This document shows, piece by piece, positions 1 through 64,000 of a stretch of 64,000 nucleotides of DNA. The translations under genes and the position numbers were made by a program. Within the stretch, counting starts at the first letter, position 1. The number at the start of each line of letters is the position of its first letter. The stretch is taken from sequence record NZ_CP069608.1. One strand, given 5' to 3'. Source of the DNA: a plasmid. The notes beneath the pieces are model-generated. The model saw nothing but the letters and a program-made list of their open reading frames with translations. It ran no database searches and was not told the DNA's origin.

Positions 1-12
1 AATCTTCGAATT

Positions 13-204
13 ATGTCAATGTTATTATTAGTTTTTATTGTGTTTGGTTCATTGTTAAGTTTTATTTCGTACATAAACGAATTAAATTCATTTTTTGAAT
101 CTGTCCATACAATAGTTTCAACTATTTCATTAAGTTTATTAAGTATTATAGTCGCCTATTTGATATTTATTAATAACCCCAAAATAAATATTGACGATTA
201 TTAA
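13..204 (+). CDS. Small hydrophobic hypothetical protein; starts at the window edge
   Basis: 63 aa ORF with hydrophobic segments; no recognisable motif. Confidence 0.25.
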   Translation: MSMLLLVFIVFGSLLSFISYINELNSFFESVHTIVSTISLSLLSIIVAYLIFINNPKINIDDY

Positions 205-439
205 ATTATATTTTCTTTTAGATATATTATAAAAAATTGATAATATATCGATAAAATGCTAAAAGAGTTTATTGATGTTTTGTTACAATTTTAGTTATTT
301 GTAAAAGTGAATTTCACCTTATTATTTACATAGATGAGGTGAAATTCACTATAATTTTAGGATAATTCTAACAAAAATTATTTAATACTTTTGCAAACTC
401 ATTTACTCAATTATTAATGCAATACTTGATTCTCTATAG

Positions 440-497
440 AGTAAAAAAAGAATACAATGTTCTTTTTAGAACACTGTATTCTTTTTCTTTATTCTAT
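440..497. terminator. Bidirectional rho-independent terminator (15 bp inverted repeat agaatacaatgttct/agaacactgtattct followed by a T-run)
   Basis: Near-perfect inverted repeat read directly, immediately downstream of the minus-strand aminopeptidase stop. Confidence 0.5.
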
Positions 498-500
498 AGT

Positions 501-1556
501 TTAATTAAAGAGCTGGTTAAATCTATTAGCATCGAGTTCTTTAATTAGTTCTGTTAACAATTTTGCACTGTTTTCTAAATCTTTTTTGCTTACCATTGAT
601 ACATGACTGTGAATATAACGAGCTGCAACTCCTATCACTATAGTAGGTACGCCTTTTTTAAATAAATGAAATCTCCCTGCATCTGTTCCGCCACCAAGCA
701 TTATATCTACCTGATATGGTATACTATTTTTTTCTGCAATTTCTATAACTAAATCTCTCAAAGATGTATGTGGAATCAGTGAGGAATCAAGAAATGTAAT
801 TAATGGGCCACTTCCTAACTTTGCTTTATTTGAATTATCACTTGGTCCATCCTGTGCTATTCCCACATCTACTGCAATAGAAAGATCTGGCTCCATTATA
901 TAAGGTGCAGTAGTAGCTCCTCTTAGACCAACTTCTTCTTGAACTGTAGCACCACAATAAACGGTATTTGAATGATTTACTTCACTGATCTGTTTAAGCA
1001 CCTCAAGAGCTAAATAGCAACCAGCCCGATTATCAAGTGCTTTAGCAAGAATAGTGTCATTGTCAGGAAGTAATTCAAATGGACAAATAGGAATAATAGG
1101 ATCACCCACTTTAATGCCCCATTGTTTTACCTGATCTTTGTCATTTGCTCCAATATCAATAAACATTTCTCTCATAGGATAGACTTTTTTAAGTTCCTCA
1201 GCCTGTAAAATATGTGGAGGTTTAGATCCAATTACTCCAGTAAATGTTTTATCTTTTGTTATTACCTTTACTCTCTGTGCTAGCAAGACTTGATCCCACC
1301 AACCGCCAAGAGGAACAAACCGAAGATAACCGTCTTTTGTAATTTCACTTACCATAAAGGCTACTTCGTCCATATGACCTGCAAGCAGAATTTTAGGACC
1401 GTTTTCAGATCCACATTTCTCTCCAAATATACTTCCAAGACGATCATATACAGTTTTTGTACCTGTTTTTTCGATTTCGCGTTTCATTATCTCTCTAATC
1501 GGTTTTTCAAAACCAGGTGCACCATTTGCTTCGGTTAATTCTTTCAATAAATCCAT
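501..1556 (-). CDS. M42 family glutamyl aminopeptidase / YsdC-FrvX-like peptidase
   Basis: 351 aa; N-terminal MDLLKELTEANGAPGFEKPIREIM and overall length are typical of M42 peptidases. Confidence 0.85.
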   Translation of the reverse strand: MDLLKELTEANGAPGFEKPIREIMKREIEKTGTKTVYDRLGSIFGEKCGSENGPKILLAGHMDEVAFMVSEITKDGYLRFVPLGGWWDQVLLAQRVKVITKDKTFTGVIGSKPPHILQAEELKKVYPMREMFIDIGANDKDQVKQWGIKVGDPIIPICPFELLPDNDTILAKALDNRAGCYLALEVLKQISEVNHSNTVYCGATVQEEVGLRGATTAPYIMEPDLSIAVDVGIAQDGPSDNSNKAKLGSGPLITFLDSSLIPHTSLRDLVIEIAEKNSIPYQVDIMLGGGTDAGRFHLFKKGVPTIVIGVAARYIHSHVSMVSKKDLENSAKLLTELIKELDANRFNQLFN

Positions 1557-2382
1557 TTAGCTCACCATCCTCTACTACTTAGAATGGTGAATTAGAGAGA
1601 TATTATTCTACTTTTAAAAAATTATAATTTACTGTTAATGCTAAAATTCTTTGACGGATACGAAACTATATATACTAAATGTGATTACTTCTCTATATCT
1701 CCATGAGCATGATATTATTGATGGGAAACAATGATTACTTTAAGCAGGTGTATAAATGTTCTCATACATATATGATTGTTAATTTTTTAATGTTTTTATA
1801 ATTTGGATATTTAATAAAACACTAAAAGATAATATGAATTAGAAAAACCATTAATAATCCTGATTTCAATCCTATACTTATTTATCTTGCTACTTATTAA
1901 CCTATATTCAGTGATTTTAGACGAAGATTTAACCAAGCATAGAATAGATCCAATTTACAATTTCATTATTAATACATAGGAAAGGGATTTTCTATATACG
2001 GACATTCATAAATTTATTAAGGAAATCATTTTATCATTTCCTATAAGGGCGTTATTTTAGATAATTTTTTCAAAATTGAATAATTCCCAAAAAATATTTT
2101 AACTGGATTTATTTTTAAATTGAAATATCTTTGTCTACAATTGCTTTTGTTATTAATCCCAATTGGAAAATGTTGTATTTAAGCTATTTGTTTTTAAACA
2201 CTGTAGGAAGTGGGAGAGGTTATTTATTACAAAATCAACTTTAAAAAATTTATTTGGTTTTTATACATAACCTAAAATATAGATATAGACTCAAGTTTTT
2301 TCTATAGAAGGAATGCAACTAGAGTAAGTAATTAATATTTATGGTATATTATTTCAATTAATTATAGGAGGTACTAAATGGT

Positions 2383-2631
2383 ATGACTTTGATTAATTTA
2401 TTATTTAGTATTATAGGTTTACAAGTACTTGGCCTAGGACTTGATATTGTGGGTATTTGTTTTATTACATGGGACATTGCTTTTCCTTTTACAGATACTG
2501 AGAAGTTAAAGAATTTAAAAGGAAATGCAATTAATCCGTTAAAAACTAAAAAGAAAACGATAATAGGCTTAGGGCTCATGATTTGGGGATTCATATTTCA
2601 AATGTTAGCATTATTTGTTGATAGATTTTAA
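2383..2631 (+). CDS. Small membrane protein, hypothetical
   Basis: 82 aa with two hydrophobic helices; RBS aggagg at 2368. Confidence 0.35.
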   Translation: MTLINLLFSIIGLQVLGLGLDIVGICFITWDIAFPFTDTEKLKNLKGNAINPLKTKKKTIIGLGLMIWGFIFQMLALFVDRF

Positions 2632-2939
2632 AGTAATCTATTTTCATTAAAACTAATTTAAATTTTAATAATATGTATTACTTTTCCAGCTATAATTTAT
2701 AAAAAAATATAATTATATACCCTATCCATAACATCAATAAGAAAATAAATTGTTTTTCTATATAAAGAATTACAGTCCATAATAGCAATAATAGAGAAAT
2801 TACTAGTGAATTCATCTTCATTTTCATAACTCCCTTCTAATGAACCTCTTTTCTATAAAATCAAAAACAAAAGAAGTATATGTTATACTTCTTTTGTGGA
2901 TAACATTTCCTATTTATTCATTTTAATTATATATTGCCC

Positions 2940-3464
2940 TTATGGAACAATAAGTTCTAAACTCTGTTTAATATCTTTCTTAGTCATACCGCCTATGAAA
3001 ATCTTTTTTACTTTACCGTTTTTATCTATTAGGTATGTAGCAGGGAGAGGATCTACTCCATAGGCATCTACCACTTCACTCTGTTTATCAATTATAACAG
3101 GAAATTTTAAATTATATCTTTCGATGAAAGTTTTGACTGCTATATTTGTCTCACCAACATCTACAGCAAGAATCTCTACTCCCTTTTTCTTATACTCTGG
3201 ATACAACGTATTCATAAAGGGCATTTCTTTTTCACAAGGTTTGCACCAGGTTCCCCAGAAGTTTACAAAAACCCCCTTACCTCTATAATCTGAAAGTTGA
3301 TGCCTTTTCCCCTGTAAATCTATCAAAGCAAAATCAGGTGCAACTGAACCTACTTTTACTTTTTCTTTATTAATAAAAAAGTTTAGATAAAACGTATATC
3401 CTAGAGCTCCAAATAATACAAGTAAAATAGCAATTCTTATAACTAAACGCCTCTTCTTATCCAT
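2940..3464 (-). CDS. Thiol-disulfide oxidoreductase, TlpA/ResA family (membrane-anchored thioredoxin-like)
   Basis: N-terminal TM helix; WCKPC active site; thioredoxin-fold length 174 aa. Confidence 0.85.
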   Translation of the reverse strand: MDKKRRLVIRIAILLVLFGALGYTFYLNFFINKEKVKVGSVAPDFALIDLQGKRHQLSDYRGKGVFVNFWGTWCKPCEKEMPFMNTLYPEYKKKGVEILAVDVGETNIAVKTFIERYNLKFPVIIDKQSEVVDAYGVDPLPATYLIDKNGKVKKIFIGGMTKKDIKQSLELIVP

Positions 3465-4041
3465 ATCTTACCCTCTCCTCTTGAATAATTCTTTCGAACT
3501 TCTTTTATCAAGATTAAACCACTATGATAGAATCAAAGTTTACTGAAGGACATCACTATACTTCCTTTTAAAAATTCACAATCATTTACAAGGAAGGTTT
3601 ATCAAAATGAAAAATGTTACTAACAAAAGATGAGTTACCTACCGTTATTTTATCATCAATTACATTCCTAAAAATCCCCTTTTTAAATTACGAAAGAAAT
3701 TAATAACACTATCTCTCTTGAAAATGAACATTTTGTTGCAGTCAATAAATAAAGGGAACTAACCGTTAATATTTTTAAAAAATAAGATAGAATAGTTTAA
3801 TAAAATAAATTGTATTAATTGTATATTAATCTGCCGACCATGAGGTAGTTTTCACTCTGCTACCTTATAATTCCCTATGTTATCTGCAATCATCTATAGT
3901 CAATTACCACTAATAGATTTTGTATTTTTAGGAAGACATTACAAATTCATTCAGTAAGTTCAAAATATGTTCAAAATTAATTAATTGTTTTCAAACGATA
4001 ACATGTTACGATCAGATAAATACAAGAAACGAGGCTCAGAT

Positions 4042-4683
4042 ATGTTGGAAATTATCTCCGCCGGTATTGCTCCCGGTCTCGCACTTATGAGCTACTTTTA
4101 TTTAAAAGATGAGTACGATACAGAACCAATTTTATTGGTATTAAAAATTTTTATTTTTGGTGCCTTGTTAGTACTTCCAATTATGTTTATTCAGCATACT
4201 TTGACAGAAGAGAATATATGGACATCTCCATTTAAACAAACCTTTTTGTTAGCTGGTTTATTAGAAGAGTTTTTCAAATGGTTCATTTTATTTTTCACAG
4301 TTTATAAACATGTAGAATTTGATGAACATTATGATGGAATTGTATACGGAGTAGCAATTTCACTAGGCTTTGCAACCCTAGAGAATATTTTTTATTTGTT
4401 AGCAAACGGGCTTCACACAGCCATCGGCAGAGCTATACTTCCCGTATCAAGCAATGCATTATTTGGAGTTATTATGGGCTATTATTTGGGGAAAGGAAAG
4501 TTTTCAAGGAGAAAAGAAAGAAGAAAGTGGATTTTATATTCATTGTTAATTCCTTTTTTTTTACATGGGACGTATGATTATATTTTAAAAAATATTAGCA
4601 ACTGGATGATTTTAATGGTTCCATTTATGATGTATTTGTGGTGGTTTGGCTTACGAAAAGTTAAAATGGTGAAACACCAGTAA
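4042..4683 (+). CDS. prsW: PrsW family intramembrane protease (anti-sigma-W site-1 protease homolog)
   Basis: [27 protein letters not shown]-terminus; [15 protein letters not shown] and HGTYDY motifs; ~213 aa from the internal Met (the ORF track starts at 3985). Confidence 0.8.
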
Positions 4684-4794
4684 TTAAATATTAATGATAG
4701 TTATACTGATAACAAGAAGAAATTTAGTTAAGAGATTTCGACAGAAACATATATATATTGAAATGATATAGGTAATGAAAGGAGACGGATGTAA

Positions 4795-4980
4795 ATGGGT
4801 AACAAAAAAGGGAAAAGAGAGTTAGGAATAAAAACGAATTTGAATGAGGATAACTCGTTTAAAAATCATAAATCGGTGGATTTATCCAAGTCAGGATTTT
4901 TGAAGGCTTCATTACCAATTATAGCACTTGGGGCAGTTGTCCTGTTTGCTACCTTAAAAAATCATGGCTTCTTGTCTTAA
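4795..4980 (+). CDS. Small hypothetical protein with a C-terminal hydrophobic segment
   Basis: 61 aa ORF with RBS aaaggagacgg upstream. Confidence 0.3.
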   Translation: MGNKKGKRELGIKTNLNEDNSFKNHKSVDLSKSGFLKASLPIIALGAVVLFATLKNHGFLS

Positions 4981-5101
4981 AATCTTAATAGGTAAGATCC
5001 TATTCGTAAATATTGGAAAATCCTCTCTATTAATAGTTTCTGAAGTAGAGAAATATAACTAACAATTTAAAGAAGCAATTGTTACTTTCTCCTTATTGTT
5101 A

Positions 5102-5440
5102 TTAATGTTTGAGATAGAGGAAATCTAAGTGAATATATTTTTGTTTATGGTTCGCATGTTCTATAGCCTGGTTAAGCAAATAAATAACATGCATATCATC
5201 ATATGAATAATGGGAATTAACCCCTCGTCTTCTAAAATTGATAAGTTGTAAGGATTTTAAAAATCGTAACTGGTGAGATACAGTAAATTGCATCAGAGGA
5301 AGCTCATGTGAAATTTCGTTAACTCTAGATAATAAGTGTAAAATCCAAATCTGTGTCGGATCAGATAATGCTTTAAAAGTCTGAGAAACACTGTAAAGAG
5401 TTTTTTCATCTAGATCAAATTATAGAAATGATTCAACTTT
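5102..5440 (-). pseudogene. ArsR/SmtB family HTH regulator; reading frame has no in-frame start and a possible 1-nt frameshift in an A-run at the 5' end
   Basis: Minus-strand translation reads [60 protein letters not shown], the ArsR HTH signature. The stop-to-stop frame lacks ATG/GTG/TTG, and an ATG lies one frame off at atgaaaaaact. Confidence 0.5.
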
Positions 5441-6019
5441 ATTTTCTTGTGTATCACTTATATATCTACTCCTTTATTTAAAAAAATCTGACTATTGTTT
5501 AAAAGTTTAAAGAAATTAGTCTTGTTATAAACTGTTTATTTAGGACATAAAGCGTTTTCTATCTTTAGTTTAAATTACTCTCTTTGGAAACCAGTAGATT
5601 CTCTATCGCATAAATTCTTTTTTTAAAACTTACAACACTAAGGGAAAGCAACAATTCTTATATATCATTATTATATAAAATTGAGTGAAATAAAAAAACC
5701 AAGGGTTTCTTAGAATAGCCCTTGGCTGTTTGCTAATCCCTATATTTTCTTATTATAAAAATTAATAGTATTTTGTGTAAAAAACACTATTATGAATCTG
5801 TCTATACTCAAATGAGTATTTATGAGTAGATTTTTTATCATAGTTGGCTTTTTTGATGTCTAATATCAGTTTTAGTTATCATGGTAAGCTTATAATAAAA
5901 AATATAACTTTAAATATTTATTTAGTTGCTATTTCTGCTATAGACTCAGTAAAAACCTTCGATAAGCTCCTCAACATTTTCTCCATTAACAGATATCTTG
6001 TTATAGCCAAAGAATCAAG

Positions 6020-6244
6020 TTATTCAATTTCATTATTTACTTTTAAGCGCTCTCCAAGTCCTTTCATGACGATCTCAATAAATTCCTTTTCAGTTATATG
6101 GCAGAAAGAGTCAGCTGGCTCTAAGACGGCATCTGGACAAACTTTAATTTCCACCATGCCATTAGCTCCTCGTCTAATCTCTAACCATTTTTGATTGGCT
6201 AACTGAAAGGATAAATTTGCGCCCATTTGTCTCCCTCCTCTCAT
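6020..6244 (-). CDS. Hypothetical protein (74 aa; a second Met with a strong RBS gives 68 aa)
   Basis: ORF with gagaggaggga RBS; no recognised domain. Confidence 0.35.
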   Translation of the reverse strand: MRGGRQMGANLSFQLANQKWLEIRRGANGMVEIKVCPDAVLEPADSFCHITEKEFIEIVMKGLGERLKVNNEIE

Positions 6245-6476
6245 GTACGGTTAGTTATTAAAACATGGATAAACTGGTTTTTAACACAATTAAATAGAAA
6301 AAGAGAATGGTAAATACCTTCTCTTTTGGATACAAAATCATTTATTGTATGATACTCCTCTTCATTCCGCATTCTCCATATCTTAATATTTTTGTATAAA
6401 AATTATGGTTTTATACATTTGATAAAGCAGTTTGTAGACGTCAAGTCGAATTTTACACTTTTTGCTTATTTGCTTT

Positions 6477-7235
6477 TTACACTTCTGCTGAAAATACACT
6501 TTTTCGATGTTTCATTCGATAACTATCTCCATCCATATGAATGACTTCTACACGATGGAGTAAACGATCTAAAATTGCAGTAGTAATTCCTTGATCTCCC
6601 ATTAGTTCACCCCACTGTTCAGGGCTTTTATTGGATGTAAGAATGATAGAACTTCGTTCATACAAATGATTAATTAAATGGAAAAACAAATTTGCTTCTC
6701 GCTGATCCATTGCCATGTACATTAAATCATCAATGATAATCAGATCGGCGCCTCTTAATCGCTTTAGCTGCACTTTTGATTTGTTTAGAAACTCTTCCGT
6801 TTTTAAAAGATGAATAAGCTCACCCATAGTTACGAAATAGACGTTGAAACCTCTGTGAATAGACTCAACCCCCAAACCAATCGCTAAAAATGTTTTACCA
6901 ACGCCTGGCGGTCCCAATAAAATTAAATTATACTGCTGCTCAAGCCAGTTTAGCTCTGCGAGCTGGGTCAATTGACGTCCCGTTAAAGCTGTTTGCTCTT
7001 CTAAATTAAATTCACTTAATGACTTCACGTAAGGGAAGTGCGCCCACTTCATTCTTCTTTCTAAACTCTTTACTTCGCGTTTTCTAAGTTCGTAACGCGT
7101 AATAGATTCAAGAAATTCTAAATACGTCCAAGAAGATTTTTCAGCCTCACGTAGGAGCTTTGGTAGCTCCTCAGCTGTTTCGGATAACCTTAATTGGCGA
7201 AAGTGTTCCTGCAAGTCATTTACAGTCTTATTCAC
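6477..7235 (-). CDS. istB: IS21 family helper ATPase IstB
   Basis: Walker A LLGPPGVGKTF; 252 aa; overlaps the istA stop. Confidence 0.9.
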   Translation of the reverse strand: MNKTVNDLQEHFRQLRLSETAEELPKLLREAEKSSWTYLEFLESITRYELRKREVKSLERRMKWAHFPYVKSLSEFNLEEQTALTGRQLTQLAELNWLEQQYNLILLGPPGVGKTFLAIGLGVESIHRGFNVYFVTMGELIHLLKTEEFLNKSKVQLKRLRGADLIIIDDLMYMAMDQREANLFFHLINHLYERSSIILTSNKSPEQWGELMGDQGITTAILDRLLHRVEVIHMDGDSYRMKHRKSVFSAEV

Positions 7236-8821
7236 TGTGGGTCACCCCCTAAAATACTTGTGTAAGCAGTAAGGGAGCGAGTTGTCACTATGATGTTGTC
7301 TTTACCTGAATGTTTTATAAAGGGAGGCTTAACCTTTTGGGTACATTCAGTTTGTAATGCATTTTGGTGGTTTGCGATATCTCGAAAGTCATTGGCGCTG
7401 TAAAGTTTATCTATGATGCATTTAGTCAAGGTGGCTTCAATCCACATTGGATATTTCTCAAGGGTGTTTTGAATGATTATGAGCTGATCACGCCGATACC
7501 TTGGGTATCTTAAACAAATTTCATTTAAATAAGAAGTTGCACGTTCCTGATCTTCAAAATGTGAAACCAGTTGTTGCTTAAATTCTTCAATACCTTTTGA
7601 GCGATCCCGGATATGATGTAGATGTTGAATAAGCTTTCCCTTTTCATTACTAATGCTATGTTCAGCAATTACTTCTCCATCTAACTGTTTACGGATAATC
7701 AGCGTTGGCGGTTGGCTCGAAGTGACTTCAATAAAAACCTCATTATCAGAGGCTGCACTATACGTTCCGAGAGGAACGGAATAACGGTTTGATTTAAACC
7801 GTATTGTATTGTCCTTACTAATATTCCTTGTTATACTTTGGGTAATGACGCTTTCATATGAGAGTGGTGAAGAGACGGGCTGTAAGTGTTGCTTTTCGAC
7901 GGGGAACACTTCAGCTGGTCTTTTTTTAGTTGTGTGATGAACATGTTGATTTCCAGTGCGATGTAGCCACTGTAATGCACGGTTATTCCAATCTTCAATA
8001 TTGCTAAATACTCGGCTATCTGCGAAATTTCCCTTTATGTACTTTACAACGTTCTCAATCATTCCTTTTGATTCTGGGTCTGCCTTACGACATAAATGAA
8101 CTTTAAACTTACGCTCATTTACATAGCTTTGAAACTCAGAAGTTAAAAGTAGCTGACCTGAATTTTCACTTACTGTAATTAAACGATCCTGATCATACAC
8201 AATTTCTTCTGTACGTCCTCCGTAAAATTGAAATGCATTTTCATGACATCGAATGGCATCATTTGTTGTAAAAGGCCGGTCCTGCCACTCCATGTATTTG
8301 TATCGAGAGTGAGCTAAGACAAAAGCGATAAAATATAGTTTAATTTCATTCTTTTCAGTTGTCTTCTGTTTCGTTTCTCCCCAATCCACCTGGATTTGCT
8401 TACCCATAGGTTGTTCAGGGATTGCTTCATATTGCCGAATTATTACTTTTTTCTCAATCTGATAAATCTCCCGCATCTCTTTCACATAGGCTCTTACTGT
8501 ACTCTCGCCAACAACTAAATCGGAATAACGCTCTAAGAGCCAATCGTGGATTTGTGCTGCACTGAGATGAGGGTATTCTTCAAGCCAAGCGATAATCCAA
8601 TCCCTGTAGGGATCCAACTTCTTACCTTTGCCTTGAAGCTGTTCCATGTATGCTTTTGTCTCTTCAAACGTCATTTTTAAATATTTATAAACGGTTGGTC
8701 TTGATACTTTGAGCTCCTGTGCAATTTGAGATACTTTAAACTTCCGTTGATGTAATTGTTGAATATTTAAATAAAGCATTAGCTTCTCCTCCAAAACGCT
8801 GTCCCCCCAGTAAAATAACAC
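7232..8821 (-). CDS. istA: IS21 family transposase IstA
   Basis: 529 aa; N-terminal HTH followed by a DDE integrase core; coupled to istB. Confidence 0.9.
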   Translation of the reverse strand: MLFYWGDSVLEEKLMLYLNIQQLHQRKFKVSQIAQELKVSRPTVYKYLKMTFEETKAYMEQLQGKGKKLDPYRDWIIAWLEEYPHLSAAQIHDWLLERYSDLVVGESTVRAYVKEMREIYQIEKKVIIRQYEAIPEQPMGKQIQVDWGETKQKTTEKNEIKLYFIAFVLAHSRYKYMEWQDRPFTTNDAIRCHENAFQFYGGRTEEIVYDQDRLITVSENSGQLLLTSEFQSYVNERKFKVHLCRKADPESKGMIENVVKYIKGNFADSRVFSNIEDWNNRALQWLHRTGNQHVHHTTKKRPAEVFPVEKQHLQPVSSPLSYESVITQSITRNISKDNTIRFKSNRYSVPLGTYSAASDNEVFIEVTSSQPPTLIIRKQLDGEVIAEHSISNEKGKLIQHLHHIRDRSKGIEEFKQQLVSHFEDQERATSYLNEICLRYPRYRRDQLIIIQNTLEKYPMWIEATLTKCIIDKLYSANDFRDIANHQNALQTECTQKVKPPFIKHSGKDNIIVTTRSLTAYTSILGGDPQ

Positions 8822-8907
8822 CTTCTATTATTTTACTAGAGTTCTAGCTTATTGAAGCAAAAGTGTAAAATTACGTTGAGCAAAAACTGTCAATTATATT
8901 CTAGCGT

Positions 8908-9171
8908 TTACACAGTTACGATAGGTAGCGCAATGCCTAGACCTAAAAGTATAGAAACAATATTAACCCACCATTTATTTTTTGATAAAATAAGCCATAT
9001 TCCAGCCGGTATAACAAACACATATTTTGAAATAGTTTGGTTTACATTCATAATTTCAGGCAAAAAAACAATTGACAAGTAATAACCAACAGCTAATATT
9101 AAAGAATTTCTAAGTATAGTTAAAAACACGCTAACACTCCATTTACTAAACATTATTAAATACTTATACAT
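8908..9171 (-). CDS. Small membrane protein, hypothetical
   Basis: 87 aa with three hydrophobic helices. Confidence 0.3.
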   Translation of the reverse strand: MYKYLIMFSKWSVSVFLTILRNSLILAVGYYLSIVFLPEIMNVNQTISKYVFVIPAGIWLILSKNKWWVNIVSILLGLGIALPIVTV

Positions 9172-9606
9172 AAAATGAAAGCAATCACCCTTTAAGGGGA
9201 AAGTTTTTTATTTTTTATGATAAACATAGTATACATTATACATCTTTAAATAAGCATAATTCATCCCATTTAACTTCTATACATAAGGCAATAAATTGAC
9301 GATAATTTGAAGATCATCTATTTTTTATTTAAATATGGTATATTTAAAGATGAGTTTAGTTGTAAAATTCCATAAGATTCCTAAAAATAAAAAGCTACTT
9401 AACCCTAGACTAAATTACTTTTATAGTAATAAAAAAAGGGGAGTTTTCCCTTATAGGAAAGTCACCCTTGAAGATTCTGGTGCAAAAATTTCAAGGTAAT
9501 TGCAATTAATCTTCGAATCTTGGACATGCTGATACTATTATTTTAAAAAAGGGGCATGATCAGTATGGAAAACCAAAGTTTGTTCAAAATGTAGAGAGGT
9601 GAAAGT

Positions 9607-11679
9607 ATGAGATTCTTCTTAAGGAAAAGCCACCAAATTTTAAACACGCATTTAGGGCTTTTCCTATTTATTGCGGTTCTTTTTTGGTTAAAGACCTATA
9701 CGGCTTATCGATTGGAGTTTGACCTTGGTGTTAATAATTCAATACAAGAATTTCTTTTATTTATTAACCCGATTAGCTCAGCTTTATTCTTTTTAGCTTT
9801 TGCTTTCTTTTTTAAAGGGAAAGCACAGTACCGAGCCTTAATTATCATTAACTTTGTTTTGACATTTCTTTTATTTGCAAATGTTGTGTTCTACCGTTTC
9901 TTCAATGACTTCATCACACTGCCGGTACTCACACAAACTCAGAACTTTGGACAACTCGGTGGCAGTGCAAAAGCTTTAATGCAACCAACCGATATTTTGT
10001 ACTTTACAGATACAATCATTTTAATCGCACTTGTATTATTTAAAATTGTGACACCGCATTCTGAGAAACTTAGTTGGCGTGGTATGGTGGCTGTTTTCAC
10101 AGCAGCGATTATATTTTTTGCAGGAAACTTAGCTCTTGCTGAATCAGATCGTCCACAGCTTTTAACACGCGCTTTTGATCGTAACTATCTTGTTAAATAT
10201 TTAGGTGCCTACAATTACACAATTTATGACGCCATTCAGAGTACAAAGTCTTCAGCACAAAGAGCATTAGCTGATAGCAACGATATTACGGAAATAGAAA
10301 ATTTCACAAAGGCATCTTATGCAGAGCCAAATGATAAATATTTTGGTGTTGCAAAAGGGAAAAATGTTATTTATGTTTCCGTTGAATCGTTTCAAAACTT
10401 TTTAATTGATTATAAACTGAACGGCCAGGAAGTGACGCCGTTTTTAAATAGCTTAGCCAAAGATGATAACACTTTATACTTTAATAATATTTTTCATCAG
10501 ACAGGACAAGGAAAAACGTCTGATTCAGAATTTTTAGTAGAAAATGGATTGTATCCATTACCACAAGGATCTGTATTCTCTACAAAAGCTGAGAACACAT
10601 ACCAAGCTGCTCCACAAATTTTGAAAGAAAATGGTTATAAGGATTCAGCTGTTTTCCACGGTAACAATAAAACATTCTGGAATCGTGAAGAAAATTATAA
10701 AGCATTTGGGTATGATCATTTCTTTGATGAAAGTTACTATAATATGGTAGATGAGAACGTGATTAACTACGGTTTAGAAGATAAACCATTCTTTAAAGAA
10801 TCGATACCATATTTGAAAAGCTTAAAGCAGCCGTTCTATTCAAAATTCATTACGTTGTCAAATCATTTCCCTTATCCGCTTAATGAGGAGGAACAGACCA
10901 TTGCACCAGCTGAAACAGGTGACACAACTGTTGACCAATATTTCCAAACAGCGCGTTATACAGATGAAGCACTTGAACAATTCTTCAATGATTTAAAGAA
11001 AGAAGGACTTTATGACAATTCCATTATCGTGATATATGGTGACCATTATGGTAATTCTGAAAACCGCAAAAAAGCAATGAGTAAAATTATGGGTAAAGAA
11101 ATTACAGATTTTGAGCAAGCACAATTACAACGTGTTCCATTATTTATCCATGCACCAGGTCTGGAAGGTGGCGTTAAGGAGACGTATGGGGGACAAGTTG
11201 ACATTCGTTCAACGCTTATGCATTTACTTGGTATCGATACAAAAAAACAAGTCCAATTGGGTACAGATCTTTTATCAAAAGAGCATAAAGAACTTGTGCC
11301 ATTCCGCGATGGAAGCTTTGTAACACCTGAATTTACTCAAGTGGATGGAAAAGTCTATAGCAATGAAGCAGGGGAAAGAATTGAAAGTACAGAGGCTGTT
11401 AAGAAAGCAGAGGAAGTAGCTCAGAAAAAGCTTTCTTTATCTGATAAGCTTGTTTACGGTGACTTGCTTCGTTTTTACGACTTAGAAGGGTTTGAGCAAC
11501 CGAAGCGTTCAGAATTCAACTATGTAGATGATGAAAAGTTAGCGAGGGAACCTGGCTTTTTAGAAGAAGAAATAAGAATTCTAGAACAAGAAAAGCAAGA
11601 AAAAGCGCAAGAGTATGAGCAAAAAGGCTATAATTTAGAACAAAGTGAAGAACAGGTATCAACTCAACCACAGCCATAA
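9607..11679 (+). CDS. ltaS: Lipoteichoic acid synthase family protein (LtaS; 5 TM + sulfatase-like domain) with a C-terminal E/Q/K-rich tail
   Basis: 690 aa; N-terminal polytopic region then an extracellular sulfatase-like domain; paralogous to 54064..56022. Confidence 0.9.
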   Translation: MRFFLRKSHQILNTHLGLFLFIAVLFWLKTYTAYRLEFDLGVNNSIQEFLLFINPISSALFFLAFAFFFKGKAQYRALIIINFVLTFLLFANVVFYRFFNDFITLPVLTQTQNFGQLGGSAKALMQPTDILYFTDTIILIALVLFKIVTPHSEKLSWRGMVAVFTAAIIFFAGNLALAESDRPQLLTRAFDRNYLVKYLGAYNYTIYDAIQSTKSSAQRALADSNDITEIENFTKASYAEPNDKYFGVAKGKNVIYVSVESFQNFLIDYKLNGQEVTPFLNSLAKDDNTLYFNNIFHQTGQGKTSDSEFLVENGLYPLPQGSVFSTKAENTYQAAPQILKENGYKDSAVFHGNNKTFWNREENYKAFGYDHFFDESYYNMVDENVINYGLEDKPFFKESIPYLKSLKQPFYSKFITLSNHFPYPLNEEEQTIAPAETGDTTVDQYFQTARYTDEALEQFFNDLKKEGLYDNSIIVIYGDHYGNSENRKKAMSKIMGKEITDFEQAQLQRVPLFIHAPGLEGGVKETYGGQVDIRSTLMHLLGIDTKKQVQLGTDLLSKEHKELVPFRDGSFVTPEFTQVDGKVYSNEAGERIESTEAVKKAEEVAQKKLSLSDKLVYGDLLRFYDLEGFEQPKRSEFNYVDDEKLAREPGFLEEEIRILEQEKQEKAQEYEQKGYNLEQSEEQVSTQPQP

Positions 11680-11681
11680 AA

Positions 11682-11712
11682 AGATGTGAGGGCACCCCCC
11701 TCACATCTTTTT
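11682..11712 (+). terminator. Rho-independent terminator of ltaS
   Basis: gatgtgaggg..ccctcacatc hairpin followed by ttttt. Confidence 0.6.
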
Positions 11713-11865
11713 CTATCCTCCATTCAATTAGAGAGAAATAATTAACTAATAAATAAAAAACCCCCAGGTTACACAAAGAATTTGAGAGTTTTTTTGCTAC
11801 TGAACAACATTATGTTAAATGATCTTTAATCTAACTGTTAATTAACGGTATTGACATCTTTATTC

Positions 11866-12196
11866 TATAAACCGAGCGCTTTTTTCGTTGCAGGACCAAC
11901 TATACCATCTATTACTAAACCGAGCGCTTTTTGAAATTGGCGAACTGCCTTTTCTGTGTTTGAATCAAAAACGCCGTCTATTCCTTTTGTATTGTAACCA
12001 AGAGCTGTTAATTTACGTTGAAGTTCTTGAACAGCACTACCGTGACTACCTTTCTTTAGAACAGTTCCAGTAGAAGGAGCCGGTGCTGATCCATTTCCAT
12101 TACTTCCTGAGACTTTAAAACCATTGGCTGCCGCAATTGAGTTAAAGGATTTCTGATGGTTTAAAGGGTTATCAGTAAGATAAATGCTGCGATTCG
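11866..12196 (-). pseudogene. Remnant encoding a C-terminal peptidoglycan-binding (PG_binding_1-like) domain of a cell-wall hydrolase/endolysin; no start codon
   Basis: Minus-strand stop-to-stop frame translates to ...SIAAANGFKVSGSNGNGSAPAPSTGTVLKKGSHGSAVQELQRKLTALGYNTKGIDGVFDSNTEKAVRQFQKALGLVIDGIVGPATKKALGL*. It has no Met and is absent from the ORF track. Confidence 0.55.
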
Positions 12197-12315
12197 CGTT
12201 GTAGCGAAATGAACTCTGTTCAAGCTAGATAATGAGTCATTCGCTGCAAAATCCCTTACTATAATGTATATCAAGTTATAGAACTGGAAAGATTAATAAC
12301 TGACTCGACCTTTGT

Positions 12316-12362
12316 TAAATAAGCATGTATCTTACTATTTAAGATACATGCTTATTTTATGA
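12316..12362. terminator. Strong hairpin (18 bp perfect arms aaataagcatgtatctta / taagatacatgcttattt) with a T-rich tail
   Basis: Read directly; lies in non-coding AT-rich DNA. Confidence 0.4.
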
Positions 12363-12715
12363 CGAGTTTCTTCTATCTTATTATGTACGGCTTAATTTTT
12401 AGTAGATAAGATAAATATGAATAATTTAACCTTTTTAACCAACTGGTTCAAATTAATTCGGAAAATTATTTTTATTAAAAAGTGATTAAGGTAAAGAATA
12501 AAAGATAAATTTCTATTTGTGTAACTTAAGATACACCTTTTATACTAGTAAACGTCAGAGTGAAAACAGTGAATGTTGCATAAATAGAAAATACCTGTCT
12601 GTGCAAAGGAGGTATAACATTAATTTTATATATTAAGTAATGACAAAATTAATGTTATACATATAAGTAATACCCAACATATTTTATTAAAAGTTATTTT
12701 ATCTATTACCTATAT

Positions 12716-12825
12716 TGTAGAAAAATTGCCTATTTGTCGTCATTAAGAGTAAATATTGAAACTATTATTTTTATAAGTGACTTTATTCATTTACTCCTAT
12801 ATATAAAATACATTTATTTTTTATT
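12716..12825 (+). repeat. Repeat family copy A (~80-100 bp; core ttgtcgtca..agagtaaata.tgaaacta.tatttttat...atttact)
   Basis: Aligns with copies at 12960, 43145 (inverted) and 57320. Confidence 0.6.
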
Positions 12826-12959
12826 TTTAATAAAAATTACATTATTAAAAATACATCAACATTAAATATTTGTGAATTTTATATTTGGTTGTTACGAATA
12901 CACTAATGTCTTAAAAGGTAAATATAAGATAGATTGATATATTAAAAGAAGTGAAATAA

Positions 12960-13032
12960 CCAATTTGTCATCACTAAGTTTAAATAGTTAAACTAATTAT
13001 TTTTATGAACTACTTTACGATTTACTTAACAA
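12960..13032 (+). repeat. Repeat family copy B (slightly degenerate, with a tt insertion)
   Basis: Aligns with copies A, C and D. Confidence 0.55.
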
Positions 13033-13138
13033 AACAGACATTCTAGGAATAATTCTCTCCAAATTCTGCATGCGTTTGAATTACAAAATAGCAATGATAA
13101 AATATGAGTGTATAAGAGTATCTAGGAGTGATTAAAGT

Positions 13139-13375
13139 TTGCCTAAATTCATATGTGAAGTATGTCATCTAGAGTTCAAAAGCTATAACAAAAATGCAAA
13201 ATATTGCTCTCAATTATGTAAGGGAAAAGCTTATATTAAACATCCCGTTAAAAATTGTGTGATTTGTGGAAAAGAGTATAAACCCGTAAGAGCAACAAGT
13301 AAATTTTGTTCTCTCAAATGTTGTGCTGTAGAAAAGAAAAATAACAGCAAATCTAATACGACTTTAATTAAGTAA
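13139..13375 (+). CDS. Small Cys-rich protein with duplicated CxxC...C..LC zinc-ribbon-like modules
   Basis: 78 aa: CEVCHLEF..CSQLCKGK and CVICGKEY..CSLKCC. Confidence 0.45.
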   Translation: MPKFICEVCHLEFKSYNKNAKYCSQLCKGKAYIKHPVKNCVICGKEYKPVRATSKFCSLKCCAVEKKNNSKSNTTLIK

Positions 13376-13483
13376 AATCGTAATAAAAAGCCTGTATGTT
13401 TTATTATTCGAGAGCAATCTTATATTTGTCTATAAAGAAAGAGCAAACCTTAAGGTTTGCTCTTTTTCTATATTTATTAACTA

Positions 13484-14448
13484 TTAGGCTGTTTGAGCCA
13501 TTTTCTTCTTCATTGCCTTTCTCTTCGTTACATAACGAGCAGCAAAATAAGAGCCTACTACATAAATAACAGCTAAAGCTTGGAAAGATAATGTCTCTAC
13601 AGTAGGGAATATGCAGAACCAAACGCCTGCCCAATCAGGAAAATGAACATTAATTGTAGTTGTGCTCATCCATCCTGCAAATTGCATCTCTTGTACTGTT
13701 TCTCCTACCATTACAGCTAGAACTACTACTAAAAGAGCACCTGTAAATACCAACATTTTTTTATGAGGTAAGCGACGTTGAGCTAAGAACGTAAGAACAC
13801 CCACTACTAAAGTTAACGCTAACCCAATCAATGTTCCTTGTAGAACGATATCAGAACCTACTTTTAATCGTAAATTTTGAAGGAAAAGAACAACTTCAAA
13901 ACCTTCTCGATATACGGATGTAAGACCAAGTAGGAAAAGAGACCAGAATGCACTTTTTTCAACAGCTTCACTTTCTGTTTTCTTTCCTGTTAACTGTTGT
14001 TTTTTACGATTATGAAGTTGAATCCAACCAGTCCAATAGATCTTATGAAAGAACCAGTTCATGATAATTAGTAAAACAACTACAGCTAGAATTCCTGTGA
14101 AAGCTTGAATATCAAGCTCAGATGCACTAACAGAAGAAATAATGCCTACAACAATAAACCATGTAGCAAGTGTAGCTATAAAGGAAACTCCTGCTCCTGC
14201 AGAAATTGGTTTCCAATAATTATCTTGTTTTTTACGTACTAAACCAGAGATGATCGCTGATAATACCAAAATAGCCTCTAGCCCCTCACGAAAAACAAGG
14301 ATAGCTGTATTTAATATAGCAGCACCTGGTGTTAAATCTTTTGCAGTAGGATCAGGATTTCCCTGATAGTTAACTCCCTGCCAAACTACAACACCAATTA
14401 ATATTAGTAATGAAATAGCAATAAGAACGGTTTTAAGATTAAAAATTT
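13484..14448 (-). CDS. efeU: FTR1/EfeU family high-affinity iron permease
   Basis: Two REGxE motifs (REGLEA, REGFEV) and 7 TM. Likely TTG start at ~14448 with a ggagga RBS (the ORF track extends to 14506). Confidence 0.8.
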
Positions 14449-14490
14449 TCTTTACCAATGTGTTTTCCTCCAAAGTATGTATGTTGAAAA

Positions 14491-14505
14491 TGATAATCCT
14501 TATCA
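14491..14505. promoter_or_regulatory. Putative Fur box tgataatCcttatca (7-1-7) ~40 nt upstream of the efeU start
   Basis: Matches the Bacillus Fur 7-1-7 consensus TGATAATnATTATCA at 13/14 positions. Confidence 0.5.
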
Positions 14506-15861
14506 ATAATATCTGAATAAAGTGTATCCCTGTAGCTATCTTATGTCAAGATAATTTACGATTTACCTGATTTTTCTTACTAATTCCATTTATAACAAAC
14601 CAGTCAGTAATAATGGTAGCAAAAAAAAATAACACATTTTGATAAATGTCTTATTTTTATCTTGCTCATTCAAGTAAATATTTGAATAAAAAATAGAATG
14701 GAGTATATTATACTCAAGTAGATATTAGAATGATAAGGAGGGATTTTTGTACTAAACAAACACCATCTTTATCTAAACTACCTTATTCAACTAGAATTCT
14801 AGCAAACTCTCGACATAGACTTTTTCGATTGTCCCAATTCATTAAACAGTCTTCCTTTCTATAAATACTCAGGAAAAAATAAATTTTCTTACCATAATAA
14901 AATGTGCTTCATCTATTATTTAGAAAGGAACAAGCATACAAGAAAACAGCACATTTTACAAATAGAAAAAGAAGGTTTATTTGCTCGCGAGCAAATGGAT
15001 ACAATCTGTGGTTATAATGTTCAAGATAAAGTTTGAGTGACAGATTCAGACGGCAATCGGTGGGTATTCTTATAGTGATGCGCACAAAATTGGGTCTGAT
15101 ATAGGAGCCACTGAAAAAGCTCATAACACTAAATCTTGTTTTTAAAAACGCTCTACCAACTCATTATATACTATCCGATATAGCAAATAGATATTTTGAA
15201 GATTGTCTATTTTTTATTTGGATAATACTGAAATTAATTTTATGAAAAACAAAAAAAGAGCTGATAGTGACCCTCTATATTTAGCTAGTTTAGCTCAGTT
15301 CATACTGTAAACAGCTTAATTATAAAGGAGATAAAATAAACTCCTAGTTATTCAATTTTTCTAAAAAAAGAATCTAATTATAATATTTGACTTTTTTTGT
15401 TTACTTGCAAGCATGAATAACCCCTAATACTTTGGGAAATTAAAAAAGATGCATTGAGGCATGTATCAACTCTTATATTCTCTCATACTGTAATCGAAGA
15501 AAAAACACCTTTACTACGAGTAGGTCTTTTCTGTTTGCTGCTGTATATCATATTTATTCTTATTTTGCATAAGGAACCTTTACATAACCCATGCAAAAAA
15601 GAACTCTTCAGGATCAAGGATTATAATGAGGTTATTTTTTCTCGATTATACAGATGAACGCATTGAATACACATTTAACCAAAATATGCAATAATAACTT
15701 CCTGGTGCGATTTAGTGATTATTTTTGATTGAGTACATCACATTTCAATGGCACATTCTTCAAAATGTTTGAATAAAATAAGTATTGCATAGAATGTGGT
15801 TTAGAGAATATAATTTGCGTGTGGGCAAAATTATTTGAACTGTGCATTTTTTTGCATTTAA

Positions 15862-15881
15862 ATTTGGTTTAAGGAAACATA
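15862..15881. promoter_or_regulatory. Putative MntR operator AATTTGGTTTAAGGAAACAT upstream of mntH
   Basis: Resembles the B. subtilis mntH MntR box (TTTGCCTTAAGGAAAC-like core, recalled from memory); sits 50-70 nt upstream of the start. Confidence 0.35.
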
Positions 15882-15930
15882 TGTGTACATGGTAAAAATA
15901 AAGGATTTTAATATTTAGGAGGATATATTT

Positions 15931-17214
15931 ATGAGTAAGGATGGCGTTGTAAAAGAACAGTCCTCAACCATTCAATCTGCACAGGCTGCTCTAAGAGGTA
16001 AAACTTATGGAATTAAAAGATTATTACCTTTTCTAGGTCCTGCATTTATTGCAGCCATTGCTTACATTGATCCAGGAAACTTTGCAACAAATATCGCTGG
16101 AGGTTCAAAATATGGATACCTACTCCTATGGGTAGTACTTTTTTCTAATTTAATGGCTATTTTAATTCAATCCATGTCAGCAAAATTAGGAATTGCAACG
16201 GGTAAAAACCTGCCTGAAGTTGCTCGTGAGCAATTTCCTAAACCAGTTTCAACTGGTCTATGGATTCAAGCTGAGCTGGTCGTCATGGCTACAGATCTCG
16301 CAGAGTTTATTGGTGCGTCTTTAGGGTTATACTTACTCTTCGATATTCCTTTACTTCCTGCTGCATTAATTGCTGCGGTAGGCTCTTTTGCGATCCTTGA
16401 ACTCCAACGCCGAGGGTTCCGTTCTCTTGAAGCAGGGATTGCGGGTCTACTTTTCATTGTTGTGCTAGCATTCATTACCCAAGTCTTTTTTGCCAAACCA
16501 GAAATTAGTCCGATATTAAACGGTTTTTTTGTGCCTCAATTTAAGGGGGTAGATAGTATTTTACTTGCAGCAGGTATTCTTGGTGCAACAGTAATGCCAC
16601 ATGCAATTTACCTTCATTCTGCACTAACGCAACGTAGAATAGTGGGAAAGACGGAGGAAGATCGACGGAAAATCTTTCGCTTTGAATTTATCGATATCTT
16701 AATTGCCATGTTCATTGCAGGAGCCATTAATGCTAGTATGTTGATTGTATCTGCTGCATTGTTCTTTAAAAATGGCTTAAATGTTCAAGACTTAGATGTT
16801 GCTTTCGAGCAGTTCGATCATTTAGTTGGTCCTGCTTCAGCCATTCTCTTCGGGATTAGTCTCCTTGCTTCTGGTTTATCCAGTTCATCGGTAGGTACAA
16901 TGTCTGGTGATATTATTATGCAAGGATTTATTAATAGACGAATCCCTCTATATCTTAGAAGATTTATTACGATGATGCCACCACTTGCTATCATTGCTCT
17001 AGGCGTCAATCCAACCCATGCACTAGTCATGAGTCAGGTTGTACTGTCATTTGGGATTGCATTCGCATTAATTCCTTTGATTATGTTTACCAGCAATCGT
17101 CGTTTGATGGGCAGTTTGGTTAACCGTCGTATTACAACCATTTTTGCATGGGGTGTAGCAGCGTTAATTATTGTATTGAATGTGTTCCTTCTGTTTCAAA
17201 CGTTCTTCGGTTGA
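15931..17214 (+). CDS. mntH: NRAMP family Mn2+/Fe2+ proton-coupled transporter
   Basis: 427 aa, 11-12 TM; NRAMP signature regions (GPAFIAAIAYIDPGNFATNI). Confidence 0.9.
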   Translation: MSKDGVVKEQSSTIQSAQAALRGKTYGIKRLLPFLGPAFIAAIAYIDPGNFATNIAGGSKYGYLLLWVVLFSNLMAILIQSMSAKLGIATGKNLPEVAREQFPKPVSTGLWIQAELVVMATDLAEFIGASLGLYLLFDIPLLPAALIAAVGSFAILELQRRGFRSLEAGIAGLLFIVVLAFITQVFFAKPEISPILNGFFVPQFKGVDSILLAAGILGATVMPHAIYLHSALTQRRIVGKTEEDRRKIFRFEFIDILIAMFIAGAINASMLIVSAALFFKNGLNVQDLDVAFEQFDHLVGPASAILFGISLLASGLSSSSVGTMSGDIIMQGFINRRIPLYLRRFITMMPPLAIIALGVNPTHALVMSQVVLSFGIAFALIPLIMFTSNRRLMGSLVNRRITTIFAWGVAALIIVLNVFLLFQTFFG

Positions 17215-17434
17215 TACAATTGAAGAAAATTACAATAAATATAATGAAAAAACGATTCCCTAAATATATTAATGAAAGAATAGTTCACATAGCAGAAACT
17301 TACTAACCCAAACAAAAAACAAGTCCTTGGAGACAAGGACTTGTTTACTTTACAATCTTTATAAGAATAAATAGCTTAGGATCAAGGATAAAGAATGCAA
17401 GCCCTAGGTAATAATTGATACCTAGGGCTTTATT

Positions 17435-19024
17435 CTATTCAGGTTTATTGTTTGCATTCGGAGCTGGTGTGAAAGAAGGTTTAAAATTCTTGTATTTTAC
17501 TTCTGTAACCATTCCAGCAGAAGCATGATGTAAATCATGACAGTGAAACATCCAGTTTCCAGGATTGTCAGCCTTGAATGCTACAACGTATTCTTCACCT
17601 GGTTTAACATTTAGTGTATCTTTCATTAGTGGTGAACCTTCTATTGTCTTTCCGTTTTTACTCAACACTTGAAAGAAATGTCCATGTAAATGCATTGGAT
17701 GATCAGCTGATTTAGATGTGTTTTTCAACGTTACTTTAACTAAATCACCTTCTTTTACATTTAAAGGTTCAGTATTAGGATAGGTTCTATTGTTAATCGT
17801 ATAAACCATGCTATTATCTTTCATGGCTGTACCAAGATTCATTTTATATTCAACATCATATTTACTATCAAGAGAAAATTCACTTTTTGTAGTTTTACCA
17901 TATTTAGTGATATCTACATTTGGTAAAGATTCTTCTGGATTTAGTTTATCATTATCTTTCTTTGAGTTATCATAAACGATTTTAGCAACCATATTTTTAG
18001 CAGCATCGGTATCATCATGAGATTCAATATATGATGTACCAGGGTTATTAGCTTTGAATACTAAATCGTATCGTTCACCTGGAGAAACTGTCACCGTTTG
18101 ATCTTTTATAGTAGCAGGATTATTGATTGGTTGCCCATCTGTTGAGAGAATTTTAAATTCATATCCATGTAGGTGTATCTTATGAGAGATATATCCTGCA
18201 TTGACTAAGCGAATTTTTACTGTATCTCCTTCAGTAACTTTTAGGGTTTCCATATTATTTTCACTTTTTCCATTAATGGTATAAAGATCATACATACTCA
18301 TATCATCTTGCATATCCATATTCATATTCATTCCATCCATGCTTTCGGTTGAGTTATCTGTATCATTCTTATTTTCTTCACTTGTCATGGATCCATGGTC
18401 CATACCTTCCATGCTACTCTCACCAGACGAAATCCATTCATCTAAAACAAGTGTATAATCTTTATCTACTTTTTCTTCATTTTTTCCTTCTATAATCAGC
18501 GTTCCATATAAACCTTTGTCTATTTGATTGACGCTATCCTGATGTGAATGATACCAATATGTTCCCGGAACAGAAGCTGTAAATTCATAAGTGAATGTTT
18601 TACCTGGCTGTACAGCATTCATAGTGACTCCAGGAATCCCATCTTGACTATTTGGAACAGGAAGTCCATGCCAGTGGATTGTTACAGGTTCAGATAATTC
18701 ATTTTTTAAGTTGATTTTAACCTTATCTCCTTGTTTGACTCGAATTTGGGATCCAGGGACAGAACCATCATATGTCCAAACAGGTAATTTCGTTCCATTC
18801 CTAAAATCATGTGTAGCTTCTTTAGCAGTTAGAGTGAATTCCTTTCCTATCTTTACTTGTGTTGTTCGAGTAGAAGGGAATTTTTCTTTTTTACTTTGTT
18901 CTCCCTTGTTTGTATTATCCATGTCAGACATATCATGCCCTTTCATACTGTCTTCACTATTAGAGCAAGCAACTCCAGTCACAACTAACAATACTAAAAT
19001 TAAAGTAAGACATAACTTTTTCAC
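17435..19024 (-). CDS. Multicopper oxidase lipoprotein (copper-resistance CopA/CueO/PcoA type) with a Met-rich insert
   Basis: Lipoprotein signal LVVTGVAC; HWHG, HSH, HPMHLHGH and HCHDLHH copper-site motifs; MDGMNMNMDMQDDMSMYD Met-rich segment. Confidence 0.85.
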   Translation of the reverse strand: MKKLCLTLILVLLVVTGVACSNSEDSMKGHDMSDMDNTNKGEQSKKEKFPSTRTTQVKIGKEFTLTAKEATHDFRNGTKLPVWTYDGSVPGSQIRVKQGDKVKINLKNELSEPVTIHWHGLPVPNSQDGIPGVTMNAVQPGKTFTYEFTASVPGTYWYHSHQDSVNQIDKGLYGTLIIEGKNEEKVDKDYTLVLDEWISSGESSMEGMDHGSMTSEENKNDTDNSTESMDGMNMNMDMQDDMSMYDLYTINGKSENNMETLKVTEGDTVKIRLVNAGYISHKIHLHGYEFKILSTDGQPINNPATIKDQTVTVSPGERYDLVFKANNPGTSYIESHDDTDAAKNMVAKIVYDNSKKDNDKLNPEESLPNVDITKYGKTTKSEFSLDSKYDVEYKMNLGTAMKDNSMVYTINNRTYPNTEPLNVKEGDLVKVTLKNTSKSADHPMHLHGHFFQVLSKNGKTIEGSPLMKDTLNVKPGEEYVVAFKADNPGNWMFHCHDLHHASAGMVTEVKYKNFKPSFTPAPNANNKPE

Positions 19025-19219
19025 TACAGCACCCCCATATTAATTTAAATATGTCTACAATGTAATTTATAATTGTGCAGAATGTTTGCAGATACTGTAA
19101 ATAATTAATGGCTTACGAAATTTGTCTAAAGATAATTTTGAATTATTACCCAATCTGCACACTTTCTTCACATATTTTTTCTAAAATTTGTTGAAGGCTA
19201 AGTTAAAGGACGTGAAAAC

Positions 19220-20596
19220 ATGAATAGACTCTCATTAAAACTTGGCTTATTGTTTTTAGCTTTCATTCTATTGATTGAGGTTGGCTTATTTTTTTATCTA
19301 TATACTGGGCTAGCTGGCACGAGAATTTCAGAGGAATTAGAAAGTTTAAGACTACGAGGGAACAGTCATCGTGAGGTATTAGAGAAACACCATGATTCTG
19401 CTACCCTAAGCCATGTCGCTTTGATGGAATCAGAGGCAGAGACAGATGTAATTATTACAGATGAAGATGGAAAGATTGTACGGACTTCTAGTCCTTTAGT
19501 AAAAGGAGCTAGAGAAGCTGTAGAACAATGGCAAGGCTATTCTCTTAGGTATAAAGGGGAAATTATGCAAGGGGATTGGAAAAACAAACCCTATATTGCG
19601 ACTGCCTCTCCCATTAGACTAAACCAAAAAAACGCCGGAACTGTGTACATGTTTGAAAATACTAAAGATATACAAGACATGATAGCTAGGCTTCAACACC
19701 ATTTTTATATAGTTGGAGTTATTTCAGTGTTATTTTCAATTATCACTGTTTTTGCGCTTTCTAAATTTATAACACTCCCTCTTATAAGAATGAAACAAGC
19801 AACTCAAAAGCTTAGTCAAGGAGATTTTTCTGTAAAGCTGGGTGCACATTCAAGAGATGAATTGGGCCAGTTAGGAACATCTATTCAAACCCTTGCTAAT
19901 GAACTACATCGTTTAAAGGAAGAACGTAACGAATTTTTAAGTAGCATATCACATGAACTACAAACCCCCCTTATGTACTTAAAAGGGTATGCCGATGTAG
20001 CTAAACGCCAATCAAACAGTGAAGTGGAAAGAAATAAATACCTTAATATCATTGAAGAAGAGGCACAAAGGTTATCTCAACTAGTTAAAGATCTATTTCA
20101 ACTTGCTCAACTTGATCAACATACATTTTTAATTCAAAAACAGAATGTCAAATTATATTCCTATTTACATCATATAATTCAGCATTTTGATTTGGTCTTA
20201 AAAGAAAAGGATATTCAACTGCATTTAAATTGCCCACAAGAAATTGAGGTGAATATTGACCCTGAAAGATTCCAGCAAGTTGTTGTTAACTTGTTAGATA
20301 ATGCATTGAAGTATTCTGACAATGGAACCGAAATTTTAATAATAGTGCGAGAACTACCTAAAAAAGTTACGATTACCTTTAAAGATCAAGGAATAGGAAT
20401 TCCTTCGACCGATCTTCCTTATGTCTTTGATAAATTGTATAGAGTAGAAAAATCGCGCTCAAGGAAAAGTGGAGGTTATGGTTTAGGATTATCTATTGTA
20501 AAAGAAATTGTGGAATCTCATGGAGGCGCAGTCACAATAGAAAGTGGGGTAGGAAAAGGCACTATGGTTGAAATCTTGTTAAGAGAGGATGTTTAG
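19220..20596 (+). CDS. Two-component sensor histidine kinase (2 TM, HAMP, HisKA SHELQTPL, HATPase)
   Basis: 458 aa; domain order read from motifs; divergent from the multicopper oxidase. Confidence 0.85.
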   Translation: MNRLSLKLGLLFLAFILLIEVGLFFYLYTGLAGTRISEELESLRLRGNSHREVLEKHHDSATLSHVALMESEAETDVIITDEDGKIVRTSSPLVKGAREAVEQWQGYSLRYKGEIMQGDWKNKPYIATASPIRLNQKNAGTVYMFENTKDIQDMIARLQHHFYIVGVISVLFSIITVFALSKFITLPLIRMKQATQKLSQGDFSVKLGAHSRDELGQLGTSIQTLANELHRLKEERNEFLSSISHELQTPLMYLKGYADVAKRQSNSEVERNKYLNIIEEEAQRLSQLVKDLFQLAQLDQHTFLIQKQNVKLYSYLHHIIQHFDLVLKEKDIQLHLNCPQEIEVNIDPERFQQVVVNLLDNALKYSDNGTEILIIVRELPKKVTITFKDQGIGIPSTDLPYVFDKLYRVEKSRSRKSGGYGLGLSIVKEIVESHGGAVTIESGVGKGTMVEILLREDV

Positions 20597-21278
20597 AATG
20601 CCAACTATTTTGTTAGTTGATGATGAATCAAGGATGTTAGATCTACTTGAACTTTATCTTACTCCAAATGGTTTTATATGTATTAAATTTGATTCTGGTA
20701 TTGAGGCATTAAACTATCTAGAAGAAGGAAATGAAGCTGATTTAATGCTCTTGGATATTATGATGCCCGATAAAGATGGATGGGAGATATGTCATGAAGT
20801 TAGAAGTAGTTCCAAAATTCCAGTAATAATGCTAACCGCACGTAATCAAACCATTGATATAATAAAGGGTTTGAATACAGGAGCTGATGATTATATCGTT
20901 AAACCCTTTAGTGAAGGAGAACTGATTGCTCGCCTTAGAGCAGTATTAAGGAGAGTTTCAACAGAAAATGAGGAGATTAACTATAAAGGATTATTATGGA
21001 GTCGAGAAAATCACCTGTTAAAATATGAAGATCAGGAAATACAAGTGACTCCAAAAGAATTTAAATTAGTAGGATTGCTCTTACAATACCCAAATAGAGT
21101 GTTTAGTCGTGAAGATTTATTAACCTCAGTATGGGGATACGATGCTGAAATTGAAGGAAGAACAATTGATTCACATGTGCGAAATGTAAGAGATAAACTA
21201 CGTAAAGCAAACTTTCCTGTAGATGACCACCTTCAAACTGTGTGGGGGCTAGGCTATAAATGGGTAGACAGCAATTAA
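20589..21278 (+). CDS. OmpR-family response regulator (receiver + winged helix)
   Basis: 229 aa; LLVDDE receiver start; overlaps the kinase stop. Confidence 0.9.
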   Translation: MFRMPTILLVDDESRMLDLLELYLTPNGFICIKFDSGIEALNYLEEGNEADLMLLDIMMPDKDGWEICHEVRSSSKIPVIMLTARNQTIDIIKGLNTGADDYIVKPFSEGELIARLRAVLRRVSTENEEINYKGLLWSRENHLLKYEDQEIQVTPKEFKLVGLLLQYPNRVFSREDLLTSVWGYDAEIEGRTIDSHVRNVRDKLRKANFPVDDHLQTVWGLGYKWVDSN

Positions 21279-21826
21279 AGCAAGTTGTTGTTGAGTGGTT
21301 ATCTACCAATGAACTTATAGCCATATTAATTAGTCTATCCCTTAACATTGTCATAAGTATTTTAGGCATTGTACCTAGTGTATTTCTTACAGCTGCAAAC
21401 TTGAAAATATTTGGTTTTTGGGAAGGGACTATCATTTCATTTTTAGGAGAAGTTATAGGAACAAGTGTATCTTTTTGGTTATATAAAAAGGGATTTAAAT
21501 CAGTTTTAAGAAACAAGACGCAGAATCAACCTAAACTAGATAAACTCTTATCAACTACAGGAAAAGATGCTTTTTCTCTAGTTATAGGCCTGCGCTTATT
21601 ACCTTTTACACCTTCTGGATTGGTTACATTCCTTGCTGCTGTTGGAAATATGAGCTTTTCAATATTTTTCTTAGCCAGTACATTAGGAAAAATCCCTGCC
21701 ATAGTCTTAGAATCCTATTCAACATATCAAGTGGTGAACTTAACGTTAGAAGGAAAAGTAATTTTAGCAGGGTTAGCGTTGATTTTAATTCTTTATGCCG
21801 TAAGGCGTAAAAAAACGAACAAATAA
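21260..21826 (+). CDS. DedA/TVP38/TMEM64 family membrane protein, overlapping the response regulator stop
   Basis: 188 aa; SNARE-associated-like signature FGFWEGTIISFLGEVIGTSVSFWLYKKG. Confidence 0.65.
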   Translation: MGRQQLKQVVVEWLSTNELIAILISLSLNIVISILGIVPSVFLTAANLKIFGFWEGTIISFLGEVIGTSVSFWLYKKGFKSVLRNKTQNQPKLDKLLSTTGKDAFSLVIGLRLLPFTPSGLVTFLAAVGNMSFSIFFLASTLGKIPAIVLESYSTYQVVNLTLEGKVILAGLALILILYAVRRKKTNK

Positions 21827-21940
21827 AATATTATTGCTCCCTAGTCTAACAGAATAACTCTCACAATCTTTTTTGCTTATTGCAAGGGTATTCATTAATT
21901 TTTTTTAAAAAAGGGCATTTAACCCTTCGCATAGGGTACA

Positions 21941-21962
21941 GGGGTACCGTATAATATAATTA
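21941..21962. promoter_or_regulatory. Putative CsoR operator: GC-rich pseudo-palindrome ATAGGGTACAGGGGTACCGTAT abutting a tataat -10
   Basis: ATAccc..ggggTAT-type dyad directly upstream of csoR. Confidence 0.4.
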
Positions 21963-21979
21963 TGAAAGGAGGAAATTAA

Positions 21980-22312
21980 ATGGATGAATTAGAAAAAATC
22001 ACTGACAATGATAGTTGTTGTTCTATAAATAATGAACGTAGAAGTCATCACTCTCCAGAAGTGAAGAAAAACCTAACTAGTAGATTGAATCGCATAGAAG
22101 GACAAATTCGAGGGATTAAAGGATTAATTGAGAAAGATACTTATTGTGACGATATAATTACTCAAATTGCAGCCGTACAATCTGCTTTAAACGGTGTAAG
22201 TAAGATATTACTTGAAGGACACCTTAAACATTGTATAGTTGAGCGTGTTCAAGAAGGAGATAAAGAAGTAGTAGATGAATTATTGACAACAATTAAACGA
22301 CTAATGAAATAA
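21980..22312 (+). CDS. csoR: CsoR family copper-sensing transcriptional repressor
   Basis: 110 aa; LNRIEGQIRGI...YCDDI...HLKHC (C-H-C copper ligands). Confidence 0.85.
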   Translation: MDELEKITDNDSCCSINNERRSHHSPEVKKNLTSRLNRIEGQIRGIKGLIEKDTYCDDIITQIAAVQSALNGVSKILLEGHLKHCIVERVQEGDKEVVDELLTTIKRLMK

Positions 22313-22320
22313 AAAAGGAG

Positions 22321-22536
22321 ATGTTAAGAATGGAAAAAGTAACGTTAACAGTTAAAGGAATGTCTTGTGGTCATTGTGTGAAATCTATTGAAGGAAGTGT
22401 TGGTGAACTTAACGGTGTACAACATGTAGAGGTAAATCTAAATGAAGCAAAGGTGTCCGTTGAATTTGATCAAAACAAAGTATCGTTAGAATCAATTAAA
22501 GAAGATATTGATGACCAAGGTTATGAAGTAGCCTAA
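22321..22536 (+). CDS. copZ: Copper chaperone CopZ (HMA domain)
   Basis: 71 aa; GMSCGHCV metal-binding motif. Confidence 0.9.
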   Translation: MLRMEKVTLTVKGMSCGHCVKSIEGSVGELNGVQHVEVNLNEAKVSVEFDQNKVSLESIKEDIDDQGYEVA

Positions 22537-22617
22537 ATAAAATAGCGTGCGAATACTTCCGCACGCTTCCTTTAGGAATTGAATATACCTAATAGGGGTA
22601 TAATAGGAGGTTATAAA

Positions 22618-25035
22618 ATGAGCGAACAGCAAAAAGAAACCACTTTACAAATTAGTGGCATGACCTGTGCAGCTTGTGCAAACCGTATCGAAAAAGGATT
22701 AAAGAAAATTGATGGTGTTCAGGATGCTAACGTAAATTTTGCATTAGAAAGATCAACCATTGTTTATGATCCATCAAAAACAACTACTCAAGATTTTGAA
22801 CAAAAAATTCAAAAATTAGGTTATGACATTGTAAATGAAAAAGATGAATTTAGTATTACAGGCATGACTTGCGCAGCTTGTGCAAACCGAATTGAAAAAG
22901 GCTTGAATAAATTAGAGGGAGTCTCAAAGGCCACAGTCAATTTCGCATTAGAAACAGCAACAGTAGAATATACCCCCTCCCAGGTAAGCACAACAGAAAT
23001 GATTCAGCGAGTAGAAAAACTGGGATATGGAGCTATATTAAAGTCAGAAGAAAAAGAAGAAAATCTTAATCATCGAGAGAAAGAAATTGAAAAACAAAAA
23101 GGGAAGTTTTGGTTTTCACTTATTCTAAGTTTCCCTCTGTTATGGGCAATGGTTAGTCACTTTTCATTTACTTCGTTTATTCCACTACCCGCCATGTTAA
23201 TGAACCCATGGGTTCAATTAACTCTAGCAACTCCAGTACAGTTTATTGTAGGTAAACAATTTTACGTAGGTGCTTTCAAAGCACTCCGTAATAAAAGCGC
23301 AAATATGGATGTTCTCGTCGCCCTGGGAACCAGTGCAGCATATTTCTATAGTTTATATGTTTCAATTAAATCAATAGGCTCAAACGCTCCTATGATTGAA
23401 CTATATTATGAAACAAGTGCCGTATTACTCACACTTATTATATTAGGTAAATTATTTGAAGCAAATGCTAAGGGACGTTCTTCTGAGGCTATCAAAAAAC
23501 TTATGGGTTTACAGGCAAAAACAGCAACTGTTTTACGAAATGGTGAGGAAGTTGAGATTCCCATTGAAGAAGTACAATCAGGAGATATTGTTTATGTAAA
23601 ACCTGGTGAAAAGGTACCTGTGGATGGGGAAATTGTAGAAGGTCAATCAGCCTTAGATGAATCCATGTTAACAGGAGAAAGTGTTCCAGTAGACAAAACC
23701 ATTGGAGATGCAGTCATTGGAGCAACAATCAATAAAAATGGATTTTTAAAAGTAAAAGCGACAAAAGTCGGAAGAGACACAGCTTTAGCACAAATTATTA
23801 AAGTAGTGGAAGAAGCTCAGGGTTCAAAAGCACCTATTCAACGATTAGCTGACCAAATTTCCGGCATATTTGTTCCAATTGTAGTTGGTATTGCAATTGT
23901 AACCTTTTTAATTTGGTATATCTGGGTTCAACCAGGTGATTTTGCTTTAGCACTAGAAAAATTAATTGCCGTATTAGTAATTGCTTGTCCATGTGCATTA
24001 GGGTTAGCAACTCCAACTTCTATTATGGCAGGATCAGGTCGTGCAGCAGAGTTTGGTATTTTATTTAAAGGTGGAGAACACTTAGAAACTACTCATAAAA
24101 TCAATACCATTATCTTAGATAAAACAGGTACAGTCACAAACGGTACTCCTGAATTGACCGACGTATTTGTATCAAGTGGAATTGAAAATCAGGAGTTTTT
24201 AGAGTTAGTAGGTTCAGCTGAACGACAGTCTGAGCACCCTCTTGCTCAAGCAATTGTTGAAGGCATAAAGGTAAAAGGAATTAAGCTTGTTAGTCCTTCA
24301 TCGTTTGAAGCTATTCCTGGTTTTGGGATTAAAGCTGTTGTAAATGAGAAAGAGTTATTAGTTGGAACACGTAAATTAATGAACCAGAATAATATCCAAA
24401 TTGATAATGATTTAAAAAAAATGATTGAGTTAGAACGTGAAGGAAAAACAGCCATGCTGGTTGCTATTAATGGTCAATACGCAGGATTAATTGCTGTAGC
24501 TGATACCATCAAAGAAACTTCGAAAGAAGCTGTCACTCGATTAAAAGAGATGGGTTTAGAAGTCATTATGATTACGGGTGATAATAAGCAAACTGCCCAA
24601 GCAATTGCTCAGCAAGTAGGTATTGAACATGTCATTGCTGAGGTATTGCCTGAAGGAAAAGCTGAGGAAGTGAAAAAACTCCAACATCAAGGTAAAAAAG
24701 TAGCGATGGTTGGAGACGGCATTAATGATGCACCTGCTTTAGCATTAGCTGATATCGGAATGGCCATTGGTACCGGTACAGATGTGGCGATGGAGGCTGC
24801 TGATATTACCTTAATGCGTGGTGATTTAAACAGTATTGCTGATGCGATCTTTATGAGTAAAAAGACAATCCAAAATATTAAACAAAATTTATTTTGGGCA
24901 TTTGGGTATAACACACTAGGTATACCGATTGCTGCGATTGGTTTATTAGCTCCTTGGTTAGCAGGCGCAGCAATGGCCTTTAGTTCTGTTTCTGTCGTTC
25001 TGAATGCACTAAGATTGCAAAGAGTGAAATTATAA
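22618..25035 (+). CDS. copA: Copper-translocating P1B-type ATPase CopA
   Basis: Two N-terminal [18 protein letters not shown] domains; CPC, DKTGT and GDGINDAP motifs. Start taken at MSEQQ with a ggagg RBS (the ORF track starts at 22579). Confidence 0.95.
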
Positions 25036-25049
25036 AGGAGTGTAAGGAA

Positions 25050-25214
25050 ATGAAAAAATGGATTGTTTCAGCTGTTTTATATCTCCTTATTGTTATAGCT
25101 GCTTATGCTATTTGGGCGAGTTTCAATGAGAGTCCAAAGAATGAACACCAAAATCATCAATCGATCTCTTATCCTACGCCGATTGAAAAAAGTTATAACA
25201 TTAGGGTGCGATAG
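25050..25214 (+). CDS. 54 aa single-TM protein immediately after copA (not in the ORF track)
   Basis: ATG with aaaggagtgtaagg RBS; MKKWIVSAVLYLLIVIAAYAIWASF... Confidence 0.35.
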   Translation: MKKWIVSAVLYLLIVIAAYAIWASFNESPKNEHQNHQSISYPTPIEKSYNIRVR

Positions 25215-25216
25215 AG

Positions 25217-25546
25217 ATGGATATGCAGGGAGTACAAAAACATGTGTTAATCTGTAATGGAAAAAGCTGCGTCAAGAATGGTGGAGAACAAGTCGCAGAA
25301 GCGATTCGTGATGAGATAAAGAAAAGTGGTTGTACTAAATTTATTCATACAACTAAGACGTTATGTAACGGTCAGTGTAAAAATGGAGCTATTACAATTC
25401 TGTATCCTGATGGTATCTGGTATAAAGAAATGGACGAAGACTCTGGAAGGAAGCTTATTAAAGAGATAAACACTCCCATTCCTTTAGAGCAAAAGATCCT
25501 ATTGGACTATAAAAACCACCAATTTACTGAAAAGAAAACAGAATAG
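25217..25546 (+). CDS. Thioredoxin-like [2Fe-2S] ferredoxin family protein
   Basis: 109 aa with four spaced Cys (CNGKSC...C...CNGQC). Confidence 0.5.
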   Translation: MDMQGVQKHVLICNGKSCVKNGGEQVAEAIRDEIKKSGCTKFIHTTKTLCNGQCKNGAITILYPDGIWYKEMDEDSGRKLIKEINTPIPLEQKILLDYKNHQFTEKKTE

Positions 25547-25874
25547 CAAAAAGAGTTTAGCTTTTCTTTAGCTAAACTCTTTTTCTATACAGCTAAGGTA
25601 ACAAATTTTCACGAAAAAAGGAAGTCTAACAGAATAATCTAATTATCTTCAAACTTTCTCTACAGTTTCATGGTTTAAATATTAAGATTATCGTTCTTTT
25701 ATTATGTTTCTAAAATTATTAGGTCATTCTATAAGGTGAAATTATTTAATTCTCACTAAAACTGCACAAAAACTGCACAAAATTTATTTATGCTAAAGAA
25801 ATAAAGTAATAGGAAAGTTTCTCATTTATACCATTGTTTTATTAAAGAGCGAATTCTATTGCTCAGAAAGAGGG

Positions 25875-26447
25875 ATGAAAATGAAAAAACAACTTTTTAT
25901 TCTTGGAGTAGCAACAATTATAGGGCTGAGTGGTTGTGGAAATAATTCCAGCAATGATGATCAATCAAGTAATAAAAAGGAGTCAAATCAATCAGAGATG
26001 GATCACTCCAAGATGAATCATTCCGGTTCAAGCGAGGTTCCTGAAGGTTTACAAGAAGCGAAGAACCCAACATATAAGTTGGGAAGCGAAGCAACTATTA
26101 AAGCAGATCACATGAAAGGTATGAACGGTGCTAAAGCGACAATTGTTGGGGCTTATGATACTACAGTTTATACAGTTTCTTATACACCAACTACTGGTGG
26201 AGAAAAAGTAGCAAATCATAAATGGGTCATTCAAGAAGAAATTAAGGACGCTGATGATAAAACGTTAAAGCCAGGAACTGAAGTTACTCTAGAAGCAGAT
26301 CACATGGAAGGTATGAAAGGCGCAAAAGCAACAATTGACTCAGCTGAAAAAACTACTGTATATATGGTTGATTACACACCAACTACTGGTGGAGAAAAGG
26401 TAACAAATCATAAATGGGTTACAGAAAATGAACTTTCTGCTAAATAA
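25875..26447 (+). CDS. Lipoprotein with two DUF1541 (YdhK-like) domains
   Basis: Lipobox LSGC; internal duplication DHMKGMNGAKATIVGAYDTTVYTVSYTPTTGGEKVANHKWV / DHMEGMKGAKATIDSAEKTTVYMVDYTPTTGGEKVTNHKWV. Confidence 0.75.
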   Translation: MKMKKQLFILGVATIIGLSGCGNNSSNDDQSSNKKESNQSEMDHSKMNHSGSSEVPEGLQEAKNPTYKLGSEATIKADHMKGMNGAKATIVGAYDTTVYTVSYTPTTGGEKVANHKWVIQEEIKDADDKTLKPGTEVTLEADHMEGMKGAKATIDSAEKTTVYMVDYTPTTGGEKVTNHKWVTENELSAK

Positions 26448-26613
26448 AGCAAGCCTAGAGATTATTCAATAATGCAATTAAAATATATTACGTAGGTAAT
26501 ACCTCTGAAACATATAGATTTCAGAGGTATTCTTTTCACCCTATATATTTTTAATTTAAAAATAAAAGGAGGAATAGCCATTTGCCATTTCTCCCTTTAT
26601 AGGTAGCAATTTT

Positions 26614-26943
26614 TTAAGATGCTAATTTCCTACATTCTTCTGCGCATTTCAAACAAGCATCTGCGCACTTTTGACAGTGTTCATGGTCATGTTTTTTACA
26701 CACGTTTCCACATGCTTCACAAATTTGAGCGCATGCCTGAGCTAATTCAGAGACAAAGGGTGTTCCTCTCCCTAAAGCTTGTTCCAAATACGCACAAATA
26801 TCTGCGCACTCACGGTCAAGGCGAATACATTCAACCATCATATTTACATTTTCTTCTTTTAAACATGCATCATAACAATGATTACATGCAGTCATACATT
26901 CATGTAACGTTTGAATAACAAATTGATAGTTTTCATGTGACAA
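26614..26943 (-). CDS. Cys-rich four-helix-bundle copper-binding protein (DUF326, Csp3-like copper storage protein)
   Basis: 109 aa, ~18 Cys in CxxxC heptad-like spacing. Confidence 0.7.
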   Translation of the reverse strand: MSHENYQFVIQTLHECMTACNHCYDACLKEENVNMMVECIRLDRECADICAYLEQALGRGTPFVSELAQACAQICEACGNVCKKHDHEHCQKCADACLKCAEECRKLAS

Positions 26944-27067
26944 GTTAAAATTCCTCCTCTAAATTTGCGTTCTCTCTATTACAATAGACTAACATTCGGT
27001 TTATTAAACATAATAAGATATATTGTTATATCTTTTACATATTCATAAAATCTCATAGGGAGGTTAT

Positions 27068-27430
27068 TTAGCTGACACTTGCCATAACACGGCATTCTCT
27101 GGCACAGTCTAAACACATTTGAGCACACATCTGTGATTGTTGATCAGAAAACCTTGAACATTCATAGGCACATGCCTTACAAGTATAAGCACAGAATTTG
27201 CAAGCGTTTCTCATAGACTTGCTGTTGCGCGATACTAATTGCGTACATAATATACAAATATCACAACAATCTCTAAGTAATTGGATTTGTTGAACTCTGG
27301 CATGTACATCAGGACTATGCAGAGAGAAATTTATTGTTTGTTCACACATTATCACGCAGTCTTGAAGTATTTTCATCATATTTTGAAACATATTTACATC
27401 CATCATGCTTTTTCCCCCTATTTGGTTCAT
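27068..27430 (-). CDS. Second DUF326/Csp-like Cys-rich four-helix-bundle protein (tandem paralog)
   Basis: 120 aa, Cys-rich with the same CxxxC periodicity. Confidence 0.65.
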   Translation of the reverse strand: MNQIGGKSMMDVNMFQNMMKILQDCVIMCEQTINFSLHSPDVHARVQQIQLLRDCCDICILCTQLVSRNSKSMRNACKFCAYTCKACAYECSRFSDQQSQMCAQMCLDCARECRVMASVS

Positions 27431-27669
27431 TTAACACGATATTTTATGTAGATACTCTTCTCCATAGAATCCTATCAAAACGTTAGAGGGTCTAAAATTT
27501 GTTCTTCACCAAACCACGGAGGTAAAAACTCTAACAAAACAACCAATATACAAGCAATTTTCTGGTCAACTTAATCCCTTCTCTTCGAAATGTTGTTTCA
27601 CATCTAAGTTTGTTTCTTTTATACTTTAAAACATAGAGATATGTAAATTGAAGGCGGTGAAAGTAACAT

Positions 27670-28074
27670 ATGAGTGAAAACCATAATGAATTACTATCAA
27701 ATATCTTAGGACCTCTTGAATTAGAAGTAATGAAAGTTCTTTGGTCTAAGAAAGAAGCAACTGTTCAGGAAGTATTAGCAGATTTAAATAAACAAAATGA
27801 GTATGCTTACACCACAATCATGACGATTATGAATCGTTTAGATAAAAAGAGAATTCTTACACGTAATAAGGTAGGAAAGGGATATCAATATAAAGCTCGT
27901 TATAATCAGGATGAGCTTGTTCAACATACTTCATCTAAGAAGGTCGAACAACTTCTTGGAAACTATGGTGATGTTGCTATTGCACAGTTTGTCGATGCTG
28001 TTGGCCATAATCCAGATCAGCTAAATAAATTGAAACAACTTATTCAAAATTTAGAGAATGGGGAAGAATCGTGA
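27670..28074 (+). CDS. BlaI/MecI/CopY family transcriptional repressor
   Basis: 134 aa; penicillinase-repressor winged helix LGPLELEVMKVLWSKKEATVQEVLADL...YTTIMTIMNRLDKK. Confidence 0.85.
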   Translation: MSENHNELLSNILGPLELEVMKVLWSKKEATVQEVLADLNKQNEYAYTTIMTIMNRLDKKRILTRNKVGKGYQYKARYNQDELVQHTSSKKVEQLLGNYGDVAIAQFVDAVGHNPDQLNKLKQLIQNLENGEES

Positions 28075-28928
28075 TGCAATTATCTCGTCAGTATAGCATT
28101 TACATTGCATTTCTAGTTAGTATTACAGGTTCCTTTTCTCTCTGTTTTTTCGCCTATCACCATAAAGGGGAAAGTTTTTGGGATGGTATGCTTATGTGTT
28201 GTAATAGTCATTCGTGGGAACAAGTATTCAAGGTATTGGTTATCTTACTAGCGGTCTTATGTATATTATTTATCGTTTATTTTGTGGGAATTGTTCAAAA
28301 GACAAAACAATTTCTTTCTACCCTAATCCCTTATAAAGTGAGAGGATTTTTTTCTCAAGAGATAGAAACATTTCAAAAAAAATATTCAATACAAATTCAT
28401 ATTATCAATGATAAACGACCTATAGCTTTTACCTATGGGTTTGTTTTTCCTCAAATTATTATAAGTACAGGGCTCCTTCAATTGTTAGATTCAGATGAGA
28501 TAGAAGCTGTTTTAGAACATGAATATTGTCACTATAAAAATAAGGATCCTTTTAAATTGTCATTATATAAATGTTTAGCACGCCTATTCTTTTTCTTGCC
28601 CATAACTGAAAAAATATTGAAACGCTATGTCACTCAAAAAGAATTAGCTGCAGATGCTTTTGCAATTGAACAAGTTGGGCTAAAACCAGTTGCTTCAGCT
28701 CTATATAAATTAATGACATATTCTTCACCTCTATCTTTCTCAATAGCTCATTTTCAAAATAATGATCTCAAAGATGTTCGTATTGAATTTCTTTTGACAG
28801 GTACACATACCAGGGCTTCTCTGAGCAAAAAAGAATGGACAGTCTCGGTTCTACATCTTATTTTTATTACGCTGATAGCAGGATGTGTGTCATATTTGTG
28901 GCAAAATATATCTTCTATGATTTTATAA
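28071..28928 (+). CDS. BlaR1/MecR1-like M56 family membrane metalloprotease lacking the C-terminal penicillin-binding sensor domain
   Basis: 285 aa; TM segments; HEYCHY zinc site (HExxH); start overlaps the blaI-like stop; Cys/His-rich N-terminal region (CFFAYHH, MCCNSHS). Confidence 0.75.
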   Translation: MMQLSRQYSIYIAFLVSITGSFSLCFFAYHHKGESFWDGMLMCCNSHSWEQVFKVLVILLAVLCILFIVYFVGIVQKTKQFLSTLIPYKVRGFFSQEIETFQKKYSIQIHIINDKRPIAFTYGFVFPQIIISTGLLQLLDSDEIEAVLEHEYCHYKNKDPFKLSLYKCLARLFFFLPITEKILKRYVTQKELAADAFAIEQVGLKPVASALYKLMTYSSPLSFSIAHFQNNDLKDVRIEFLLTGTHTRASLSKKEWTVSVLHLIFITLIAGCVSYLWQNISSMIL

Positions 28929-28995
28929 TTACTACATAATTGTAGTAATGCATTGACTCCACTTTCACCATCTACTACAATTGTGTAGTAGATGG
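28929..28995. promoter_or_regulatory. Two perfect dyads carrying the BlaI/MecI/CopY-type TACA/TGTA core: TTACTACAtaatTGTAGTAA (28929-28948) and CCATCTACTACAattgTGTAGTAGATGG (28968-28995)
   Basis: Read directly; 50-120 nt upstream of the Met/Cys-repeat peptide gene. Confidence 0.6.
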
Positions 28996-29045
28996 TGTGT
29001 TCTATAGACTCCATCTCTATTCCATGTAAGAAGGAGAGGAAAAAC

Positions 29046-29285
29046 ATGAAAATAAAAAAAACAGTTGCGGGTTTATCCTTTGTTGCCCTAATGGCAGTTG
29101 GAGGAACAGTTTTTGCAGCTAGTCCAGCAGATCATAAACCTATGAGTGAAAAAGATTGTATGGAAATGAGTAAGAAAGACTGTATGAAGATGATGAAAAA
29201 TATGAGTGAAGAGGATTGTATGGAAATGATGAAAGGCATGAGTAAAAAAGATTGTATGAAAATGATGAAAGAGATGAAAAAATAA
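29046..29285 (+). CDS. Secreted 79 aa peptide with a signal peptide and four tandem KDCM(K/E)MMK Met/Cys-rich repeats (putative metal-binding)
   Basis: RBS aaggagagg; MKIKKTVAGLSFVALMAVGGTVFAASPADH followed by repeats. Confidence 0.6.
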   Translation: MKIKKTVAGLSFVALMAVGGTVFAASPADHKPMSEKDCMEMSKKDCMKMMKNMSEEDCMEMMKGMSKKDCMKMMKEMKK

Positions 29286-29339
29286 AGCTTTAGTGTAAGA
29301 AACCTATTATATCTAATATTAAAGTTATCATACTACTAA

Positions 29340-29378
29340 TCTAAGACAAGAGAGCCAACTTTTAATGTTGGCTTTTTT
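29340..29378 (+). terminator. Rho-independent terminator (agccaac..gttggct + T-run)
   Basis: Hairpin and T-tract directly after the peptide gene. Confidence 0.6.
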
Positions 29379-29675
29379 ATTTCATGTTAAATAACTTCCA
29401 ATGGCGAAATTTCAACCATATTGAGAGGCTTTTTAATACTGTCTTGGTGTCATTTAATGATACTTTATCGAACATGGTTAGCATATGGATCATATACTTC
29501 TGTAAGCAATAAAATACTTACTGATAAAATTATTGTTCCTACTAATAACAACCCATTACTTACAATTTTGTTGTTCTTTTTACCTAAAAAGAGGCCAAAA
29601 GGTTTTATAAACTAATAAGAATACCAGGAATCAAAAAGAAAGGAGCCTGATTATAATGAATTCAGGCTCCTTTAA

Positions 29676-29960
29676 TTAACAACAGCTATTATCCATTCCT
29701 ACTAATACAAAGCCTGACCCCTGAGGACTTTCTTGTACATCAAGCGTAAGACCTTCAGTTGAAGTTAATACTGTGTTTTCAATCGCTACTTGAATACCGT
29801 TGATTTCTTGTACTGTATCATTTTCAGCTGGTACATCTAACGATAAACCTATTTGAGGACCACAACATCCAGCACCTTCAGAATAGAAACGGATACCTTT
29901 TGCACCTTGTTTTGCGAATACGTCATCTAACATTTTTTTTGCTTCATTTGTGATATTCAT
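29676..29960 (-). CDS. HesB/IscA-like Fe-S cluster biosynthesis family small protein, last gene of the ars operon
   Basis: 94 aa; GCCGPQ...SCC Cys pattern. Confidence 0.45.
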   Translation of the reverse strand: MNITNEAKKMLDDVFAKQGAKGIRFYSEGAGCCGPQIGLSLDVPAENDTVQEINGIQVAIENTVLTSTEGLTLDVQESPQGSGFVLVGMDNSCC

Positions 29961-29994
29961 GAAATCTCTCCCTCTCTTTACCTTTGTTTACGGT

Positions 29995-30423
29995 TTAAGC
30001 TTCTGGAAATAGACGTTGAAGTGAAGCTTTCATTTCTGGTTTTACGTTAATTTTAGCACGAGCTGCTTTGGCTTTCTCTTCTGCCTCTGCAATTGTATCT
30101 ACTTCGCCTAGTGCTAGTAGTGTTCCAATTGCAACCGTACCTGTACGATTACTTCCTCCTGCACAATGGAAGTAAATCTTTTTTCCCTCTTCATACGATT
30201 TTACGACTTCATTAATTGCATTTTGAATAGACTCATCTTGGTTTTCTGCATCATCCACAATTGGTGTATGAACGCGTACTTCTGGAGCATCGTGTTCTAA
30301 TGCTTCTGCACGTAAGTCATAAATGACATCTGCTTTATCATTTTCCATCATTTCTTTTACATCGGATGCTCCACCGATGAAAATACGATCGTCAATTAAT
30401 GCTTGATAATTCTTGTTGCTCAT
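29995..30423 (-). CDS. Cys-based protein phosphatase (dual-specificity/PTP-like, HCxxGxxRT loop)
   Basis: 142 aa; HCAGGSNRTG signature. Confidence 0.6.
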   Translation of the reverse strand: MSNKNYQALIDDRIFIGGASDVKEMMENDKADVIYDLRAEALEHDAPEVRVHTPIVDDAENQDESIQNAINEVVKSYEEGKKIYFHCAGGSNRTGTVAIGTLLALGEVDTIAEAEEKAKAARAKINVKPEMKASLQRLFPEA

Positions 30424-30487
30424 TTTTTACACCTCTATAATTTATAATGTTTAGATTATCATTGAAACGTACTATCTTCTATGTTTA

Positions 30488-32263
30488 CTATTGTTGACTA
30501 TATTCTTTTACCTTCTCATAACCAATTTTCTCTTCTGGTTGCCATGGAATAATCGCACAATTAGAAGTTAGTTCTTCACTTACTTTTTTAATCCATGCTG
30601 CTTCAGCTTGAGCTCTTCCTTTTAAGACAGGATCTACTGTGTCAGTCGCATATAAACTCTGATTAACCACCCACCATTTCGGGGTAATTTCAGCTCTTTT
30701 CAAGTCTACTTGAAGACGACTTGCTTCTAATACAGGTGTAGCCTCAGCAAGTGTAACAATAACCACACTGGTTTCTTTTGGGTTACGTAAGCGTGGTAAT
30801 AGTTTTTTGACGCTTTCAGGAACTTCACCGGTTGAACGTTCTAATTCCTTATGATAAGACTGTGTAGCATCAAGTAAGAGCAACGTATGACCTGTTGGTG
30901 CTGTATCAATGACCACAATTTCATCATCTGATTTAGCTACAACATCGGCAAATGCACGAAATACAGCAATTTCTTCCGTACATGGAGAATTCAAATCTTC
31001 TTGAATGTACGCAATTCCATCTTCATCAAGTTCCTCACTTGCCTTTGACAATACTTCGTTTTTATAAGCTTCTACTTCAGCCTTAGGATCAATTCGACTA
31101 ATACTCAATAGCTCCTGGGCTTCACTGTTACTAAAGACAAAATCTAAATGTGCCGCAGGATCTGTCGTCGTTAAATGAACACGATGACCTTTTTCAACTA
31201 GTCCTACTGCAATCGCAGATGCTACCGTTGTTTTCCCAACGCCACCTTTACCCATCGTAAAAATGACTTTGGTTCCATTTGAAGAGAAATCTTCTACCAC
31301 ATTTTTAAATACAGAAAGATTTTGTTGAGACAAGTCTACATCTTTTATTTCTGTTGCTGGTAACGTATACGATTTAAATAAATGGCGAAGAGGAGAAATT
31401 CCTGTTAAAGGATAAGATACGTAAGGTACTGAATACATAACCATTTGTTTTAGTTCTTTAGGCATTCTCTTTAAGGCCTCTTGTTGTCGATTATAGAAAG
31501 CCGTTGAAATTTTATCCTCTTTTACATGTTGCTTCATTAAGCCATTTACAAGTAAGTTTTGATTTGAAATACCAATCTCTTTTAATTCCTTTGAAGCTCG
31601 ATTCGCTTCTTCTAGGGAAGAAACATCAGGACGTGCTACTAACATTAGAGTTGTTTGCTCTGGGTTTGATAAAGCCTCTACCGTTTTAGCGTACAAACCT
31701 TTCTTTTCGTCTAGTCCTGATAAAGGCCCTAAACAAGAAGCTCCGTGTGTGCTTTCCTCCAAAAAACCTGTCCAGGCAGTTGGCAACTGTAATAAACGTA
31801 GGGTATGCCCTGTTGGGGCTGTATCAAACAGAATGTAATCAAATTGATTAACCATCTCTTCATTTGCTAATAAGTTCGTGAATTCATCAAATGCAGCAAT
31901 CTCTACTGTACAAGCTCCAGACAATTGTTCCTCCATAGTAGAAACAACAGAATCAGGAAGCTTTCCACGATAAGGTCCTACTACTTTGTCACGGTATGTT
32001 TTTGCTGCTTCTTCAGGATCTAAGTTACAAGCGTATAGATTCCTTACATTTGGTATTTCAATTGGTTCGTTTGTCAGTTCCACTTCGAATACGTCTTGTA
32101 AATTTGAAGCAGGATCTGTACTGACAATAAGTACTTTGTTGCCTTTATCTGCTAGTGATACAGCTACTGCACATGCTGTCGATGTTTTTCCAACACCACC
32201 TTTACCTGTGAAGAATAAGAAAGGTGTCTGAACAATTTTTTCGGGTTGAAAAGGTTGAAACAT
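30488..32263 (-). CDS. arsA: Arsenite-stimulated ATPase ArsA (duplicated halves)
   Basis: 591 aa; two GKGGVGKT P-loops (residues ~20 and ~340). Confidence 0.95.
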   Translation of the reverse strand: MFQPFQPEKIVQTPFLFFTGKGGVGKTSTACAVAVSLADKGNKVLIVSTDPASNLQDVFEVELTNEPIEIPNVRNLYACNLDPEEAAKTYRDKVVGPYRGKLPDSVVSTMEEQLSGACTVEIAAFDEFTNLLANEEMVNQFDYILFDTAPTGHTLRLLQLPTAWTGFLEESTHGASCLGPLSGLDEKKGLYAKTVEALSNPEQTTLMLVARPDVSSLEEANRASKELKEIGISNQNLLVNGLMKQHVKEDKISTAFYNRQQEALKRMPKELKQMVMYSVPYVSYPLTGISPLRHLFKSYTLPATEIKDVDLSQQNLSVFKNVVEDFSSNGTKVIFTMGKGGVGKTTVASAIAVGLVEKGHRVHLTTTDPAAHLDFVFSNSEAQELLSISRIDPKAEVEAYKNEVLSKASEELDEDGIAYIQEDLNSPCTEEIAVFRAFADVVAKSDDEIVVIDTAPTGHTLLLLDATQSYHKELERSTGEVPESVKKLLPRLRNPKETSVVIVTLAEATPVLEASRLQVDLKRAEITPKWWVVNQSLYATDTVDPVLKGRAQAEAAWIKKVSEELTSNCAIIPWQPEEKIGYEKVKEYSQQ

Positions 32264-32276
32264 CTCTTTTGCCTCC

Positions 32277-32645
32277 CTATTTCAGATTGTTTATATTTAA
32301 TTTAATTGGCGTGCGTGGCTTTTCGCCAATTAACTCCTCTGCTTTAACATCGAACCATTTAGCCAACTCTTCATTAGTAGGATAGCTCCCTACTTTTTCA
32401 ACTACTCCATTCACTAGTACCACTGGTAATGCATCAGGGCCTTTGCTCATAAGAATTTTGTTTACTTCTGCTTGATCAACAAACTTATCCGGCTCGCTGG
32501 TTAAGTTATAACGTGTAATATCAAAGCCTTTCTTTTTCAAAGCAAATACAGCAGAAGCTACTCTCGTTAGCTCTGGATCTACACTTGGACCACAAACACC
32601 TGTTGAACAACACATAGCAGGATCAAAAATCTCTACTTTCTTCAT
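32277..32645 (-). CDS. arsD: Arsenical metallochaperone / trans-acting repressor ArsD
   Basis: MKKVEIFDPAMCCSTGVCGP N-terminus (Cys12-Cys13-Cys18). Confidence 0.85.
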   Translation of the reverse strand: MKKVEIFDPAMCCSTGVCGPSVDPELTRVASAVFALKKKGFDITRYNLTSEPDKFVDQAEVNKILMSKGPDALPVVLVNGVVEKVGSYPTNEELAKWFDVKAEELIGEKPRTPIKLNINNLK

Positions 32646-32762
32646 ATTGTCATCCCCTTTTAGTAAAATACAATACCTTAACAACAACTTATAATAATAT
32701 ACTTATATAAAGGGTAAAGAGTAAGCCGAGAGTTATTTTCCCGGCTTATTTGATTTTTATTA

Positions 32763-33185
32763 TTACTTACCTGTTTCAGCGAAACGGTTAATGCGCTCAC
32801 CGATTTCATCACGTACACGTTGGAAGAATGCCCACTTTTCTTCATCTGTTCCTTCTGCTTTTGCTGGGTCATCAAAGCCCCAGTGTTCACGTTTCACATG
32901 AGGTGGTGTCATTGGACATTTATCAGCTGCATCTCCACATAATGTAACAACTAAATCTGCATTATTTAAGATTTCAGGATCGATAATATCTGATGTTTGA
33001 TTCGAAATATCAATACCAGCTTCTTTCATTGCTTTTACAGCATTCGGGTTTAAACCATGTGCTTCAATCCCTGCACTATATACATTCCACTCATCACTAT
33101 TTAAATGTTTTTTTGCCCAACCTTCTGCCATTTGACTACGGCAAGAGTTACCTGTACATAAGAAATAAAGTGTTTTTTTAGACAT
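32763..33185 (-). CDS. arsC: Arsenate reductase, LMW-PTPase family (thioredoxin-coupled ArsC)
   Basis: 140 aa; CTGNSCRS P-loop. Confidence 0.9.
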
Positions 33186-33209
33186 GTGTAAAATCTCCTT
33201 TATGATGTG

Positions 33210-34508
33210 TTATGAAATAATTAGTAACCAAATATATAAACCAACAAGCGTAATAAACAATGTTGGGATGGTTAAGATAATACCTGTTTTAAAGTACGTT
33301 CCCCATGAAATTTTCACACCTTTGGTTGACAGAACATGAAGCCATAAAAGCGTCGCAAGAGAACCGATTGGTGTAATCTTTGGACCTAAATCTGATCCAA
33401 TAACATTTGCGTAAATAAGTGCTTCTTTAATCGTTCCTGTTGCATGTGTCGCATCAATCGCAAGGGCATCAATCATAACAGTTGGCATATTATTCATAAT
33501 TGATGAAAGAATAGCTGCGATGAATCCCATACCGATAGTGGCTGCAAATAATCCATGATCGGCTGTTGCTCGAATAACATCGGCTAGTACTTCTGTTAGA
33601 CCAACATTACGTAGGCCATAAACGACTACATACATACCAATAGAGAAGAAAACGATAGCCCAAGGCGCGCCTTTTAATACTGTTTTCGTTTCCACTGCTG
33701 GACTTTGTCTTGCTAATCCTAAGAAGAAAATAGCAATAATTCCTGCAATAATGGAAACTGGAATATCAAAGAATTCACCTACAAAATAGCCAAGGACTAA
33801 AACAATTAGTACAATTCCTGACAACTTGAACATTTTTTCATCTTTAATTGCCTCAACTGGTTTTGGTAGATCAGCTACATTGTACTTTTTTGGAATACTT
33901 TTTCGGAAATATAGATACAAGACGACTATACTTGCGAAAAGTGCGAATAAATCTGGAACAATCATGCGTGAAGCAAATTCAGAAAATCGAATACCAAAGA
34001 AGTCAGCTGATACGATATTTACTAAGTTACTTACCACAAGTGGTAACGACGTTGTATCCGCAATAAATCCACTTGCAATAATAAATGGAAAGACCATTTT
34101 ATCTTCAAATTTTAACGCTCGTACCATTGCAAGTACGATAGGTGTTAAAATTAAGGCTGCCCCATCATTGGCAAATAAGGCTGCCACAACGGCTCCAAGT
34201 AGCGAAACATATACAAACATACGAACACCATTGCCACCTGCAGCTCTTGCCATATGCAACGCTGCCCATTCAAAGAAACCAATTTCGTCTAAAATTAAGG
34301 AAATAATAATAACTGCGATAAATGTGAGGGTCGCATTCCATACAATGCCTGTTACATCCAGAACATCGTGGAAATCAACGACTCCTGCTAATAAAGCAAG
34401 AACTGCTCCTCCACAGGCTGACCAACCGATAGATAAGTTTTTCGGCTGCCAAATAACAAAAACTAATGTCACTAAAAAGATCAGTGATGCTAGGACAACT
34501 GATGTCAA
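33210..34508 (-). CDS. arsB: Arsenite/antimonite efflux permease, ArsB family
   Basis: 432 aa, ~12 TM; ArsB-type N-terminus. Confidence 0.85.
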
Positions 34509-34523
34509 TTTTTAAACCTCCAA

Positions 34524-34874
34524 TTACTCACAACAACTAATACGTAGTCCTTGTTTTTCTAACTCTTTTAAGCGTTCATCTTGACTTGGTACTGATTCAA
34601 GTATGCTAAGAACAAACTCATAATACTTACTTTCTTTGTTAAGGGAATAAAAGATCCATTGTCCTTTTCGTCTTTCCTTAACTAGTTCCACATCTTTTAA
34701 TTTTCTTAAATGCTGACTAATTGCCGGCTGGCTAGCTTGATAAATGTCAACAAACTCACAGACACAACATTCATTGTTCTCAATTAACTTCATCATAGAA
34801 AGCCTAGTCTTATCGCCTAGTAGCTTTAAAATCTGAGCTGCTTTTTCAACTTCAACTATAGTTTTTACACTCAT
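34524..34874 (-). CDS. arsR: ArsR family arsenite-responsive repressor
   Basis: 116 aa; ECCVCEF As(III) site in the HTH. Confidence 0.9.
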   Translation of the reverse strand: MSVKTIVEVEKAAQILKLLGDKTRLSMMKLIENNECCVCEFVDIYQASQPAISQHLRKLKDVELVKERRKGQWIFYSLNKESKYYEFVLSILESVPSQDERLKELEKQGLRISCCE

Positions 34875-35135
34875 TCATCGACACCTCCTGATACGTTAAA
34901 TACATATATAATAATTTGCTTATGTGTTTATGTTATTAATATAATCGTTTTCTTATATATTTTCAACCGTTTTGTTTAAATAAATTTGAAAAAACAAATC
35001 TATTTTATAACTACATCATAAGATGCCTATATTTTGTTTTTATTATGTAAGTAGCACCTTATAAAAAAGCCTGGATATATGAATGTATAAAAAACAGGAA
35101 TCGGAAAGAATCCCTCCGATTCCTTTATTTATTAT

Positions 35136-36248
35136 CTATCTTTCTTGAGGTTGAAAATATCTCTTTTTTAACCAAAACGCTGCATTTACAAGGGCAATGA
35201 GTGCCGGAACTTCTACAAGAGGTCCAATTACAGCTGCAAATGCGGCTCCTGAATTAATCCCAAATACCCCAACTGCTACAGCAATGGCCAACTCAAAGTT
35301 ATTGCCTGACGCAGTAAACGAAAGAGAAGTTGTAACAGAATAACTTGCTCCTGCCCTTTTTCCTAAATAAAAAGAAACAAAAAACATCAAGACAAAGTAA
35401 ATCAAAAGTGGAATAGCAATACGTACAACATCAAGAGGTAATTGAATAATCATATCTCCTTTTAACGAAAACATAACAATAATCGTAAATAGGAGTGCAA
35501 TAAGAGTCAAAGGACTAATTTTAGGTACGAGTACACGTTCATACCATTCTTTCCCTTTGATGCCGATAAAGATAAATCGAGTCAATATACCAGCTAAAAA
35601 AGGGATTCCCAAGTAAATGAGAACACTCTTTGCAATCTCACCCATCGTAATATCAATCACAAAGCTTTCAAGTCCCAACCATTTTGGAATAAGCGTAACG
35701 AACAAATACGCATAAACAGAGTAGAAAAAGACTTGAAAAATGGAATTAAGAGCGACTAAACCAGCAGCATATTCGCGATCCCCTTTCGCAAGGTCATTCC
35801 ATACAATAACCATGGCGATACAACGTGCTAGTCCAATTAAAATCAAACCAATCATGTACTCTGGTACATCTCTAAGAAAGACAATCGCAAGTAGAAACAT
35901 GAGAATAGGGCCAATAATCCAGTTTTGCAAAAGTGAAATTCCTAATACTTTTTTGTCTTTAAACACATGTCCCATATTTTCGTATCGTACTTTTGCTAAT
36001 GGTGGGTACATCATCAAAATTAATCCGATTGCTAAAGGAATGGATGTTGTACCTACCTGAAAGTGATTCAGTCCATCTACGAAGCTGGGAAAAACATAAC
36101 CTAAACCAATTCCTATAAACATAGCTACAAAAATCCATACAGTTAAATACCGATCTAAAAATGACAGTTGTTTACTCAATTGTTGATTCATTCCTTGCTC
36201 CAACTCCTTTTCAATTTTAGATCCACAGCCTCTACAACCTCCTTTCAT
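35136..36248 (-). CDS. acr3: ACR3 family arsenite efflux transporter (bile acid:Na+ symporter superfamily)
   Basis: ~350 aa core with 10 TM; true start possibly the internal Met ([15 protein letters not shown]). Confidence 0.8.
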
Positions 36249-36442
36249 TGTTGTACAATCATATAGTTATTCACTTATATATTGAGAAATGTATCTATTT
36301 ATGAATTTTTAAAAATAAACTATACAATTAGATAGCTGCTATATGATCCTTACTAAAAAATCCAACGTGAAAAAGCCACTTCCTTTCTGTAAAGAAGTAG
36401 CTTTCATTCGTTATATAAATAAGACTTTTTTGGACTTTACAC

Positions 36443-37684
36443 TCACATGGATCTGCTGAAAATTTGTTTTTTTTCTAGGTGAATCTTTGTCCATCCAATA
36501 GCTAATACACCAAAAATGACTGATCCTCCCCAATATAGATAAGCGAAGCCATTCTGAATTTCAATCAGCATGTAACTAATAAAGGGACCGAGTGCGGCTC
36601 CTATATCTTGAGCGATAGAATAGACCGTAAGAAAGGATATAATATTCGATGTTTTTGCTATATCAGATGCTAAAGCATCCGTAAGAGTTGTAATAGATGT
36701 AGCTCCTATCATGACGATCAGCATAATAACAACCCAAATGATTAGTGGTATATCACTAGCAATCATCCCAAACGCGAAACTACTAACAATAAGCGAAAGG
36801 ATATAAAGAGGAATTCTTCCAGATGGTCCATCTGACCAATGTCCAAAGAGACTACCGAAGAAGGGTTCCCAGGCCCAACGAACAGCCTGTAATAGCCCTG
36901 AAAAGAACGTAACACTAATAATCAATCCGAATAATGTGATTTTCTCCCCATATGAATGCTCAAGAATAGCACTAACAGTCGATGTTAAAACCCCTTGAAT
37001 TAACATCGTAATCAGAAATCCACTAATAATAATAATGATTTTATGTTTTAAGATCTTATGTATGGAAACATTGGTATTAGCTCTTTGAACAGCCTCAGTC
37101 TGTTGATTAGATTTAACTCGAAGAGAATAAAAAACTAAAGGTAGCCCTATAAAAGATAGACACCCAAAAAGGATAGAAACAAATTGCAATCCTACTATAG
37201 GTACTAGAATTCCCCCAAGTAACATACCAAATAGGCTTCCTGTGCGATATAGACCGTTATATAGCCCCATTGCTTTTCCACGAGTGGAGTCATTTGAATA
37301 ATAGACAACTGTCGATAATCCTCCGATTCGAAAGAAAGACCAAGCAATTCCCCATAGCCCTCGTAGAATAATCCAAGCAATAAACCCTTTAGCCATCCCA
37401 TATCCTAACGTTGTCACGCTTCCAAGTACAACTGCAATAATAAGGCCTGTCCGTAAAGATATTTTCTGGTATAACCATCCTATGAAAGGATTGAAAGGCA
37501 AACGAATAAATCGATTAACGGATAAAAGGATACCAACCTGCCAAAGGGAGTCAAGCCCTGCCACTTTCCAATAAACAGGTAATACAATATAGAGCATGGA
37601 GTCACCTAGAAGACTAAGTGCCGTTATAATAGCAACAAGAACAATCACGTTTGACGAAGAAGATTTAGATCTTGCAGTAAACAT
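36443..37684 (-). CDS. MFS transporter (12 TM)
   Basis: 413 aa polytopic. Confidence 0.75.
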   Translation of the reverse strand: MFTARSKSSSSNVIVLVAIITALSLLGDSMLYIVLPVYWKVAGLDSLWQVGILLSVNRFIRLPFNPFIGWLYQKISLRTGLIIAVVLGSVTTLGYGMAKGFIAWIILRGLWGIAWSFFRIGGLSTVVYYSNDSTRGKAMGLYNGLYRTGSLFGMLLGGILVPIVGLQFVSILFGCLSFIGLPLVFYSLRVKSNQQTEAVQRANTNVSIHKILKHKIIIIISGFLITMLIQGVLTSTVSAILEHSYGEKITLFGLIISVTFFSGLLQAVRWAWEPFFGSLFGHWSDGPSGRIPLYILSLIVSSFAFGMIASDIPLIIWVVIMLIVMIGATSITTLTDALASDIAKTSNIISFLTVYSIAQDIGAALGPFISYMLIEIQNGFAYLYWGGSVIFGVLAIGWTKIHLEKKQIFSRSM

Positions 37685-37712
37685 ACAATTACCACCTTCT
37701 TTAAGAAAAAGC

Positions 37713-37919
37713 TTATTTTTTTTGATGTTTTAGTTCATCGTAAGCTAGAAGAAAATTTTGATATGTTATATGTCCCATGCTATCACATTGTGATCCAAAT
37801 AATCGCTGAAAAGTTAGTTCCCTTGCCTGTTCAGCTGTATATTCATATGCGTTCATAAACAGTTTCATGTAGGATACAAAATACTCCTTACTCAACCTTC
37901 CTGAATGATTAATTGTCAT
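37713..37919 (-). CDS. Small hypothetical protein
   Basis: 68 aa ORF between the oxidoreductase and MFS genes. Confidence 0.3.
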   Translation of the reverse strand: MTINHSGRLSKEYFVSYMKLFMNAYEYTAEQARELTFQRLFGSQCDSMGHITYQNFLLAYDELKHQKK

Positions 37920-37984
37920 TCTTATGTCCTCCTTTATATAAAAAGGGAGTAAGCAAAATGATTACTCCCTTTCTAAAACACTAT

Positions 37985-39394
37985 TTAACAACCACAGTTC
38001 GAACTGTTACTATCCGTACTGCATGAGCTTTCTTGCTGTAAATTCACGCTACAAACCCCAGTCTCGGGTAGATCTAGCTCTACTCTCTTAGCTGCTTCGT
38101 AATCCCCAGCAAGATGAGCAGCAATTGATCGCACTTGTTCATAGCCAGTTGCCATTAAAAATGTTGGTGCACGCCCATAACTTTTAGCTCCTACAATATA
38201 AAAATCCTTTTCAGGTTGTCGAAGTTCTTCTTCTCCATGTGCGCGAACAGTACCACAACTATGCAGATTTGGATCAATTAGAGGAGATAATTTTTCTACA
38301 CTCTCTGTAATCGAATCAATGGCTGTACGTAATTCACTGATAATCGTAAAGTCTGGGCGATTGCCGGCATTTACAATCATTTCATCAATACCTGTCAGAA
38401 GTTCTTCTTCTCCTTTATGCTTTCCTATAATATCTATATGGTTATTGAATTCCTTCACATATTGAATCTTATAAGGTGTTACTACCTTTACTTTTCCTGT
38501 ATCTACAAGGTCGTGAATCCGACTTCCAAGAGCTCCCCTTTCTGCAAGAGCATCTTTTTCTTCCCCACCATATGCTTCTTCTACTTTTTGTTTTCTCATA
38601 ATCCAAATGATATCTGTTTGTGGATGAGTTTCCTGCAATTGAGCTAATTCTAATAAAGTATTAATAGCTGAATGACCACTTCCTACAACTGCTACACGTT
38701 TATCTGCATATCGAGATCTATCCGTTTCTAACACATTTGGAATGCCGTAAAAGATGTGGTCTTGAAGGGACCGTTCTCCTTTTAGCCAGACACCACCTGA
38801 ATTAGCAGGATTCGGGTTACCCCAGGTACCAGAAGCATCTAAGATCGCTCTAGCTTCGTATGTTTGAAGTTCACCATCTTTTACTGCATAAATTAAGAAA
38901 GGTTTATTTTCACGACCAGCCGTTTTCATCTTATCTGTTTCTTCTCGCGTAATGGAAAGAACCTTCGTGTTAACATGCACGTGTGGCTTTATTTCTGGAA
39001 TGTTTGCTAATGGCTCTAAATAGCCTTCTACAAGCTCTTTTCCTGTAGGTAATGTTTCTAATTCAGGAGATCTCCAGCCATTTTGTTCTAAAAGAGCGTG
39101 TGCTGCTTTATCAATGTTGTAACGCCAAGATGAGAATAAGCGAACATGCTCCCATGTTAAAATATTGGCCCCTACCTGTGAACCTGCTTCTAACAAAATG
39201 AATGATTGACCTTGTTTAGTTAGGTGTGCTGCTGCTGCAAGTCCAATCGGTCCTCCCCCAATAATGGCTACAGGTAAATGTTTATGCTTTGTTTCTTCCA
39301 CCTGCGTAGTAATTGGTTCAAATTTAATCTCTGGTGAGCAACAAGATGTTGTATTTAACGGAATTTTAATAGGTTTCATAAGAATTCTCCTCAT
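37985..39394 (-). CDS. FAD/NAD(P)-binding oxidoreductase (flavin monooxygenase-like, CzcO/ArsO-type) with Cys-rich termini
   Basis: 469 aa; two Rossmann GxGxxG sites (VAIIGGGPIGLAAA, VAVVGSGHSA); N-terminal SCC and C-terminal NCGC. Confidence 0.55.
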   Translation of the reverse strand: MRRILMKPIKIPLNTTSCCSPEIKFEPITTQVEETKHKHLPVAIIGGGPIGLAAAAHLTKQGQSFILLEAGSQVGANILTWEHVRLFSSWRYNIDKAAHALLEQNGWRSPELETLPTGKELVEGYLEPLANIPEIKPHVHVNTKVLSITREETDKMKTAGRENKPFLIYAVKDGELQTYEARAILDASGTWGNPNPANSGGVWLKGERSLQDHIFYGIPNVLETDRSRYADKRVAVVGSGHSAINTLLELAQLQETHPQTDIIWIMRKQKVEEAYGGEEKDALAERGALGSRIHDLVDTGKVKVVTPYKIQYVKEFNNHIDIIGKHKGEEELLTGIDEMIVNAGNRPDFTIISELRTAIDSITESVEKLSPLIDPNLHSCGTVRAHGEEELRQPEKDFYIVGAKSYGRAPTFLMATGYEQVRSIAAHLAGDYEAAKRVELDLPETGVCSVNLQQESSCSTDSNSSNCGC

Positions 39395-39427
39395 TTCTAC
39401 ATGATAAATTGTTCTTTCCTTAATCTT

Positions 39428-39447
39428 AAATCAAAAAAAATTGATTT
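39428..39447. promoter_or_regulatory. Operator-like palindrome aaATCAAaaaaaaTTGATtt (copy 1 of 4)
   Basis: Read directly, upstream of the oxidoreductase gene. Confidence 0.45.
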
Positions 39448-39560
39448 ATTAGGTGTGAAAACAGAATTGATTTTCTTTATTTCCTGCCTTGGTTCTTAGC
39501 ATATCAATCCCTTTCCCCTTCGCATTTACATTGCCTCTATTTTAGGAGCTAAAGTCATCG

Positions 39561-39578
39561 CATCAAAAAAAGTTGATG
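39561..39578. promoter_or_regulatory. Operator-like palindrome cATCAAaaaaagTTGATg (copy 2 of 4)
   Basis: Read directly. Confidence 0.45.
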
Positions 39579-39614
39579 TAATGACTAAAAAATTATATGA
39601 GCTTTAAAAGCTCG

Positions 39615-39935
39615 TTATGACATTGGTCGGAAGATGCAGCATAATTGTTCGGATAGCAGTGCATCTACTTCCTCTTTATTAATACTGTAATAATTCCATG
39701 TTCCTTTTTTTGTTTTATTAAGTAAGTTTGCATCTAATAAGATTTTTAGATGGTAAGAAAGTTTAGACTGAGAAAGACTAAAGAAATCCGTCATATCGCA
39801 AACACACATTTCCCCACTTTGGCATAACTCATAGAGAATGTGTAATCTTTTCTCATCTGCTAATGCTTTGAACTTTTTTTCATATATAGAAAATGAATTA
39901 CTCATTACTTCGTTATATAAAGGTAACTGTTTCAT
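39615..39935 (-). CDS. ArsR/SmtB family metalloregulator (CVC site)
   Basis: 106 aa; LHILYELCQSGEMCVCDM HTH with metal site. Confidence 0.85.
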   Translation of the reverse strand: MKQLPLYNEVMSNSFSIYEKKFKALADEKRLHILYELCQSGEMCVCDMTDFFSLSQSKLSYHLKILLDANLLNKTKKGTWNYYSINKEEVDALLSEQLCCIFRPMS

Positions 39936-39937
39936 AA

Positions 39938-39956
39938 AACTCTCCTTACATCAATT
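39938..39956. promoter_or_regulatory. Operator-like palindrome cATCAAttttttttTGATg (copy 3 of 4)
   Basis: Read directly, upstream of the ArsR-family gene. Confidence 0.45.
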
Positions 39957-40006
39957 TTTTTTGATGTTTTCAGTATACCCACATTTTCGTCTTTTTACAA
40001 CTGATA

Positions 40007-40023
40007 AATCAAAAAAAATTGAT
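40007..40023. promoter_or_regulatory. Operator-like palindrome aATCAAaaaaaaTTGATg (copy 4 of 4)
   Basis: Read directly. Confidence 0.45.
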
Positions 40024-40177
40024 GTATTTATTTCCTCTTTAATTTTCTTCAAATTTTGTTAAAGAAAAAGCTCCTAAAAACGTCTTTAAGCTTATTTTAG
40101 TTAATCTTACTACTCTCTAAACATATAATTCCCTATTGGATCATTAAAGATTTTCTAAGCTTTGAGGAGGGATAATT

Positions 40178-40513
40178 GTGAAAACAAGAGGGATTTTAAA
40201 TGCATTAATAGGTGCCTGGTTTATTATCGCACCTTGGGTGATTGACTCTTCAGATCAAGCAGGAGCTTTTTGGTCAAGTATAATTTTTGGAATCATTCAG
40301 CTTATCGCTTCATTGTGGGGATATGACAAACCTGGTTGGAATTCGTGGCTTAACTGGATTTCTGTGATTACCGGTGCCTGGTTTGTAATTTCTCCATTTA
40401 TCTACTCATTAACAAATGAAGAGTTTGGGCCAAGCGTAATTCTTGGTTTAATTACGATTATATTTAGCTTATGGAACTTAGGATCTAATTCAGAATCAAA
40501 ATCTGTAAGTTAA
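40178..40513 (+). CDS. SPW-repeat membrane protein
   Basis: 111 aa; two APW/SPF repeats (IIAPWVI, VISPFIY) in 4 TM. Confidence 0.65.
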   Translation: MKTRGILNALIGAWFIIAPWVIDSSDQAGAFWSSIIFGIIQLIASLWGYDKPGWNSWLNWISVITGAWFVISPFIYSLTNEEFGPSVILGLITIIFSLWNLGSNSESKSVS

Positions 40514-40632
40514 AACTAAAAAAATTACATCAGAACTGTCAAAAGAGATAGCCTATAAGGGAAACTTAATCATGGGAGAACTCTTGGTAAACAAGGGTTC
40601 CCTTTTGTCATATTTCCATAAAGAGGCATTAT

Positions 40633-42987
40633 GGTGCGACAAGAAGTCGCTTTCTTACAGTGTAGCTGACGCTACTCATCTAGACGCAAAGATGATCTCC
40701 ATCCGAAACGGCATGCTTGGTAACGAGTCTGTCGGTTGCATGAGGAAATGCGGAAACAGAGGACAAATGCATGGTTCAGAATACTGCTAGGAGAAGATAG
40801 GTATGGTAAACGAAAGTGAAGGTTTGTAAGCTTCGTAACTCTTAGCTCAAGATAATGCATGGACTAGCTTGGGTCTTGGTAAGAGGAAAAGTAGAATCAT
40901 AATGCTACTCTGGTGCGTCCCGCATCTTACCCGGAGTAAAGAACCTACCTACCCCTATCGTATCTGTGGAATGTGGAACTTGGTAAGCCCTATGTCATCT
41001 GTGTAAGCAGTAGGATGACTGCAAAGTCAAACAATGTGACAGAGGGTATGGGATATGAGAAAAAGCGAAAGCCGTTACCCTGAAAAGGGACAGGAAAGCA
41101 AGGAAATTGTATAACTGGACGGATACTGTCGTCTTCACAGATAATGACAGGCTCGAAAGAGCGCCTACTTCTCATGGGTCTTCAACACGAAAATAAATTT
41201 GTGGCTATCTTCTAACGAAAAGGAGCGTGCTGTTATGAATACCTCACTACGAGCGTCGACGCACGTCTCGCATAAAGGTTGGTACTCTATTGATTGGAAT
41301 ACTGTACAAAAATATGTAACGAAGTTACGACAAAGAATTTATCGTGCCGAACAACAGAATCAACGAAGAAGAGTAAGAAGACTTCAACGTTTACTCCTCC
41401 GGAGTAAAGCAAATTTACTACTCTCCATTCGCAGAGTGACGCAACAAAATAACGGTAAACGAACACCTGGTGTAGATGGCTATACTGCCTCACAACCAAA
41501 CGAACGTATCAAACTGTACCAACAACTACTAAAATGGAATGTTTTTCAGCATCGTCCAAAGCCAGCGAAACGAACGTTTATCGCTAAGAAAAATGGGAAG
41601 TTAAGACCCTTAGGTATTCCGACAATACGAGATCGAGTTTATCAAAATGTCGTCAAGAACGCATTAGAACCGCAATGGGAAGTTAAGTTCGAAGCCACTT
41701 CTTACGGTTTTCGTCCTAAAAGAAGCACACATGATGCCATAAGCAATCTCTTTAACAAGTTGAACACGAATAGTAAGAAGAAGTGGGTATTTGAAGGAGA
41801 CTTCTTAGGGTGTTTCGACCATCTTAACCATAAGTGGATAATAGAACAAACATCTGCGTTTTCAGGAAATAATCTCATTAGAAGATGGCTTGAAATGGGA
41901 TACATGGAGCAGGATATGCTTCATAAAACAGCAGAGGGAACTCCTCAGGGAAGTATCGTGTCTCCTCTTTTAGCCAACATCGCATTATGTGGAATGGAAG
42001 AAGAAATCGGTATTGTTTACAAAAAGACATACAAACCAGGATCAGGATATAAAATCGATCCTAAATGCAAGATAGGACGTGTTCTTTACGCAGATGACTT
42101 CGTCATCGTAACGGAAACGAAGGAACAAGCTGAAAGTATGTATCAGGAACTCAATCCTTACTTACAAAAGCGAGGAATTAAATTGAGTGAAGATAAAACC
42201 AAAGTCACACATATCGAGAGTGGTTTTGATTTCCTTGGTTTTTCACTCCGACAATACAAAACGGAACAAGGCAATAAGTTATTAATCAAACCCATTAAAG
42301 ACAGTATCAGAAAAGCAAAAAGCAAGATAAAAGATACGTTCGCAGTGATGCGAGGACGACCAGTAAAAGAAATTATACGTGTCCTAAACCCCATTATTCG
42401 AGGTTATGGACAGTATTGGAAACATGTCGTGTCGAAAAAGACGTTTGGTTATATAGACAACTACATTTTCTTGAAAATAATGAAACACCTTAGACAATTG
42501 CATCCAAGGAAGTCTTGGAAGTGGATTAATAAGCGCTATTTTAAGAAACCCCACCACGGTGGAAACAATAAATGGATTCTAACATGTCCACTTACTAATA
42601 TTCAATTGTTGAAGATGTCTTGGATTAAAATAGAACGACATGTCATGGTAGCCTACAAGAACAGCCCAGATGATCCGAATCTAAAAGATTATTGGGAAAA
42701 GCGAGACCGTAAGGTCTTTAATACCGAAAATACTTTAGATAGGATGAAACTCGCAAGAAAACAAGGATATCGTTGTGCACTGTGTAAATGCATTCTACAA
42801 AATGGAGAAAAAGTTACAGTGCGAAACCTCGAGGTTTCTACAGGTAAATTTGCTAAATTAGTACATGTACCGTGTATTAAATAAAGAAGTTGTTCGGATA
42901 AAAAGAAGGCTTGAGCCGTATGACGGGAAATCTGTCACGTACGGTTCTTAGGGGGGCGGGCGCTCGTGAGAGTGCCTGCCTACCCGA
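40633..42987 (+). mobile_element. Group II intron (5' GTGCG; domain V at 42912-42946; domain VI with bulged A; ends ...ac) carrying an intron-encoded protein in domain IV
   Basis: GUGCGAC 5' end ~565 nt upstream of the RT ORF; canonical DV hairpin GAGCCGUAUGACGGGAAAUCUGUCACGUACGGUUC. Confidence 0.8.
41199..42884 (+). CDS. Group II intron reverse transcriptase/maturase
   Basis: 561 aa; RT motifs including YADD; maturase X domain; C-terminal Cys-rich segment. Confidence 0.9.
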   Translation: MWLSSNEKERAVMNTSLRASTHVSHKGWYSIDWNTVQKYVTKLRQRIYRAEQQNQRRRVRRLQRLLLRSKANLLLSIRRVTQQNNGKRTPGVDGYTASQPNERIKLYQQLLKWNVFQHRPKPAKRTFIAKKNGKLRPLGIPTIRDRVYQNVVKNALEPQWEVKFEATSYGFRPKRSTHDAISNLFNKLNTNSKKKWVFEGDFLGCFDHLNHKWIIEQTSAFSGNNLIRRWLEMGYMEQDMLHKTAEGTPQGSIVSPLLANIALCGMEEEIGIVYKKTYKPGSGYKIDPKCKIGRVLYADDFVIVTETKEQAESMYQELNPYLQKRGIKLSEDKTKVTHIESGFDFLGFSLRQYKTEQGNKLLIKPIKDSIRKAKSKIKDTFAVMRGRPVKEIIRVLNPIIRGYGQYWKHVVSKKTFGYIDNYIFLKIMKHLRQLHPRKSWKWINKRYFKKPHHGGNNKWILTCPLTNIQLLKMSWIKIERHVMVAYKNSPDDPNLKDYWEKRDRKVFNTENTLDRMKLARKQGYRCALCKCILQNGEKVTVRNLEVSTGKFAKLVHVPCIK

Positions 42988-43144
42988 CTAAATAAAATGC
43001 AGATTACAAAAAAAACTCACCTTTTTTAGGTAAGCTTGAAAATGGAAAGGGAAATACCTGTGAAAATATACTTTATAGCATGTTTAACAATTAATTTATC
43101 ATCTAATAGTGAAAAAAGAATGAAAGGATAACTTACTTCATACA

Positions 43145-43235
43145 AAGAAGTAAATGTATAAACTAACTTATAAAAATTATAGTTTCACTATTTACTCTAA
43201 CTGACGACAAATATGGGCTTTTTCTACAAACTATT
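43145..43235 (-). repeat. Repeat family copy D (inverted orientation)
   Basis: Reverse complement reads ccatatttgtcgtcagttagagtaaatagtgaaactataatttttataagttagtttatacatttactt. Confidence 0.6.
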
Positions 43236-43790
43236 CAAATATTAAAGTGTTTATAAAGACAATGTTTTATCATTTACTTAAAGGTATGGATATCCCATTG
43301 ATTTTATTTTTGTGGTTTATATAATTACTCAATCTTTCTCTTTGACGGATATATTCTTCAAGGATAGCATTTTAGACTATAATTTCTATAAGTATAAATC
43401 TTAACTGTGATAGAGTAAAAGCATGAAAAAGACCATCTTAATCGATGGCCTCTTTCGTAAATTTATTGGTATACTTTTACGAACTCTAAAGTCGATTCTG
43501 TTTCAAAACGTTAAATGAAAAATCCGCAATTTTCAGGAAAAAGAACATCAAATATAAGTATTTAATATGCAGAGAAATGCTCTCTGAGGAAATTAACTTC
43601 TTTTTTAAATATGGACCCGATAATTCGATGCAAATTTCAGTGCAACTATAAAATGAGGCAATATTTGTTTTTTAATGCAGAAAAATCTTCTCTAGTGCAA
43701 TTGTCTTTTAGTTCTCATCTCATTTACATTACTTAGAGCAATATAAAAAAGGGACGCAGAATAATACTACGTCACTTTTAATTGCATCAT

Positions 43791-45464
43791 TTAGGTTTCC
43801 ATTATAATTGGTAAAATCATTGGTCTACGTCCTGTTTTATCAATTAAAAAGGGTTTTACATCATCTATCATTTTTCTTTTTATATCATTCCATTTAATTG
43901 CACCCGTGGATAACTGTGATAAAAGACTATCTTCTATAAGTTGCTCTAACTCCTGAAGAAGGTCCCCTGATTCCCTGATATATATAAATCCTCTTGTGAC
44001 AATTGCAGGTGGAGAAACTAACTTTTTCTCTTTTCGATTGATGGTCATACTAATAATGACAATACCTTCTTCAGATAACATTCTTCGGTCTCTTAAAACA
44101 ACTGTTCCAATATCCCCTATTCCACTTCCATCAACGTATACTGGGCTGGCCGGAATGTACCCTGCTTTTTTAGCACCTTGCGAGGATATTTCCAAGATAT
44201 CTCCATTATCTAAAACAAAACAATCCTTACTATGAACGCCACATTGGATGGCTAGTTTTGAATGTGCTTGAAGCATACGATACTCCCCATGAATGGGGAA
44301 AAAATACTTTGGGTTTAATAATCGTATCATTAGTTTTTGTTCTTCCTGCTTCCCATGTCCAGAAGTATGAATATCACTGATTTTATGATGAATAACATCT
44401 GCACCGGCACGATGTAACCGATCAATTACACGATTCACACTTATTGTATTGCCTGGAATAGGAGATGAAGAGAATACAATGGTGTCACCTGAAATAATTT
44501 GAATTTGACGGTGGCTACGATTAGCAATTCGGGATAAGGCAGCCATTGGTTCTCCTTGGCTTCCTGTACAAATAATTGTAATTTTGCCACCTGGGAACTT
44601 ATTGATATCATAAACGCTTATGAAAGTATCATCGGGTGCTACTATATATCCAAGCTTTCTTCCAATTTCAATTGTTTTTTCCATACTTCGTCCCACAATA
44701 GCCACTTTTCTTTTGTATTTTACAGAAGACTTGATTACTTGTTGAATACGATAAATATTCGAAGCGAATGAAGCAAAAATAATTCGGCCCTGGACAGCGT
44801 GGAAAATCTCTTCAATTGATTCTCCTACCTTTCGTTCTGACATAGAAAAGCCCGGAGATTCGCTATTGGTACTATCAGACAATAAGCACAAGACCCCTTC
44901 TCTCCCAATTTCAGCAATTTTATGAAGGTCTATTTCACCACCGTTAGGAGTTAAATCGAACTTAAAATCTCCTGTATGAACAATATTCCCTTCTGGCGTT
45001 GTGATGACAACGCCAAATGAGTCTGCAATGCTGTGTGTTGTACGGAAGAAACGCACTTTTATTTTTTCGAATTCGACAATAGTATCGCTATCTATAGATG
45101 TAAAGGAAATACCACGTATTCTATGCTCTTCTATCTTGCTTTTTATTAATTCTATAGACAAATCCCCTCCAAAAACAGGTGCCTTTACGTCCCGAAATAA
45201 GAAAGGAAGCCCTCCTATGTGATCTTCATGCCCATGAGTAATAAAAATCCCCTTTATTTTTTCTTTATTCTGCTTAAGGTACGTGTAATCTGATAACACA
45301 TAGTCAATGCCGAATAACTCATTGTCAGGAAATTTAATTCCGCAATCAATAAGGACTATTTCATCCTCATATTCCACTACATACGTGTTTTTACCAATTT
45401 CGCCGAGTCCCCCTAAAGCGAAAATTCTTACGCTGCTTTGTTTAAATTGACTCATCATTCTCAC
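43791..45464 (-). CDS. rnj: Ribonuclease J (metallo-beta-lactamase/beta-CASP family)
   Basis: 557 aa; HGHEDHIGG motif. Confidence 0.9.
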   Translation of the reverse strand: MRMMSQFKQSSVRIFALGGLGEIGKNTYVVEYEDEIVLIDCGIKFPDNELFGIDYVLSDYTYLKQNKEKIKGIFITHGHEDHIGGLPFLFRDVKAPVFGGDLSIELIKSKIEEHRIRGISFTSIDSDTIVEFEKIKVRFFRTTHSIADSFGVVITTPEGNIVHTGDFKFDLTPNGGEIDLHKIAEIGREGVLCLLSDSTNSESPGFSMSERKVGESIEEIFHAVQGRIIFASFASNIYRIQQVIKSSVKYKRKVAIVGRSMEKTIEIGRKLGYIVAPDDTFISVYDINKFPGGKITIICTGSQGEPMAALSRIANRSHRQIQIISGDTIVFSSSPIPGNTISVNRVIDRLHRAGADVIHHKISDIHTSGHGKQEEQKLMIRLLNPKYFFPIHGEYRMLQAHSKLAIQCGVHSKDCFVLDNGDILEISSQGAKKAGYIPASPVYVDGSGIGDIGTVVLRDRRMLSEEGIVIISMTINRKEKKLVSPPAIVTRGFIYIRESGDLLQELEQLIEDSLLSQLSTGAIKWNDIKRKMIDDVKPFLIDKTGRRPMILPIIMET

Positions 45465-45587
45465 TCCTCTTCTCTATTTATTAAAAATCAAACTTTTTTA
45501 TTTAATAAGTACCTATAAATCTTGTACGTTTTATCTATTTTCTATATTAATCTACATTAATGAAATAGCTTCAGGTGCAGCTGCTTC

Positions 45588-46883
45588 TTAAACCTCATTC
45601 ATGATGTAGTTTTGTTTTAAAGGTTTTTTGGCAAAAATCGCACAAATTAATCCCATTATAGGAAAGATAGTTAAAAGAAGAAGGATCATTGTATAACTAT
45701 GGAATAGATCGAACCCTACCCCTAATGGTAATGGACCTAGAGCTGAACCAATTACCATCACGGCCATTGCAATTCCGTTGATGCTTCCTATATAACGACG
45801 CCCAAAATAATTGGACCAAACAATATTTAAGGTAATTCGTTCTAAACCATTTGCTATTCCCCAAACAATTCCAAAAACAATTGCTATTGTTATTCCTTTT
45901 GTTACTAGCAGAAGAAGTAAAAAAACAATTTCAATGATAAAAACCAAACCTAATAAGAGATTTGTTTTAACCTTTTCTAAAATAAATCCAGATGCAAAAG
46001 ATACAGGAAATCCAAATACAGCCATTAAACTAAGGACAGTTGCTGCTATATGAGGAGAGAGGTGATTTTGTCCAAATATAGACAGAAGATGAAAGGTAAC
46101 TCCTGTATTCACCATTGCTGGAATGCCAACACATATAAGCAATAACCAGAACGCCTTCGTTCTCATAGCTTGTTTTAATGTCCAATCCTCTTCTTCAGGA
46201 AGCACTGGCAATTTAACAGAGATATCCGTTTGTGTATGTACATCAGATTTCTCAAGACCATCTGGTAACAACCCCATATCTTCTGGGCGATTTCGAACGC
46301 CAAAGAAAGCAATAGGAACAAAGAAAAGAAGCAATACTGTTCCCCAGACCTTCCAAGTCACTTGCCAACTCCACATATCAATCATCCATGTATTAATAAT
46401 AGGAAATAATGCAGCACTTACAAAACTTCCTATAGCCATAAAACTCATGGCCCTTCCTCTTTTTAAAACAAACCACTGCGGCACTAATGTATTAGGAAGA
46501 AGTGTCATACTTCCTTGACCGAAGAGACGAATAAGAAAAAAGCCAATTGTAATCATCCAAATATTAGTGACAAAGCTATTAAATAGACAAGCAAGACTAA
46601 AAATAATCCCCACAATCACCATCATTTTTCGTTGCCCAAATTTATCAACGATTCTGCCCATAAAAATCATTAAGAGACCTGCACATAGTGTAGCAACAGA
46701 ATATATACTTGATATTTGAGATCGTGACCACCCGAAATCTTTAATATATTGATCAATAAAAACTGAATTAGAATAGGTTTGGCCGGGTCCTGATAAAAAT
46801 ACCCCTAAAGCTGAAATAAACACAATAACCCATCCATAATAAAATGACGCTTGTTTTTCCTTTATCAATTTCCTCATCCCCAT
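45588..46883 (-). CDS. MFS transporter
   Basis: 431 aa, 12 TM. Confidence 0.75.
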   Translation of the reverse strand: MGMRKLIKEKQASFYYGWVIVFISALGVFLSGPGQTYSNSVFIDQYIKDFGWSRSQISSIYSVATLCAGLLMIFMGRIVDKFGQRKMMVIVGIIFSLACLFNSFVTNIWMITIGFFLIRLFGQGSMTLLPNTLVPQWFVLKRGRAMSFMAIGSFVSAALFPIINTWMIDMWSWQVTWKVWGTVLLLFFVPIAFFGVRNRPEDMGLLPDGLEKSDVHTQTDISVKLPVLPEEEDWTLKQAMRTKAFWLLLICVGIPAMVNTGVTFHLLSIFGQNHLSPHIAATVLSLMAVFGFPVSFASGFILEKVKTNLLLGLVFIIEIVFLLLLLVTKGITIAIVFGIVWGIANGLERITLNIVWSNYFGRRYIGSINGIAMAVMVIGSALGPLPLGVGFDLFHSYTMILLLLTIFPIMGLICAIFAKKPLKQNYIMNEV

Positions 46884-46952
46884 TTATATAGTAAAAAGAA
46901 AAGCCGACTTCTCTTATAGTAAGAAAAACCGGCTCTTCTACACACTTATTGT

Positions 46953-47360
46953 TTATTTAATAATCATGACAGGACAATGTACTCTTTTAGCTACTTTATG
47001 GCTGACACTGCCTAATACCATTTCTTGAAGAGAATTTAAGCCACGGCTCCCTATTACAACAAGATCAAATTCGTTCTTATTTGCATACGATACAATGGTT
47101 GGACCTGGTTCGCCACGTTCTAGTTTAATCTCATGCGTTACCTGTTCTTTTTCGAAGTAACTCTTTATTTCTTCTAGAGCCTGTTGTCTTTTTTGTTTTA
47201 ATTCTCCATGTAGAACTTCTGTTTTCACTTTTGATAGGTCAATAACAGAAATGATTTCTACTTTCGCTTGTGGTATTAACGAAGCCAACTTTATAGCATG
47301 CTTCGCGGCTCTTTTCGAGTGTTCGGATCCATCTACAGCTAATAAGATTTTTTTATACAT
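46953..47360 (-). CDS. Universal stress protein UspA family (paralog 1)
   Basis: MYKKILLAVDGSEHSKRAAKHAI...VIGSRGLNSLQEMVLGSVSHKV; ORF track start is 18 nt earlier. Confidence 0.85.
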   Translation of the reverse strand: MYKKILLAVDGSEHSKRAAKHAIKLASLIPQAKVEIISVIDLSKVKTEVLHGELKQKRQQALEEIKSYFEKEQVTHEIKLERGEPGPTIVSYANKNEFDLVVIGSRGLNSLQEMVLGSVSHKVAKRVHCPVMIIK

Positions 47361-47374
47361 ACATTGTCCCCCTA

Positions 47375-48841
47375 TCAATGATTTGATGGTTTTGCATTCG
47401 GTTTATTATAAGTGGCTAGTTTTTGAACTAGCTCATCACTTACATCATTTAAACCAGTTAACTTTACGTCAGCAGACGTTTGTTCTTTTAACTTCAATAC
47501 GACTTTATCAATTGCTGCTACAGCTGAATCATCCCAAATATGAGCTTCTGAAAAATCGATTAGAATAAGATCCTGCTTTCCTTTAAATGTAAAAGAATTT
47601 ACAAAATCTTGTACAGATGCAAAGAATAACTGACCTTTTACATTGTAGACTGTTCGATGTTCTGACTCTTTTGATGAAACTTCTAATTTTGAGATTTTAG
47701 CTGCAAAGAAAATGGCACTTAAAATAACACCAGCAATTACCCCTTTTGATAAATCGTGTGTTGCTACAACAGTAATAACTGTAACAAGCATAACCACTGT
47801 ATCTGTTAAAGGTACCTTTGTTAAGGTACGAAGTGAAGACCAGTCAAATGTACCAATGGATACCATAATCATGACACCTGCTAAAGCTGCCATTGGGATC
47901 TTCACAACCCAATCTCCAAGTACCAAGATGAGAAACATTAAGAACACACCAGCTACGAACGTTGATAAACGTCCTCGTCCACCAGATTTTACATTAATAA
48001 CAGTTTGACCAATCATCGCGCAACCAGCCATTCCACCAAAGAAACCAGCAACAATATTTGCAATCCCTTGTCCTCTGCTTTCTTTGTTCTTATTACTTGG
48101 TGTATCTGTCATATCATCGACGATCGTTGCTGTTAACAGAGACTCTGTTAACCCTACGATTGATAAGCCTAATGCTGTAGGAAAGATAATTGATAATGTT
48201 TCCATATTTAACGGAACATCAGGAATTGAGAACATTGGTAAAGATTTTGTGATTTCTCCCAAGTCACCAACTGTACGAAGGTCAAATCCTCCAAAGATTG
48301 CTGCAACAGTCATGACGATAATTGCAATAAGTGGAGAAGGTACAGCTTTAGTAAGGCGTGGTAAACCATAAATGATAACTAGTGTGATGGCAACAAATAG
48401 ATATGTCATAGTAGAAATCCCTACAAAGTGGGGAACTTGTGCCATAAAAATCATAATAGCTAATGCATTTACGAATCCTACCATCACGGAGCGTGGAATA
48501 AATTTCATAAAACGAGCAATTTTAAATATACCGAAGATTAATTGGATAATACCTGTTAAAATGGTAGTAGCAAATAAATACTGAATTCCATGATCCTTTA
48601 CTAGAGTGACCATGAGTAATGCCATGGCTCCAGTAGCAGCTGAGATCATTGCTGGTCGGCCTCCTACAAAAGCCATAACAACCGCAATACAAAATGATGC
48701 ATATAATCCCACCATAGGATCAACACCTGCGATAATGGAAAAGGCAATTGCTTCCGGAATAAGTGCAAGGGCAACGACGATACCAGCAAGAATGTCGCCT
48801 TTTACATTCCCGAACCATTCAACCTTTAATTTGTTTAACAT
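47375..48841 (-). CDS. SulP family anion transporter with C-terminal STAS domain (paralog 1)
   Basis: ~488 aa from [12 protein letters not shown]; SulP TM core + STAS domain. Confidence 0.85.
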
Positions 48842-48955
48842 AATGACCAAAAACACCTCTCTATTTATATTCATAAACTTCTAATACGTATTGAAGTAAA
48901 TTCACTGTTAACATATAAAACTTTAGCAGAGGAAATTTGAAAAGTCTACAATTTT

Positions 48956-48989
48956 TTGTACCGAAAAAGTTCGTTTTTGGTACAAAACT
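48956..48989. promoter_or_regulatory. Imperfect 34 bp palindrome TTTTGTACC-N16-GGTACAAAA in the promoter of sulP paralog 1
   Basis: Read directly; conserved in the paralog 2 promoter (51397-51430). Confidence 0.4.
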
Positions 48990-49154
48990 GCTTACAGCTG
49001 GGTTTGAGCACGATTTATTTTTTTACAACAGAAGCTTTAGGGCCAAAAGAACGGTATAAAAAAAGTAAACTGTTTGTTATAGACAGCTTACTTTTTATTA
49101 TTTTCTATATGATTGAACCCATTCAAATATTAATTACATAATTTCTGTAAAGAA

Positions 49155-49361
49155 TTAATTAATCGAAGAAGTAAGGTCTTGGATTTTTTGATCATCTAAA
49201 TGGAAAGCAGATTTAATTTTATTCTCAAGATTTTCTGTTATCCTTCTTTTTCCAACCTCAACTAATGCGATCAATGAAAAGCTACAATTAACAGCTTCAG
49301 CAAAGTTTCTCTGATTCATGTTATAGCTTTTTCTAATTAATTTAATTGTTTCTTTATCCAT
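49155..49361 (-). CDS. XRE family HTH regulator
   Basis: 68 aa; HTH_3-like NMNQRNFAEAVNCSFSLIALVEVGKR. Confidence 0.6.
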   Translation of the reverse strand: MDKETIKLIRKSYNMNQRNFAEAVNCSFSLIALVEVGKRRITENLENKIKSAFHLDDQKIQDLTSSIN

Positions 49362-49394
49362 TTATCAACACTCCAACTATAAAACAATTTCTTA

Positions 49395-49802
49395 TTATTT
49401 AATAATTAGTACTGGACATTCTGCTCTTTTAGCAACCTTATGGCTGACACTTCCTAACACCATTTCTTGTAATGGGTTTAAACCTCTACTTCCAATAACG
49501 AGAAGGTCAAATACTTCCTTATTCGCGTATTCAACGATTGTAGGCCCTGTTTCACCACGTTCAATTTTCATTTCATAAGAAATGTTCCCTTTTTGAAAAA
49601 GCTCTTCTACCTCAGATAATATTTTTTGTCTTTCTTCTTTTAGCTCTTCATGTAAAACTTCTGTCTTGGCTTGCGAGTAACCAATGACATTAATTATTTG
49701 GATTGTGGAATCTTTCACAAGCAAAGCCAATTCGATTGCGTGCTTTGCTGCTCTTTTCGAGTGTTCCGACCCATCTACAGCTAATAATATTTTTCGATAC
49801 AT
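49395..49802 (-). CDS. Universal stress protein UspA family (paralog 2)
   Basis: 135 aa; close paralog of 46953..47360. Confidence 0.85.
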   Translation of the reverse strand: MYRKILLAVDGSEHSKRAAKHAIELALLVKDSTIQIINVIGYSQAKTEVLHEELKEERQKILSEVEELFQKGNISYEMKIERGETGPTIVEYANKEVFDLLVIGSRGLNPLQEMVLGSVSHKVAKRAECPVLIIK

Positions 49803-49817
49803 CGATTATTCCCCCTA

Positions 49818-51290
49818 TTAATGAGCAGATGATTTGGCATTTGGCTTATCGTATGTCGCCAATTTTTGAACTAATTGATCACTTACTTCATTCAAGCCAG
49901 TTAATTTCACATCAGCAGATGTCTGTTCTTTTAGTTTTAAGACAACCTTATCAATCGCTGCTACGGCTGAATCATCCCAAATGTGGGCTTCTGAAAAATC
50001 AATGAGAACGAGCTCTCTTTTTCCGTTTAGTGAGAAGGAACTTACAAAGTCCTGTACAGATGCAAAGAACAACTGTCCTTTTACTACATAAACTGTTCGA
50101 TGCTCTGTTTCATTGGTAGAAACCTCAACATCTACTTTTGAAATTTTAGATGCGAAGAAAATTGCGCTTAGTATAACACCAGCAATTACTCCTTTTGATA
50201 AATCATGAGTTGCTACAACCGTAATAACTGTTACTAACATAACTACCGTGTCTGATAGTGGAACTTTTCTTAATGTACGAAGTGAAGACCAATCAAATGT
50301 GCCAATAGATACCATAATCATGATACCCACTAACGCAGCCATTGGAATTTTTATCACCCAATCACCCAATACTAAGATGAGAAACATTAGAAATACACCA
50401 GCTACTAAAGTTGACAAGCGACCTCGTCCACCAGATTTTACATTGATAACCGATTGACCAATCATGGCACATCCAGCCATTCCGCCAAAGAAACCAGTTA
50501 CAATGTTTGCAATCCCTTGCCCTCTACTTTCTTTGTTCTTATCACTTTCTGTGCTCGTCATATCATCTACAATAGAAGCTGTTAATAACGATTCTAGTAA
50601 GCCGACGATAGATAAAGCTAAGGCTGTAGGAAAAATGATTGTTAAGGTCTCCATGTTTAAAGGAATATTAGGGATTGAAAAGATTGGTAAGGCCCTTGTA
50701 ATTTCTCCTAGATCACCTACTGTACGAAGATCAAACCCACCCCAAATTGCTGCAGCAGTCATCACTACAATTGCTACTAATGGAGCTGGCACAGCTTTTG
50801 TAAAACGTGGTAAGAGATAAACAATAACTAAAGTGATACCTACAAACACATAGGTCATGTTAGAAATACCAATAAAGTAAGGAACCTGAGCCATAAAGAT
50901 TAAAATGGCCAGCGCATTCACGAAACCTACCATGACCGATCGTGGAATAAATTTCATAAAGCGCGCAATCTTGAAGATTCCAAACAGTAATTGAATAATT
51001 CCTGTTAAAATGGTGGTAGCTAATAAATAATCTACTCCATGATCTTTCACTAAAGTCACCATAAGCAACGCCATGGCGCCAGTGGCACCAGAGATCATCG
51101 CTGGTCTCCCTCCTACAAACGATATGACAACCGCGATACAGAAGGATGCATAAAGTCCTACCATAGGATCAACACCTGCGATAATAGAAAAGGCAATTGC
51201 TTCTGGAATAAGTGCAAGAGCCACCACAATACCTGCCAGTACATCTCCTTTTACATTTCCAAACCATGCGCTATTTAATTTTTTTAACAT
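49818..51290 (-). CDS. SulP family anion transporter with STAS domain (paralog 2)
   Basis: 490 aa; close paralog of 47375..48841. Confidence 0.9.
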
Positions 51291-51396
51291 ACTAACAAAA
51301 ACACCTCTCTAATTTTAGTAATGACTTCTAACTCTCATAGAAGTCGGGACGTTGTTAACAATTAAAACTCTAGCAGACATAAAATCAAAAGTCTAC

Positions 51397-51430
51397 AATT
51401 TTTTGTACCAAAAACGAACTTTTTTGGAAC
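51397..51430. promoter_or_regulatory. Conserved palindromic promoter element of sulP paralog 2 (TTTTGTACCaaaaacgaacttttttGGAAC)
   Basis: Aligns with 48956-48989. Confidence 0.35.
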
Positions 51431-51529
51431 TTTAGTAAATCATATGTTTTTTGAAAAAGAAAATGTTAACTTCTACAGGAATTTGTTACAATAAGAAAAT
51501 GTAAATAAAATTTCCTTACAGGAGATGGT

Positions 51530-52075
51530 TTGGTGATTATTGGTTATACCCGTCCTTATAGTGAAGATGGAGATTTGGACACACAATTAAAAGCTTTACA
51601 AAAGTACAATTGTGACAAGATTTATGAAGAGAAAACGAATTCCGTAAAAAAACGAGTAGAATTTGATCATATGTTAGCGTCCCTCAATGAAGGCGACACA
51701 GTGGTTGTTTATAAATTTTATTGCATTGCAGACTCTACTAGACACCTCATCGAATTAAGTGAATATTTTTCTGAGCATCATATTCATTTTATATCTATCC
51801 TTGATGAAGTTGATACTTCTACTGTAGAGGGCACAATCTTTTTTAACATGATGAAACGGGTTGGTGAATTTCAGCATGATGTAATTAGTGAACGTACGAA
51901 GGCCGGACTTCAAGAAGCAAAATTAAAAGGAAAAAGTGGCGGGCGCCCGAAAAAGCCTGATTATAATGTTCACCGCGCTCTTGATATGTATTGGAGTAAA
52001 AAATATACGATTGCTCAAATTACAGAGGCAACAGGAATAAGTAAAACTACTCTGTATCGTTACTTAGATAATTAA
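51530..52075 (+). CDS. Serine recombinase (Hin/Gin invertase-resolvase) homolog with a divergent catalytic motif
   Basis: 181 aa; Hin-like throughout, with a C-terminal HTH ISKTTLYRYL, but N-terminal GYTRPYSEDGDLDTQ in place of the canonical GYxRVSTxDQ. Confidence 0.6.
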   Translation: MVIIGYTRPYSEDGDLDTQLKALQKYNCDKIYEEKTNSVKKRVEFDHMLASLNEGDTVVVYKFYCIADSTRHLIELSEYFSEHHIHFISILDEVDTSTVEGTIFFNMMKRVGEFQHDVISERTKAGLQEAKLKGKSGGRPKKPDYNVHRALDMYWSKKYTIAQITEATGISKTTLYRYLDN

Positions 52076-52208
52076 CTTTTTATTCCTTAAAACCTAACGC
52101 TAGCTTCTAACAGGATATTTAGCATTCATAGTTAAGAGCCCATGAAAATTCATGGGCTCGTATGATTAATGTTATTAATTTTGATAGGAATCGTAAATTA
52201 TTTAAACG

Positions 52209-53510
52209 TTATTTCTTGTTTTGGGGAACTTTTATTTGTTTAATATCACCTAAGACATAGATATAGAAAATTAACCCTAATAATAAAACAAATCCTGCTA
52301 CAATAAAGCTAAGATCAAATGAACCGGTTTTATCTACAAGATAACCAGTTAAAGCAGTTGCTATGATACCACCAAATAAGTTATTCGCTAAATTTACTAT
52401 AGAACTAAGAAGAGAAATAGATCCTGTAGGCGCAATCTCTGAAGAGATAGACCATCCAATAGGAGCAGTGGCAGATATACCTGCTAGTCCTACCGATATA
52501 CATACCATCGCGATGACCACATTATCAGTGAAAATAGAGCCTAAGAAAACAAACCCCAAACATAATCCAATGACAATGATAATCCGATATACTTTTTGAT
52601 TTTTATAGCCTCTTTTAATTAAATAATCAACCAACCAACCACCGACTAAAATTCCCGAGATTGATGCAATCAACCAAGGAACAGCTGTCAGTAGACCAGA
52701 TGACATAATATCCATCCCATACTTTTCTTTGAAGAAAGTTGGTAACCACGTTAATAATAAGTTAAAGGTGTATCCATAACCTGTAAATCCTATCATCAAT
52801 CCCCAAACTTTTCGATTCGTAAATAAAACCTTAAGCGTATATAACAGTTTATTTTCCTGTTCGTCATTAGCACCCACATTATTTTCTTGGATATAATTCA
52901 ATTCATCATCAGAGACACGCTTATGTTTTTCTGGCTTTTCATAATACCACCAGAATAGTAATGTAAATAAAACATTTATTATTCCGATTGATAAAAATGC
53001 TGTGCGCCAATCGAACTTGGTAATTAGAAATGCTACTAACGGTGCCCCAATCACATTTGAAAATTTTGCTGCTGAATCAAATAAAGAGTTAGGTAACCCA
53101 CGTTCTTTTGGGGGAAACCATAAAGAAGTAGCTTTCGAGGCTGCTGGAAATGCTGAGGCACTCATAATACCTATTAAGAATCGAACAATATACAAAAGAA
53201 GTTTTCCTTGTAGAAATGCCATCGAAATCGTTAATAGGCTCCAAATAAACATTCCGACTCTTGTAACCCAAGCTACGCCAAACTTATCCAATAAACTGCC
53301 AACAGGAATTTGCATAATGGTATAGGAATAAGTGTAAATAGAGAAAACAATTCCTAATTCTGTGGCAGTTAAGTGAAATGAATCCTGTATAGCAGGTGCT
53401 GCAACTGAAATAGCTACACGATCAAAGTAATTTAGAATAATCATGCTGCTTAATAGTGATGAAATAAACCACCTTGTATGTCCTGTTTTCTTTACTGTAT
53501 CTTCACTCAT
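52209..53510 (-). CDS. MFS transporter (anion:cation symporter-like)
   Basis: 433 aa, 12 TM. Confidence 0.75.
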   Translation of the reverse strand: MSEDTVKKTGHTRWFISSLLSSMIILNYFDRVAISVAAPAIQDSFHLTATELGIVFSIYTYSYTIMQIPVGSLLDKFGVAWVTRVGMFIWSLLTISMAFLQGKLLLYIVRFLIGIMSASAFPAASKATSLWFPPKERGLPNSLFDSAAKFSNVIGAPLVAFLITKFDWRTAFLSIGIINVLFTLLFWWYYEKPEKHKRVSDDELNYIQENNVGANDEQENKLLYTLKVLFTNRKVWGLMIGFTGYGYTFNLLLTWLPTFFKEKYGMDIMSSGLLTAVPWLIASISGILVGGWLVDYLIKRGYKNQKVYRIIIVIGLCLGFVFLGSIFTDNVVIAMVCISVGLAGISATAPIGWSISSEIAPTGSISLLSSIVNLANNLFGGIIATALTGYLVDKTGSFDLSFIVAGFVLLLGLIFYIYVLGDIKQIKVPQNKK

Positions 53511-54063
53511 GAATGAACTCCTTTCTTTGTTAGTTTGTTCCTCTTAGCTGAATGGCATTCTACTTAATACCACAATTTTTGTAAGCATAAACAAGACAAT
53601 TCTTTGCTTTTTCTTTAAAATTCATTTTTCGAACATAATAATAAAATTTTAGATAAAGGGATGAAAAAATCGATAACAGAAGCATTTCGGAGAACAACAA
53701 TCTATTTAGTTACGTTGAAAACGTTGTACAAATAAGAATAAACAATATATAATTCGTCTTGTTAATTGCGGATCTGGCTTTTATGAGAGTTGAAAGCCCA
53801 GAAAAACTAAATTGAAAGAGGTGCTTCGAAGTCGTTACATTTTATTAAGTAAGATTTCTAAACGAAAATTAGCTGAGAAATTGGATCCTATATTGTAGTG
53901 CCCAATATAATAATTTACGAGATTATTATTTCTCTTATCTAAATCTGATGTTGTAGTTATTCTATCAATATGCGTATATAAATTTACTAATATCTGAATA
54001 CCTAACACAACAAAATAGAAATCTGCCTGCAGTAAACCCAAAATTTAATAACACTAGTAAGGA

Positions 54064-56022
54064 GTGAATAATTTGAAGTCGTTTTTATTTAATCGAGTAA
54101 GCTTACTAAACAAAACGTTTGGCTTATTTTTCTTGATAACACTCATTTTTTGGTTAAAAACATATACAATCTATCAAGTCGAATTTTCATTAGGTATTGA
54201 AAATAGTATTCAAAAATTTTTGTTGTTCATTAACCCAATTAGTTCTACTCTCTTTTTCCTTTCTTTTGCTTTATTATTTAAAGGAAAAGCGAGGAACAGA
54301 GCGTATCTAATCATCCATTTTATACTGTCTTTTGTACTGTATGGAAATGTTGTATATTATCGATTTTTCAATGATTTTGTTACTGTACCAGTATTGATGC
54401 AAACACAAAACTTTGGTCAACTAGGTGGAAGTGCTTTAGCACTTATACACCCTACTGATGTACTTTATTTCTTGGATTTTATTGTTTTAGCTCTATTAGT
54501 GCTAACAAAAAAAATAAAACCTCAAGAGAAATTATCTAGAAAAGCGATAGCAACAGCTTTTATATCAGCTATCTTAATTTTCACAACCAATTTAGCAATT
54601 GCAGAATCTGATCGTCCACAGTTATTAACACGTACTTTCGATCGTAATTATCTTGTGAAATATTTAGGTGTTCACAATTTTACCATTTATGATATTATTC
54701 AAAGCTCAAAATCTGCTTCTCAACGTGCATTTGCTGATAGTAATGACATTACAGAAGTAAAAAACTACACAAATTCAACTTATGTAAAGCCAAATGAAAA
54801 ATATTTTGGTGCTGCAAAAGATATGAATGTAATTTATATTTCAATGGAGTCTGTTCAAGGTTTCCTCATCGATTATAAATTACGAGGAGAAGAGGTAATG
54901 CCTTTTCTAAATTCATTGACCAAAGATTCTAATACACTTTACTTTGATAATTTTTTTCATCAAACAGCACAAGGAAAGACATCTGATGCAGAGTTCTTGA
55001 TGGAAAATTCTATGTATCCGTTACCACAAGGATCAGTCTTTACAACAAAAGCAATGAACACCTATCAAGGTTTGCCTAGTATTCTAAAAAGCAATGGTTT
55101 TAACTATACAGCTGCTCTTCACGGTAACTCTAAAACGTTCTGGAACCGTGAAGAAATGTATAAATCACAGGGCTATGATATGTTTTACGATTCTAGCTAT
55201 TACAATATGTTAAGTGAAAATATCATAGGCTATGGATTAAAAGACAAACCATTTTTAAAAGAATCTATACCCTATTTGAAAGAGATGCCGCAACCTTTTT
55301 ATACAAAATTCATTACGGTTACGCACCACTTTCCTTATCCATTAGAGGAAAAAGATCGGACTCTTGAACCTGCCACAACAGGGGATAAATCAGTAGATCA
55401 ATATTTCCAAACAGCCCGTTATTTTGATGAATCATTAAAGCAATTCTTTGATGATCTAAAATCTTCTGGCTTATATGATAATACAATGGTTGTTATGTAC
55501 GGTGATCACTATGGGATCTCCGAGAACCATAAACGTGCGATGGGTGAATTGTTAGGGAAAGAAATTACACCTTTTGAACAAGCTCAATTGCAACGGGTTC
55601 CATTATTAATTCATATTCCTGGGGAGAAAATTGAAGGTGGAGTAAACCATACGTATGGTGGTCAAGTAGATGTTCGTCCAACTATTCTACACTTACTGGG
55701 AATTGACACGAAAAATTATATTGAGTTTGGTTCTGATTTACTCTCAACGGAGGACCATCAAATTGTTCCTTTCCGGAATGGAGACTTTGTAACTCCTGAG
55801 TTCACAGAAGTTAGTGGTAAATGTTACAGTAATGAAACTGGTGAATTAACTCAGGATTCTAAAACCTGTGCCCAATATAGTGAGGCTGTAAAAAAAGAAC
55901 TAGAACTTTCAGACAAAACTGTGTATGGTGATTTATTACGTTTTCATGAGGTGAAAGGGTTTAAGCCAGTAAAACGTTCGACGCTAGATTATTCCAAGGC
56001 AGAACATTTGAATCAACAATAA
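54064..56022 (+). CDS. Lipoteichoic acid synthase family protein (second LtaS paralog)
   Basis: ~650 aa; same architecture as 9607..11679; probable TTG start at 54073 after the aaggag RBS. Confidence 0.9.
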   Translation: MNNLKSFLFNRVSLLNKTFGLFFLITLIFWLKTYTIYQVEFSLGIENSIQKFLLFINPISSTLFFLSFALLFKGKARNRAYLIIHFILSFVLYGNVVYYRFFNDFVTVPVLMQTQNFGQLGGSALALIHPTDVLYFLDFIVLALLVLTKKIKPQEKLSRKAIATAFISAILIFTTNLAIAESDRPQLLTRTFDRNYLVKYLGVHNFTIYDIIQSSKSASQRAFADSNDITEVKNYTNSTYVKPNEKYFGAAKDMNVIYISMESVQGFLIDYKLRGEEVMPFLNSLTKDSNTLYFDNFFHQTAQGKTSDAEFLMENSMYPLPQGSVFTTKAMNTYQGLPSILKSNGFNYTAALHGNSKTFWNREEMYKSQGYDMFYDSSYYNMLSENIIGYGLKDKPFLKESIPYLKEMPQPFYTKFITVTHHFPYPLEEKDRTLEPATTGDKSVDQYFQTARYFDESLKQFFDDLKSSGLYDNTMVVMYGDHYGISENHKRAMGELLGKEITPFEQAQLQRVPLLIHIPGEKIEGGVNHTYGGQVDVRPTILHLLGIDTKNYIEFGSDLLSTEDHQIVPFRNGDFVTPEFTEVSGKCYSNETGELTQDSKTCAQYSEAVKKELELSDKTVYGDLLRFHEVKGFKPVKRSTLDYSKAEHLNQQ

Positions 56023-56417
56023 AAGCATGCACCTTTAATGGTGCATGCTTTTACCGTTATCCCTCTCTATTTATTTGTTCTTTTTTACATGTAATAAGAA
56101 AATATGAAGGATACACCTTTTATATATAAGTATTGTTAACGCTCTTACACAGAAAGTTGATAAATCAAGGATGTATAAAAAGCTGCATACTCTATAAAAA
56201 TCACCCACTTGGACCCTTCATCCCATGAGGATTCTTTTACCTTCTTGCTTCCTTGAAAATCTACTATGTTAACTAAAATTGAAAATAACATATTGTCTAT
56301 AAAGATAAATTACTTTTTGTACGTCCATAAAGGTTAATTCTATTGACTAAATAGACATTTTGTTATTTGATTCTACATAGTCCAAAAAGGTGTACCTTTT
56401 GGGACTAGCTATACAAA

Positions 56418-56452
56418 AAAAGATCGTTGCTACATAGCAACGATCTTTTTCG
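56418..56452 (+). terminator. Rho-independent terminator (aaagatcgttgcta/tagcaacgatcttt + T-run)
   Basis: Read directly. Confidence 0.5.
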
Positions 56453-56716
56453 AACTCGATTAGATGATTAGGTTGATGCATAGCATAACATGCCATCTAA
56501 GCATTTAACAACCTTAAATATTTGTATAAGCAATATAAATATTTAATAAGTTGATGATATAATAATTTCAAACTAGGAATTACATGTAGGTGCTTCTGTG
56601 GAAAGGGACCACCTTTTTTAATCAAAGTATCAAATCATTTAATCTTCAATTCAAAAAGGCATTTGCGCTATTTTGAATTTGTATAAGCATGATAAAGAAA
56701 GTTAGGATGATTAATT

Positions 56717-56932
56717 GTGTTTAAGTCCATATGGTGTACTTTAGAAAATGAAACGCAGGAAATGATTCTTATTATCTCTCCGGTAGTGATTTTGGGAATT
56801 ATCGCCCTTCTAAATATACATCCTTTAGTAACAATAGCATGCACCTTATTAGCAGGCTTATATGGTGGTATATTCTTTGCAGTAAATCTGATTAGAGAGT
56901 TTATAAATAAACTGAAGGGCAATTTTAAATAA
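56717..56932 (+). CDS. Small 2-TM membrane protein
   Basis: 71 aa. Confidence 0.35.
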   Translation: MFKSIWCTLENETQEMILIISPVVILGIIALLNIHPLVTIACTLLAGLYGGIFFAVNLIREFINKLKGNFK

Positions 56933-56966
56933 AATAAGAAAAAAGGCATAAGAAAGGAAACCATTA

Positions 56967-57218
56967 ATGATACCCATTTCAATGGAAGCATATGTGAATA
57001 AGCATTGCAAGAATAATCCTGGAGAAGAACCAAACCAGTTAAGGGAAAGTTTAAAACAGGCAGTTAAAGATAAGAAAAATGGAGCGATCTGCATCAACTG
57101 CGGTCAGGAAATTTGGGCGATTGGCAGTGCTATCGCTTATCAAGGATGTTTTTCGTGTTTAACTGGGGAGGTGGATTCCTCGGAAGACTATGAGATCGAT
57201 GAGGTGTGTTGGTCATAG
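56967..57218 (+). CDS. Small Cys-containing protein (CxxC...CxxC zinc-ribbon-like)
   Basis: 83 aa: CINCGQEI...CFSC. Confidence 0.4.
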   Translation: MIPISMEAYVNKHCKNNPGEEPNQLRESLKQAVKDKKNGAICINCGQEIWAIGSAIAYQGCFSCLTGEVDSSEDYEIDEVCWS

Positions 57219-57319
57219 ATTTAAAAATACCTATTTGGGCCCCAAATAATAATAAAAAAAATACCCTGAAGGAGTTAATTGAAGAAATTTCTATGCTTAG
57301 GCAAGAGGTATAAATATAT

Positions 57320-57408
57320 CCTACTTGTCGTCAGGTAGAGTAAATAATGAAACTAATTATTTTTATGGAATACTTCACGATTTACTTAATATAAAATACG
57401 TTATCGGC
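57320..57408 (+). repeat. Repeat family copy C
   Basis: cctacttgtcgtcaggtagagtaaataatgaaactaattatttttatggaatacttcacgatttacttaatataaaatacgttat aligns with copies A, B and D. Confidence 0.6.
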
Positions 57409-57431
57409 ACAAAAAAGCCTTTAAGAGCATA

Positions 57432-57695
57432 TTATCTTAAAGGCTTTTTTGCCATTACAAAAGATATGATAGCAAAGAGTATTAGAAATACTGCTAAGAA
57501 CAAATAAGCAGCACCTTCAAAACCTCGTACTTCTATATAACCAATATAAAAAAGAACGATTGCAGCTATAACTGTTAAAATTGCAGGAATCATTCGAACA
57601 GCTATACCCCACCTCATACGTCTAAATAGCCAAGTTAAAAATAATACAATTACACCTGGTATTAATGCAATAAGTAAAGGAACACCGATCATCAT
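57432..57695 (-). CDS. Small 3-TM membrane protein
   Basis: 87 aa; bidirectional terminator at 57405-57445. Confidence 0.4.
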   Translation of the reverse strand: MMIGVPLLIALIPGVIVLFLTWLFRRMRWGIAVRMIPAILTVIAAIVLFYIGYIEVRGFEGAAYLFLAVFLILFAIISFVMAKKPLR

Positions 57696-58068
57696 TAGCT
57701 ATCAGCCTTTCAGAATACCTTTTTGTACCATATTAACATAAATATTCTTTAAAAGATTCTGTATACCATATACAAATTAAGACTACATAATAATGATTAC
57801 AAGAACCAATAAAAGTTCGTAAAAGTATACTTTTACGGACTTTTATTTTTAATACGTAATCCATCATTTTATCGTTCATATAAGTTTAAAGTAACTTTAC
57901 GAACGTTCTCTAAAAAGCAACCACTTTTACATACTGTTTTCATATACTGAGTTATGATAATAAATAATTTACAGCATTATTTTAAATTAAAAAGAGGGAA
58001 AATTTGCATGTTTATGGAAAATATTATAATTGTTAGGATATTTTTATTTAAAAGGGGATGAATGTAAA

Positions 58069-58473
58069 ATGAATAAAAAGCTAAAGCTATTTTTAGGTGG
58101 CATGATTTTAGCCACTGGTCTGAGCGCTTACAGTGCTTCTCCTGCATCTGCTGAGTACTTTCCTGGTATATCAAGTACTTCAAGTCAAGGAACCAATTCA
58201 TTTATAAAATCAGGAAGTTATATACAATCTAAAGGGACATCAAGTGCTAATCGAATAATGGATCATATTTCAGTTCGTAACTATATTTATATACAAGGCA
58301 AGCTAGATGATGAAAATGTCGCTCAAAAATCCAAGGCATCTTCCGTAAGTGTTCTTTCTGGTAAGTATAAGTTTGCTACAAAAACAGTATATAGAACATA
58401 TTCTTACCATCACTTTGAAAAAGGCACACAAGCTGCTGGTGGATATTCTAGTTCTGTTTACTATCCAAAATAA
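58069..58473 (+). CDS. Secreted Ser/Tyr-rich hypothetical protein (signal peptide)
   Basis: Starts MNKKLKLFLGGMILATGLSAYSASPASA; RBS aaagggga. Confidence 0.45.
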   Translation: MNKKLKLFLGGMILATGLSAYSASPASAEYFPGISSTSSQGTNSFIKSGSYIQSKGTSSANRIMDHISVRNYIYIQGKLDDENVAQKSKASSVSVLSGKYKFATKTVYRTYSYHHFEKGTQAAGGYSSSVYYPK

Positions 58474-58521
58474 TTGAAAGGGGAGTCCACTTTGTGGACT
58501 CCTTACATTTAAGGAGGCTCT

Positions 58522-59451
58522 ATGAAAAAGTTACTTTTGTTTCTATTTTTTGCCATACTAACTATAGGATGTTCAATGATACCAAAAGATGAGGTAAGTA
58601 AAGATACAAATGATAAAAAAGCTATAGAGGTAAGTAGCAAGCCAGAAGTCCGACAAATGATTCTTATATCAAGTGATGAGACAGCTAAGAGCGATCAACA
58701 CCGTTTATATATGTTAAATAAAACTTCTTTTACTCCTCATATTGAAGTTGATAACGATTTCCCTTGGCAGAATACATATCGTTTATTCTTTTTTGTCGAT
58801 TATAAACAAGTTAATGTGACTAAATCAGGAAAAGTTCAACCATATGTTGAGGTAGATTTAGAAGCTCGAAAAAGAATTAAATTTGATGATATAAGTATTA
58901 ATAATCTTAAAGAAGGTAGACATGATTTTTTATTATTTTTAGTAAGAAACCCAGATAAACCTCTAAAAAAGGATGAATTTATTCCTACTGAGGCTTTGCA
59001 TCTTTCAAGAAGAAGCACCTTAATTGTCAAAAAAGATATACCTCCGCGTCCTAACTTTTCAAAACTTGAAAATAAAATTCCAAATAGTAATGACTCAAAA
59101 TCAATTCCTTTTATTTCATATAAGCCTACAGAATCATTAAGAGAGGCGCTTGGTGTAATTGATAAAAATAAGTCAGATAAAGTATGGATTAATTTCCCTA
59201 CACCAGTAGTAAATAAAAACTATGCACTTATCGCGTTATTAAACAATAAGCAACTCAAATTAGAAACGCCTTTCATTACGTCAAATACAAATGGCACTAC
59301 AAGCTTACCTCTAACTGTCAAAGAATGGAATCACAACGACAATCTAATTATAGGAGTAATTGAAAGGCCATTTGAAAAGGGAGAAGACAGTAAAGGGTCC
59401 CTCTTAGATCCTTGGACACCTACTTATACCAATAAAATTACGATAAAATAA
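58522..59451 (+). CDS. Lipoprotein, hypothetical
   Basis: 309 aa; lipobox LTIGC. Confidence 0.5.
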   Translation: MKKLLLFLFFAILTIGCSMIPKDEVSKDTNDKKAIEVSSKPEVRQMILISSDETAKSDQHRLYMLNKTSFTPHIEVDNDFPWQNTYRLFFFVDYKQVNVTKSGKVQPYVEVDLEARKRIKFDDISINNLKEGRHDFLLFLVRNPDKPLKKDEFIPTEALHLSRRSTLIVKKDIPPRPNFSKLENKIPNSNDSKSIPFISYKPTESLREALGVIDKNKSDKVWINFPTPVVNKNYALIALLNNKQLKLETPFITSNTNGTTSLPLTVKEWNHNDNLIIGVIERPFEKGEDSKGSLLDPWTPTYTNKITIK

Positions 59452-59702
59452 AAATAGCCTTGCCTCGATTAAGAAAAAGCAGCCTAAAATAATATTAGGC
59501 TGCTTTTTTTATTTGTATATCATATACAACCCTAGTTTACATAAGCTCGATTCGCGGAACCAAACAAAAATGCTATCCCTTGGGCGGCAAGGGATAGCGC
59601 TACACTAAAATTTATCGTTTATGCAGTATTTTATACATCGTTGATTTATCGAGGTTTCAAGCCTTTGACAAATTACTCGTACTGAATAAAATCATGCATA
59701 AA

Positions 59703-59984
59703 TTAAGCTTTTATATTGAACTTAAACTCTATTTCATTCTTTAAAATTTCTGCCCCTCTTGGACTTAACACTAAACCTTTTGCATACTCCTTATTTTGAG
59801 GAGTGATTTCACCTGTAATGACACATTCATTGTAATGCGTATATTTCTTTAGAATGATTTGATTTCCGTCAACAAAGATTTCTACAGGATCTTTTTCTCG
59901 AATAGCAAGAACCTTTCTTAGCTCAACTGGAATAACAACTCTTCCTAATTCATCTACTTTTCGTACAATACCTGTTGATTTCAT
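59703..59984 (-). CDS. AbrB/Abh family transition-state regulator (SpoVT-AbrB swapped-hairpin domain)
   Basis: 93 aa; MKSTGIVRKVDELGRVVIPVELRK N-terminus. Confidence 0.8.
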   Translation of the reverse strand: MKSTGIVRKVDELGRVVIPVELRKVLAIREKDPVEIFVDGNQIILKKYTHYNECVITGEITPQNKEYAKGLVLSPRGAEILKNEIEFKFNIKA

Positions 59985-60278
59985 TTCATATTCTCCTCTT
60001 CTTGCTGCAATATTCTACTTCATTTTATTTTCTATGAATTGGATTTATCAATCCAACAAAGGAATCTTAAGTGCTCCTTCCTACATTATATAAACGGTAC
60101 TAAAACAGTCTTCATCCTGTTTATGTAGCCTCAAGACTGTCGGATGTTTAAAATAGTACCCTTCTATAACTACTCTAGACATTTTATGATTCATCTTTTG
60201 TTTCTCCTTGCACCATTTACTTATTCTTATGAATAAACGAAGGGATTTTGTTAAAATAATGTCTCTTCCCTTTCCCTT

Positions 60279-60524
60279 TTAGGCTTTTTTCTTAAATTGT
60301 TCTATTACATAGGTGCAATTTCGTTTATGTTCACGGGAAAAAAAATGATCTTGCTTATAATACACTCTTACTTCACAAGAAGGACATAGAAAGAAACCTC
60401 TTTTTATTTTCTCATTACTCACCTCATGAGCATAAAACTCTCCTGTTGCTTCAAACATCCATACATGTTTAGCCTTTTCAATTTTCGCTCGCATAATGAT
60501 ATCCTCCTTATCCATATTTTTCAT
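60279..60524 (-). CDS. Hypothetical protein (two Cys pairs)
   Basis: 81 aa. Confidence 0.3.
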   Translation of the reverse strand: MKNMDKEDIIMRAKIEKAKHVWMFEATGEFYAHEVSNEKIKRGFFLCPSCEVRVYYKQDHFFSREHKRNCTYVIEQFKKKA

Positions 60525-60606
60525 ATATCTCTATGATAAGGGCTTTATGGTAAGAAGACAAAGAAAAAACAGCATTCCGTGATAAACACGAAATGCTGCT
60601 TCGTTA

Positions 60607-60996
60607 TTAAGTGTTTTTTAACTTGTAGCCTTTGAACTTGTAACCATATACTTTCGTAAGATCAACAAAGCTCTTATAGGAATAAGTGATAGCAACCGGA
60701 GTACCTACTTGAACTTTGTCATATAACTTTTCAACAGAAGTGTTATGCATCCTCACGCAACCTTGACTCACGTATTTTCCAATGCTGCTTTCATTGTTGT
60801 TGCCATGAATGCCGTATGTATCGCCATACGTACCGTTTGCATTTAATCCTAACCAACGTTTTCCTAATGGATTGCGAGGCTCTCCTCCAGGAATCTTTCC
60901 TTTATAATAAGGGCGATTTTTAATTTTGTTTACGACTTTAAAAAATCCAACCGGTGTTTTGTCCCACGATTTCCCCGTCGCAACCGGCTCCACCAT
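60607..60996 (-). CDS. L,D-transpeptidase catalytic domain protein (YkuD-like)
   Basis: 129 aa; GIHGNNNESSIGKYVSQGCVRM catalytic His/Cys region. Confidence 0.8.
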   Translation of the reverse strand: MVEPVATGKSWDKTPVGFFKVVNKIKNRPYYKGKIPGGEPRNPLGKRWLGLNANGTYGDTYGIHGNNNESSIGKYVSQGCVRMHNTSVEKLYDKVQVGTPVAITYSYKSFVDLTKVYGYKFKGYKLKNT

Positions 60997-61118
60997 TTCT
61001 AGTTTTCCATTATGAAAATAAGCAAGCTTGTTATATTATATTTAGGTTAGACAAGTAAAACTGTTGAGAATAAAAAACCCTCACATTTTAGATATGTCTA
61101 ATATGTGAGGGCTTAACT

Positions 61119-61523
61119 TTATAACTTTGTAAAGTAATCGGTGAGCTTTTCATTTTCTTTTTGGCGCAACTCTCTATTTTCTTTTTCTAATTGTTGATTT
61201 TTTTTCTCTAACTTTTCAATTCTTCTTTTGAGGGAAGAGATGACCGCGTTCTGATTATTTTCATCCCGTTTAATTCTATCATCCACAAATGCTTTTTCTT
61301 GTTGATTTCGCAAGAAATCAATGCGCTCTTTGAGTTCTATATGATTGTATAGGGTAGCTTTCGCTACACCTGCTTCTTTCGCCACACTATTAAAGTTTAT
61401 TGCCTTAGAACTCTTTATAAGACGTTTAATAGCCTCCTCAACTTTATCTTTAGTTGCTTGTTTTCGCTGTTTATGTAGTTGCCTTAGTTGCTCCTCACGT
61501 TCAAAATTAGCCATGTTTAACAC
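61119..61523 (-). CDS. TnpC-like small protein of a Tn554-family module (HTH + coiled coil)
   Basis: 134 aa; overlaps the stop of the upstream recombinase; KATLYNH HTH-like segment, K/E-rich heptads. Confidence 0.55.
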   Translation of the reverse strand: MLNMANFEREEQLRQLHKQRKQATKDKVEEAIKRLIKSSKAINFNSVAKEAGVAKATLYNHIELKERIDFLRNQQEKAFVDDRIKRDENNQNAVISSLKRRIEKLEKKNQQLEKENRELRQKENEKLTDYFTKL

Positions 61524-63642
61524 CTTTCTTCTGTTTTCTTTCTAACTGTTTCTTCACACGTTCAAATTTTCCAAAAATTACATTCCCACCCTTAATTGTT
61601 TTATAAATGCTCTGGTATCTCTCCAAGTTTTTTTCATTAGCTTTGACCATATCTTCGCGACCATATTTTTTGGAGGCTTCAATCCACTTTGTAGTGGTTT
61701 CTATTAGAAGTTCATACTTTTTAACGTCAAAACTCGTCATACCTACAGCTAAATCAAAACAAGGCTTTCCATCGTTGGCTGTGAGACAAGGAGGTTCTGC
61801 TGCTAATGGGCAGTTTCCTTTCACTCTAGCACGACAAGTTCCGTAGGGGTTGTCCAAAGCGTTTAGCTTTTCATCTTTCCACATCATATCTAGAATGTCT
61901 TCAGGGATATCTTCTGTTTCAGATACTTGATGAATTTCCCCATTTAGGTTAAAGGAAAATACACCTTGCTTAACCACCTTTTCAAACGCTTTCCGTTTTG
62001 TATCGTCCAATAAACGGGCGTATCGCAGGGTCATTTCAGGCGAGGCATGAGCTAGTAATTCCTGGACGGTTAAAATGTCAGCGCCACCATTCAACATCTT
62101 GACCGCATATGTATGTCGAAATTGGTGTGATTTGAAATGGAATACATTGCCCACTTCGTCAGTAATGTTCTTTTCGAAAGCTAGTTTTCCAAGTTGATCT
62201 CGTACCCAAAACTGGGAAAATGGTTTTCCCTTACGGGAACCTTTGTACCGAACGAAGATGTATTTATTAGGGTTGTTATCATCGTTACTGAGTTCCTTGG
62301 ATTTATGGATTAAAACGGCAATCATATTTGCTAATTGGTCGTCAATCGGGATTTTATGACCATTCACATATATTTTTTCAATATCGGTTTGAATAGAATA
62401 TTTGCCATTTAACCGAACCAAACACTCCTGTGTTAATCCTAATGTATCGCTGATACGCAATCCAGTTTTAAAAGCAATCCACACGACAGGTTGTACATCT
62501 GAATGAAGGTCGTTTATATTGTCAAATAATTGCTCTAATACATAGTCAGGAATGTAATCAATAGTATCATCTGATTTCTTATCAAGAGAAGGATAATCCT
62601 CAGAGTAAAGTAACTTTGTAGTTGATTTCTTAGGTGCAATACTGTAATCGTAACGCTGGGTATCTCTTAAAAATGAATAAGTGCACTCCACGTTTATATA
62701 TATAAATTTCTCCGGGTTGGCATTTCTATTCTTTAAGTTATTTTGGGCATAATGATGAAGAAACTCTACATACTTTTCTATATGCTGTCTTGTAAGATCT
62801 TTTAAATCATCCCATTCAGGTTCTAATTCATTAATAAAATTAAAGAACTTTGGAACCCATCTCACATAATTTTGAGCAGTTGACCAAGAAAATTTCCTGC
62901 CACCTAGTAATCTAGTTTTAATATATTTTTTTAAATATTGTCTAAAAGTAACATTTTCAATTTTTGTGAAATCAATATAATAAAGTGGTAGTGAGGCGTT
63001 GTAATCTACTCCATAATTGGCATTTAACACCCTAACATCCCATCTATCTTTTCTCCATTCCTCACGGGTATCGGTTAGATTAAATAATTTCTCATATATG
63101 GAACGGAAGAAAGTTGCTATTGGTGTTTTAGTCTCAAATTCACCATACTGCATACTTTTTCTTGTTAGGGTTGTTTTTACACCTTTGGTGTTCAACCACC
63201 AAATCCACTCTTTCTCAGTTTTCTCAACGTCCAAATCAAGGAGAGAATAGAGGTGAGAATGTTTTTCGTTAAGAAATAAAACTAATTTGTTTAGAAATGT
63301 TTTGTAAGTATGAAAAAAGCTGTTTAAACTCCATTCATCGTTAAACAACTTACAATAATAAACAAATTTAAGTTCTAAGCCAATAGTTTTGTTTTCGGTT
63401 GGAAACTTTTGATTCCTACTAGGAACTTTGTATCTGTTGAAGCTTTCCTCAAAGTTAGGGATGTTACCAATATCATTTACATTCCAAATATCATTGACTA
63501 AAAAGTAATCATTATTCACGACTCTCCTTGTTACTTTTCCATCAGGAGATATATCCTTAACCTCGTAAGAGGAGAGAGTAGATGTGATTAAGTTCCAATA
63601 TTCATTTTTTGTAATTGCATTGTTTGCTATGATTTTATCCAA
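61507..63642 (-). CDS. Large tyrosine recombinase (Tn554 TnpB-like)
   Basis: 711 aa; C-terminal catalytic region R...HQFRHTYAVKML...LAHASPEMTLRYARL (R-H-R-Y). Confidence 0.8.
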   Translation of the reverse strand: MDKIIANNAITKNEYWNLITSTLSSYEVKDISPDGKVTRRVVNNDYFLVNDIWNVNDIGNIPNFEESFNRYKVPSRNQKFPTENKTIGLELKFVYYCKLFNDEWSLNSFFHTYKTFLNKLVLFLNEKHSHLYSLLDLDVEKTEKEWIWWLNTKGVKTTLTRKSMQYGEFETKTPIATFFRSIYEKLFNLTDTREEWRKDRWDVRVLNANYGVDYNASLPLYYIDFTKIENVTFRQYLKKYIKTRLLGGRKFSWSTAQNYVRWVPKFFNFINELEPEWDDLKDLTRQHIEKYVEFLHHYAQNNLKNRNANPEKFIYINVECTYSFLRDTQRYDYSIAPKKSTTKLLYSEDYPSLDKKSDDTIDYIPDYVLEQLFDNINDLHSDVQPVVWIAFKTGLRISDTLGLTQECLVRLNGKYSIQTDIEKIYVNGHKIPIDDQLANMIAVLIHKSKELSNDDNNPNKYIFVRYKGSRKGKPFSQFWVRDQLGKLAFEKNITDEVGNVFHFKSHQFRHTYAVKMLNGGADILTVQELLAHASPEMTLRYARLLDDTKRKAFEKVVKQGVFSFNLNGEIHQVSETEDIPEDILDMMWKDEKLNALDNPYGTCRARVKGNCPLAAEPPCLTANDGKPCFDLAVGMTSFDVKKYELLIETTTKWIEASKKYGREDMVKANEKNLERYQSIYKTIKGGNVIFGKFERVKKQLERKQKKGVKHG

Positions 63643-63672
63643 TAAATTGCCTCCTAAAATTCTAACTAGCTT

Positions 63673-64000
63673 CTAAAAAGGAACTGCTTCGTCAGGGATA
63701 TTTGATTGAAAGTCTTCCTTGTTTTCTTGCCCAATCTCAAATGCATGGGCGGCTTTCTCCCAATCCTTTCGGATTTCATCCTCAGAGGGGTGAATGTATA
63801 GGTTCATCGTGGTTTGAATTTGGGCGTGACCTAAACGTTCTTGTACCAGCTTGATATTTTTGGTTTGAAGATAATAAATTGTAGCATGAGTGTGTCGAAA
63901 CATATGCGGGGTAATATGTATACCTGTTTTTCTTTCAAGCTCTTTAAAGGTCGCATAGACATCGGAGTAGGTGAGGGGGTCTCCAGCATTCTTTCCCCAA
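63673..64000 (-). CDS. Tyrosine recombinase C-terminus (Tn554 TnpA-like); 5' end lies beyond the window
   Basis: MFRHTHATIYYL...LGHAQIQTTMNLYIH catalytic H-R-Y region; the frame stays open to the window edge. Confidence 0.7.
   Translation of the reverse strand, partial: WGKNAGDPLTYSDVYATFKELERKTGIHITPHMFRHTHATIYYLQTKNIKLVQERLGHAQIQTTMNLYIHPSEDEIRKDWEKAAHAFEIGQENKEDFQSNIPDEAVPF

Follow-up and report, generated by a model that had tools for sequence, protein, structure and literature searches.

Four copies of a non-coding repeat in the window, the 64,000-nt stretch of plasmid DNA analyzed here (NZ_CP069608.1), are probably orphan recombination sites of a plasmid-borne, Xer-like tyrosine recombinase, acting as points of module exchange. 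The preliminary description of this DNA had left the choice between a MITE-like element and a recombination site. The second is favored by a strain junction at one copy (D), by a tyrosine recombinase gene adjacent to the repeat on other plasmids, and by blocks of homology that end at the repeat core, while a MITE is not supported. The proposed link of the repeat to the recombinase draws on this adjacency and on the junction patterns.

A single cell of Priestia megaterium or one of its relatives can contain as many as ten large plasmids, with metal-resistance, germination, and metabolic genes, and the literature searched contained no description of how these plasmids are reshuffled. If the repeats are live recombination sites, they would explain the mosaic structure of Priestia plasmids, predict where resistance modules move, and supply a compact recombinase/site pair for Bacillus-type hosts as a possible genetic tool. 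Under any reading, close to a hundred sequenced plasmids carry a recurrent ~200-bp element that has no annotation at present.

Copies and anatomy of the repeat unit

The window holds exactly four copies (A, B, C, and D) of a ~200-bp non-coding unit. A profile that excluded the window sequence and drew on 47 copies from other genomes recovered only these four (E = 2e-34, 2e-28, 2e-22, and 3e-21), the next window match lying at E = 0.01. The pattern TTGTCRTCANNWANNNTAAANNNTNAAACT likewise gave exactly four matches in the window and none in 100 dinucleotide-preserving shuffles, even with two mismatches allowed. Pattern, shuffles, and profile thus bear out the four locations first reported, and the tgtagaaaaa common to A and D was confirmed, as was the tataaaatac tail common to A and C. 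At about 160–210 nt, the homologous unit exceeds the 80–100 bp originally noted, and the gagtaaat...atttact inverted repeat ascribed to every copy is found in A, C, and D but is degenerate in B. The features are as follows.

12674..12882, + strand: copy A, full unit (other-genome profile, E = 2e-34)
12715-12725, + strand: copy A left arm, ttgtagaaaaa
12726-12730, + strand: copy A spacer, ttgcc
12731-12742, + strand: copy A right arm, tatttgtcgtca
12749-12762 / 12781-12794, + strand: copy A downstream palindrome, gtaaatattgaaac / ctttattcatttac
12907..13100, + strand: copy B, right-half unit (other-genome profile)
12962-12973, + strand: copy B right arm, aatttgtcatca
13139-13375: 78-aa Cys-rich ORF after copy B
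13101..43117, no strand: segment bounded by the downstream sides of B and D, which face inward
43118..43274, − strand: copy D, full unit, inverted (other-genome profile)
43202-43213: copy D right arm, + strand letters tgacgacaaata
43214-43218: copy D spacer, + strand letters tgggc
43219-43229: copy D left arm, + strand letters tttttctacaa
57281..57441, + strand: copy C, right-half unit (other-genome profile)
57322-57333, + strand: copy C right arm, tacttgtcgtca
~57410-57450: hairpin with terminator-like features 3′ of copy C (read from the sequence)

Two palindromes flank the core of the unit: GTAATAGTTAAC..GTTAACTATTAC on its upstream side and, downstream, GTAAATnnTAAAAC and GTTTTAnnATTTAC separated by about 18 nt. 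In Priestia, the core comprises TAGAAAAA, a 5-nt G+C-rich spacer, and TATTTGTCGTCA, giving the form TAGAAAAA-N5-TATTTGTC, with arms that are weakly inverted (5 of 8 positions). Some 30 columns are at least 90% conserved in an alignment of 56 copies, in which the spacer takes 42 different sequences and has 54% G+C against 23% for the unit. Highly conserved core arms therefore enclose an unconserved spacer, the arm-spacer-arm organization of a tyrosine-recombinase site, and the conservation pattern fits a protein-bound core. Within the window, A has the spacer TTGCC and D the spacer GCCCA, a mismatch that would hinder exchange by a tyrosine recombinase that requires homology.

Two classes can be told apart among the window copies: the full units A and D, and the copies B and C, which are without the upstream palindrome and the left arm TAGAAAAA. 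Copy A has its upstream palindrome, and the AT-rich spacer at its end runs into copy B. A and B are a single tandem pair (period 231 nt) of a kind seen again in other genomes. Both right-half units have the downstream palindrome; B carries agtgaaat in place of the left arm, and C has no TAGAAAA left arm. Such right-half hybrids make up 19 of the 56 aligned copies; a search for reciprocal left-half hybrid sites found none. The flanks of C are identical in every related strain seen. Copies B and C lie ~1290 nt downstream of two ltaS paralogues, and we considered and rejected an ancient ltaS duplication as the origin of this near-equal offset; the intervening DNA is not homologous, so the offset looks coincidental. 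A conserved ORF within the unit was also rejected, in line with the preliminary description: all forward frames are stopped in several copies, the copies differ by indels, and the proteins encoded upstream of different copies are unrelated.

It is very improbable that the unit encodes or forms part of a small RNA or 5′ leader, with the gagtaaat...atttactc stem as an RNA helix. A promoter-like TGGTATATT precedes B-type copies, a TGnTATAnT-like motif sits just 5′ of right-half copies, a terminator-like hairpin follows several of them, C included (both read from the sequence), and a small ORF with a ribosome-binding site follows B. Promoter and terminator scans, however, returned counts no better than in shuffled sequence, with no more promoter sites than in shuffles. 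Folding energies equaled those of shuffles on both strands (z −0.84 to +0.27). The 16-pair stem was 77.2% paired across 56 copies and 77.2% paired in shuffles, 240 of 500 shuffles being as high, and its covariation score (0.093 vs 0.091) was matched by 208 of 500. The folding and covariation checks that had been suggested were therefore negative, and a structured RNA was rejected on the grounds of no covariation, no folding excess, and no Rfam match on the copies. Searches of the window at the Rfam gathering threshold and of 11600-13200 at E up to 10, the latter covering A and B, returned only the group II intron and chance miRNA-like matches. The chance matches fall on an unrelated hairpin at 12311-12362.

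Strain junctions and the metal-resistance cluster

Copy D is a demonstrated strain-to-strain junction and the sole such junction among the four window copies. On the rnj side, from 55458 down to TTTGTCGTCA of D, the window shares 99.9% identity with two related loci (L001 and L003); all three diverge inside D just after TTTGTCGTCA, from ~43201 leftwards. Past this break, each strain has its own ~75%-identical remainder of the unit and then unrelated genes, the sister-strain cargo comprising a Tn3-family transposase or PLD/SIR2 genes. Other pairs of loci (L040/L062, L043/L044, and L050/L062) share only the DNA downstream of the core, and in L062 a unit is fused 37 codons into the double-HTH gene, right after a pseudo-arm, GGAAAA. 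Internal homology endpoints fell inside units in 10 of 44 cases against 1.9 expected, a count that comes from loci chosen for containing repeats and represents only about five independent events. Some breaks, in L018/L046/L048, lie at the 3′ end of the unit and not at the core. Among the available strains, we saw no inversion, excision variants, circles, or reciprocal products. Taken as patterns, the junction and the homology breaks are indirect evidence that DNA may be exchanged at the core.

Resistance genes for copper, manganese/iron, and arsenic occupy the segment between B and D, together with a group II intron (~40620-42988). Its gene content agrees with the first reading: FTR1, Nramp, a multicopper oxidase, a two-component system, a CopA-type ATPase, DUF1541, a BlaI/BlaR-like pair, arsRBCDA, Acr3, and the intron. 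The flanking ltaS and rnj, described earlier as core genes, are not chromosomal core here, the replicon being a ~141-kb circular plasmid (CP180491.1). The further proposal that the cluster was mobilized between B and D as a single unit finds no support in a related genome, GCA_964210545.1, which differs from the window immediately beyond D and retains A, B, and the left cluster at 99.98–100% identity. In that assembly, window positions 8913-13436 lie on one contig and 13467-22458 were read on another, which from its size should reach ~29.9 kb; 9 kb of the left cluster was thus read and up to 16 kb is expected. The contigs break at a hairpin (13436/13467) and, judging from contig size, inside an ORF near 29.9 kb. 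Because this genome differs at D yet keeps the left cluster, a single B-to-D cassette is not supported. The strain comparison shows a right module boundary at D; no left boundary of the exchanged segment was located, and in GCA_964210545.1 A/B do not form it.

These comparisons also bear on the proposal that the unit is a non-autonomous, MITE-like element that inserts in intergenic DNA, each copy marking an insertion. The unit is short, non-coding, AT-rich, present in several copies per replicon, and confined to one genus, it has internal inverted repeats, and its position is intergenic and often 3′ of a co-oriented gene. The inverted repeats, however, are internal palindromes only, with none between the unit ends in alignments of 53–56 copies, and no target-site duplication or filled/empty site pair was found for A–D among the related strains compared. 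Homology between copies often extends far past one end only, into neighboring genes, and copies occur in tandem same-orientation arrays with a 230–265 nt period. No transposase is consistently linked to the unit; the linked gene encodes a tyrosine recombinase. We regard the MITE-like reading as improbable.

A linked recombinase and double-HTH gene

Eight Priestia loci with a gene for a 382-aa Xer-like tyrosine recombinase, or with its remnant, were checked, and in each of them it adjoins a copy of the unit. These comprise four fetched plasmids (pBM400, NZ_CP045274, NZ_CP065336, and NZ_CP040366 of P. flexa) and four loci from a genome scan (L049, L040, L020, and L050, the last with a recombinase pseudogene). 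In every such locus with an intact far side, a double-HTH gene follows. The unit points away from the recombinase gene, at a distance of ~260 nt from its start. In this home setting, the recombinase gene and the divergent HTH gene are separated by a gap of ~480 nt, half of which is filled by the unit, ending at the HTH promoter; the downstream palindrome sits just upstream of that gene's promoter-like TGATATAAT. The recombinase matches Pfam Phage_integrase at 1.4e-17, and its best solved relative is XerD (3e-11), followed by XerA, IntI4, and XerH. It occurs in 53 Priestia plasmids, as a single copy in all but one. The HTH product has ~325 aa and two HTH_17 domains, with no solved homologue. 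Two roles for it were rejected: as a replication initiator acting on the unit as origin, since the annotated replication protein gene of pBM400 is ~39 kb away, and as part of a TubZ/TubR partition system, since a TubZ/TubR neighborhood occurs in pBM400 only and is absent from the other three plasmids.

The pairing of site and recombinase extends to Bacillus. A B. subtilis plasmid carries TAGAAAAA-tcgcc-TATTTGTC beside a 58%-identical recombinase, a B. amyloliquefaciens plasmid TTGTAGAAAAA-gtgcc-TATTTGTC beside a 54%-identical one, and a B. thuringiensis plasmid, whose recombinase is 38% identical, a perfect inverted repeat, ATAGAAAAT-ctccc-ATTTTCTAT, of 9 bp around a 5-nt spacer. For one B. 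cereus homologue (37% identity), no recognizable core was found. The downstream palindrome differs in sequence from that of Priestia in both B. subtilis-group plasmids examined; between Priestia and B. subtilis, it changes along with the HTH protein (44% identity), and the core does not. A putative cognate recombinase stands beside the site in 8 of 8 Priestia loci and three Bacillus plasmids, and in the window and 10 kb on either side there is no homologue of the recombinase or of the HTH protein and no fifth copy. The 10 kb past each window end hold only cytochrome oxidase genes and a MobL-type mobilization region.

The units might instead be arrays of operators or binding sites for the double-HTH or another DNA-binding protein, with a regulatory or architectural role (silencing, pairing, or centromere-like), the recombinase being incidental and the junctions ordinary homologous exchange at conserved sequence. 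We consider this unlikely, though less so than the RNA and MITE-like readings. Both palindromes are conserved and symmetric, as for dimeric binding, the downstream one abuts the HTH promoter in the home copy and varies with the HTH protein while the core stays constant, and in L052 the HTH gene and a unit remain together with no recombinase gene. Such arrays would nevertheless leave two things unexplained: an arm-spacer-arm core that is conserved along with the recombinase from one genus to another and has full palindromic symmetry in B. thuringiensis, and the joining of unrelated DNA exactly at that core. Identical stretches between copies, moreover, reach at most ~25–30 nt, which is short for RecA-dependent exchange.

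Under the favored reading of the repeats as recombination sites, the recombinase would bind the two imperfectly inverted core arms, and strands would be exchanged in or next to the spacer. The palindromes may serve as operators or accessory sites, bound by the HTH protein or by an N-terminal extension of the recombinase. Exchange between sites on co-resident plasmids would swap the DNA downstream of the core. A and D could then be full sites, inverted to each other, on the ltaS and rnj backbone, with B and C as right-half hybrids resulting from exchange with pseudo-sites; the point where the ars/intron module was swapped for other cargo in sister plasmids would be D. The recombinase serving the window sites would need to act in trans or be encoded in the ~57 kb of the plasmid beyond the window and its 10-kb flanks.

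Known site-specific systems and distribution of the family

Resolution sites beside a recombinase gene are familiar from Cre/loxP of P1, ResD/rfsF of F, and TnpI/IRS of the Bacillus thuringiensis transposon Tn4430; XerCD acts at cer/psi on a site with accessory sequences, and the IRS of Tn4430 measures 116 bp. The Priestia plasmids resemble these in having one recombinase gene each, with a site in its upstream intergenic region whose core places a short spacer between two inverted arms. Accessory motifs on the flanks bring that site to ~200 bp, comparable to cer/psi and the IRS, and the B. subtilis-group plasmids have one site each, as expected of a resolution site. Unlike resolution sites, the Priestia site is multiplied to 1–4 or more copies, mostly far from the recombinase gene, and is always paired with a dedicated double-HTH gene; protein and site match no characterized system in sequence, the nearest solved relative being XerD at E = 3e-11.

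The pdif sites of Acinetobacter are bare 28-bp XerC/XerD sites served by chromosomal Xer proteins; often inverted, they bound accessory modules that include metal and antibiotic resistance, a role inferred from plasmid homology breakpoints. Priestia plasmids are similar in that several Xer-type sites are scattered over them, with discrete accessory modules, inverted orientation, and a role drawn from breakpoints. They differ in that the unit is ~200 bp, with two palindromes and its own single plasmid-borne recombinase and HTH partner, and in that, of the four copies in the window, only D is shown to bound a module. An Acinetobacter-type pdif site was rejected on the basis of this length and of the linkage to a plasmid-borne recombinase. 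Compared by eye, the core is also unlike the B. subtilis dif sequence.

Integrons offer a third parallel. As with attI/attC, a tyrosine recombinase gene and a promoter-bearing primary site are divergently arranged, and further imperfect-palindrome sites in the same orientation lie downstream, one or a few genes apart (L020, with the order int, unit, gene, unit, genes, unit). The likeness extends to hybrid sites at secondary sites and to the group II intron that, on other Priestia plasmids, adjoins the 3′ end of a right-half unit. An integron with an IntI-type integrase was nevertheless rejected: the NCBIfam integron-integrase models score the recombinase at 47 and 18.5 bits, far below their cut-offs of 265 and 435, and are outscored by Xer models, yet these too fall below their own cut-offs. 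Unlike attC, the Priestia palindrome arms are conserved in sequence and not in structure alone, copies stand in both orientations tens of kilobases apart, and single-stranded substrates find no support in this family.

More tentatively, and with rather less confidence than in the orphan-site reading of the four repeats, we propose that Priestia plasmids may run a module-exchange system of their own. It would consist of an Xer-like recombinase, a ~200-bp composite site, and dozens of orphan full and half sites, with accessory blocks such as the arsenic module swapped between co-resident plasmids. Such a system would stand as the Gram-positive equivalent of pdif modules or of integrons, served by its own recombinase together with a double-HTH protein as partner. 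If true, a resolution-type site that is single-copy in B. subtilis plasmids would have expanded into a dispersed exchange network in one genus.

A search of the literature on the repeat, or on this recombinase system in Bacillus/Priestia plasmids, found nothing relevant. In PLSDB, the family occurs at 125 places in 94 plasmid records, all from Priestia and none annotated. Across GTDB species genomes, the core pattern was found in 37 stretches. Records from Priestia or close Bacillus sp. account for 35, mostly on plasmid-sized records, with a few chromosomal copies in Priestia; the other two resemble contamination or chance. A Priestia replicon carries 1–4 or more dispersed copies, which may face either way or stand in tandem, and the majority lie far from any recombinase gene, whereas the B. 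subtilis-group plasmids have exactly one site. The recombinase and its proposed site are typical of Priestia plasmids typed rep_cluster_385. The units are intergenic and often lie downstream of a co-oriented gene, and on other Priestia plasmids a group II intron is found exactly at the 3′ end of a right-half unit.

The four copies and their family

A preliminary description had reported four related repeats in this stretch; all four are present at those positions and clearly related, although the homologous unit, at ~160–210 nt, is longer than was then seen. A profile built from 47 copies, all from other genomes, detected exactly four copies in the window, with the next match reaching only E = 0.01:

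12675-12882, + strand: copy A (E = 2e-34)
12920-13056, + strand: copy B (E = 3e-21)
43273-43121, − strand: copy D (E = 2e-28)
57317-57440, + strand: copy C (E = 2e-22)

A 30-nt pattern, TTGTCRTCANNWANNNTAAANNNTNAAACT, fits every copy; it has four matches in the window, and 100 dinucleotide-preserving shuffles yielded zero, also when two mismatches were tolerated. Together, the profile and shuffle results rule out chance AT-rich similarity. Tandems of the A–B type (same-orientation pairs or triplets, 230–265 nt period) recur in many loci. Alignment of 53–56 distinct copies, in which ~30 columns are at least 90% conserved, gave the anatomy of the unit.

Elements of the repeat unit, from upstream to downstream
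Upstream palindrome: GTAATAGTTAAC..GTTAACTATTAC
Left core arm, downstream of that palindrome: TTGTAGAAAAA
Core spacer: 5 unconserved nt between TTGTAGAAAAA and TATTTGTCGTCA
Right core arm: TATTTGTCGTCA, then 3 poorly conserved nt
Downstream palindrome, after those 3 nt: GTAAATnnTAAAAC, ~18 nt, GTTTTAnnATTTAC

Full units number 37, A and D among them, and 19 copies, including B and C, are right-half units that run from TATTTGTCGTCA onward only; a search for left-half hybrids, their reciprocal, found none. Among 56 copies, the spacer takes 42 distinct forms; its G+C content is 54%, compared with 23% for the unit. Using copy C as a blastn query against PLSDB, we recovered 125 places on 94 plasmids, all from Priestia and none with the repeat annotated. 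The core pattern matched 37 stretches in a one-genome-per-species collection (GTDB). Of these, 35 belong to Priestia or closely related "Bacillus sp." genomes; most lie on records of plasmid size, and a few are chromosomal. The remaining two matches, one on a Sphingomonas contig and one in a Peribacteria MAG, appear to reflect contamination or chance.

The suggestion of a structured RNA was not borne out, as the copies have no Rfam match and their folding energies equal those of shuffles on both strands. Covariation in the gagtaaat...atttactc stem, extended to 16 pairs, scored 0.093 versus 0.091 in shuffles, with 77.2% of cells paired in either set. This inverted repeat consists of two sequence-conserved arms, as would be expected for a symmetric protein-binding site. 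Stops and indels exclude a conserved ORF through the copies, as previously noted, and with it a conserved coding sequence in the unit. A MITE-like element had also been proposed; no terminal inverted repeats, target duplication, or empty site was seen, and one-sided homology between copies, commonly extending into neighboring genes, speaks against it.

Homology junctions at the core

RNase J is identical among contigs that represent three or more plasmid variants. Two of these, L001 (an ENA metagenome assembly) and L003 (GCA_964210545.1), match the window at 99.9% identity from 55458 leftward into copy D, and all three agree through TTTGTAGAAAAAG.CCATATTTGTCGTCA of D, bar one spacer base in L001. 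Beyond that point, the remainder of the unit differs in each (~75% identity), and the genes that come next are unrelated: the window continues with the group II intron and ars genes, L001 with a Tn3-family transposase and resolvase, and L003 with PLD-, SIR2- and Y-family-polymerase-type genes. An assembly mis-join at D is unlikely, because the stretch that different copies share falls short of the k-mer lengths normally used in assembly.

Independent pairs of loci from other genomes (L040/L062, L043/L044, and L050/L062) are unrelated upstream and 94–99% identical from the core onward. In L062, the unit is joined to codon 37 of a gene for a double-HTH_17 protein (HTH gene), immediately behind GGAAAA, which resembles the left arm, and the family similarity of right-half copies ends at the same point. 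The D variants, one-sided pairs, L062 join, and right-half copies place the putative exchange point at or just beside the spacer. In Priestia loci, internal homology endpoints fell inside units in 10 of 44 cases against 1.9 expected (binomial p = 1.4e-5), a count representing only ~5 independent events at loci selected for having repeats; some homology breaks fall at the 3′ end of the unit, not at the core.

By comparison of plasmid variants, D is a demonstrated junction between strains and a probable exchange point. The flanks of A, B, and C are identical in all related strains available. Movement of the cluster as one B-to-D block, as had been suggested, is not supported: GCA_964210545.1 differs just beyond D yet keeps the left part. 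Up to 13436, a span that takes in A, B, and the Cys-rich ORF, its identity to the window is 99.98%. A second contig begins at 13467 and matches the window at 100% across 8,992 bases (to 22458); at 16,458 bp, that contig should reach ~29.9 kb of the window. We sought the left end of the segment replaced beyond D in this assembly and did not find it.

A linked Xer-like recombinase

In L049, a locus from the genome scan, a 382-aa tyrosine recombinase gene lies ~260 nt from the unit and divergent from it, and an ~325-aa protein with two HTH_17 domains begins directly after the unit. L040, L020, and L050 have the recombinase or its remnant equally far from the unit. All four fetched Priestia plasmids, including pBM400 (strain QM B1551), have divergent HTH and recombinase genes ~476–480 nt apart, with the unit as the HTH-proximal half of the gap; the end of this home unit abuts a promoter-like motif, TATGATATAAT, and the ribosome-binding site of the HTH gene. 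By tblastn, the recombinase occurs in 53 Priestia plasmids (84–99.7% identity; single in all but one), with homologues at <60% identity in ~550 plasmids of other Bacillaceae. We class it as Xer-like by similarity: its best solved relative is XerD (3e-11), and the XerA, XerC, and XerD family models score highest, yet below their cut-offs. No solved or named relative of the HTH protein was found, and a role as replication protein was rejected, the annotated replication protein gene of pBM400 lying ~39 kb away. A search of the window and of 10 kb on each side of it found no homologue of either gene and no fifth unit.

Intergenic cores beside recombinase homologues on other Bacillus plasmids (identities to the Priestia proteins)
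B. subtilis: recombinase 58%, HTH 44%; TAGAAAAA-tcgcc-TATTTGTC, then a different palindrome, GTTTAATC..GATTAAAC
B. amyloliquefaciens: recombinase 54%; TTGTAGAAAAA-gtgcc-TATTTGTC, then another, different palindrome
B. thuringiensis: recombinase 38%; ATAGAAAAT-ctccc-ATTTTCTAT, a perfect inverted repeat around 5 nt
B. cereus: recombinase 37%; no obvious core in the intergenic region

The arms stay constant with the recombinase while the palindrome varies with the HTH protein, which suggests a division of labor: the recombinase would act at the core, and the palindromes would serve as accessory sites or operators. The site is single-copy in B. subtilis-group plasmids; dispersed orphan copies are a Priestia feature.

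We favor, with moderate confidence, the reading that the units are recombination sites of the Xer-like recombinase. The enzyme would bind the two core arms, with strand exchange at the spacer; the palindromes may recruit the HTH protein or the ~90-residue N-terminal extension of the recombinase, and inter-plasmid exchange at units would swap downstream cargo. The chief alternative is an array that serves purely as binding sites or operators. Spacer sequences vary widely, and A and D have different ones, which should hinder homology-dependent exchange. Orphan units are well conserved. The unit has the anatomy of a tyrosine-recombinase site. For the recombination-site reading, the closest kinds are resolution sites beside tyrosine recombinase genes (loxP, rfsF, Tn4430 IRS, and cer/psi with accessory arms), then Acinetobacter pdif modules and, more loosely, integron arrays. 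The units belong to neither of the last two: pdif sites are bare 28-bp sequences on which the chromosomal XerCD proteins act, and integrons are defined by an IntI-type integrase. No description of the repeat or of the recombinase/HTH pair was found in searchable literature.

The window and its surroundings

Copies A and D, both full sites, are inverted relative to each other: upstream, each faces the backbone with ltaS and rnj, and downstream, the metal-resistance segment. The hybrid right-half sites are B and C. The genes lying between B and D are those first described, whereas ltaS and rnj, then called core genes, belong to the plasmid backbone and not to the chromosomal core. Exact-protein look-ups placed ltaS, rnj, and the cluster on CP180491.1 (140,904 bp), a record shown to be circular by the way the window wraps across its start, and on a contig of 137,641 bp from a second assembly. 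Since non-coding DNA around A is ~90% identical to Priestia megaterium plasmids and the repeat family, within PLSDB, is confined to Priestia, the window represents a large Priestia-type plasmid. The window is flanked on its left by a complete set of cytochrome oxidase genes (COX1-4, CtaA) and on its right by a MobL-type relaxase region (L080-L084), which make the replicon chromid-like and probably mobilizable.

Other features of the window
6433-8912: IS21-family element; IstA 7232-8821 (−), IstB 6477-7235 (−)
9607-11679 and 54064-56022: LtaS-type sulfatase paralogues, ~70–76% nucleotide identity over parts, 44.5 kb apart
12311-12362 and 12636-12676: two perfect AT-rich hairpins upstream of A; arms aaataagcatgtatctta/taagatacatgcttattt and gtataacattaatttt/aaaattaatgttatac
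13139-13375 (+): Cys-rich 78-aa ORF directly 3′ of B; several CxxC-type pairs, good ribosome-binding site, no Pfam match, no exact match in the protein index
~40620-42988 (+): group II intron; RT/maturase 41199-42884, Rfam domain V-VI 42911-42988
46942-48983 and 49384-51430: ~2-kb tandem segmental duplication (~78% identity), each duplicate with a SulP-family transporter and universal stress protein
51530-52075: serine resolvase gene, following the duplication
61119 to beyond 64000 (−): three genes resembling a Tn554-type or recombinase-trio element, inserted beside a YkuD gene

Sister plasmids lack the IS21 element, 6432 joining 8913 with a 5-bp overlap (the target duplication); CP180491.1 carries more IS21-family copies at window ~12267-12271 and 13161-13165, amid A and B. 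The ~530 nt upstream of A (12151-12716) are ~90% identical to intergenic DNA beside an HU gene on P. megaterium plasmid NZ_CP137804.1, which suggests a larger conserved non-coding block. Copies B and C each lie ~1290 nt downstream of one ltaS paralogue, an arrangement that looks coincidental, as the intervening DNA is not homologous.

The intron is inserted ~25 nt past a terminator-like hairpin and has ~90%-identical copies on many Priestia plasmids. In NZ_CP035095.1 (P. megaterium ATCC 14581; locus L074, 5280-5480), its 3′ end directly adjoins the final base of an oppositely oriented right-half unit (...ATTTACTTA); the window intron lies 130 nt from D in the same relative orientation. The trio-like element encodes a DUF6262 protein (61119-61523) and two tyrosine recombinases, one of 711 aa (61507-63642) and, past the window end on sister contigs, one of 389 aa. 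It is absent from loci L057 and L058, where the mobilization region (Mrr, Toprim, ArdC) directly follows, and present in the window, L054, and L056.

What the first reader, a model, noticed from the sequence alone, without database searches (positions are those of the whole stretch)
27670..29380. Sensor-less BlaI/BlaR1-like pair with tandem TACTACA-N4-TGTAGTA operators upstream of a secreted Met/Cys-repeat peptide
A BlaI/CopY-family repressor gene overlaps the start of an M56 metalloprotease (HEYCH) that lacks the penicillin-binding sensor domain and has a Cys/His-rich N-terminal region. Directly after them are two perfect dyads with the BlaI/MecI/CopY half-site core: TTACTACAtaatTGTAGTAA and CCATCTACTACAattgTGTAGTAGATGG. 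They sit just upstream of a 79 aa signal-peptide protein made of four KDCMxMMK repeats, which is then closed by a terminator. The locus lies between the copper-storage and arsenic genes. Inference: a proteolytic BlaR1/BlaI-type signalling switch, repurposed for a metal cue, controls an extracytoplasmic Met/Cys-rich metal-binding peptide. It may also control the divergent Csp3-like genes. I do not know this arrangement as described.
Basis: partly seen in the sequence, partly recalled or inferred. Interest (0 to 1): 0.8.

Follow-up and report, generated by a model that had tools for sequence, protein, structure and literature searches.

The report
BlaI/BlaR-type switch controlling secreted sulfur-rich peptide
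A conserved three-gene module of soil bacilli pairs a repressor and a membrane protease of the penicillin-sensing family (but without the penicillin sensor) with a tightly repressed gene for a secreted peptide that is one-third methionine and cysteine. It sits almost always among copper genes, so it is most likely an outside-the-cell copper alarm and copper sponge, and nobody has tested it.

Summary
Window 27670-29378 encodes a Cys-free BlaI-family repressor, an overlapping 284/285-aa M56 protease with no penicillin-binding domain, and two exact ACTACA-N4-TGTAGT inverted repeats 43 bp apart. These repeats bracket a near-consensus sigma-A promoter (TTGACT-17-TACAAT, with the -10 inside the second dyad). 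A 79-aa signal-peptide protein made of DCMxMMK repeats follows, then a terminator.

The same trio, with the same dyads, spacing and promoter, recurs in 13 other independent Bacillaceae loci. Copper-specific genes lie within 7 kb in 12 of the 14 contexts. None has a beta-lactamase or PBP.

A CC motif in the predicted outward loop of the protease is invariant or nearly so. It occupies the position of BlaR1 loop L2 and of the Met loop of the cyanobacterial copper sensor PetP.

Best reading: constitutive sensor and repressor. Cu(I) or Ag(I) at the CC loop activates cleavage of the repressor, and the extracytoplasmic Met/Cys peptide is derepressed.

The principle is not new. PetR/PetP senses copper, CenIR has the same gene order, and only about 6% of M56 proteins carry a beta-lactam sensor. 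The subfamily, its operator (which probably doubles as a terminator) and the peptide family are undescribed. Control of the neighbouring Csp3 genes is not supported. New variant of a known kind; interest 0.55.

The parts
27597..27625 (+). Probable sigma-A promoter of the repressor-protease operon (TTCACA-17-TATACT). It carries no ACTAC/GTAGT dyad.
   Evidence: Consensus scan, 10 of 12 matches. The same TTCACA-17-TATACT is conserved upstream of blaI in 8 homologous loci. No dyad lies upstream of blaI in any locus.
27670..28074 (+). BlaI/MecI-family winged-helix repressor, 134 aa, with no cysteine. Q106-F107 aligns with the N101-F102 cleavage site of S. aureus BlaI.
   Evidence: Pfam PF03965, E = 6.7e-29. 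Best solved relatives are M. tuberculosis BlaI 2g9w, then MecI and BlaI, with 'AIAQFVDAVG' aligned to 'LVLNFAKNE'. It scores below the NCBIfam CopY_TcrY cut-off.
28074..28928 (+). Sensor-less M56 (BlaR1-type) membrane zinc protease. It is 284 aa from ATG 28074, or 285 aa from GTG 28071. The start overlaps the repressor stop (TGATG).
   Evidence: PF05569 53 bits and PF01435. Best sequence and fold matches in the PDB are the S. aureus BlaR1 cryo-EM structures 8exp and 8exs. H150, E151, H154 and E191 are invariant. The AF2 model has pLDDT 76.
28155..28220 (+). Codons for the loop between hydrophobic helices 1 and 2 (HHKGESFWDGMLMCCNSHSWEQ). This is the candidate extracytoplasmic sensor, with CC at residues 43-44.
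   Evidence: C43 is invariant and C44 is conserved in at least 90% of 20 homologues. The following helix aligns to BlaR1 TM3, which makes this loop the equivalent of BlaR1 L2 and of the PetP Met loop. CC sits at the same place in 7 of the 11 closest cluster representatives. The outward orientation is inferred from the positive-inside rule and the need for a cytoplasmic protease domain.
28518..28532 (+). HEYCH zinc-binding and catalytic motif of the protease.
   Evidence: Read from the sequence. H, E and H are invariant, while the Cys is Tyr in most homologues.
28928..28949 (.). Distal operator (dyad 1), ATTACTACA-taat-TGTAGTAAT, just upstream of the -35 box.
   Evidence: Exact match. Present at the same distance from dyad 2 in 8 loci found by the pattern scan and also read in L157 and L155. 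L001 has a symmetric change, TACTACG/CGTAGTA. It is degenerate in L019 and absent in L026.
28953..28981 (+). Promoter of the peptide gene: -35 TTGACT (28953-28958), 17-nt spacer, -10 TACAAT (28976-28981). The -10 lies inside the left arm of dyad 2.
   Evidence: Scan, 10 of 12 matches. TTGAC and ACAAT are conserved in the alignment of 10 loci, except in L026, which lacks this -35. The same design is seen in Thermoactinomyces and another Peribacillus system.
28966..28997 (.). Proximal operator (dyad 2), CCATCTACTACA-attg-TGTAGTAGATGG. It covers the -10 box and the expected transcription start, and probably also acts as the intrinsic terminator of the repressor-protease transcript.
   Evidence: The 8-bp core is invariant in 10 loci, and the 28-bp element is identical in L001, L002 and L005. 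The outer arms covary: 6 pairs changed on both sides, covariation score reached by 0 of 500 shuffles, with some G-U type pairs. The RNA hairpin has dG -22 to -31 kcal/mol. The scan flags it as terminator-like.
29046..29285 (+). Gene for the 79-aa secreted peptide: a signal peptide plus four (K/E)DCMxMMK units. The mature part is 55 aa with 15 Met and 4 Cys.
   Evidence: ORF and RBS. 36-nt tandem repeat. Composition. The family has 27 members, all in Bacillaceae, all unnamed and without a Pfam domain, ranging from 66 to about 170 aa through repeat number. The AF2 model has low confidence and shows short helices.
29348..29378 (+). Intrinsic terminator that closes the peptide gene.
   Evidence: 12-bp stem followed by a T-run. 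Comparable hairpins follow the peptide gene in L001 and L002.

Best explanation
This is a self-contained three-gene module that senses a soft metal, most likely Cu(I) (possibly also Ag(I)), outside the cytoplasm and responds to it.

1. The repressor and the protease are made from their own unregulated promoter. The long hairpin of dyad 2 stops that transcript before it reaches the peptide gene.
2. Without signal, dimers of the BlaI-like repressor sit on two ACTACA-N4-TGTAGT operators four helical turns apart. One abuts the -35 box. The other covers the -10 box and the start site of a strong sigma-A promoter. The peptide gene is therefore silent.
3. Metal binding to the outward-facing loop of the M56 protease (the invariant CC motif plus neighbouring Met and His) activates the cytoplasmic zinc-protease domain.
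4. The protease cuts the repressor in its dimerisation region, near Q106/F107. The operators are freed.
5. The peptide is made, exported by Sec and released into the wall zone. Its DCMxMM units bind the metal. This protects the membrane and envelope, or hands copper to envelope cuproproteins. It also lowers the signal at the sensor, giving negative feedback.

Shown here: the gene families, the missing sensor domain, the operators and their conservation, the promoter overlap, the conserved CC loop, and the copper neighbourhood.

Inferred: repressor binding, proteolysis, loop topology, the identity of the cue, and metal binding by the peptide.
For: - Families and missing sensor domain.
- Conserved trio: found in 14 independent contexts (window, L001-L005, L019, L022, L024, L026, L033, L155-L157), always in the order repressor, overlapping protease, peptide.
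- Dyads: exactly 43 bp apart in all 8 loci where the pattern scan found both. The pair is also read in L157 and L155, where dyad 1 is slightly degenerate.
- Operator cores and promoter: invariant 8-bp cores and conserved TTGAC-17-TACAAT, while flanking DNA and the protease itself have diverged to about 45% protein identity.
- Repressor: the recognition helix is co-conserved and the Phe of the cleavage site is kept. The protein has no Cys, so it cannot sense metal the way CopY does.
- Sensor loop: CC is invariant or nearly so, in the loop equivalent to BlaR1 L2 and the PetP Met loop.
- Copper link: copper-specific genes (CsoR, CopZ, CopA, Csp, CopL/YdhK, SCO1, CueP, cupredoxin, CopCD, multicopper oxidase) lie within 7 kb in 12 of 14 contexts. 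CueP, SCO1 or a cupredoxin is the very next gene in 5 of them.
- Distant peptide relatives: Cys-richer relatives sit in CsoR-CopA-CopZ or Csp loci.
- Precedent: copper-dependent degradation of a BlaI-family repressor by a sensor-less M56 protease, PetR/PetP.
Against: - No experiment of any kind exists for this subfamily.
- Arsenic-resistance operons and ArsR-type regulators paired with P-type ATPases are also frequent neighbours, and 2 of 14 contexts lack a clear copper gene. Co-location in metal islands does not fix the metal.
- The CC motif is shared by related short M56 proteases whose outputs are different or unknown. It could be a general structural or signalling feature rather than a metal site.
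- The loop is modelled with low confidence, and its orientation is inferred.
- The peptide model is poor.
- The genome already has CsoR and a two-component system in the same island, so a further copper sensor is not strictly needed.
Confidence: 0.55

Rival explanations
1. The switch and output are as described, but the cue and ligand are another thiophilic metal or metalloid (Cd, Zn, Pb, Hg or As(III)) rather than copper or silver.
For: ars operons are directly adjacent in the window, L002, L003 and L026. ArsR-family regulators paired with P-type ATPases only 33-36% identical to the window CopA (possibly CadC/CadA-like) flank the trio in L001, L019, L024 and L026.
Against: The genes immediately downstream, on the same strand, are copper proteins (CueP, SCO1, cupredoxin) in five loci. 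L155 has CueP as its only metal gene nearby. Met-rich motifs with single Cys residues are typical of Cu(I)/Ag(I) sites, whereas As(III), Cd and Hg sites rely on clustered thiolates (general coordination chemistry, my own knowledge).
Confidence: 0.15
2. The cue is oxidative, electrophilic or reactive-sulfur or reactive-chlorine stress. It is sensed by oxidation of the CC pair. The Met/Cys peptide is a sacrificial extracellular scavenger rather than a metal binder.
For: A vicinal CC pair and a protein that is 35% Met plus Cys would both react readily with HOCl or peroxide. Cysteine dioxygenase, thioredoxin and SCO1/thiol-disulfide genes occur next to some trios. The CC motif is shared by relatives with non-metal outputs, such as one followed by a 169-aa multi-pass membrane protein that I judged DoxX-like by eye.
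Against: The dominant and recurrent neighbours are metal transport and copper-binding genes, not Msr, peroxidase or other oxidative-stress genes. Copper itself causes thiol oxidation, so this rival partly merges with the main explanation.
Confidence: 0.12
3. The pair answers an unknown envelope signal, as proposed for CenIR. The peptide has a non-metal role (signalling, antimicrobial, or wall-associated), and the metal neighbourhood is only island hitch-hiking.
For: CenIR has the same architecture, with an exported protein of unknown function and no known signal. Most sensor-less M56 systems have no assigned cue.
Against: The peptide's composition is extreme and repeat-based, with conserved D-C-M-x-M-M spacing. 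It has no partner modification or immunity genes. Linkage to copper genes persists in chromosomal, non-island contexts such as L155.
Confidence: 0.1
4. The dyads are only transcription terminators or chance palindromes, not protein-binding sites, and the peptide gene is not under the repressor's control.
For: Dyad 2 is scored as terminator-like, and its outer arms covary in the manner of an RNA stem.
Against: A pure hairpin would tolerate compensatory change throughout, yet the 8-bp core ACTAC(A)/GTAGT never varies. The same core recurs in dyad 1, which has no T-tract. The 43-bp spacing is fixed and the -10 box is embedded in dyad 2. Related BlaI/M56 systems carry the same half-sites on their promoters.
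Confidence: 0.04
5. It is an ordinary beta-lactam resistance regulator (BlaI/BlaR1 or MecI/MecR1).
For: Family membership of both proteins.
Against: There is no transpeptidase or sensor domain. NCBIfam BlaR1 and BlaI models score far below their cut-offs. No beta-lactamase or PBP gene lies next to any of the 14 trios.
Confidence: 0.01

Closest known systems
PetR/PetP of Synechocystis and other cyanobacteria (copper-dependent cytochrome c6/plastocyanin switch)
   Same: A BlaI/CopY-family regulator without the CopY Cys motif. An overlapping gene for an M48/M56 membrane protease that lacks the beta-lactam sensor. Soft ligands in the short outward loop before the last N-terminal helix. The Phe of the BlaI cleavage site is kept. 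Copper-dependent proteolysis of the regulator has been shown for PetRP.
   Different: PetP is predicted to have 3+1 membrane helices and two conserved Met; here there are 2+1 helices and a CC pair with Met and His. The PetR core site is GACN5GTC; here it is ACTACA-N4-TGTAGT. PetR both represses and activates electron-carrier genes elsewhere in the genome; here a single adjacent gene for a secreted Met/Cys peptide is the apparent target. The phylum differs, and orthology was not tested.
BlaI/BlaR1 and MecI/MecR1 (staphylococci, Bacillus licheniformis)
   Same: The protein families, the gene pairing, the HExxH plus Glu zinc site, and repressor cleavage in the dimerisation domain as the presumed mechanism. 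Two operators, one at the -35 box and one at the -10 box and start site.
   Different: No extracellular penicillin-binding domain. One fewer N-terminal helix. No beta-lactamase or PBP2a target. The operator half-sites are 4 rather than 2 nt apart. The operators are not at the pair's own promoter, so the pair is apparently not autoregulated.
CenIR of Clostridioides difficile (PMC13492132)
   Same: The gene order: blaI-like, then blaR-like without a transpeptidase domain, then a gene for a small exported protein that is by far the most strongly derepressed target.
   Different: CenR has a short unstructured C-terminal tail and no reported CC loop. Its exported target has no Met/Cys repeats. Its signal is unknown and is thought to relate to the envelope. 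It is essential in C. difficile.
CopY/CopR/TcrY copper repressors of lactic acid bacteria
   Same: The same winged-helix family, TACA/TGTA half-site cores, a pair of operators, and a copper response.
   Different: CopY senses Cu(I)/Zn(II) itself through a C-terminal CxCx4CxC motif and needs no protease. The repressor here has no cysteine at all and scores 64.7 against a cut-off of 121.95 for the CopY_TcrY model. The box spacing differs.
M. tuberculosis BlaI/BlaR (Rv1846c/Rv1845c)
   Same: Rv1846c is the closest solved structure to the repressor (2g9w). It is paired with a sensor-less BlaR. ACTAC/GTAGT-like half-sites occur upstream of actinobacterial blaI genes.
   Different: In the actinobacterial loci examined here the operators lie upstream of blaI itself, whereas here they lie only downstream of the protease gene. 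No secreted Met/Cys peptide was seen in those loci.
Extracytoplasmic Met-rich copper/silver binders (PcoE/SilE, CusF, CopC, Ctr1 'Mets' motifs) and Cys-lined copper storage proteins (Csp1/Csp3)
   Same: Short Met-rich motifs (MxM, MxxM) used for Cu(I)/Ag(I) outside the cytoplasm. Induction by metal. Location in copper islands. This comparison rests on my own knowledge, except that the Csp neighbours were verified.
   Different: No sequence relationship was detected: the peptide has no Pfam or NCBIfam hit. The peptide combines one Cys with three Met per unit, varies by repeat number, and occurs in a Gram-positive organism, where exported proteins usually avoid Cys.

Membership tests
BlaI/MecI/CopY repressors (Pfam Penicillinase_R, PF03965) | N-terminal winged-helix domain plus C-terminal helical dimerisation domain that matches the family model above its threshold | tested here: met
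   101 bits against a cut-off of 22.6, covering residues 13-126. PDB relatives are 2g9w, 1okr and 1sd4.
BlaI/MecI/CopY repressors (Pfam Penicillinase_R, PF03965) | Operator TACANNTGTA (extended form RNYKACANNTGTMRNY) | tested here: not met
   The cores are TACA-N4-TGTA. The only TACANNTGTA in the window is at 30731, inside the arsA gene. The consensus is taken from PMC7253601.
BlaI/MecI (protease-inactivated repressors) | Conserved Asn-Phe cleavage site in the dimerisation domain | tested here: inconclusive
   The Phe is conserved, but the preceding residue is Gln (A-Q-F-V; T-Q-F-V in homologues). Cleavage itself cannot be tested here.
CopY/TcrY copper repressors (TIGR02698) | C-terminal CxCx4CxC (or CxC) metal site, and a score above the equivalog cut-off | tested here: not met
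   The 134-residue protein has no cysteine. It scores 64.7 bits against a cut-off of 121.95.
Peptidase M56 (BlaR1-type membrane zinc proteases, PF05569) | M56 domain with HExxH and a downstream Glu ligand, flanked by membrane helices | tested here: met
   53 bits against a cut-off of 31. H150, E151, H154 and E191 are invariant. The top PDB sequence and fold hits are BlaR1 8exp and 8exs.
BlaR1/MecR1 beta-lactam sensor-transducers (NF000326, NF033108, NF033109) | C-terminal extracellular penicillin-binding (transpeptidase-like) sensor domain | tested here: not met
   The protein is 284/285 aa and ends just after its last helix. It has no PF00905 hit. It scores 30.7 against 400, and 24.9 against 1200.
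BlaR1/MecR1 beta-lactam sensor-transducers (NF000326, NF033108, NF033109) | Genetic linkage to a beta-lactamase or a low-affinity PBP | tested here: not met
   Neither is present in any of the 14 contexts.
PetR/PetP-type copper-responsive proteolytic switch | A Cys-free BlaI-family regulator with an overlapping gene for a sensor-less M48/M56 protease | tested here: met
   The TGATG overlap is read. The comparison is.
PetR/PetP-type copper-responsive proteolytic switch | Conserved soft ligands (two Met) in the outward loop before the helix that leads into the protease domain | tested here: inconclusive
   The equivalent loop carries a conserved CC plus Met and His, not the two-Met pattern. Equivalence of position is inferred through the BlaR1 alignment. 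No PetP sequence was aligned.
PetR/PetP-type copper-responsive proteolytic switch | Core binding site GACN5GTC | tested here: not met
   The operators here are ACTACA-N4-TGTAGT.
PetR/PetP-type copper-responsive proteolytic switch | Copper-dependent, protease-dependent degradation of the regulator | not testable with these tools
   This needs immunoblots or in-vitro proteolysis. Only genomic linkage to copper genes is available.
Known metal-binding peptide or protein families (metallothioneins, Csp/DUF326, PcoE/SilE, CopZ/HMA) | A match of the 79-aa peptide to a family model | tested here: not met
   There are no significant Pfam or NCBIfam hits. The only hits are a weak signal-peptide-like match to DUF6488 (E = 0.007) and one to an SbtA RiPP leader (E = 0.016). 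All 27 relatives are unnamed.

The most novel reading that the evidence does not exclude
The short M56 protease is a direct membrane-surface Cu(I)/Ag(I) receptor that works through its vicinal-cysteine loop. If so, it would be the first BlaR-type extracytoplasmic metal sensor in Firmicutes. Its sole output would be a new class of repeat-expandable secreted Met/Cys 'exo-metallothionein' that buffers copper in the Gram-positive wall zone and feeds back on the sensor. The proximal operator would be a three-in-one element: repressor site, -10 box, and terminator of the sensor operon.
Probability: 0.4. Interest if true: 0.7.

Novelty: new variant of a known kind. Interest (0 to 1): 0.55.

Why it matters
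How sensor-less BlaR-type proteases perceive their signals is an open question. They are the large majority of the family (about 94% by the count in PMC13492132). For PetP the copper site is only guessed at, and for CenR the signal is unknown.

This subfamily is unusually tractable:
- It has a single adjacent target gene.
- It has a strong, cleanly repressed promoter that could serve as a reporter.
- It has an invariant two-cysteine candidate ligand site.
- It occurs in hosts that can be manipulated genetically (Priestia megaterium, the Bacillus cereus group).

The peptide would also be a new kind of extracellular copper or silver binder in Gram-positive bacteria. Envelope copper handling in these organisms is poorly understood. 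The repeat number varies naturally from 3 to about 14 units, which could interest work on metal capture. If the cue turns out not to be a metal, the module still gives a clean model for signal perception through the L2-equivalent loop.

Tried and rejected
- A single-protein scan of genome contigs found no relatives. The alignment-based repeat gave only 16 loci, 5 of them close. Most contexts therefore came from exact-protein look-ups.
- The AF2 model of the peptide is low confidence (pLDDT 55) and I used it only to note short helices. The AF2 model of the protease is poor exactly in the sensor loop, so it gives no structural argument about the CC site.
- The metagenome scan for TACTACAN4TGTAGTA returned more than 120 hits, but only two carry BlaI/M56 relatives. 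It was not useful for defining a regulon.
- Literature searches for the peptide motif and for BlaI/M56 with copper in Bacillus found nothing on this subfamily. One search failed on syntax.
- Considered and rejected: autoregulation of the pair, since no dyad lies upstream of blaI in any locus.
- Considered and rejected: control of the Csp3 genes, since no site is present and the linkage is not conserved.
- Considered and rejected: a RiPP precursor or bacteriocin. The only hit is a weak signal-peptide-like match, there are no modification or immunity genes nearby, and the peptide has a Sec signal peptide.
- Considered and rejected: a CopY-type direct metal sensor, since the repressor has no Cys.
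- Considered and rejected: a beta-lactam system.
- The Cys within HEYCH was considered as a special feature and dropped because it is not conserved.

Full report
**What is in the window.** The sequence and the ORF list show three genes on the + strand. The first, 27670-28074, encodes a 134-aa protein that matches Pfam Penicillinase_R at E = 6.7e-29. The second is listed from GTG 28071. Its start is more likely ATG 28074, which overlaps the repressor stop as TGATG and fits the 284-aa homologue P0001. It ends at 28928. It matches Peptidase_M56 (53 bits, cut-off 31) and Peptidase_M48. HEYCH lies at 28518-28532. No further domain is present, and the protein ends a few residues after its last hydrophobic helix. 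NCBIfam models for true BlaR1/MecR1, BlaI/MecI and CopY/TcrY are all hit far below their cut-offs. The third gene, 29046-29285, encodes a 79-aa protein with a Sec-type signal peptide (judged by eye) and four DCMxM motifs. The mature 55 residues contain 15 Met, 4 Cys and 13 Lys. The gene is built from a 36-nt tandem repeat and is followed by a terminator at 29348-29378.

**The two dyads.** Dyad 1 lies at 28928-28949 and dyad 2 at 28968-28995. Both are exact inverted repeats around 4-nt spacers, and their centres are 43 bp apart. They are the only matches to TACTACAN4TGTAGTA in the window, even with two mismatches allowed.

**Surroundings.** Upstream lies a large copper island. It contains Nramp, a multicopper oxidase, a histidine kinase and response regulator, a DedA-like protein, CsoR, CopZ, a CPC-type CopA, a thioredoxin-like 2Fe-2S protein, a YdhK/CopL-like lipoprotein and two Csp3-like DUF326 proteins. 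Downstream, on the opposite strand, is an ars operon. The closest relatives of the protease are from Priestia megaterium at 94% identity.

**Promoter and operator anatomy.** Between the dyads sits TTGACT (28953-28958), a 17-nt spacer and TACAAT (28976-28981), a 10-of-12 match to the sigma-70-type consensus. The -10 hexamer lies inside the left arm of dyad 2, so the expected start site falls in its right arm. Dyad 1 ends 4 nt before the -35 box. This two-operator layout, one at the -35 box and one over the -10 box and start site, is the one discussed for CopY and BlaI. The TACA/TGTA cores are 4 nt apart, however, not 2 as in the classical TACANNTGTA box. The repressor-protease pair has its own promoter-like site, TTCACA-17-TATACT at 27597-27625, with no dyad near it.

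**Comparative evidence.** The trio recurs with the same order and overlap in these places:
- Plasmids of Bacillus sp. HNR-4 and Peribacillus asahii.
- Ectobacillus funiculus, a Bacillota MAG and Bacillus rhizoplanae.
- The B. cereus group, where one protein variant is indexed in 98 blocks of the collection.
- A 5.8-Mb complete chromosome (CP080375.1; the protein is named from Peribacillus and Brevibacillus sources), Metabacillus idriensis and B. pseudomycoides.
- Cytobacillus firmus and three further assemblies.

In all eight loci where the pattern scan found both dyads, they are exactly 43 bp apart. The pair is also read in L157 and L155. In an alignment of ten intergenic regions, the cores CTACTACAAT and GTAGTAG are invariant and TTGAC nearly so. 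By contrast, the proteases are only about 45% identical to the window protein. The 28-bp dyad 2 is identical in three such loci. Dyad 1 is more variable and shows a symmetric change in L001 (TACTACG/CGTAGTA). It is degenerate in the B. cereus locus and missing in B. pseudomycoides. In the repressors extracted from 12 loci, the segment YAYTTIMT[IV]MNRL is constant, in step with the invariant half-site. No locus has a dyad upstream of blaI. Eight of them share the TTCACA-17-TATACT promoter. The pair therefore looks constitutive, and the peptide gene looks like the regulated target.

**A second role for dyad 2.** In the homologues the inverted repeat extends to 16-17 bp arms. The outer positions covary, for example CCATC/GATGG changing to CCACC/GGTGG or CAACC/GGTTG. 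Six of 16 pairs change on both sides, and 0 of 500 shuffles reach the observed covariation score. Several T-G combinations are tolerated only on the + strand. As RNA, the element folds at -22 to -31 kcal/mol with z-scores of -4 to -10. It is followed by a short T-rich stretch, and the scan calls it terminator-like. My inference is that the same element insulates the peptide gene from read-through of the constitutive sensor operon and also serves as the proximal operator. The invariant core argues that it is not merely a hairpin.

**The protease as sensor.** The best sequence and fold matches among solved structures are the S. aureus BlaR1 cryo-EM structures. Residues 48-207 align with BlaR1 98-258. 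The second hydrophobic helix here therefore corresponds to BlaR1 TM3, and the preceding loop (residues 29-50) corresponds to BlaR1 loop L2. In the literature, L2 is the extracellular loop that contacts the sensor domain, and its equivalent in PetP carries the two conserved Met proposed as copper ligands. The charge distribution supports an outward loop: Lys and Arg follow helix 2, while the loop is net acidic. So does the need for a cytoplasmic protease domain. This orientation remains an inference. In 20 homologues, C43 is invariant and C44 is conserved in at least 90%, with His and Met around them. An exhaustive search of 1.84 billion cluster representatives found 5,497 relatives at E <= 0.001 but only 7 at E <= 1e-30. 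A CC dipeptide sits at the equivalent place in 7 of the 11 closest representatives. It is also present in a Thermoactinomyces homologue and in a high-GC metagenomic homologue. The CC pair is thus a hallmark of a wider clade of short M56 proteases. That supports a role in signalling but weakens the argument that it is specific for metal.

**The repressor.** It has no cysteine, so it cannot act like CopY. Its closest solved relative is M. tuberculosis BlaI. The Phe of the BlaI N101-F102 cleavage site is conserved, as Q-F. The PetR paper reports the same conservation for PetR.

**Which cue.** Copper-specific genes lie within 7 kb of the trio in 12 of 14 independent contexts. They include CsoR-CopZ-CopA, Csp, YdhK/CopL, SCO1, CueP, a cupredoxin, CopC-CopD and a CopZ-like protein. 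The next gene on the same strand is CueP (two loci), SCO1 (two loci) or a cupredoxin (one locus). One of these loci, L155, is otherwise an ordinary chromosomal neighbourhood. Distant, Cys-richer relatives of the peptide lie in CsoR-CopA-CopZ and Csp/cupredoxin loci without a BlaI/M56 pair. Arsenic operons and ArsR-type regulators paired with P-type ATPases are also frequent neighbours. Another thiophilic metal therefore cannot be excluded. No beta-lactamase or PBP gene is present in any context.

**The peptide family.** Only 27 cluster representatives were found in 5.8 billion sequences. All are from Bacillaceae, all are unnamed, and none has a Pfam domain. Length varies from 66 to about 170 aa through the number of repeat units. 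B. rhizoplanae, for instance, has a 51-nt unit in 6.9 copies. Structure prediction gives only short low-confidence helices. Exported proteins of Firmicutes generally avoid cysteine (my own knowledge), which makes the peptide unusual.

**Relation to what is known.** A sensor-less BlaI/BlaR pair that responds to copper is published as PetR/PetP. That work reports overlapping genes, copper- and PetP-dependent degradation of PetR, and conserved Met in the TM2-TM3 loop. CenIR of C. difficile has the same gene order, with a downstream exported protein as its dominant target. The CenIR paper also reports that proteins with an M56 domain and no recognisable C-terminal domain are the most common architecture, and that true beta-lactam sensors are about 6% of the family. 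Related Bacillales systems use the same design of a -10 box embedded in an ACTAC/GTAGT dyad with other outputs. In Thermoactinomyces the dyad precedes an operon made of a wall-binding lipoprotein with a His/Met-rich tail, then blaI and M56. In another Peribacillus it lies between M56 and a gene for a 169-aa multi-pass membrane protein that I judged DoxX-like by eye. I found no paper on the Bacillaceae trio or on its peptide.

**Verdict.** The side suggestion about Csp3 is not supported, and the claim of an undescribed arrangement must be narrowed. This is a new variant of a known kind of switch. Its distinguishing features are a distinct candidate ligand loop, a dedicated and novel output peptide, and a compact element that combines operator, promoter and probable terminator. 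I put about 0.8 on the regulatory wiring, about 0.7 on a soft-metal cue of some kind, and about 0.55 on the full copper or silver mechanism as stated.

Noticed in passing
window 15931-27430: A large copper-homeostasis island: Nramp, multicopper oxidase (17435-19024, -), histidine kinase and response regulator (19220-21278), DedA/VTT protein, CsoR (21980-22312), CopZ (22321-22536), CopA (22579-25035), YdhK/CopL-like DUF1541 lipoprotein (25875-26447), and two Csp3-like DUF326 genes (26614-27430, -). One island therefore holds three different candidate copper sensors: CsoR, the two-component system and the BlaI/M56 pair.
   Followed up: partly
window 25217-25546; L022 5804-6136; L156 1880-2215: A 109-aa thioredoxin-like [2Fe-2S] ferredoxin-domain protein follows CopA here. 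It also follows CopA in a Peribacillus-like chromosome (58% identity) and in Bacillus sp. V2I10, in both cases after an unannotated protein of about 290 aa. This is a recurrent and uncharacterised accessory of CopA.
   Followed up: no
window 29676-30423 (-); L002 3827-4553; L026 13595-13876: The ars operon carries a dual-specificity phosphatase-like gene and a 94-aa HesB/IscA-like protein that ends in CC. Both are conserved in the ars operon of Peribacillus asahii, which annotates the small protein as 'adhesin'. The 94-aa gene is also in the B. pseudomycoides operon.
   Followed up: partly
L001 5055-5100, L002, L003 and L004 (upstream of blaI): In the homologous loci, but not in the window, an inverted repeat ATGTGAA...TTCACAT lies just upstream of and across the -35 box of the blaI promoter. 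It may be a site for a different regulator.
   Followed up: no
L006 4038-6636 and L007 (Thermoactinomyces): A related system has a different order: the dyad on the promoter (TTGAAT-17-TACAAT inside ACTACTACAATGATGTAGTA), then a 407-aa lipoprotein with a CWB2 domain and a His/Met-rich C-terminal tail, then blaI, then an M56 with an 'MDHCCD' loop. This version would be autoregulated.
   Followed up: partly
L008 5222-7036 (Peribacillus sp. SI8-4): A BlaI/M56 pair without the CC loop is followed by a dyad (CACTACAC-ttt-GTAGTG) embedded in TTGATT-17-TACACT, and then by a gene for a 169-aa multi-pass membrane protein that I judged DoxX-like by eye. The wiring is the same but the output differs.
   Followed up: no
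L109 279-1611 (metagenome, high GC): A BlaI/M56 pair from a high-GC organism has an 'SLCCQS' loop and a TACTACAN4TGTAGTA site just downstream of the protease gene. This suggests that both the CC loop and the downstream-operator layout predate the Bacillaceae trio.
   Followed up: no
L039 64-321; L074, L123, L131, L146: The metagenome motif scan picked up unrelated repeat families. One contig has four copies of TACTACAATAATGTAGTA at spacings of 96, 48 and 96 bp. A dispersed repeat, AGCTCTACTACATGCGTGTAGTAGGCACG, occurs on several contigs. Their nature is unknown.
   Followed up: no
L001 6497-6556, L002 6619-6680, window 28986-29050: The 5' leader of the peptide mRNA can pair the right arm of dyad 2 (GATGG) with a downstream CCATC. 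In L002 it can also pair UUAUCAUCU with AGAUGAUGG next to the Shine-Dalgarno sequence. The energies are modest (z-scores -1 to -2.6). It could be a 5' stabiliser or a translational element.
   Followed up: partly

Follow-up and report, generated by a model that had tools for sequence, protein, structure and literature searches.

What does a unit made of an ArsR-type repressor, a flavoprotein, a small ORF and a transporter, accompanied by repeated palindromes, do on a plasmid region that also carries arsenic resistance genes? The unit lies in a 64-kb window (the whole stretch of DNA that was analyzed, 64,000 nucleotides), and all of its parts, the terminator included, are on the minus strand:

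36443-37684, minus strand: MFS transporter, 413 aa
37713-37919, minus strand: orf68, 68 aa
37985-39379, minus strand: Oxr, a FAD/NAD(P)H flavoprotein, 464 aa
39615-39935, minus strand: arsRx, an ArsR/SmtB repressor, 106 aa

Annotation bears out the gene content given in the original prediction (an ArsR/SmtB gene with a CVC site, a flavoprotein with Cys-rich termini, a small ORF and an MFS gene), and the ars operon and Acr3 pump that were placed alongside are indeed its neighbors, as acr3 and arsR-arsB-arsC-arsD-arsA. The reading that we favor, and regard as rather probable, is that arsRx-Oxr-orf68-MFS forms an accessory arsenic-resistance operon, complete in itself and horizontally mobile, repressed by ArsRx, in which Oxr serves as an ArsV-like oxidase together with orf68 and export by the MFS transporter.

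The most likely start of Oxr is the ATG at 39379, chosen because a GAGGAG Shine-Dalgarno sequence lies 7 nt upstream and because the resulting length equals that of the closest homologue; the protein therefore most likely has 464 aa rather than the 469 aa given initially. The ATG at 39394 was rejected, as it falls inside the Shine-Dalgarno sequence of 39379. HMM and structural searches, which had been proposed for this protein at the outset, identify a flavoprotein with two dinucleotide-binding domains (Pfam Pyr_redox_3, 69 bits) and a TrxR/FMO-type fold (AF2 model, pLDDT 72, with low confidence in the most conserved segment, residues 347-377, and in the termini). Its relatives form 706 clusters at E<=1e-30, and no NCBIfam model captures it. 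The protein has an N-terminal CC pair, two invariant cysteines, Cys375 (HSCGT) and Cys443 (ETGVCS), a Cys-rich C-terminal tail and an invariant segment of its own, LIDPNxHSCGTVRPHGExEL. Profile comparison upholds the suggested kinship with ArsO and CzcO as distant homology between Oxr and FMOs of the ArsO/CzcO type (hhalign probability 99.5% against ArsO-like paralogues, with 24% identity over 324 columns), which have the W..LRLFSP motif in common. Membership in ArsO itself was rejected (52.5 bits with the ArsO equivalog model versus a cutoff of 425), and sequence and profile comparison found no canonical class-B FMO motif FxGxxxHxxxY in Oxr.

The best structural matches of Oxr, with low TM-scores, point to disulfide and ferredoxin reductases no less than to monooxygenases, and Foldseek ranks Bdr/YpdA, TrxR-like ferredoxin reductases and TrxR2 highest. 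Oxr might accordingly be a thiol/disulfide or metalloid reductase of the TrxR or bacillithiol-disulfide-reductase type ("ArsT") and not an oxygenase, its cysteines keeping low-molecular-weight thiols or ArsC reduced, or reducing metalloid species under arsenic stress. The two invariant cysteines and the vicinal pairs at the termini would suit such a role, many members of the family are labelled thioredoxin reductase by JGI, and the cluster arsR3-T-O1-O2-N of strain CDB3 probably calls the Oxr gene arsT (compare locus L081, below). We nevertheless consider a reductase unlikely. Oxr has no CxxC redox motif, and its invariant cysteines are 68 residues apart; it scores 30 bits with TIGR01292 (cutoff 343) and 43 with the YpdA model (cutoff 340), whereas its full-length profile match, W..LRLFSP included, is to the ArsO-like FMO group. 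The consistent pairing with a pump is also better explained by an enzyme that converts a substrate for subsequent export than by one that maintains the redox balance.

The other two genes of the unit are orf68 and the MFS gene. The former has its own Shine-Dalgarno sequence, AAAGGAGG, and is a conserved partner of Oxr in Bacillales: a homologue adjoins Oxr in 47 of 80 related loci, with or without an MFS gene, and is also found on Staphylococcus and Mammaliicoccus plasmids. It has zero matches in Pfam, NCBIfam and PDB. The MFS transporter (Pfam MFS_1, 105 bits) is presumed to be an efflux pump. It is 42%, 35% and 25% identical to the Oxr-adjacent MFS proteins of loci L066, L073 and L078, and its clade is common to the Oxr partners of Paenibacillus and Bacteroidota. 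The earlier comparison with ArsK and ArsJ pumps fails, because this MFS belongs to an unrelated clade: an NCBIfam profile search gave no ArsK hit, BLAST detected no similarity to the ArsK-related Oxr partners of Proteobacteria and Actinobacteria, and an ArsK, ArsJ or ArsW-like identity was rejected on these grounds.

ArsRx belongs to the ArsR/SmtB regulators (Pfam HTH_5, 55 bits; NCBIfam HTH_metalloreg, 96 bits versus a cutoff of 55). It carries CVCD in helix alpha-3 and a C-terminal LCC pair; CVC(D/E) and LCC(I/L/V)F are invariant in 12 orthologues, and the canonical ArsR of the neighboring ars operon has the same combination of CVC and C-terminal CC. The CadC/ArsR-type comparison made originally holds for the protein, as no solved structures come closer to it than those of CadC proteins (E about 1e-12). 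It does not extend to the N-terminal cysteines of CadC or to the alpha-5 His/Asp site, neither of which was found on inspection of the ArsRx sequence, nor to the operator, whose half-sites are 2 bp closer together.

The link to arsenic emerges from the relatives of Oxr. Genes for ars efflux or reductase lie within 5 kb in 63 of the 80 loci. Oxr is the last gene of arsR-acr3-arsC-arsD-arsA in Lysinibacillus and part of MarR-ArsN1-Oxr-arsD-arsA in Pseudomonas; arsR-Oxr-MFS units are found in ars islands of Paracoccaceae, Hydrogenophaga, Rhizobium (with a true ArsK), Afipia, Rhodococcus and Streptomyces; and natural fusions comprise ArsN2-Oxr, ArsR-Oxr and Oxr-MFS. Upstream of Oxr there is either the MarR or ArsRx, not both; in at least 49 of the 80 loci, four from Paenibacillus included, the gene directly before Oxr encodes a MarR that has an NCC motif. 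Poultry litter yielded a mobilisable 10-kb Staphylococcus plasmid on which ArsRx, orf68 and Oxr are accompanied by no other resistance gene, and we count the unit there as selectable on its own. These observations support an arsenic-linked accessory module of flavoprotein and MFS transporter, and the metalloid-detoxification unit proposed earlier appears sound in its arsenic link, given the neighboring ars genes, the ars-island units and the ArsN2 and ArsR fusions. On the other hand, the Oxr-MFS pair of Bacteroidota stands in no obvious ars context, adjoining peroxiredoxin-like and ECF sigma genes, which counts against our reading, and a Mammaliicoccus unit is beside both mer and ars genes. 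Such loci, and the fact that the closest solved relatives of ArsRx are Cd/Pb/Zn sensors, would fit a unit that handles some other thiophilic stressor (Cd/Pb/Zn, tellurite/selenite or reactive sulfur species), its proximity to ars genes reflecting the clustering of resistance genes on mobile elements. This seems improbable to us in view of the 63 loci and the operon membership in Lysinibacillus, the existence of Oxr-ArsN2 fusions, the resemblance of the alternative regulators to the As/Sb-responsive MarR_ars (or their being ArsRs with C-terminal CC pairs) and the absence from ArsRx of the N-terminal cysteines of CadC and of an alpha-5 His/Asp site.

The control of the unit can be read from the palindromes and the elements around them:

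40008-40023, minus strand: operator O1, ATCAATTTTTTTTGAT on the coding strand, 7 nt upstream of the arsRx -35 element
39972-40000, minus strand: putative arsRx promoter, -35 TTGTAA (40000-39995), 17-nt spacer, -10 TATACT (39977-39972), 9 of 12 consensus matches
39950-39965, minus strand: operator O2, 6 nt downstream of the arsRx -10 element, over the likely transcription start
39599-39613, minus strand: hairpin GAGCTTTTAAAGCTC with a T-rich run after the arsRx stop (terminator-like scan), weak, with a 6-bp stem only
39562-39577, minus strand: operator O3, ATCAACTTTTTTTGAT, overlapping a -35-like TTGATG
39430-39445, minus strand: operator O4, ATCAATTTTTTTTGAT, 50 nt upstream of the Oxr start
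36366-36405, minus strand: intrinsic terminator closing the operon (RNA fold), 15-bp stem followed by a U-run

All four operators match ATCAA-N6-TTGAT exactly, and a pattern search of the window found no others. Dinucleotide-preserving shuffles of the window contained 0.32 matches on average and none of 100 reached four, so the claim of four palindromes holds; two of its details do not, as the spacer consists of 6 A/T-rich bases rather than 8, which makes the site 16 bp long, and the third palindrome starts at 39950, not 39938. O2 is followed by a Shine-Dalgarno sequence, AAGGAG, and the arsRx ATG. The layout O1, 7 nt, TTGnnn, 17 nt, TATAnT, 6-8 nt, O2, Shine-Dalgarno, ATG recurs in loci from Priestia to Paenibacillus: the arsRx promoter of related loci invariably has one site on either side, TTGnnn-17-TATAnT between them is kept in the orthologous loci, O1 lies 7 nt before TTG in 14 of 14 aligned promoter regions (Priestia, Bacillus, Heyndrickxia, Paenibacillus), and O1 and O2 are spaced 58 nt apart in this unit, compared with 58-61 nt in orthologous loci.

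On the Oxr side, the TTGATG overlapped by O3 (39566-39561) is followed by a 16-nt spacer and TAAAAT (39544-39539), and O4 abuts TTAAGA, a 17-nt spacer and TATCAT (39429-39401). The putative Oxr promoter is poorly defined, which counts against our reading, as does the wide variation of the O3-O4 spacing, from 22 to 137 nt. Most orthologous loci, though not all, have the distal site; the proximal site lies in the same orientation upstream of Oxr or orf68-Oxr in every locus of the second alignment panel. The hairpin after arsRx might be a weak terminator or attenuator, and the terminator at the end of the operon folds with -25.9 kcal/mol (z = -3.75 versus shuffles).

Operators and regulator are conserved together and co-vary. 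Among the 80 related loci, the sites are present in 12 of 12 with an ArsRx orthologue and also in L003 and L062, which lack the gene; the other 66 show nothing more than isolated single matches at unrelated positions, none clustered before Oxr. Outside this set, B. cereus L081, which has five, and the Staphylococcus plasmid SAP008A carry the sites too. Sites and ArsRx orthologues occur together across Priestia, Bacillus, Heyndrickxia, Paenibacillus and Staphylococcus. Where regulator and Oxr are 4 kb apart (L065), each has its own pair of sites. It is very improbable that the palindromes are generic A/T-rich repeats (terminator-like or recombination sites) carried with the cassette: sites and genome are both A/T-rich, and L003 and L062 keep the sites with no arsRx gene in the 11 kb examined, but variation is confined to flanks and spacers, with the five-base half-sites unchanged throughout, the sites keep a constant register with the -35 and -10 elements in the 14 aligned promoters, clusters occur with ArsRx orthologues or before Oxr, shuffled windows never contained four sites, and the recognition helix SQSKLSYHLK is conserved among the orthologues. 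The sites thus behave as the operators of the adjacent ArsR-like repressor that they were first taken for, and we infer that ArsRx binds the 16-bp sequence tAATCAA-W6-TTGATTa.

Under the favored reading of an ArsRx-repressed arsenic operon, a dimer of ArsRx is predicted to bind these operators, repressing its own promoter through O1, just upstream of -35, and O2, over the transcription start; with O3 and O4 before the flavoprotein gene, binding would silence both transcription units. ArsRx would be released once its conserved CVC and C-terminal CC thiols bind a metalloid in the trivalent state, be it As(III), Sb(III) or an organoarsenical, and Oxr, orf68 and the MFS transporter would then be made. 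Using reduced flavin and O2, Oxr may oxidize highly toxic methylarsenite, roxarsone(III) or antimonite to pentavalent products of much lower toxicity; capture and positioning of the thiophilic substrate would plausibly fall to the two invariant cysteines of the core and the conserved pairs at the termini. The small protein would be a Bacillales-specific helper, and what the transporter expels is most likely the product or else the trivalent substrate.

How does this unit compare with known systems? ArsO (Streptomyces sp. FR-008), CzcO and SMFMO-type FMOs have a FAD/NAD(P)H core homologous to that of Oxr, and ArsO-type FMOs occur in ars islands, often side by side with it. However, Oxr is ~100 residues longer, with its own invariant segment and Cys-rich tails, and PGAP names a true ArsO separately from Oxr in the same Streptomyces locus. 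The CadC operator is an A/T-rich inverted repeat of the TCAA...TTGA type. CadC (S. aureus pI258; Listeria Lmo1102) and ArsR (R773, pI258) are like ArsRx in their winged-helix ArsR/SmtB fold, in CVC in alpha-3 and in predicted autoregulation through such repeats overlapping the promoter; here, in contrast, half-sites are 6 bp apart, each promoter region has two operators, which makes four, the N-terminal Cys pair of CadC gives way to a conserved CC pair at the C terminus, and the genomic context is arsenic rather than cadA.

The ars3 cluster of Bacillus sp. CDB3, arsR3-T-O1-O2-N (PMC5481582), is very probably of the same type as L081, a mobile island of the B. cereus group with ArsRx (106 aa), Oxr, a 66-aa ORF, an ArsO-like gene and ArsN1, and is probably the same module as ours, although the Priestia unit has an MFS gene in place of the ArsO/ArsN genes. 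The CDB3 report is annotation only and gives no operator, function or small ORF (PMC5481582). MarR_ars of Achromobacter deleyi As-55 has the role predicted for ArsRx, as a metalloid-released repressor before Oxr or arsV with a vicinal Cys pair as sensor, but it belongs to another protein family.

The closest comparison is with ArsV, known from Proteobacteria and described in 2021-22. In reviews, ArsV is presented as an oxidase of MAs(III) and ArsW as an exporter of methylarsenate; ArsV is accompanied by an ArsW or ArsK efflux permease in Ensifer adhaerens ST2, Paracoccus sp. SY and Achromobacter sp. As-55 (Zhang et al. 2022, Chen et al. 2021, Environ Microbiol). According to a preprint, MarR_ars represses arsV, and marR sits upstream of arsV in a Paenibacillus strain (10.1101/2021.08.12.456183). 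Like ArsV systems, the unit has a flavoprotein gene with an MFS gene, presumably for efflux, behind it in an ars island, and its repressor is likewise predicted to respond to As or Sb; Oxr homologues of 46-49% identity occur in arsR-Oxr-MFS units of Paracoccaceae, Rhizobiaceae and Comamonadaceae; and most Bacillales loci have a MarR resembling this published arsV repressor directly upstream of Oxr. The unit differs in its CadC-like ArsR with its own 16-bp operator (~25% identity to proteobacterial ArsR), its MFS clade, its extra conserved 68-aa gene and the N-terminal CC pair of Oxr, which is missing from proteobacterial members. A ~355-aa ArsO-like paralogue of the same islands is an alternative ArsV candidate, which counts against Oxr, and database annotations name no Oxr homologue ArsV. 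The Oxr family is most likely ArsV, an assignment drawn from gene order and the MarR_ars link rather than from sequence comparison. To call the unit possibly uncharacterised was therefore probably too strong: it is probably a Gram-positive version of a recently described system and not a new kind.

The original prediction, an ArsR-family regulator, an oxidoreductase and an MFS transporter accompanied by four palindromes, is a real observation, and its overall interpretation is essentially right. The genes of the unit all lie on the minus strand, and a group II intron (41199-42988, plus strand) sits immediately to their right:

36443-37684, minus strand: MFS transporter gene, 413 aa, strong ribosome-binding site
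3' of the MFS stop codon: 15-bp stem followed by a U-run, z = -3.75
37713-37919, minus strand: orf68, 68-aa ORF, strong ribosome-binding site
start ATG at 39379, minus strand: Oxr, flavoprotein of 464 aa
39615-39935, minus strand: arsRx, ArsR/SmtB protein of 106 aa
41199-42884, plus strand: reverse transcriptase/maturase ORF of the group II intron, TIGR04416, 350 bits
42911-42988, plus strand: Intron_gpII domain V/VI, Rfam, 65.7 bits

The start listed for the oxidoreductase, 39394, falls within a GAGGAG Shine-Dalgarno sequence; the ATG at 39379 is favored, from which the protein has 464 aa, the length of the closest homologue. Further downstream on the same strand are acr3 and arsR-arsB-arsC-arsD-arsA, then a phosphatase-like gene; this 142-aa ORF after arsA (29995-30423, minus strand) is reminiscent of a gene in the ars1 operon of Bacillus sp. 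CDB3, orf8, which encodes a dual-specificity phosphatase. On the other side, a 111-aa SPW-repeat membrane protein (40178-40513, plus strand) is encoded divergently from arsRx, and the same gene also adjoins the module in a Priestia megaterium plasmid (locus L001). Between the genes of the unit, an Rfam scan of 36000-44000 identified no RNA element, and a megablast search of PLSDB with the unit returned no match.

A pattern search of the window found exactly four ATCAA-N6-TTGAT palindromes, at 39430, 39562, 39950 and 40008, where 0.32 are expected; none of 100 dinucleotide-preserving shuffles had four, and allowing one mismatch added a single, unrelated site. Thus, the four palindromes originally reported are confirmed, although their spacer has six A/T-rich bases, not eight, and the third coordinate was off by 12 bases. 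The consensus is tAATCAA-W6-TTGATTa. At the arsRx promoter, the order is site O1, 7 nt, TTGnnn (-35), 17 nt, TATAnT (-10), 6-8 nt, site O2, Shine-Dalgarno sequence and ATG, and an alignment of loci shows this geometry to be kept from Priestia to Paenibacillus. The two sites thus lie on either side of the stretch bound by RNA polymerase, as is classic for an autorepressor. One or two further sites (O3 and O4 in the window) form a second group before Oxr or orf68-Oxr, where we tentatively assigned the Oxr promoter. Its proximal site is present in all loci aligned, in the same orientation throughout, and the O3-O4 distance varies from 22 to 137 nt (132-137 in Priestia, 69 in B. cereus and 22 in Paenibacillus). 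The extra DNA between O3 and O4 in Priestia (39446-39561 of the window, minus strand) has no Rfam match.

To see how sites and regulator are distributed, we used 80 loci encoding Oxr homologues (one genome per species), annotated by BLAST with the window proteins. Twelve of them contain an ArsRx orthologue (57-99% identity), and all 12 have ATCAA-N6-TTGAT sites. Sites also precede Oxr in another two loci, L003 and L062, where the 11 kb examined contain no arsRx gene, so that the regulator gene is located elsewhere or has been lost. In both (Priestia abyssalis, L003 4769-4842; Bacillus fengqiuensis, L062 4772-4957), an O1-promoter-O2 cassette directly precedes Oxr. The remaining 66 loci contain isolated single matches only, at unrelated positions. 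Outside this set, a B. cereus locus (L081) and the Staphylococcus plasmid SAP008A (L091) also combine an ArsRx orthologue with the sites. At L065, several kilobases separate arsRx from Oxr, yet both have a pair of sites of their own, which argues that the sites functionally link the regulator and Oxr. This co-occurrence and the fixed promoter geometry lead us to predict O1-O4 as operators of ArsRx. The canonical arsR promoter of the window has palindromes that differ from ATCAA-N6-TTGAT, so cross-talk with ArsRx is not expected. For loci without ArsRx, an operator common to Oxr and canonical arsR was also considered and rejected: the two share no word of 11 or more bases, and MarR is used instead.

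ArsRx matches the HTH_5 domain (Pfam PF01022, 55.1 bits, cutoff 22) and NCBIfam NF033788 (96 bits, cutoff 55), and among solved structures the CadC proteins from Listeria and from S. aureus pI258 are nearest to it. In pI258 CadC, the N-terminal Cys7 and Cys11 complete the alpha-3N site. No N-terminal cysteine is found in ArsRx or in 11 of its 12 orthologues, which rules out membership in the CadC subfamily of Cd/Pb/Zn sensors, and the orthologues have no alpha-5 His/Asp site either. Helix alpha-3 of ArsRx has the motif CVCD, invariant as CVC(D/E) in all 12 orthologues; an LCC close to the C-terminal end is equally invariant, and the recognition helix, SQSKLSYHLK, is kept as well. The neighboring canonical ArsR has the identical pattern of CVC and C-terminal CC. 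With these cysteines present and the CadC-type cysteines and alpha-5 site missing, the pattern points to a thiolate sensor of the trivalent-metalloid type.

The transporter belongs to MFS_1 (105.5 bits, cutoff 33.4). It had been compared with the ArsK and ArsJ pumps, and this part of the prediction fails: the protein has no match at E<0.01 to the ArsK model NF033733 (cutoff 400) and no BLAST match below 1e-3 to the MFS proteins of L084-L090, which rules out an ArsK/ArsJ or ArsK-related pump. Those proteins score 220-636 bits on the ArsK model; the proteobacterial partners of Oxr are ArsK-related (220-228 bits) and true ArsK reaches 636. The window transporter groups instead with the MFS genes located after Oxr in Paenibacillus and Bacteroidota. 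A homologue of orf68 adjoins Oxr in 47 of the 80 loci; searches for relatives in Pfam, NCBIfam and PDB, including a profile search, found none.

That the unit is an arsenic-linked module, as had been proposed, is borne out by several independent lines of evidence, which tie the Oxr family to arsenic resistance. The genomic association, like the sites, the genes, their conservation and their co-variation, is a direct observation. In 63 of the 80 loci, arsB or acr3, arsC, arsD or arsA lies within 5 kb of Oxr, and in Lysinibacillus Oxr closes the operon arsR-acr3-arsC-arsD-arsA, sometimes with orf68 just before it. By tblastn, the family is also found on plasmids of Actinobacteria (44-46% identity) and Proteobacteria (46-49%). 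A Paracoccaceae plasmid has arsR-Oxr-MFS adjoining arsJ and its GAPDH gene, Afipia has the same trio adjoining an ars operon, and Hydrogenophaga has an arsR-Oxr-MFS unit. The order is arsR-arsC-acr3-arsC-arsH-arsR-Oxr-arsK in Rhizobium rhizogenes and MarR-ArsN1-Oxr-arsD-arsA in Pseudomonas nitroreducens, and in Rhodococcus and Streptomyces ArsO-type genes are found near an Oxr-MFS pair. Natural fusions (proteins P0363, P0364, P0509, P0373 and P0391) join Oxr to ArsN2 (three clusters, ArsN2 above cutoff), to an ArsR HTH domain, or to an ArsK-like MFS segment, the last of which may be a gene-calling read-through. SAP008A, a mobilizable 9,968-bp plasmid of Staphylococcus sp. 693-2 from poultry litter, combines three operator sites with genes for ArsRx, orf68 and Oxr and has, over its whole length, no other ars gene and no other resistance gene, which suggests that this trio is selectable on its own. 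The plasmid also has a gene pair for a SLATT-domain protein and a reverse transcriptase. In Bacteroidota (L078, L067), Oxr, with or without MFS, stands beside genes for an ECF sigma factor, a peroxiredoxin-like and an MGS-like protein, not ars genes; the role of the family may be broader there.

Oxr has two dinucleotide-binding motifs, GGGPIG and GSGHSA, for FAD and NAD(P)H, and matches the domains Pyr_redox_3, Pyr_redox_2 and NAD_binding_8. An exhaustive HMMER scan (E <= 1e-30) gave homologues in 706 clusters at 50% identity; their database names are generic only. The best curated family match is ArsO (NCBIfam NF040505), at 52.5 bits over model positions 3-186 of 346, where the equivalog cutoff is 425. 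Of the resemblance to ArsO/CzcO flavoproteins that had been noted, membership in ArsO is thus rejected, whereas homology holds: profile-profile comparison with the ArsO-like flavin monooxygenases of about 355 aa gave a probability of 99.5% (24% identity over 324 columns), which makes Oxr a true but distant homologue of them. Paralogues of this ArsO-like type, frequent neighbors of Oxr, score 273 bits on the ArsO model. In the region of FxGxxxHxxxY/F, the motif that identifies class B flavoprotein monooxygenases, they have F.G...HS..Y, and the aligned Oxr segment reads GE..L..HIFYGIP, with other spacing.

Two cysteines of Oxr are invariant (464-aa numbering): Cys375 in HSCGT and Cys443 in ETGVCS. 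A C-terminal CC pair is present in most members, and an N-terminal one in 72 of the 81 sequences of a Bacillales-dominated alignment; the N-terminal pair is absent from the members examined in Bacteroidota, Proteobacteria and some Paenibacillus. In Paenibacillus sedimenti (L066 4698-4886), where Oxr is without the N-terminal pair, the operators are separated from it by a 62-aa ORF that has a Shine-Dalgarno sequence of its own and ends in SVCCACACS; such an ORF, found in some Paenibacillus, may be a split-off cysteine module.

For DNA binding, inducer, chemistry and transported species, we infer the following scheme. ArsRx would repress the unit from the four predicted operators, and a trivalent metalloid bound to its CVC and CC thiolates would relieve repression. 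Using NAD(P)H, FAD and O2, Oxr would then oxidize trivalent organoarsenicals or antimonite, with its cysteines as ligands for capture and positioning; orf68 would help Oxr, and the MFS transporter would export the product or the substrate. In a bolder version, which we consider unlikely, Oxr is not simply ArsV, the flavoprotein of the closest published system, but a distinct metalloid flavoenzyme with a cysteine relay like that of mercuric reductase. Flexible vicinal cysteine pairs at both termini would catch As(III), MAs(III) or Sb(III) and hand the metalloid to Cys375/Cys443 beside the flavin for redox conversion. ArsRx would have a new sensing geometry, pairing the alpha-3 CVC with the C-terminal CC of the other subunit; orf68 would be an obligatory partner, and an unrecognized MFS clade would export the product.

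AlphaFold modeling raised the pLDDT of Oxr from 39 with the single sequence to 72 with a 92-sequence alignment, and the model has the TrxR/FMO-type fold, with low confidence in the loop of highest conservation and in the two Cys-rich termini. Foldseek searches of the model against PDB retrieved only generic TrxR, FNR and N-hydroxylase folds (TM 0.3-0.47), which do not tell an oxidase from a reductase. These fold matches, and the Oxr cysteines, favor the main rival to an oxidase, a reductase of the TrxR or Bdr type. We regard it as improbable: the core lacks a CxxC, the score on TIGR01292 (29.9, cutoff 343) rules out a thioredoxin reductase (ArsT), the YpdA model scores far below threshold, and Oxr is related to FMOs over its full length.

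Our preferred reading, an ArsV-type oxidase, comes from comparison with published arsenic systems. MarR_ars, studied by the Rensing and Rosen groups, is the repressor of arsV, released by As(III)/Sb(III) through the Cys36-Cys37 pair, and marR lies upstream of arsV in one Paenibacillus strain and of arsN elsewhere (10.1101/2021.08.12.456183). According to the same preprint and reviews, ArsW is a methylarsenate efflux permease, and ArsK exports trivalent species. Members of the Oxr family are found in ars islands, downstream of a MarR_ars-like protein or ArsR, often with an efflux permease next; a MarR of about 150 aa with an NKNCC motif is encoded directly upstream of Oxr in at least 49 of the 80 loci, including four Paenibacillus species. 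Gene order, regulators and distribution, rather than sequence alignment, thus point to the ArsV family, to which Oxr probably belongs; the ArsO-like paralogue of about 355 aa is an alternative ArsV candidate. The name ArsV appears in none of the database sources of Oxr homologues, a Rhizobium-seeded homologue search included, and literature searches by operon name returned nothing relevant.

No arsenic species are more toxic than trivalent methylarsenite and roxarsone derivatives, which microbes use as antibiotics. If the module is the Gram-positive ArsV oxidase system, organoarsenical resistance would be widespread, and also mobile in Bacillus, Priestia, Paenibacillus and even a poultry-litter Staphylococcus. 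The analysis corrects the uninformative annotation of a widespread mobile resistance module, whose genes are currently called only 'FAD-dependent oxidoreductase', and points out two new parts, the 68-aa partner protein and the new MFS clade. ArsRx and its 16-bp predicted site, with their conserved promoter geometry, are possible parts for an arsenical biosensor, and the conserved cysteine set makes the mechanism of the enzyme directly testable. The unit does not overturn current understanding; its parts are well defined and testable.

Among described clusters, ars3 of Bacillus sp. CDB3 (arsR3-T-O1-O2-N), reported without functional data (PMC5481582), matches the B. cereus locus L081, which encodes ArsRx, Oxr, a small ORF, an ArsO-like protein and ArsN1. 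In L081 (CP128162.1, 1741-17383), ArsRx-Oxr-small ORF directly follows Tn7-like genes (TnsA-like, AAA_22); an IS insertion comes next, and then the genes for the ArsO-like protein and the ArsN1 acetyltransferase. Of its five operator sites, one is located about 220 nt upstream of the rest. Compared with the proteobacterial arsR-Oxr-MFS units, the window unit has a CadC-like ArsR with about 25% identity to their ArsRs and its own operator, and a pump without detectable similarity to their ArsK-related partners; compared with the ArsV-type system, it has the conserved orf68 in addition. Thus, the unit is best filed as an ArsV-type oxidase/pump module that differs in its repressor and operator and in its pump clade and has an extra small protein.
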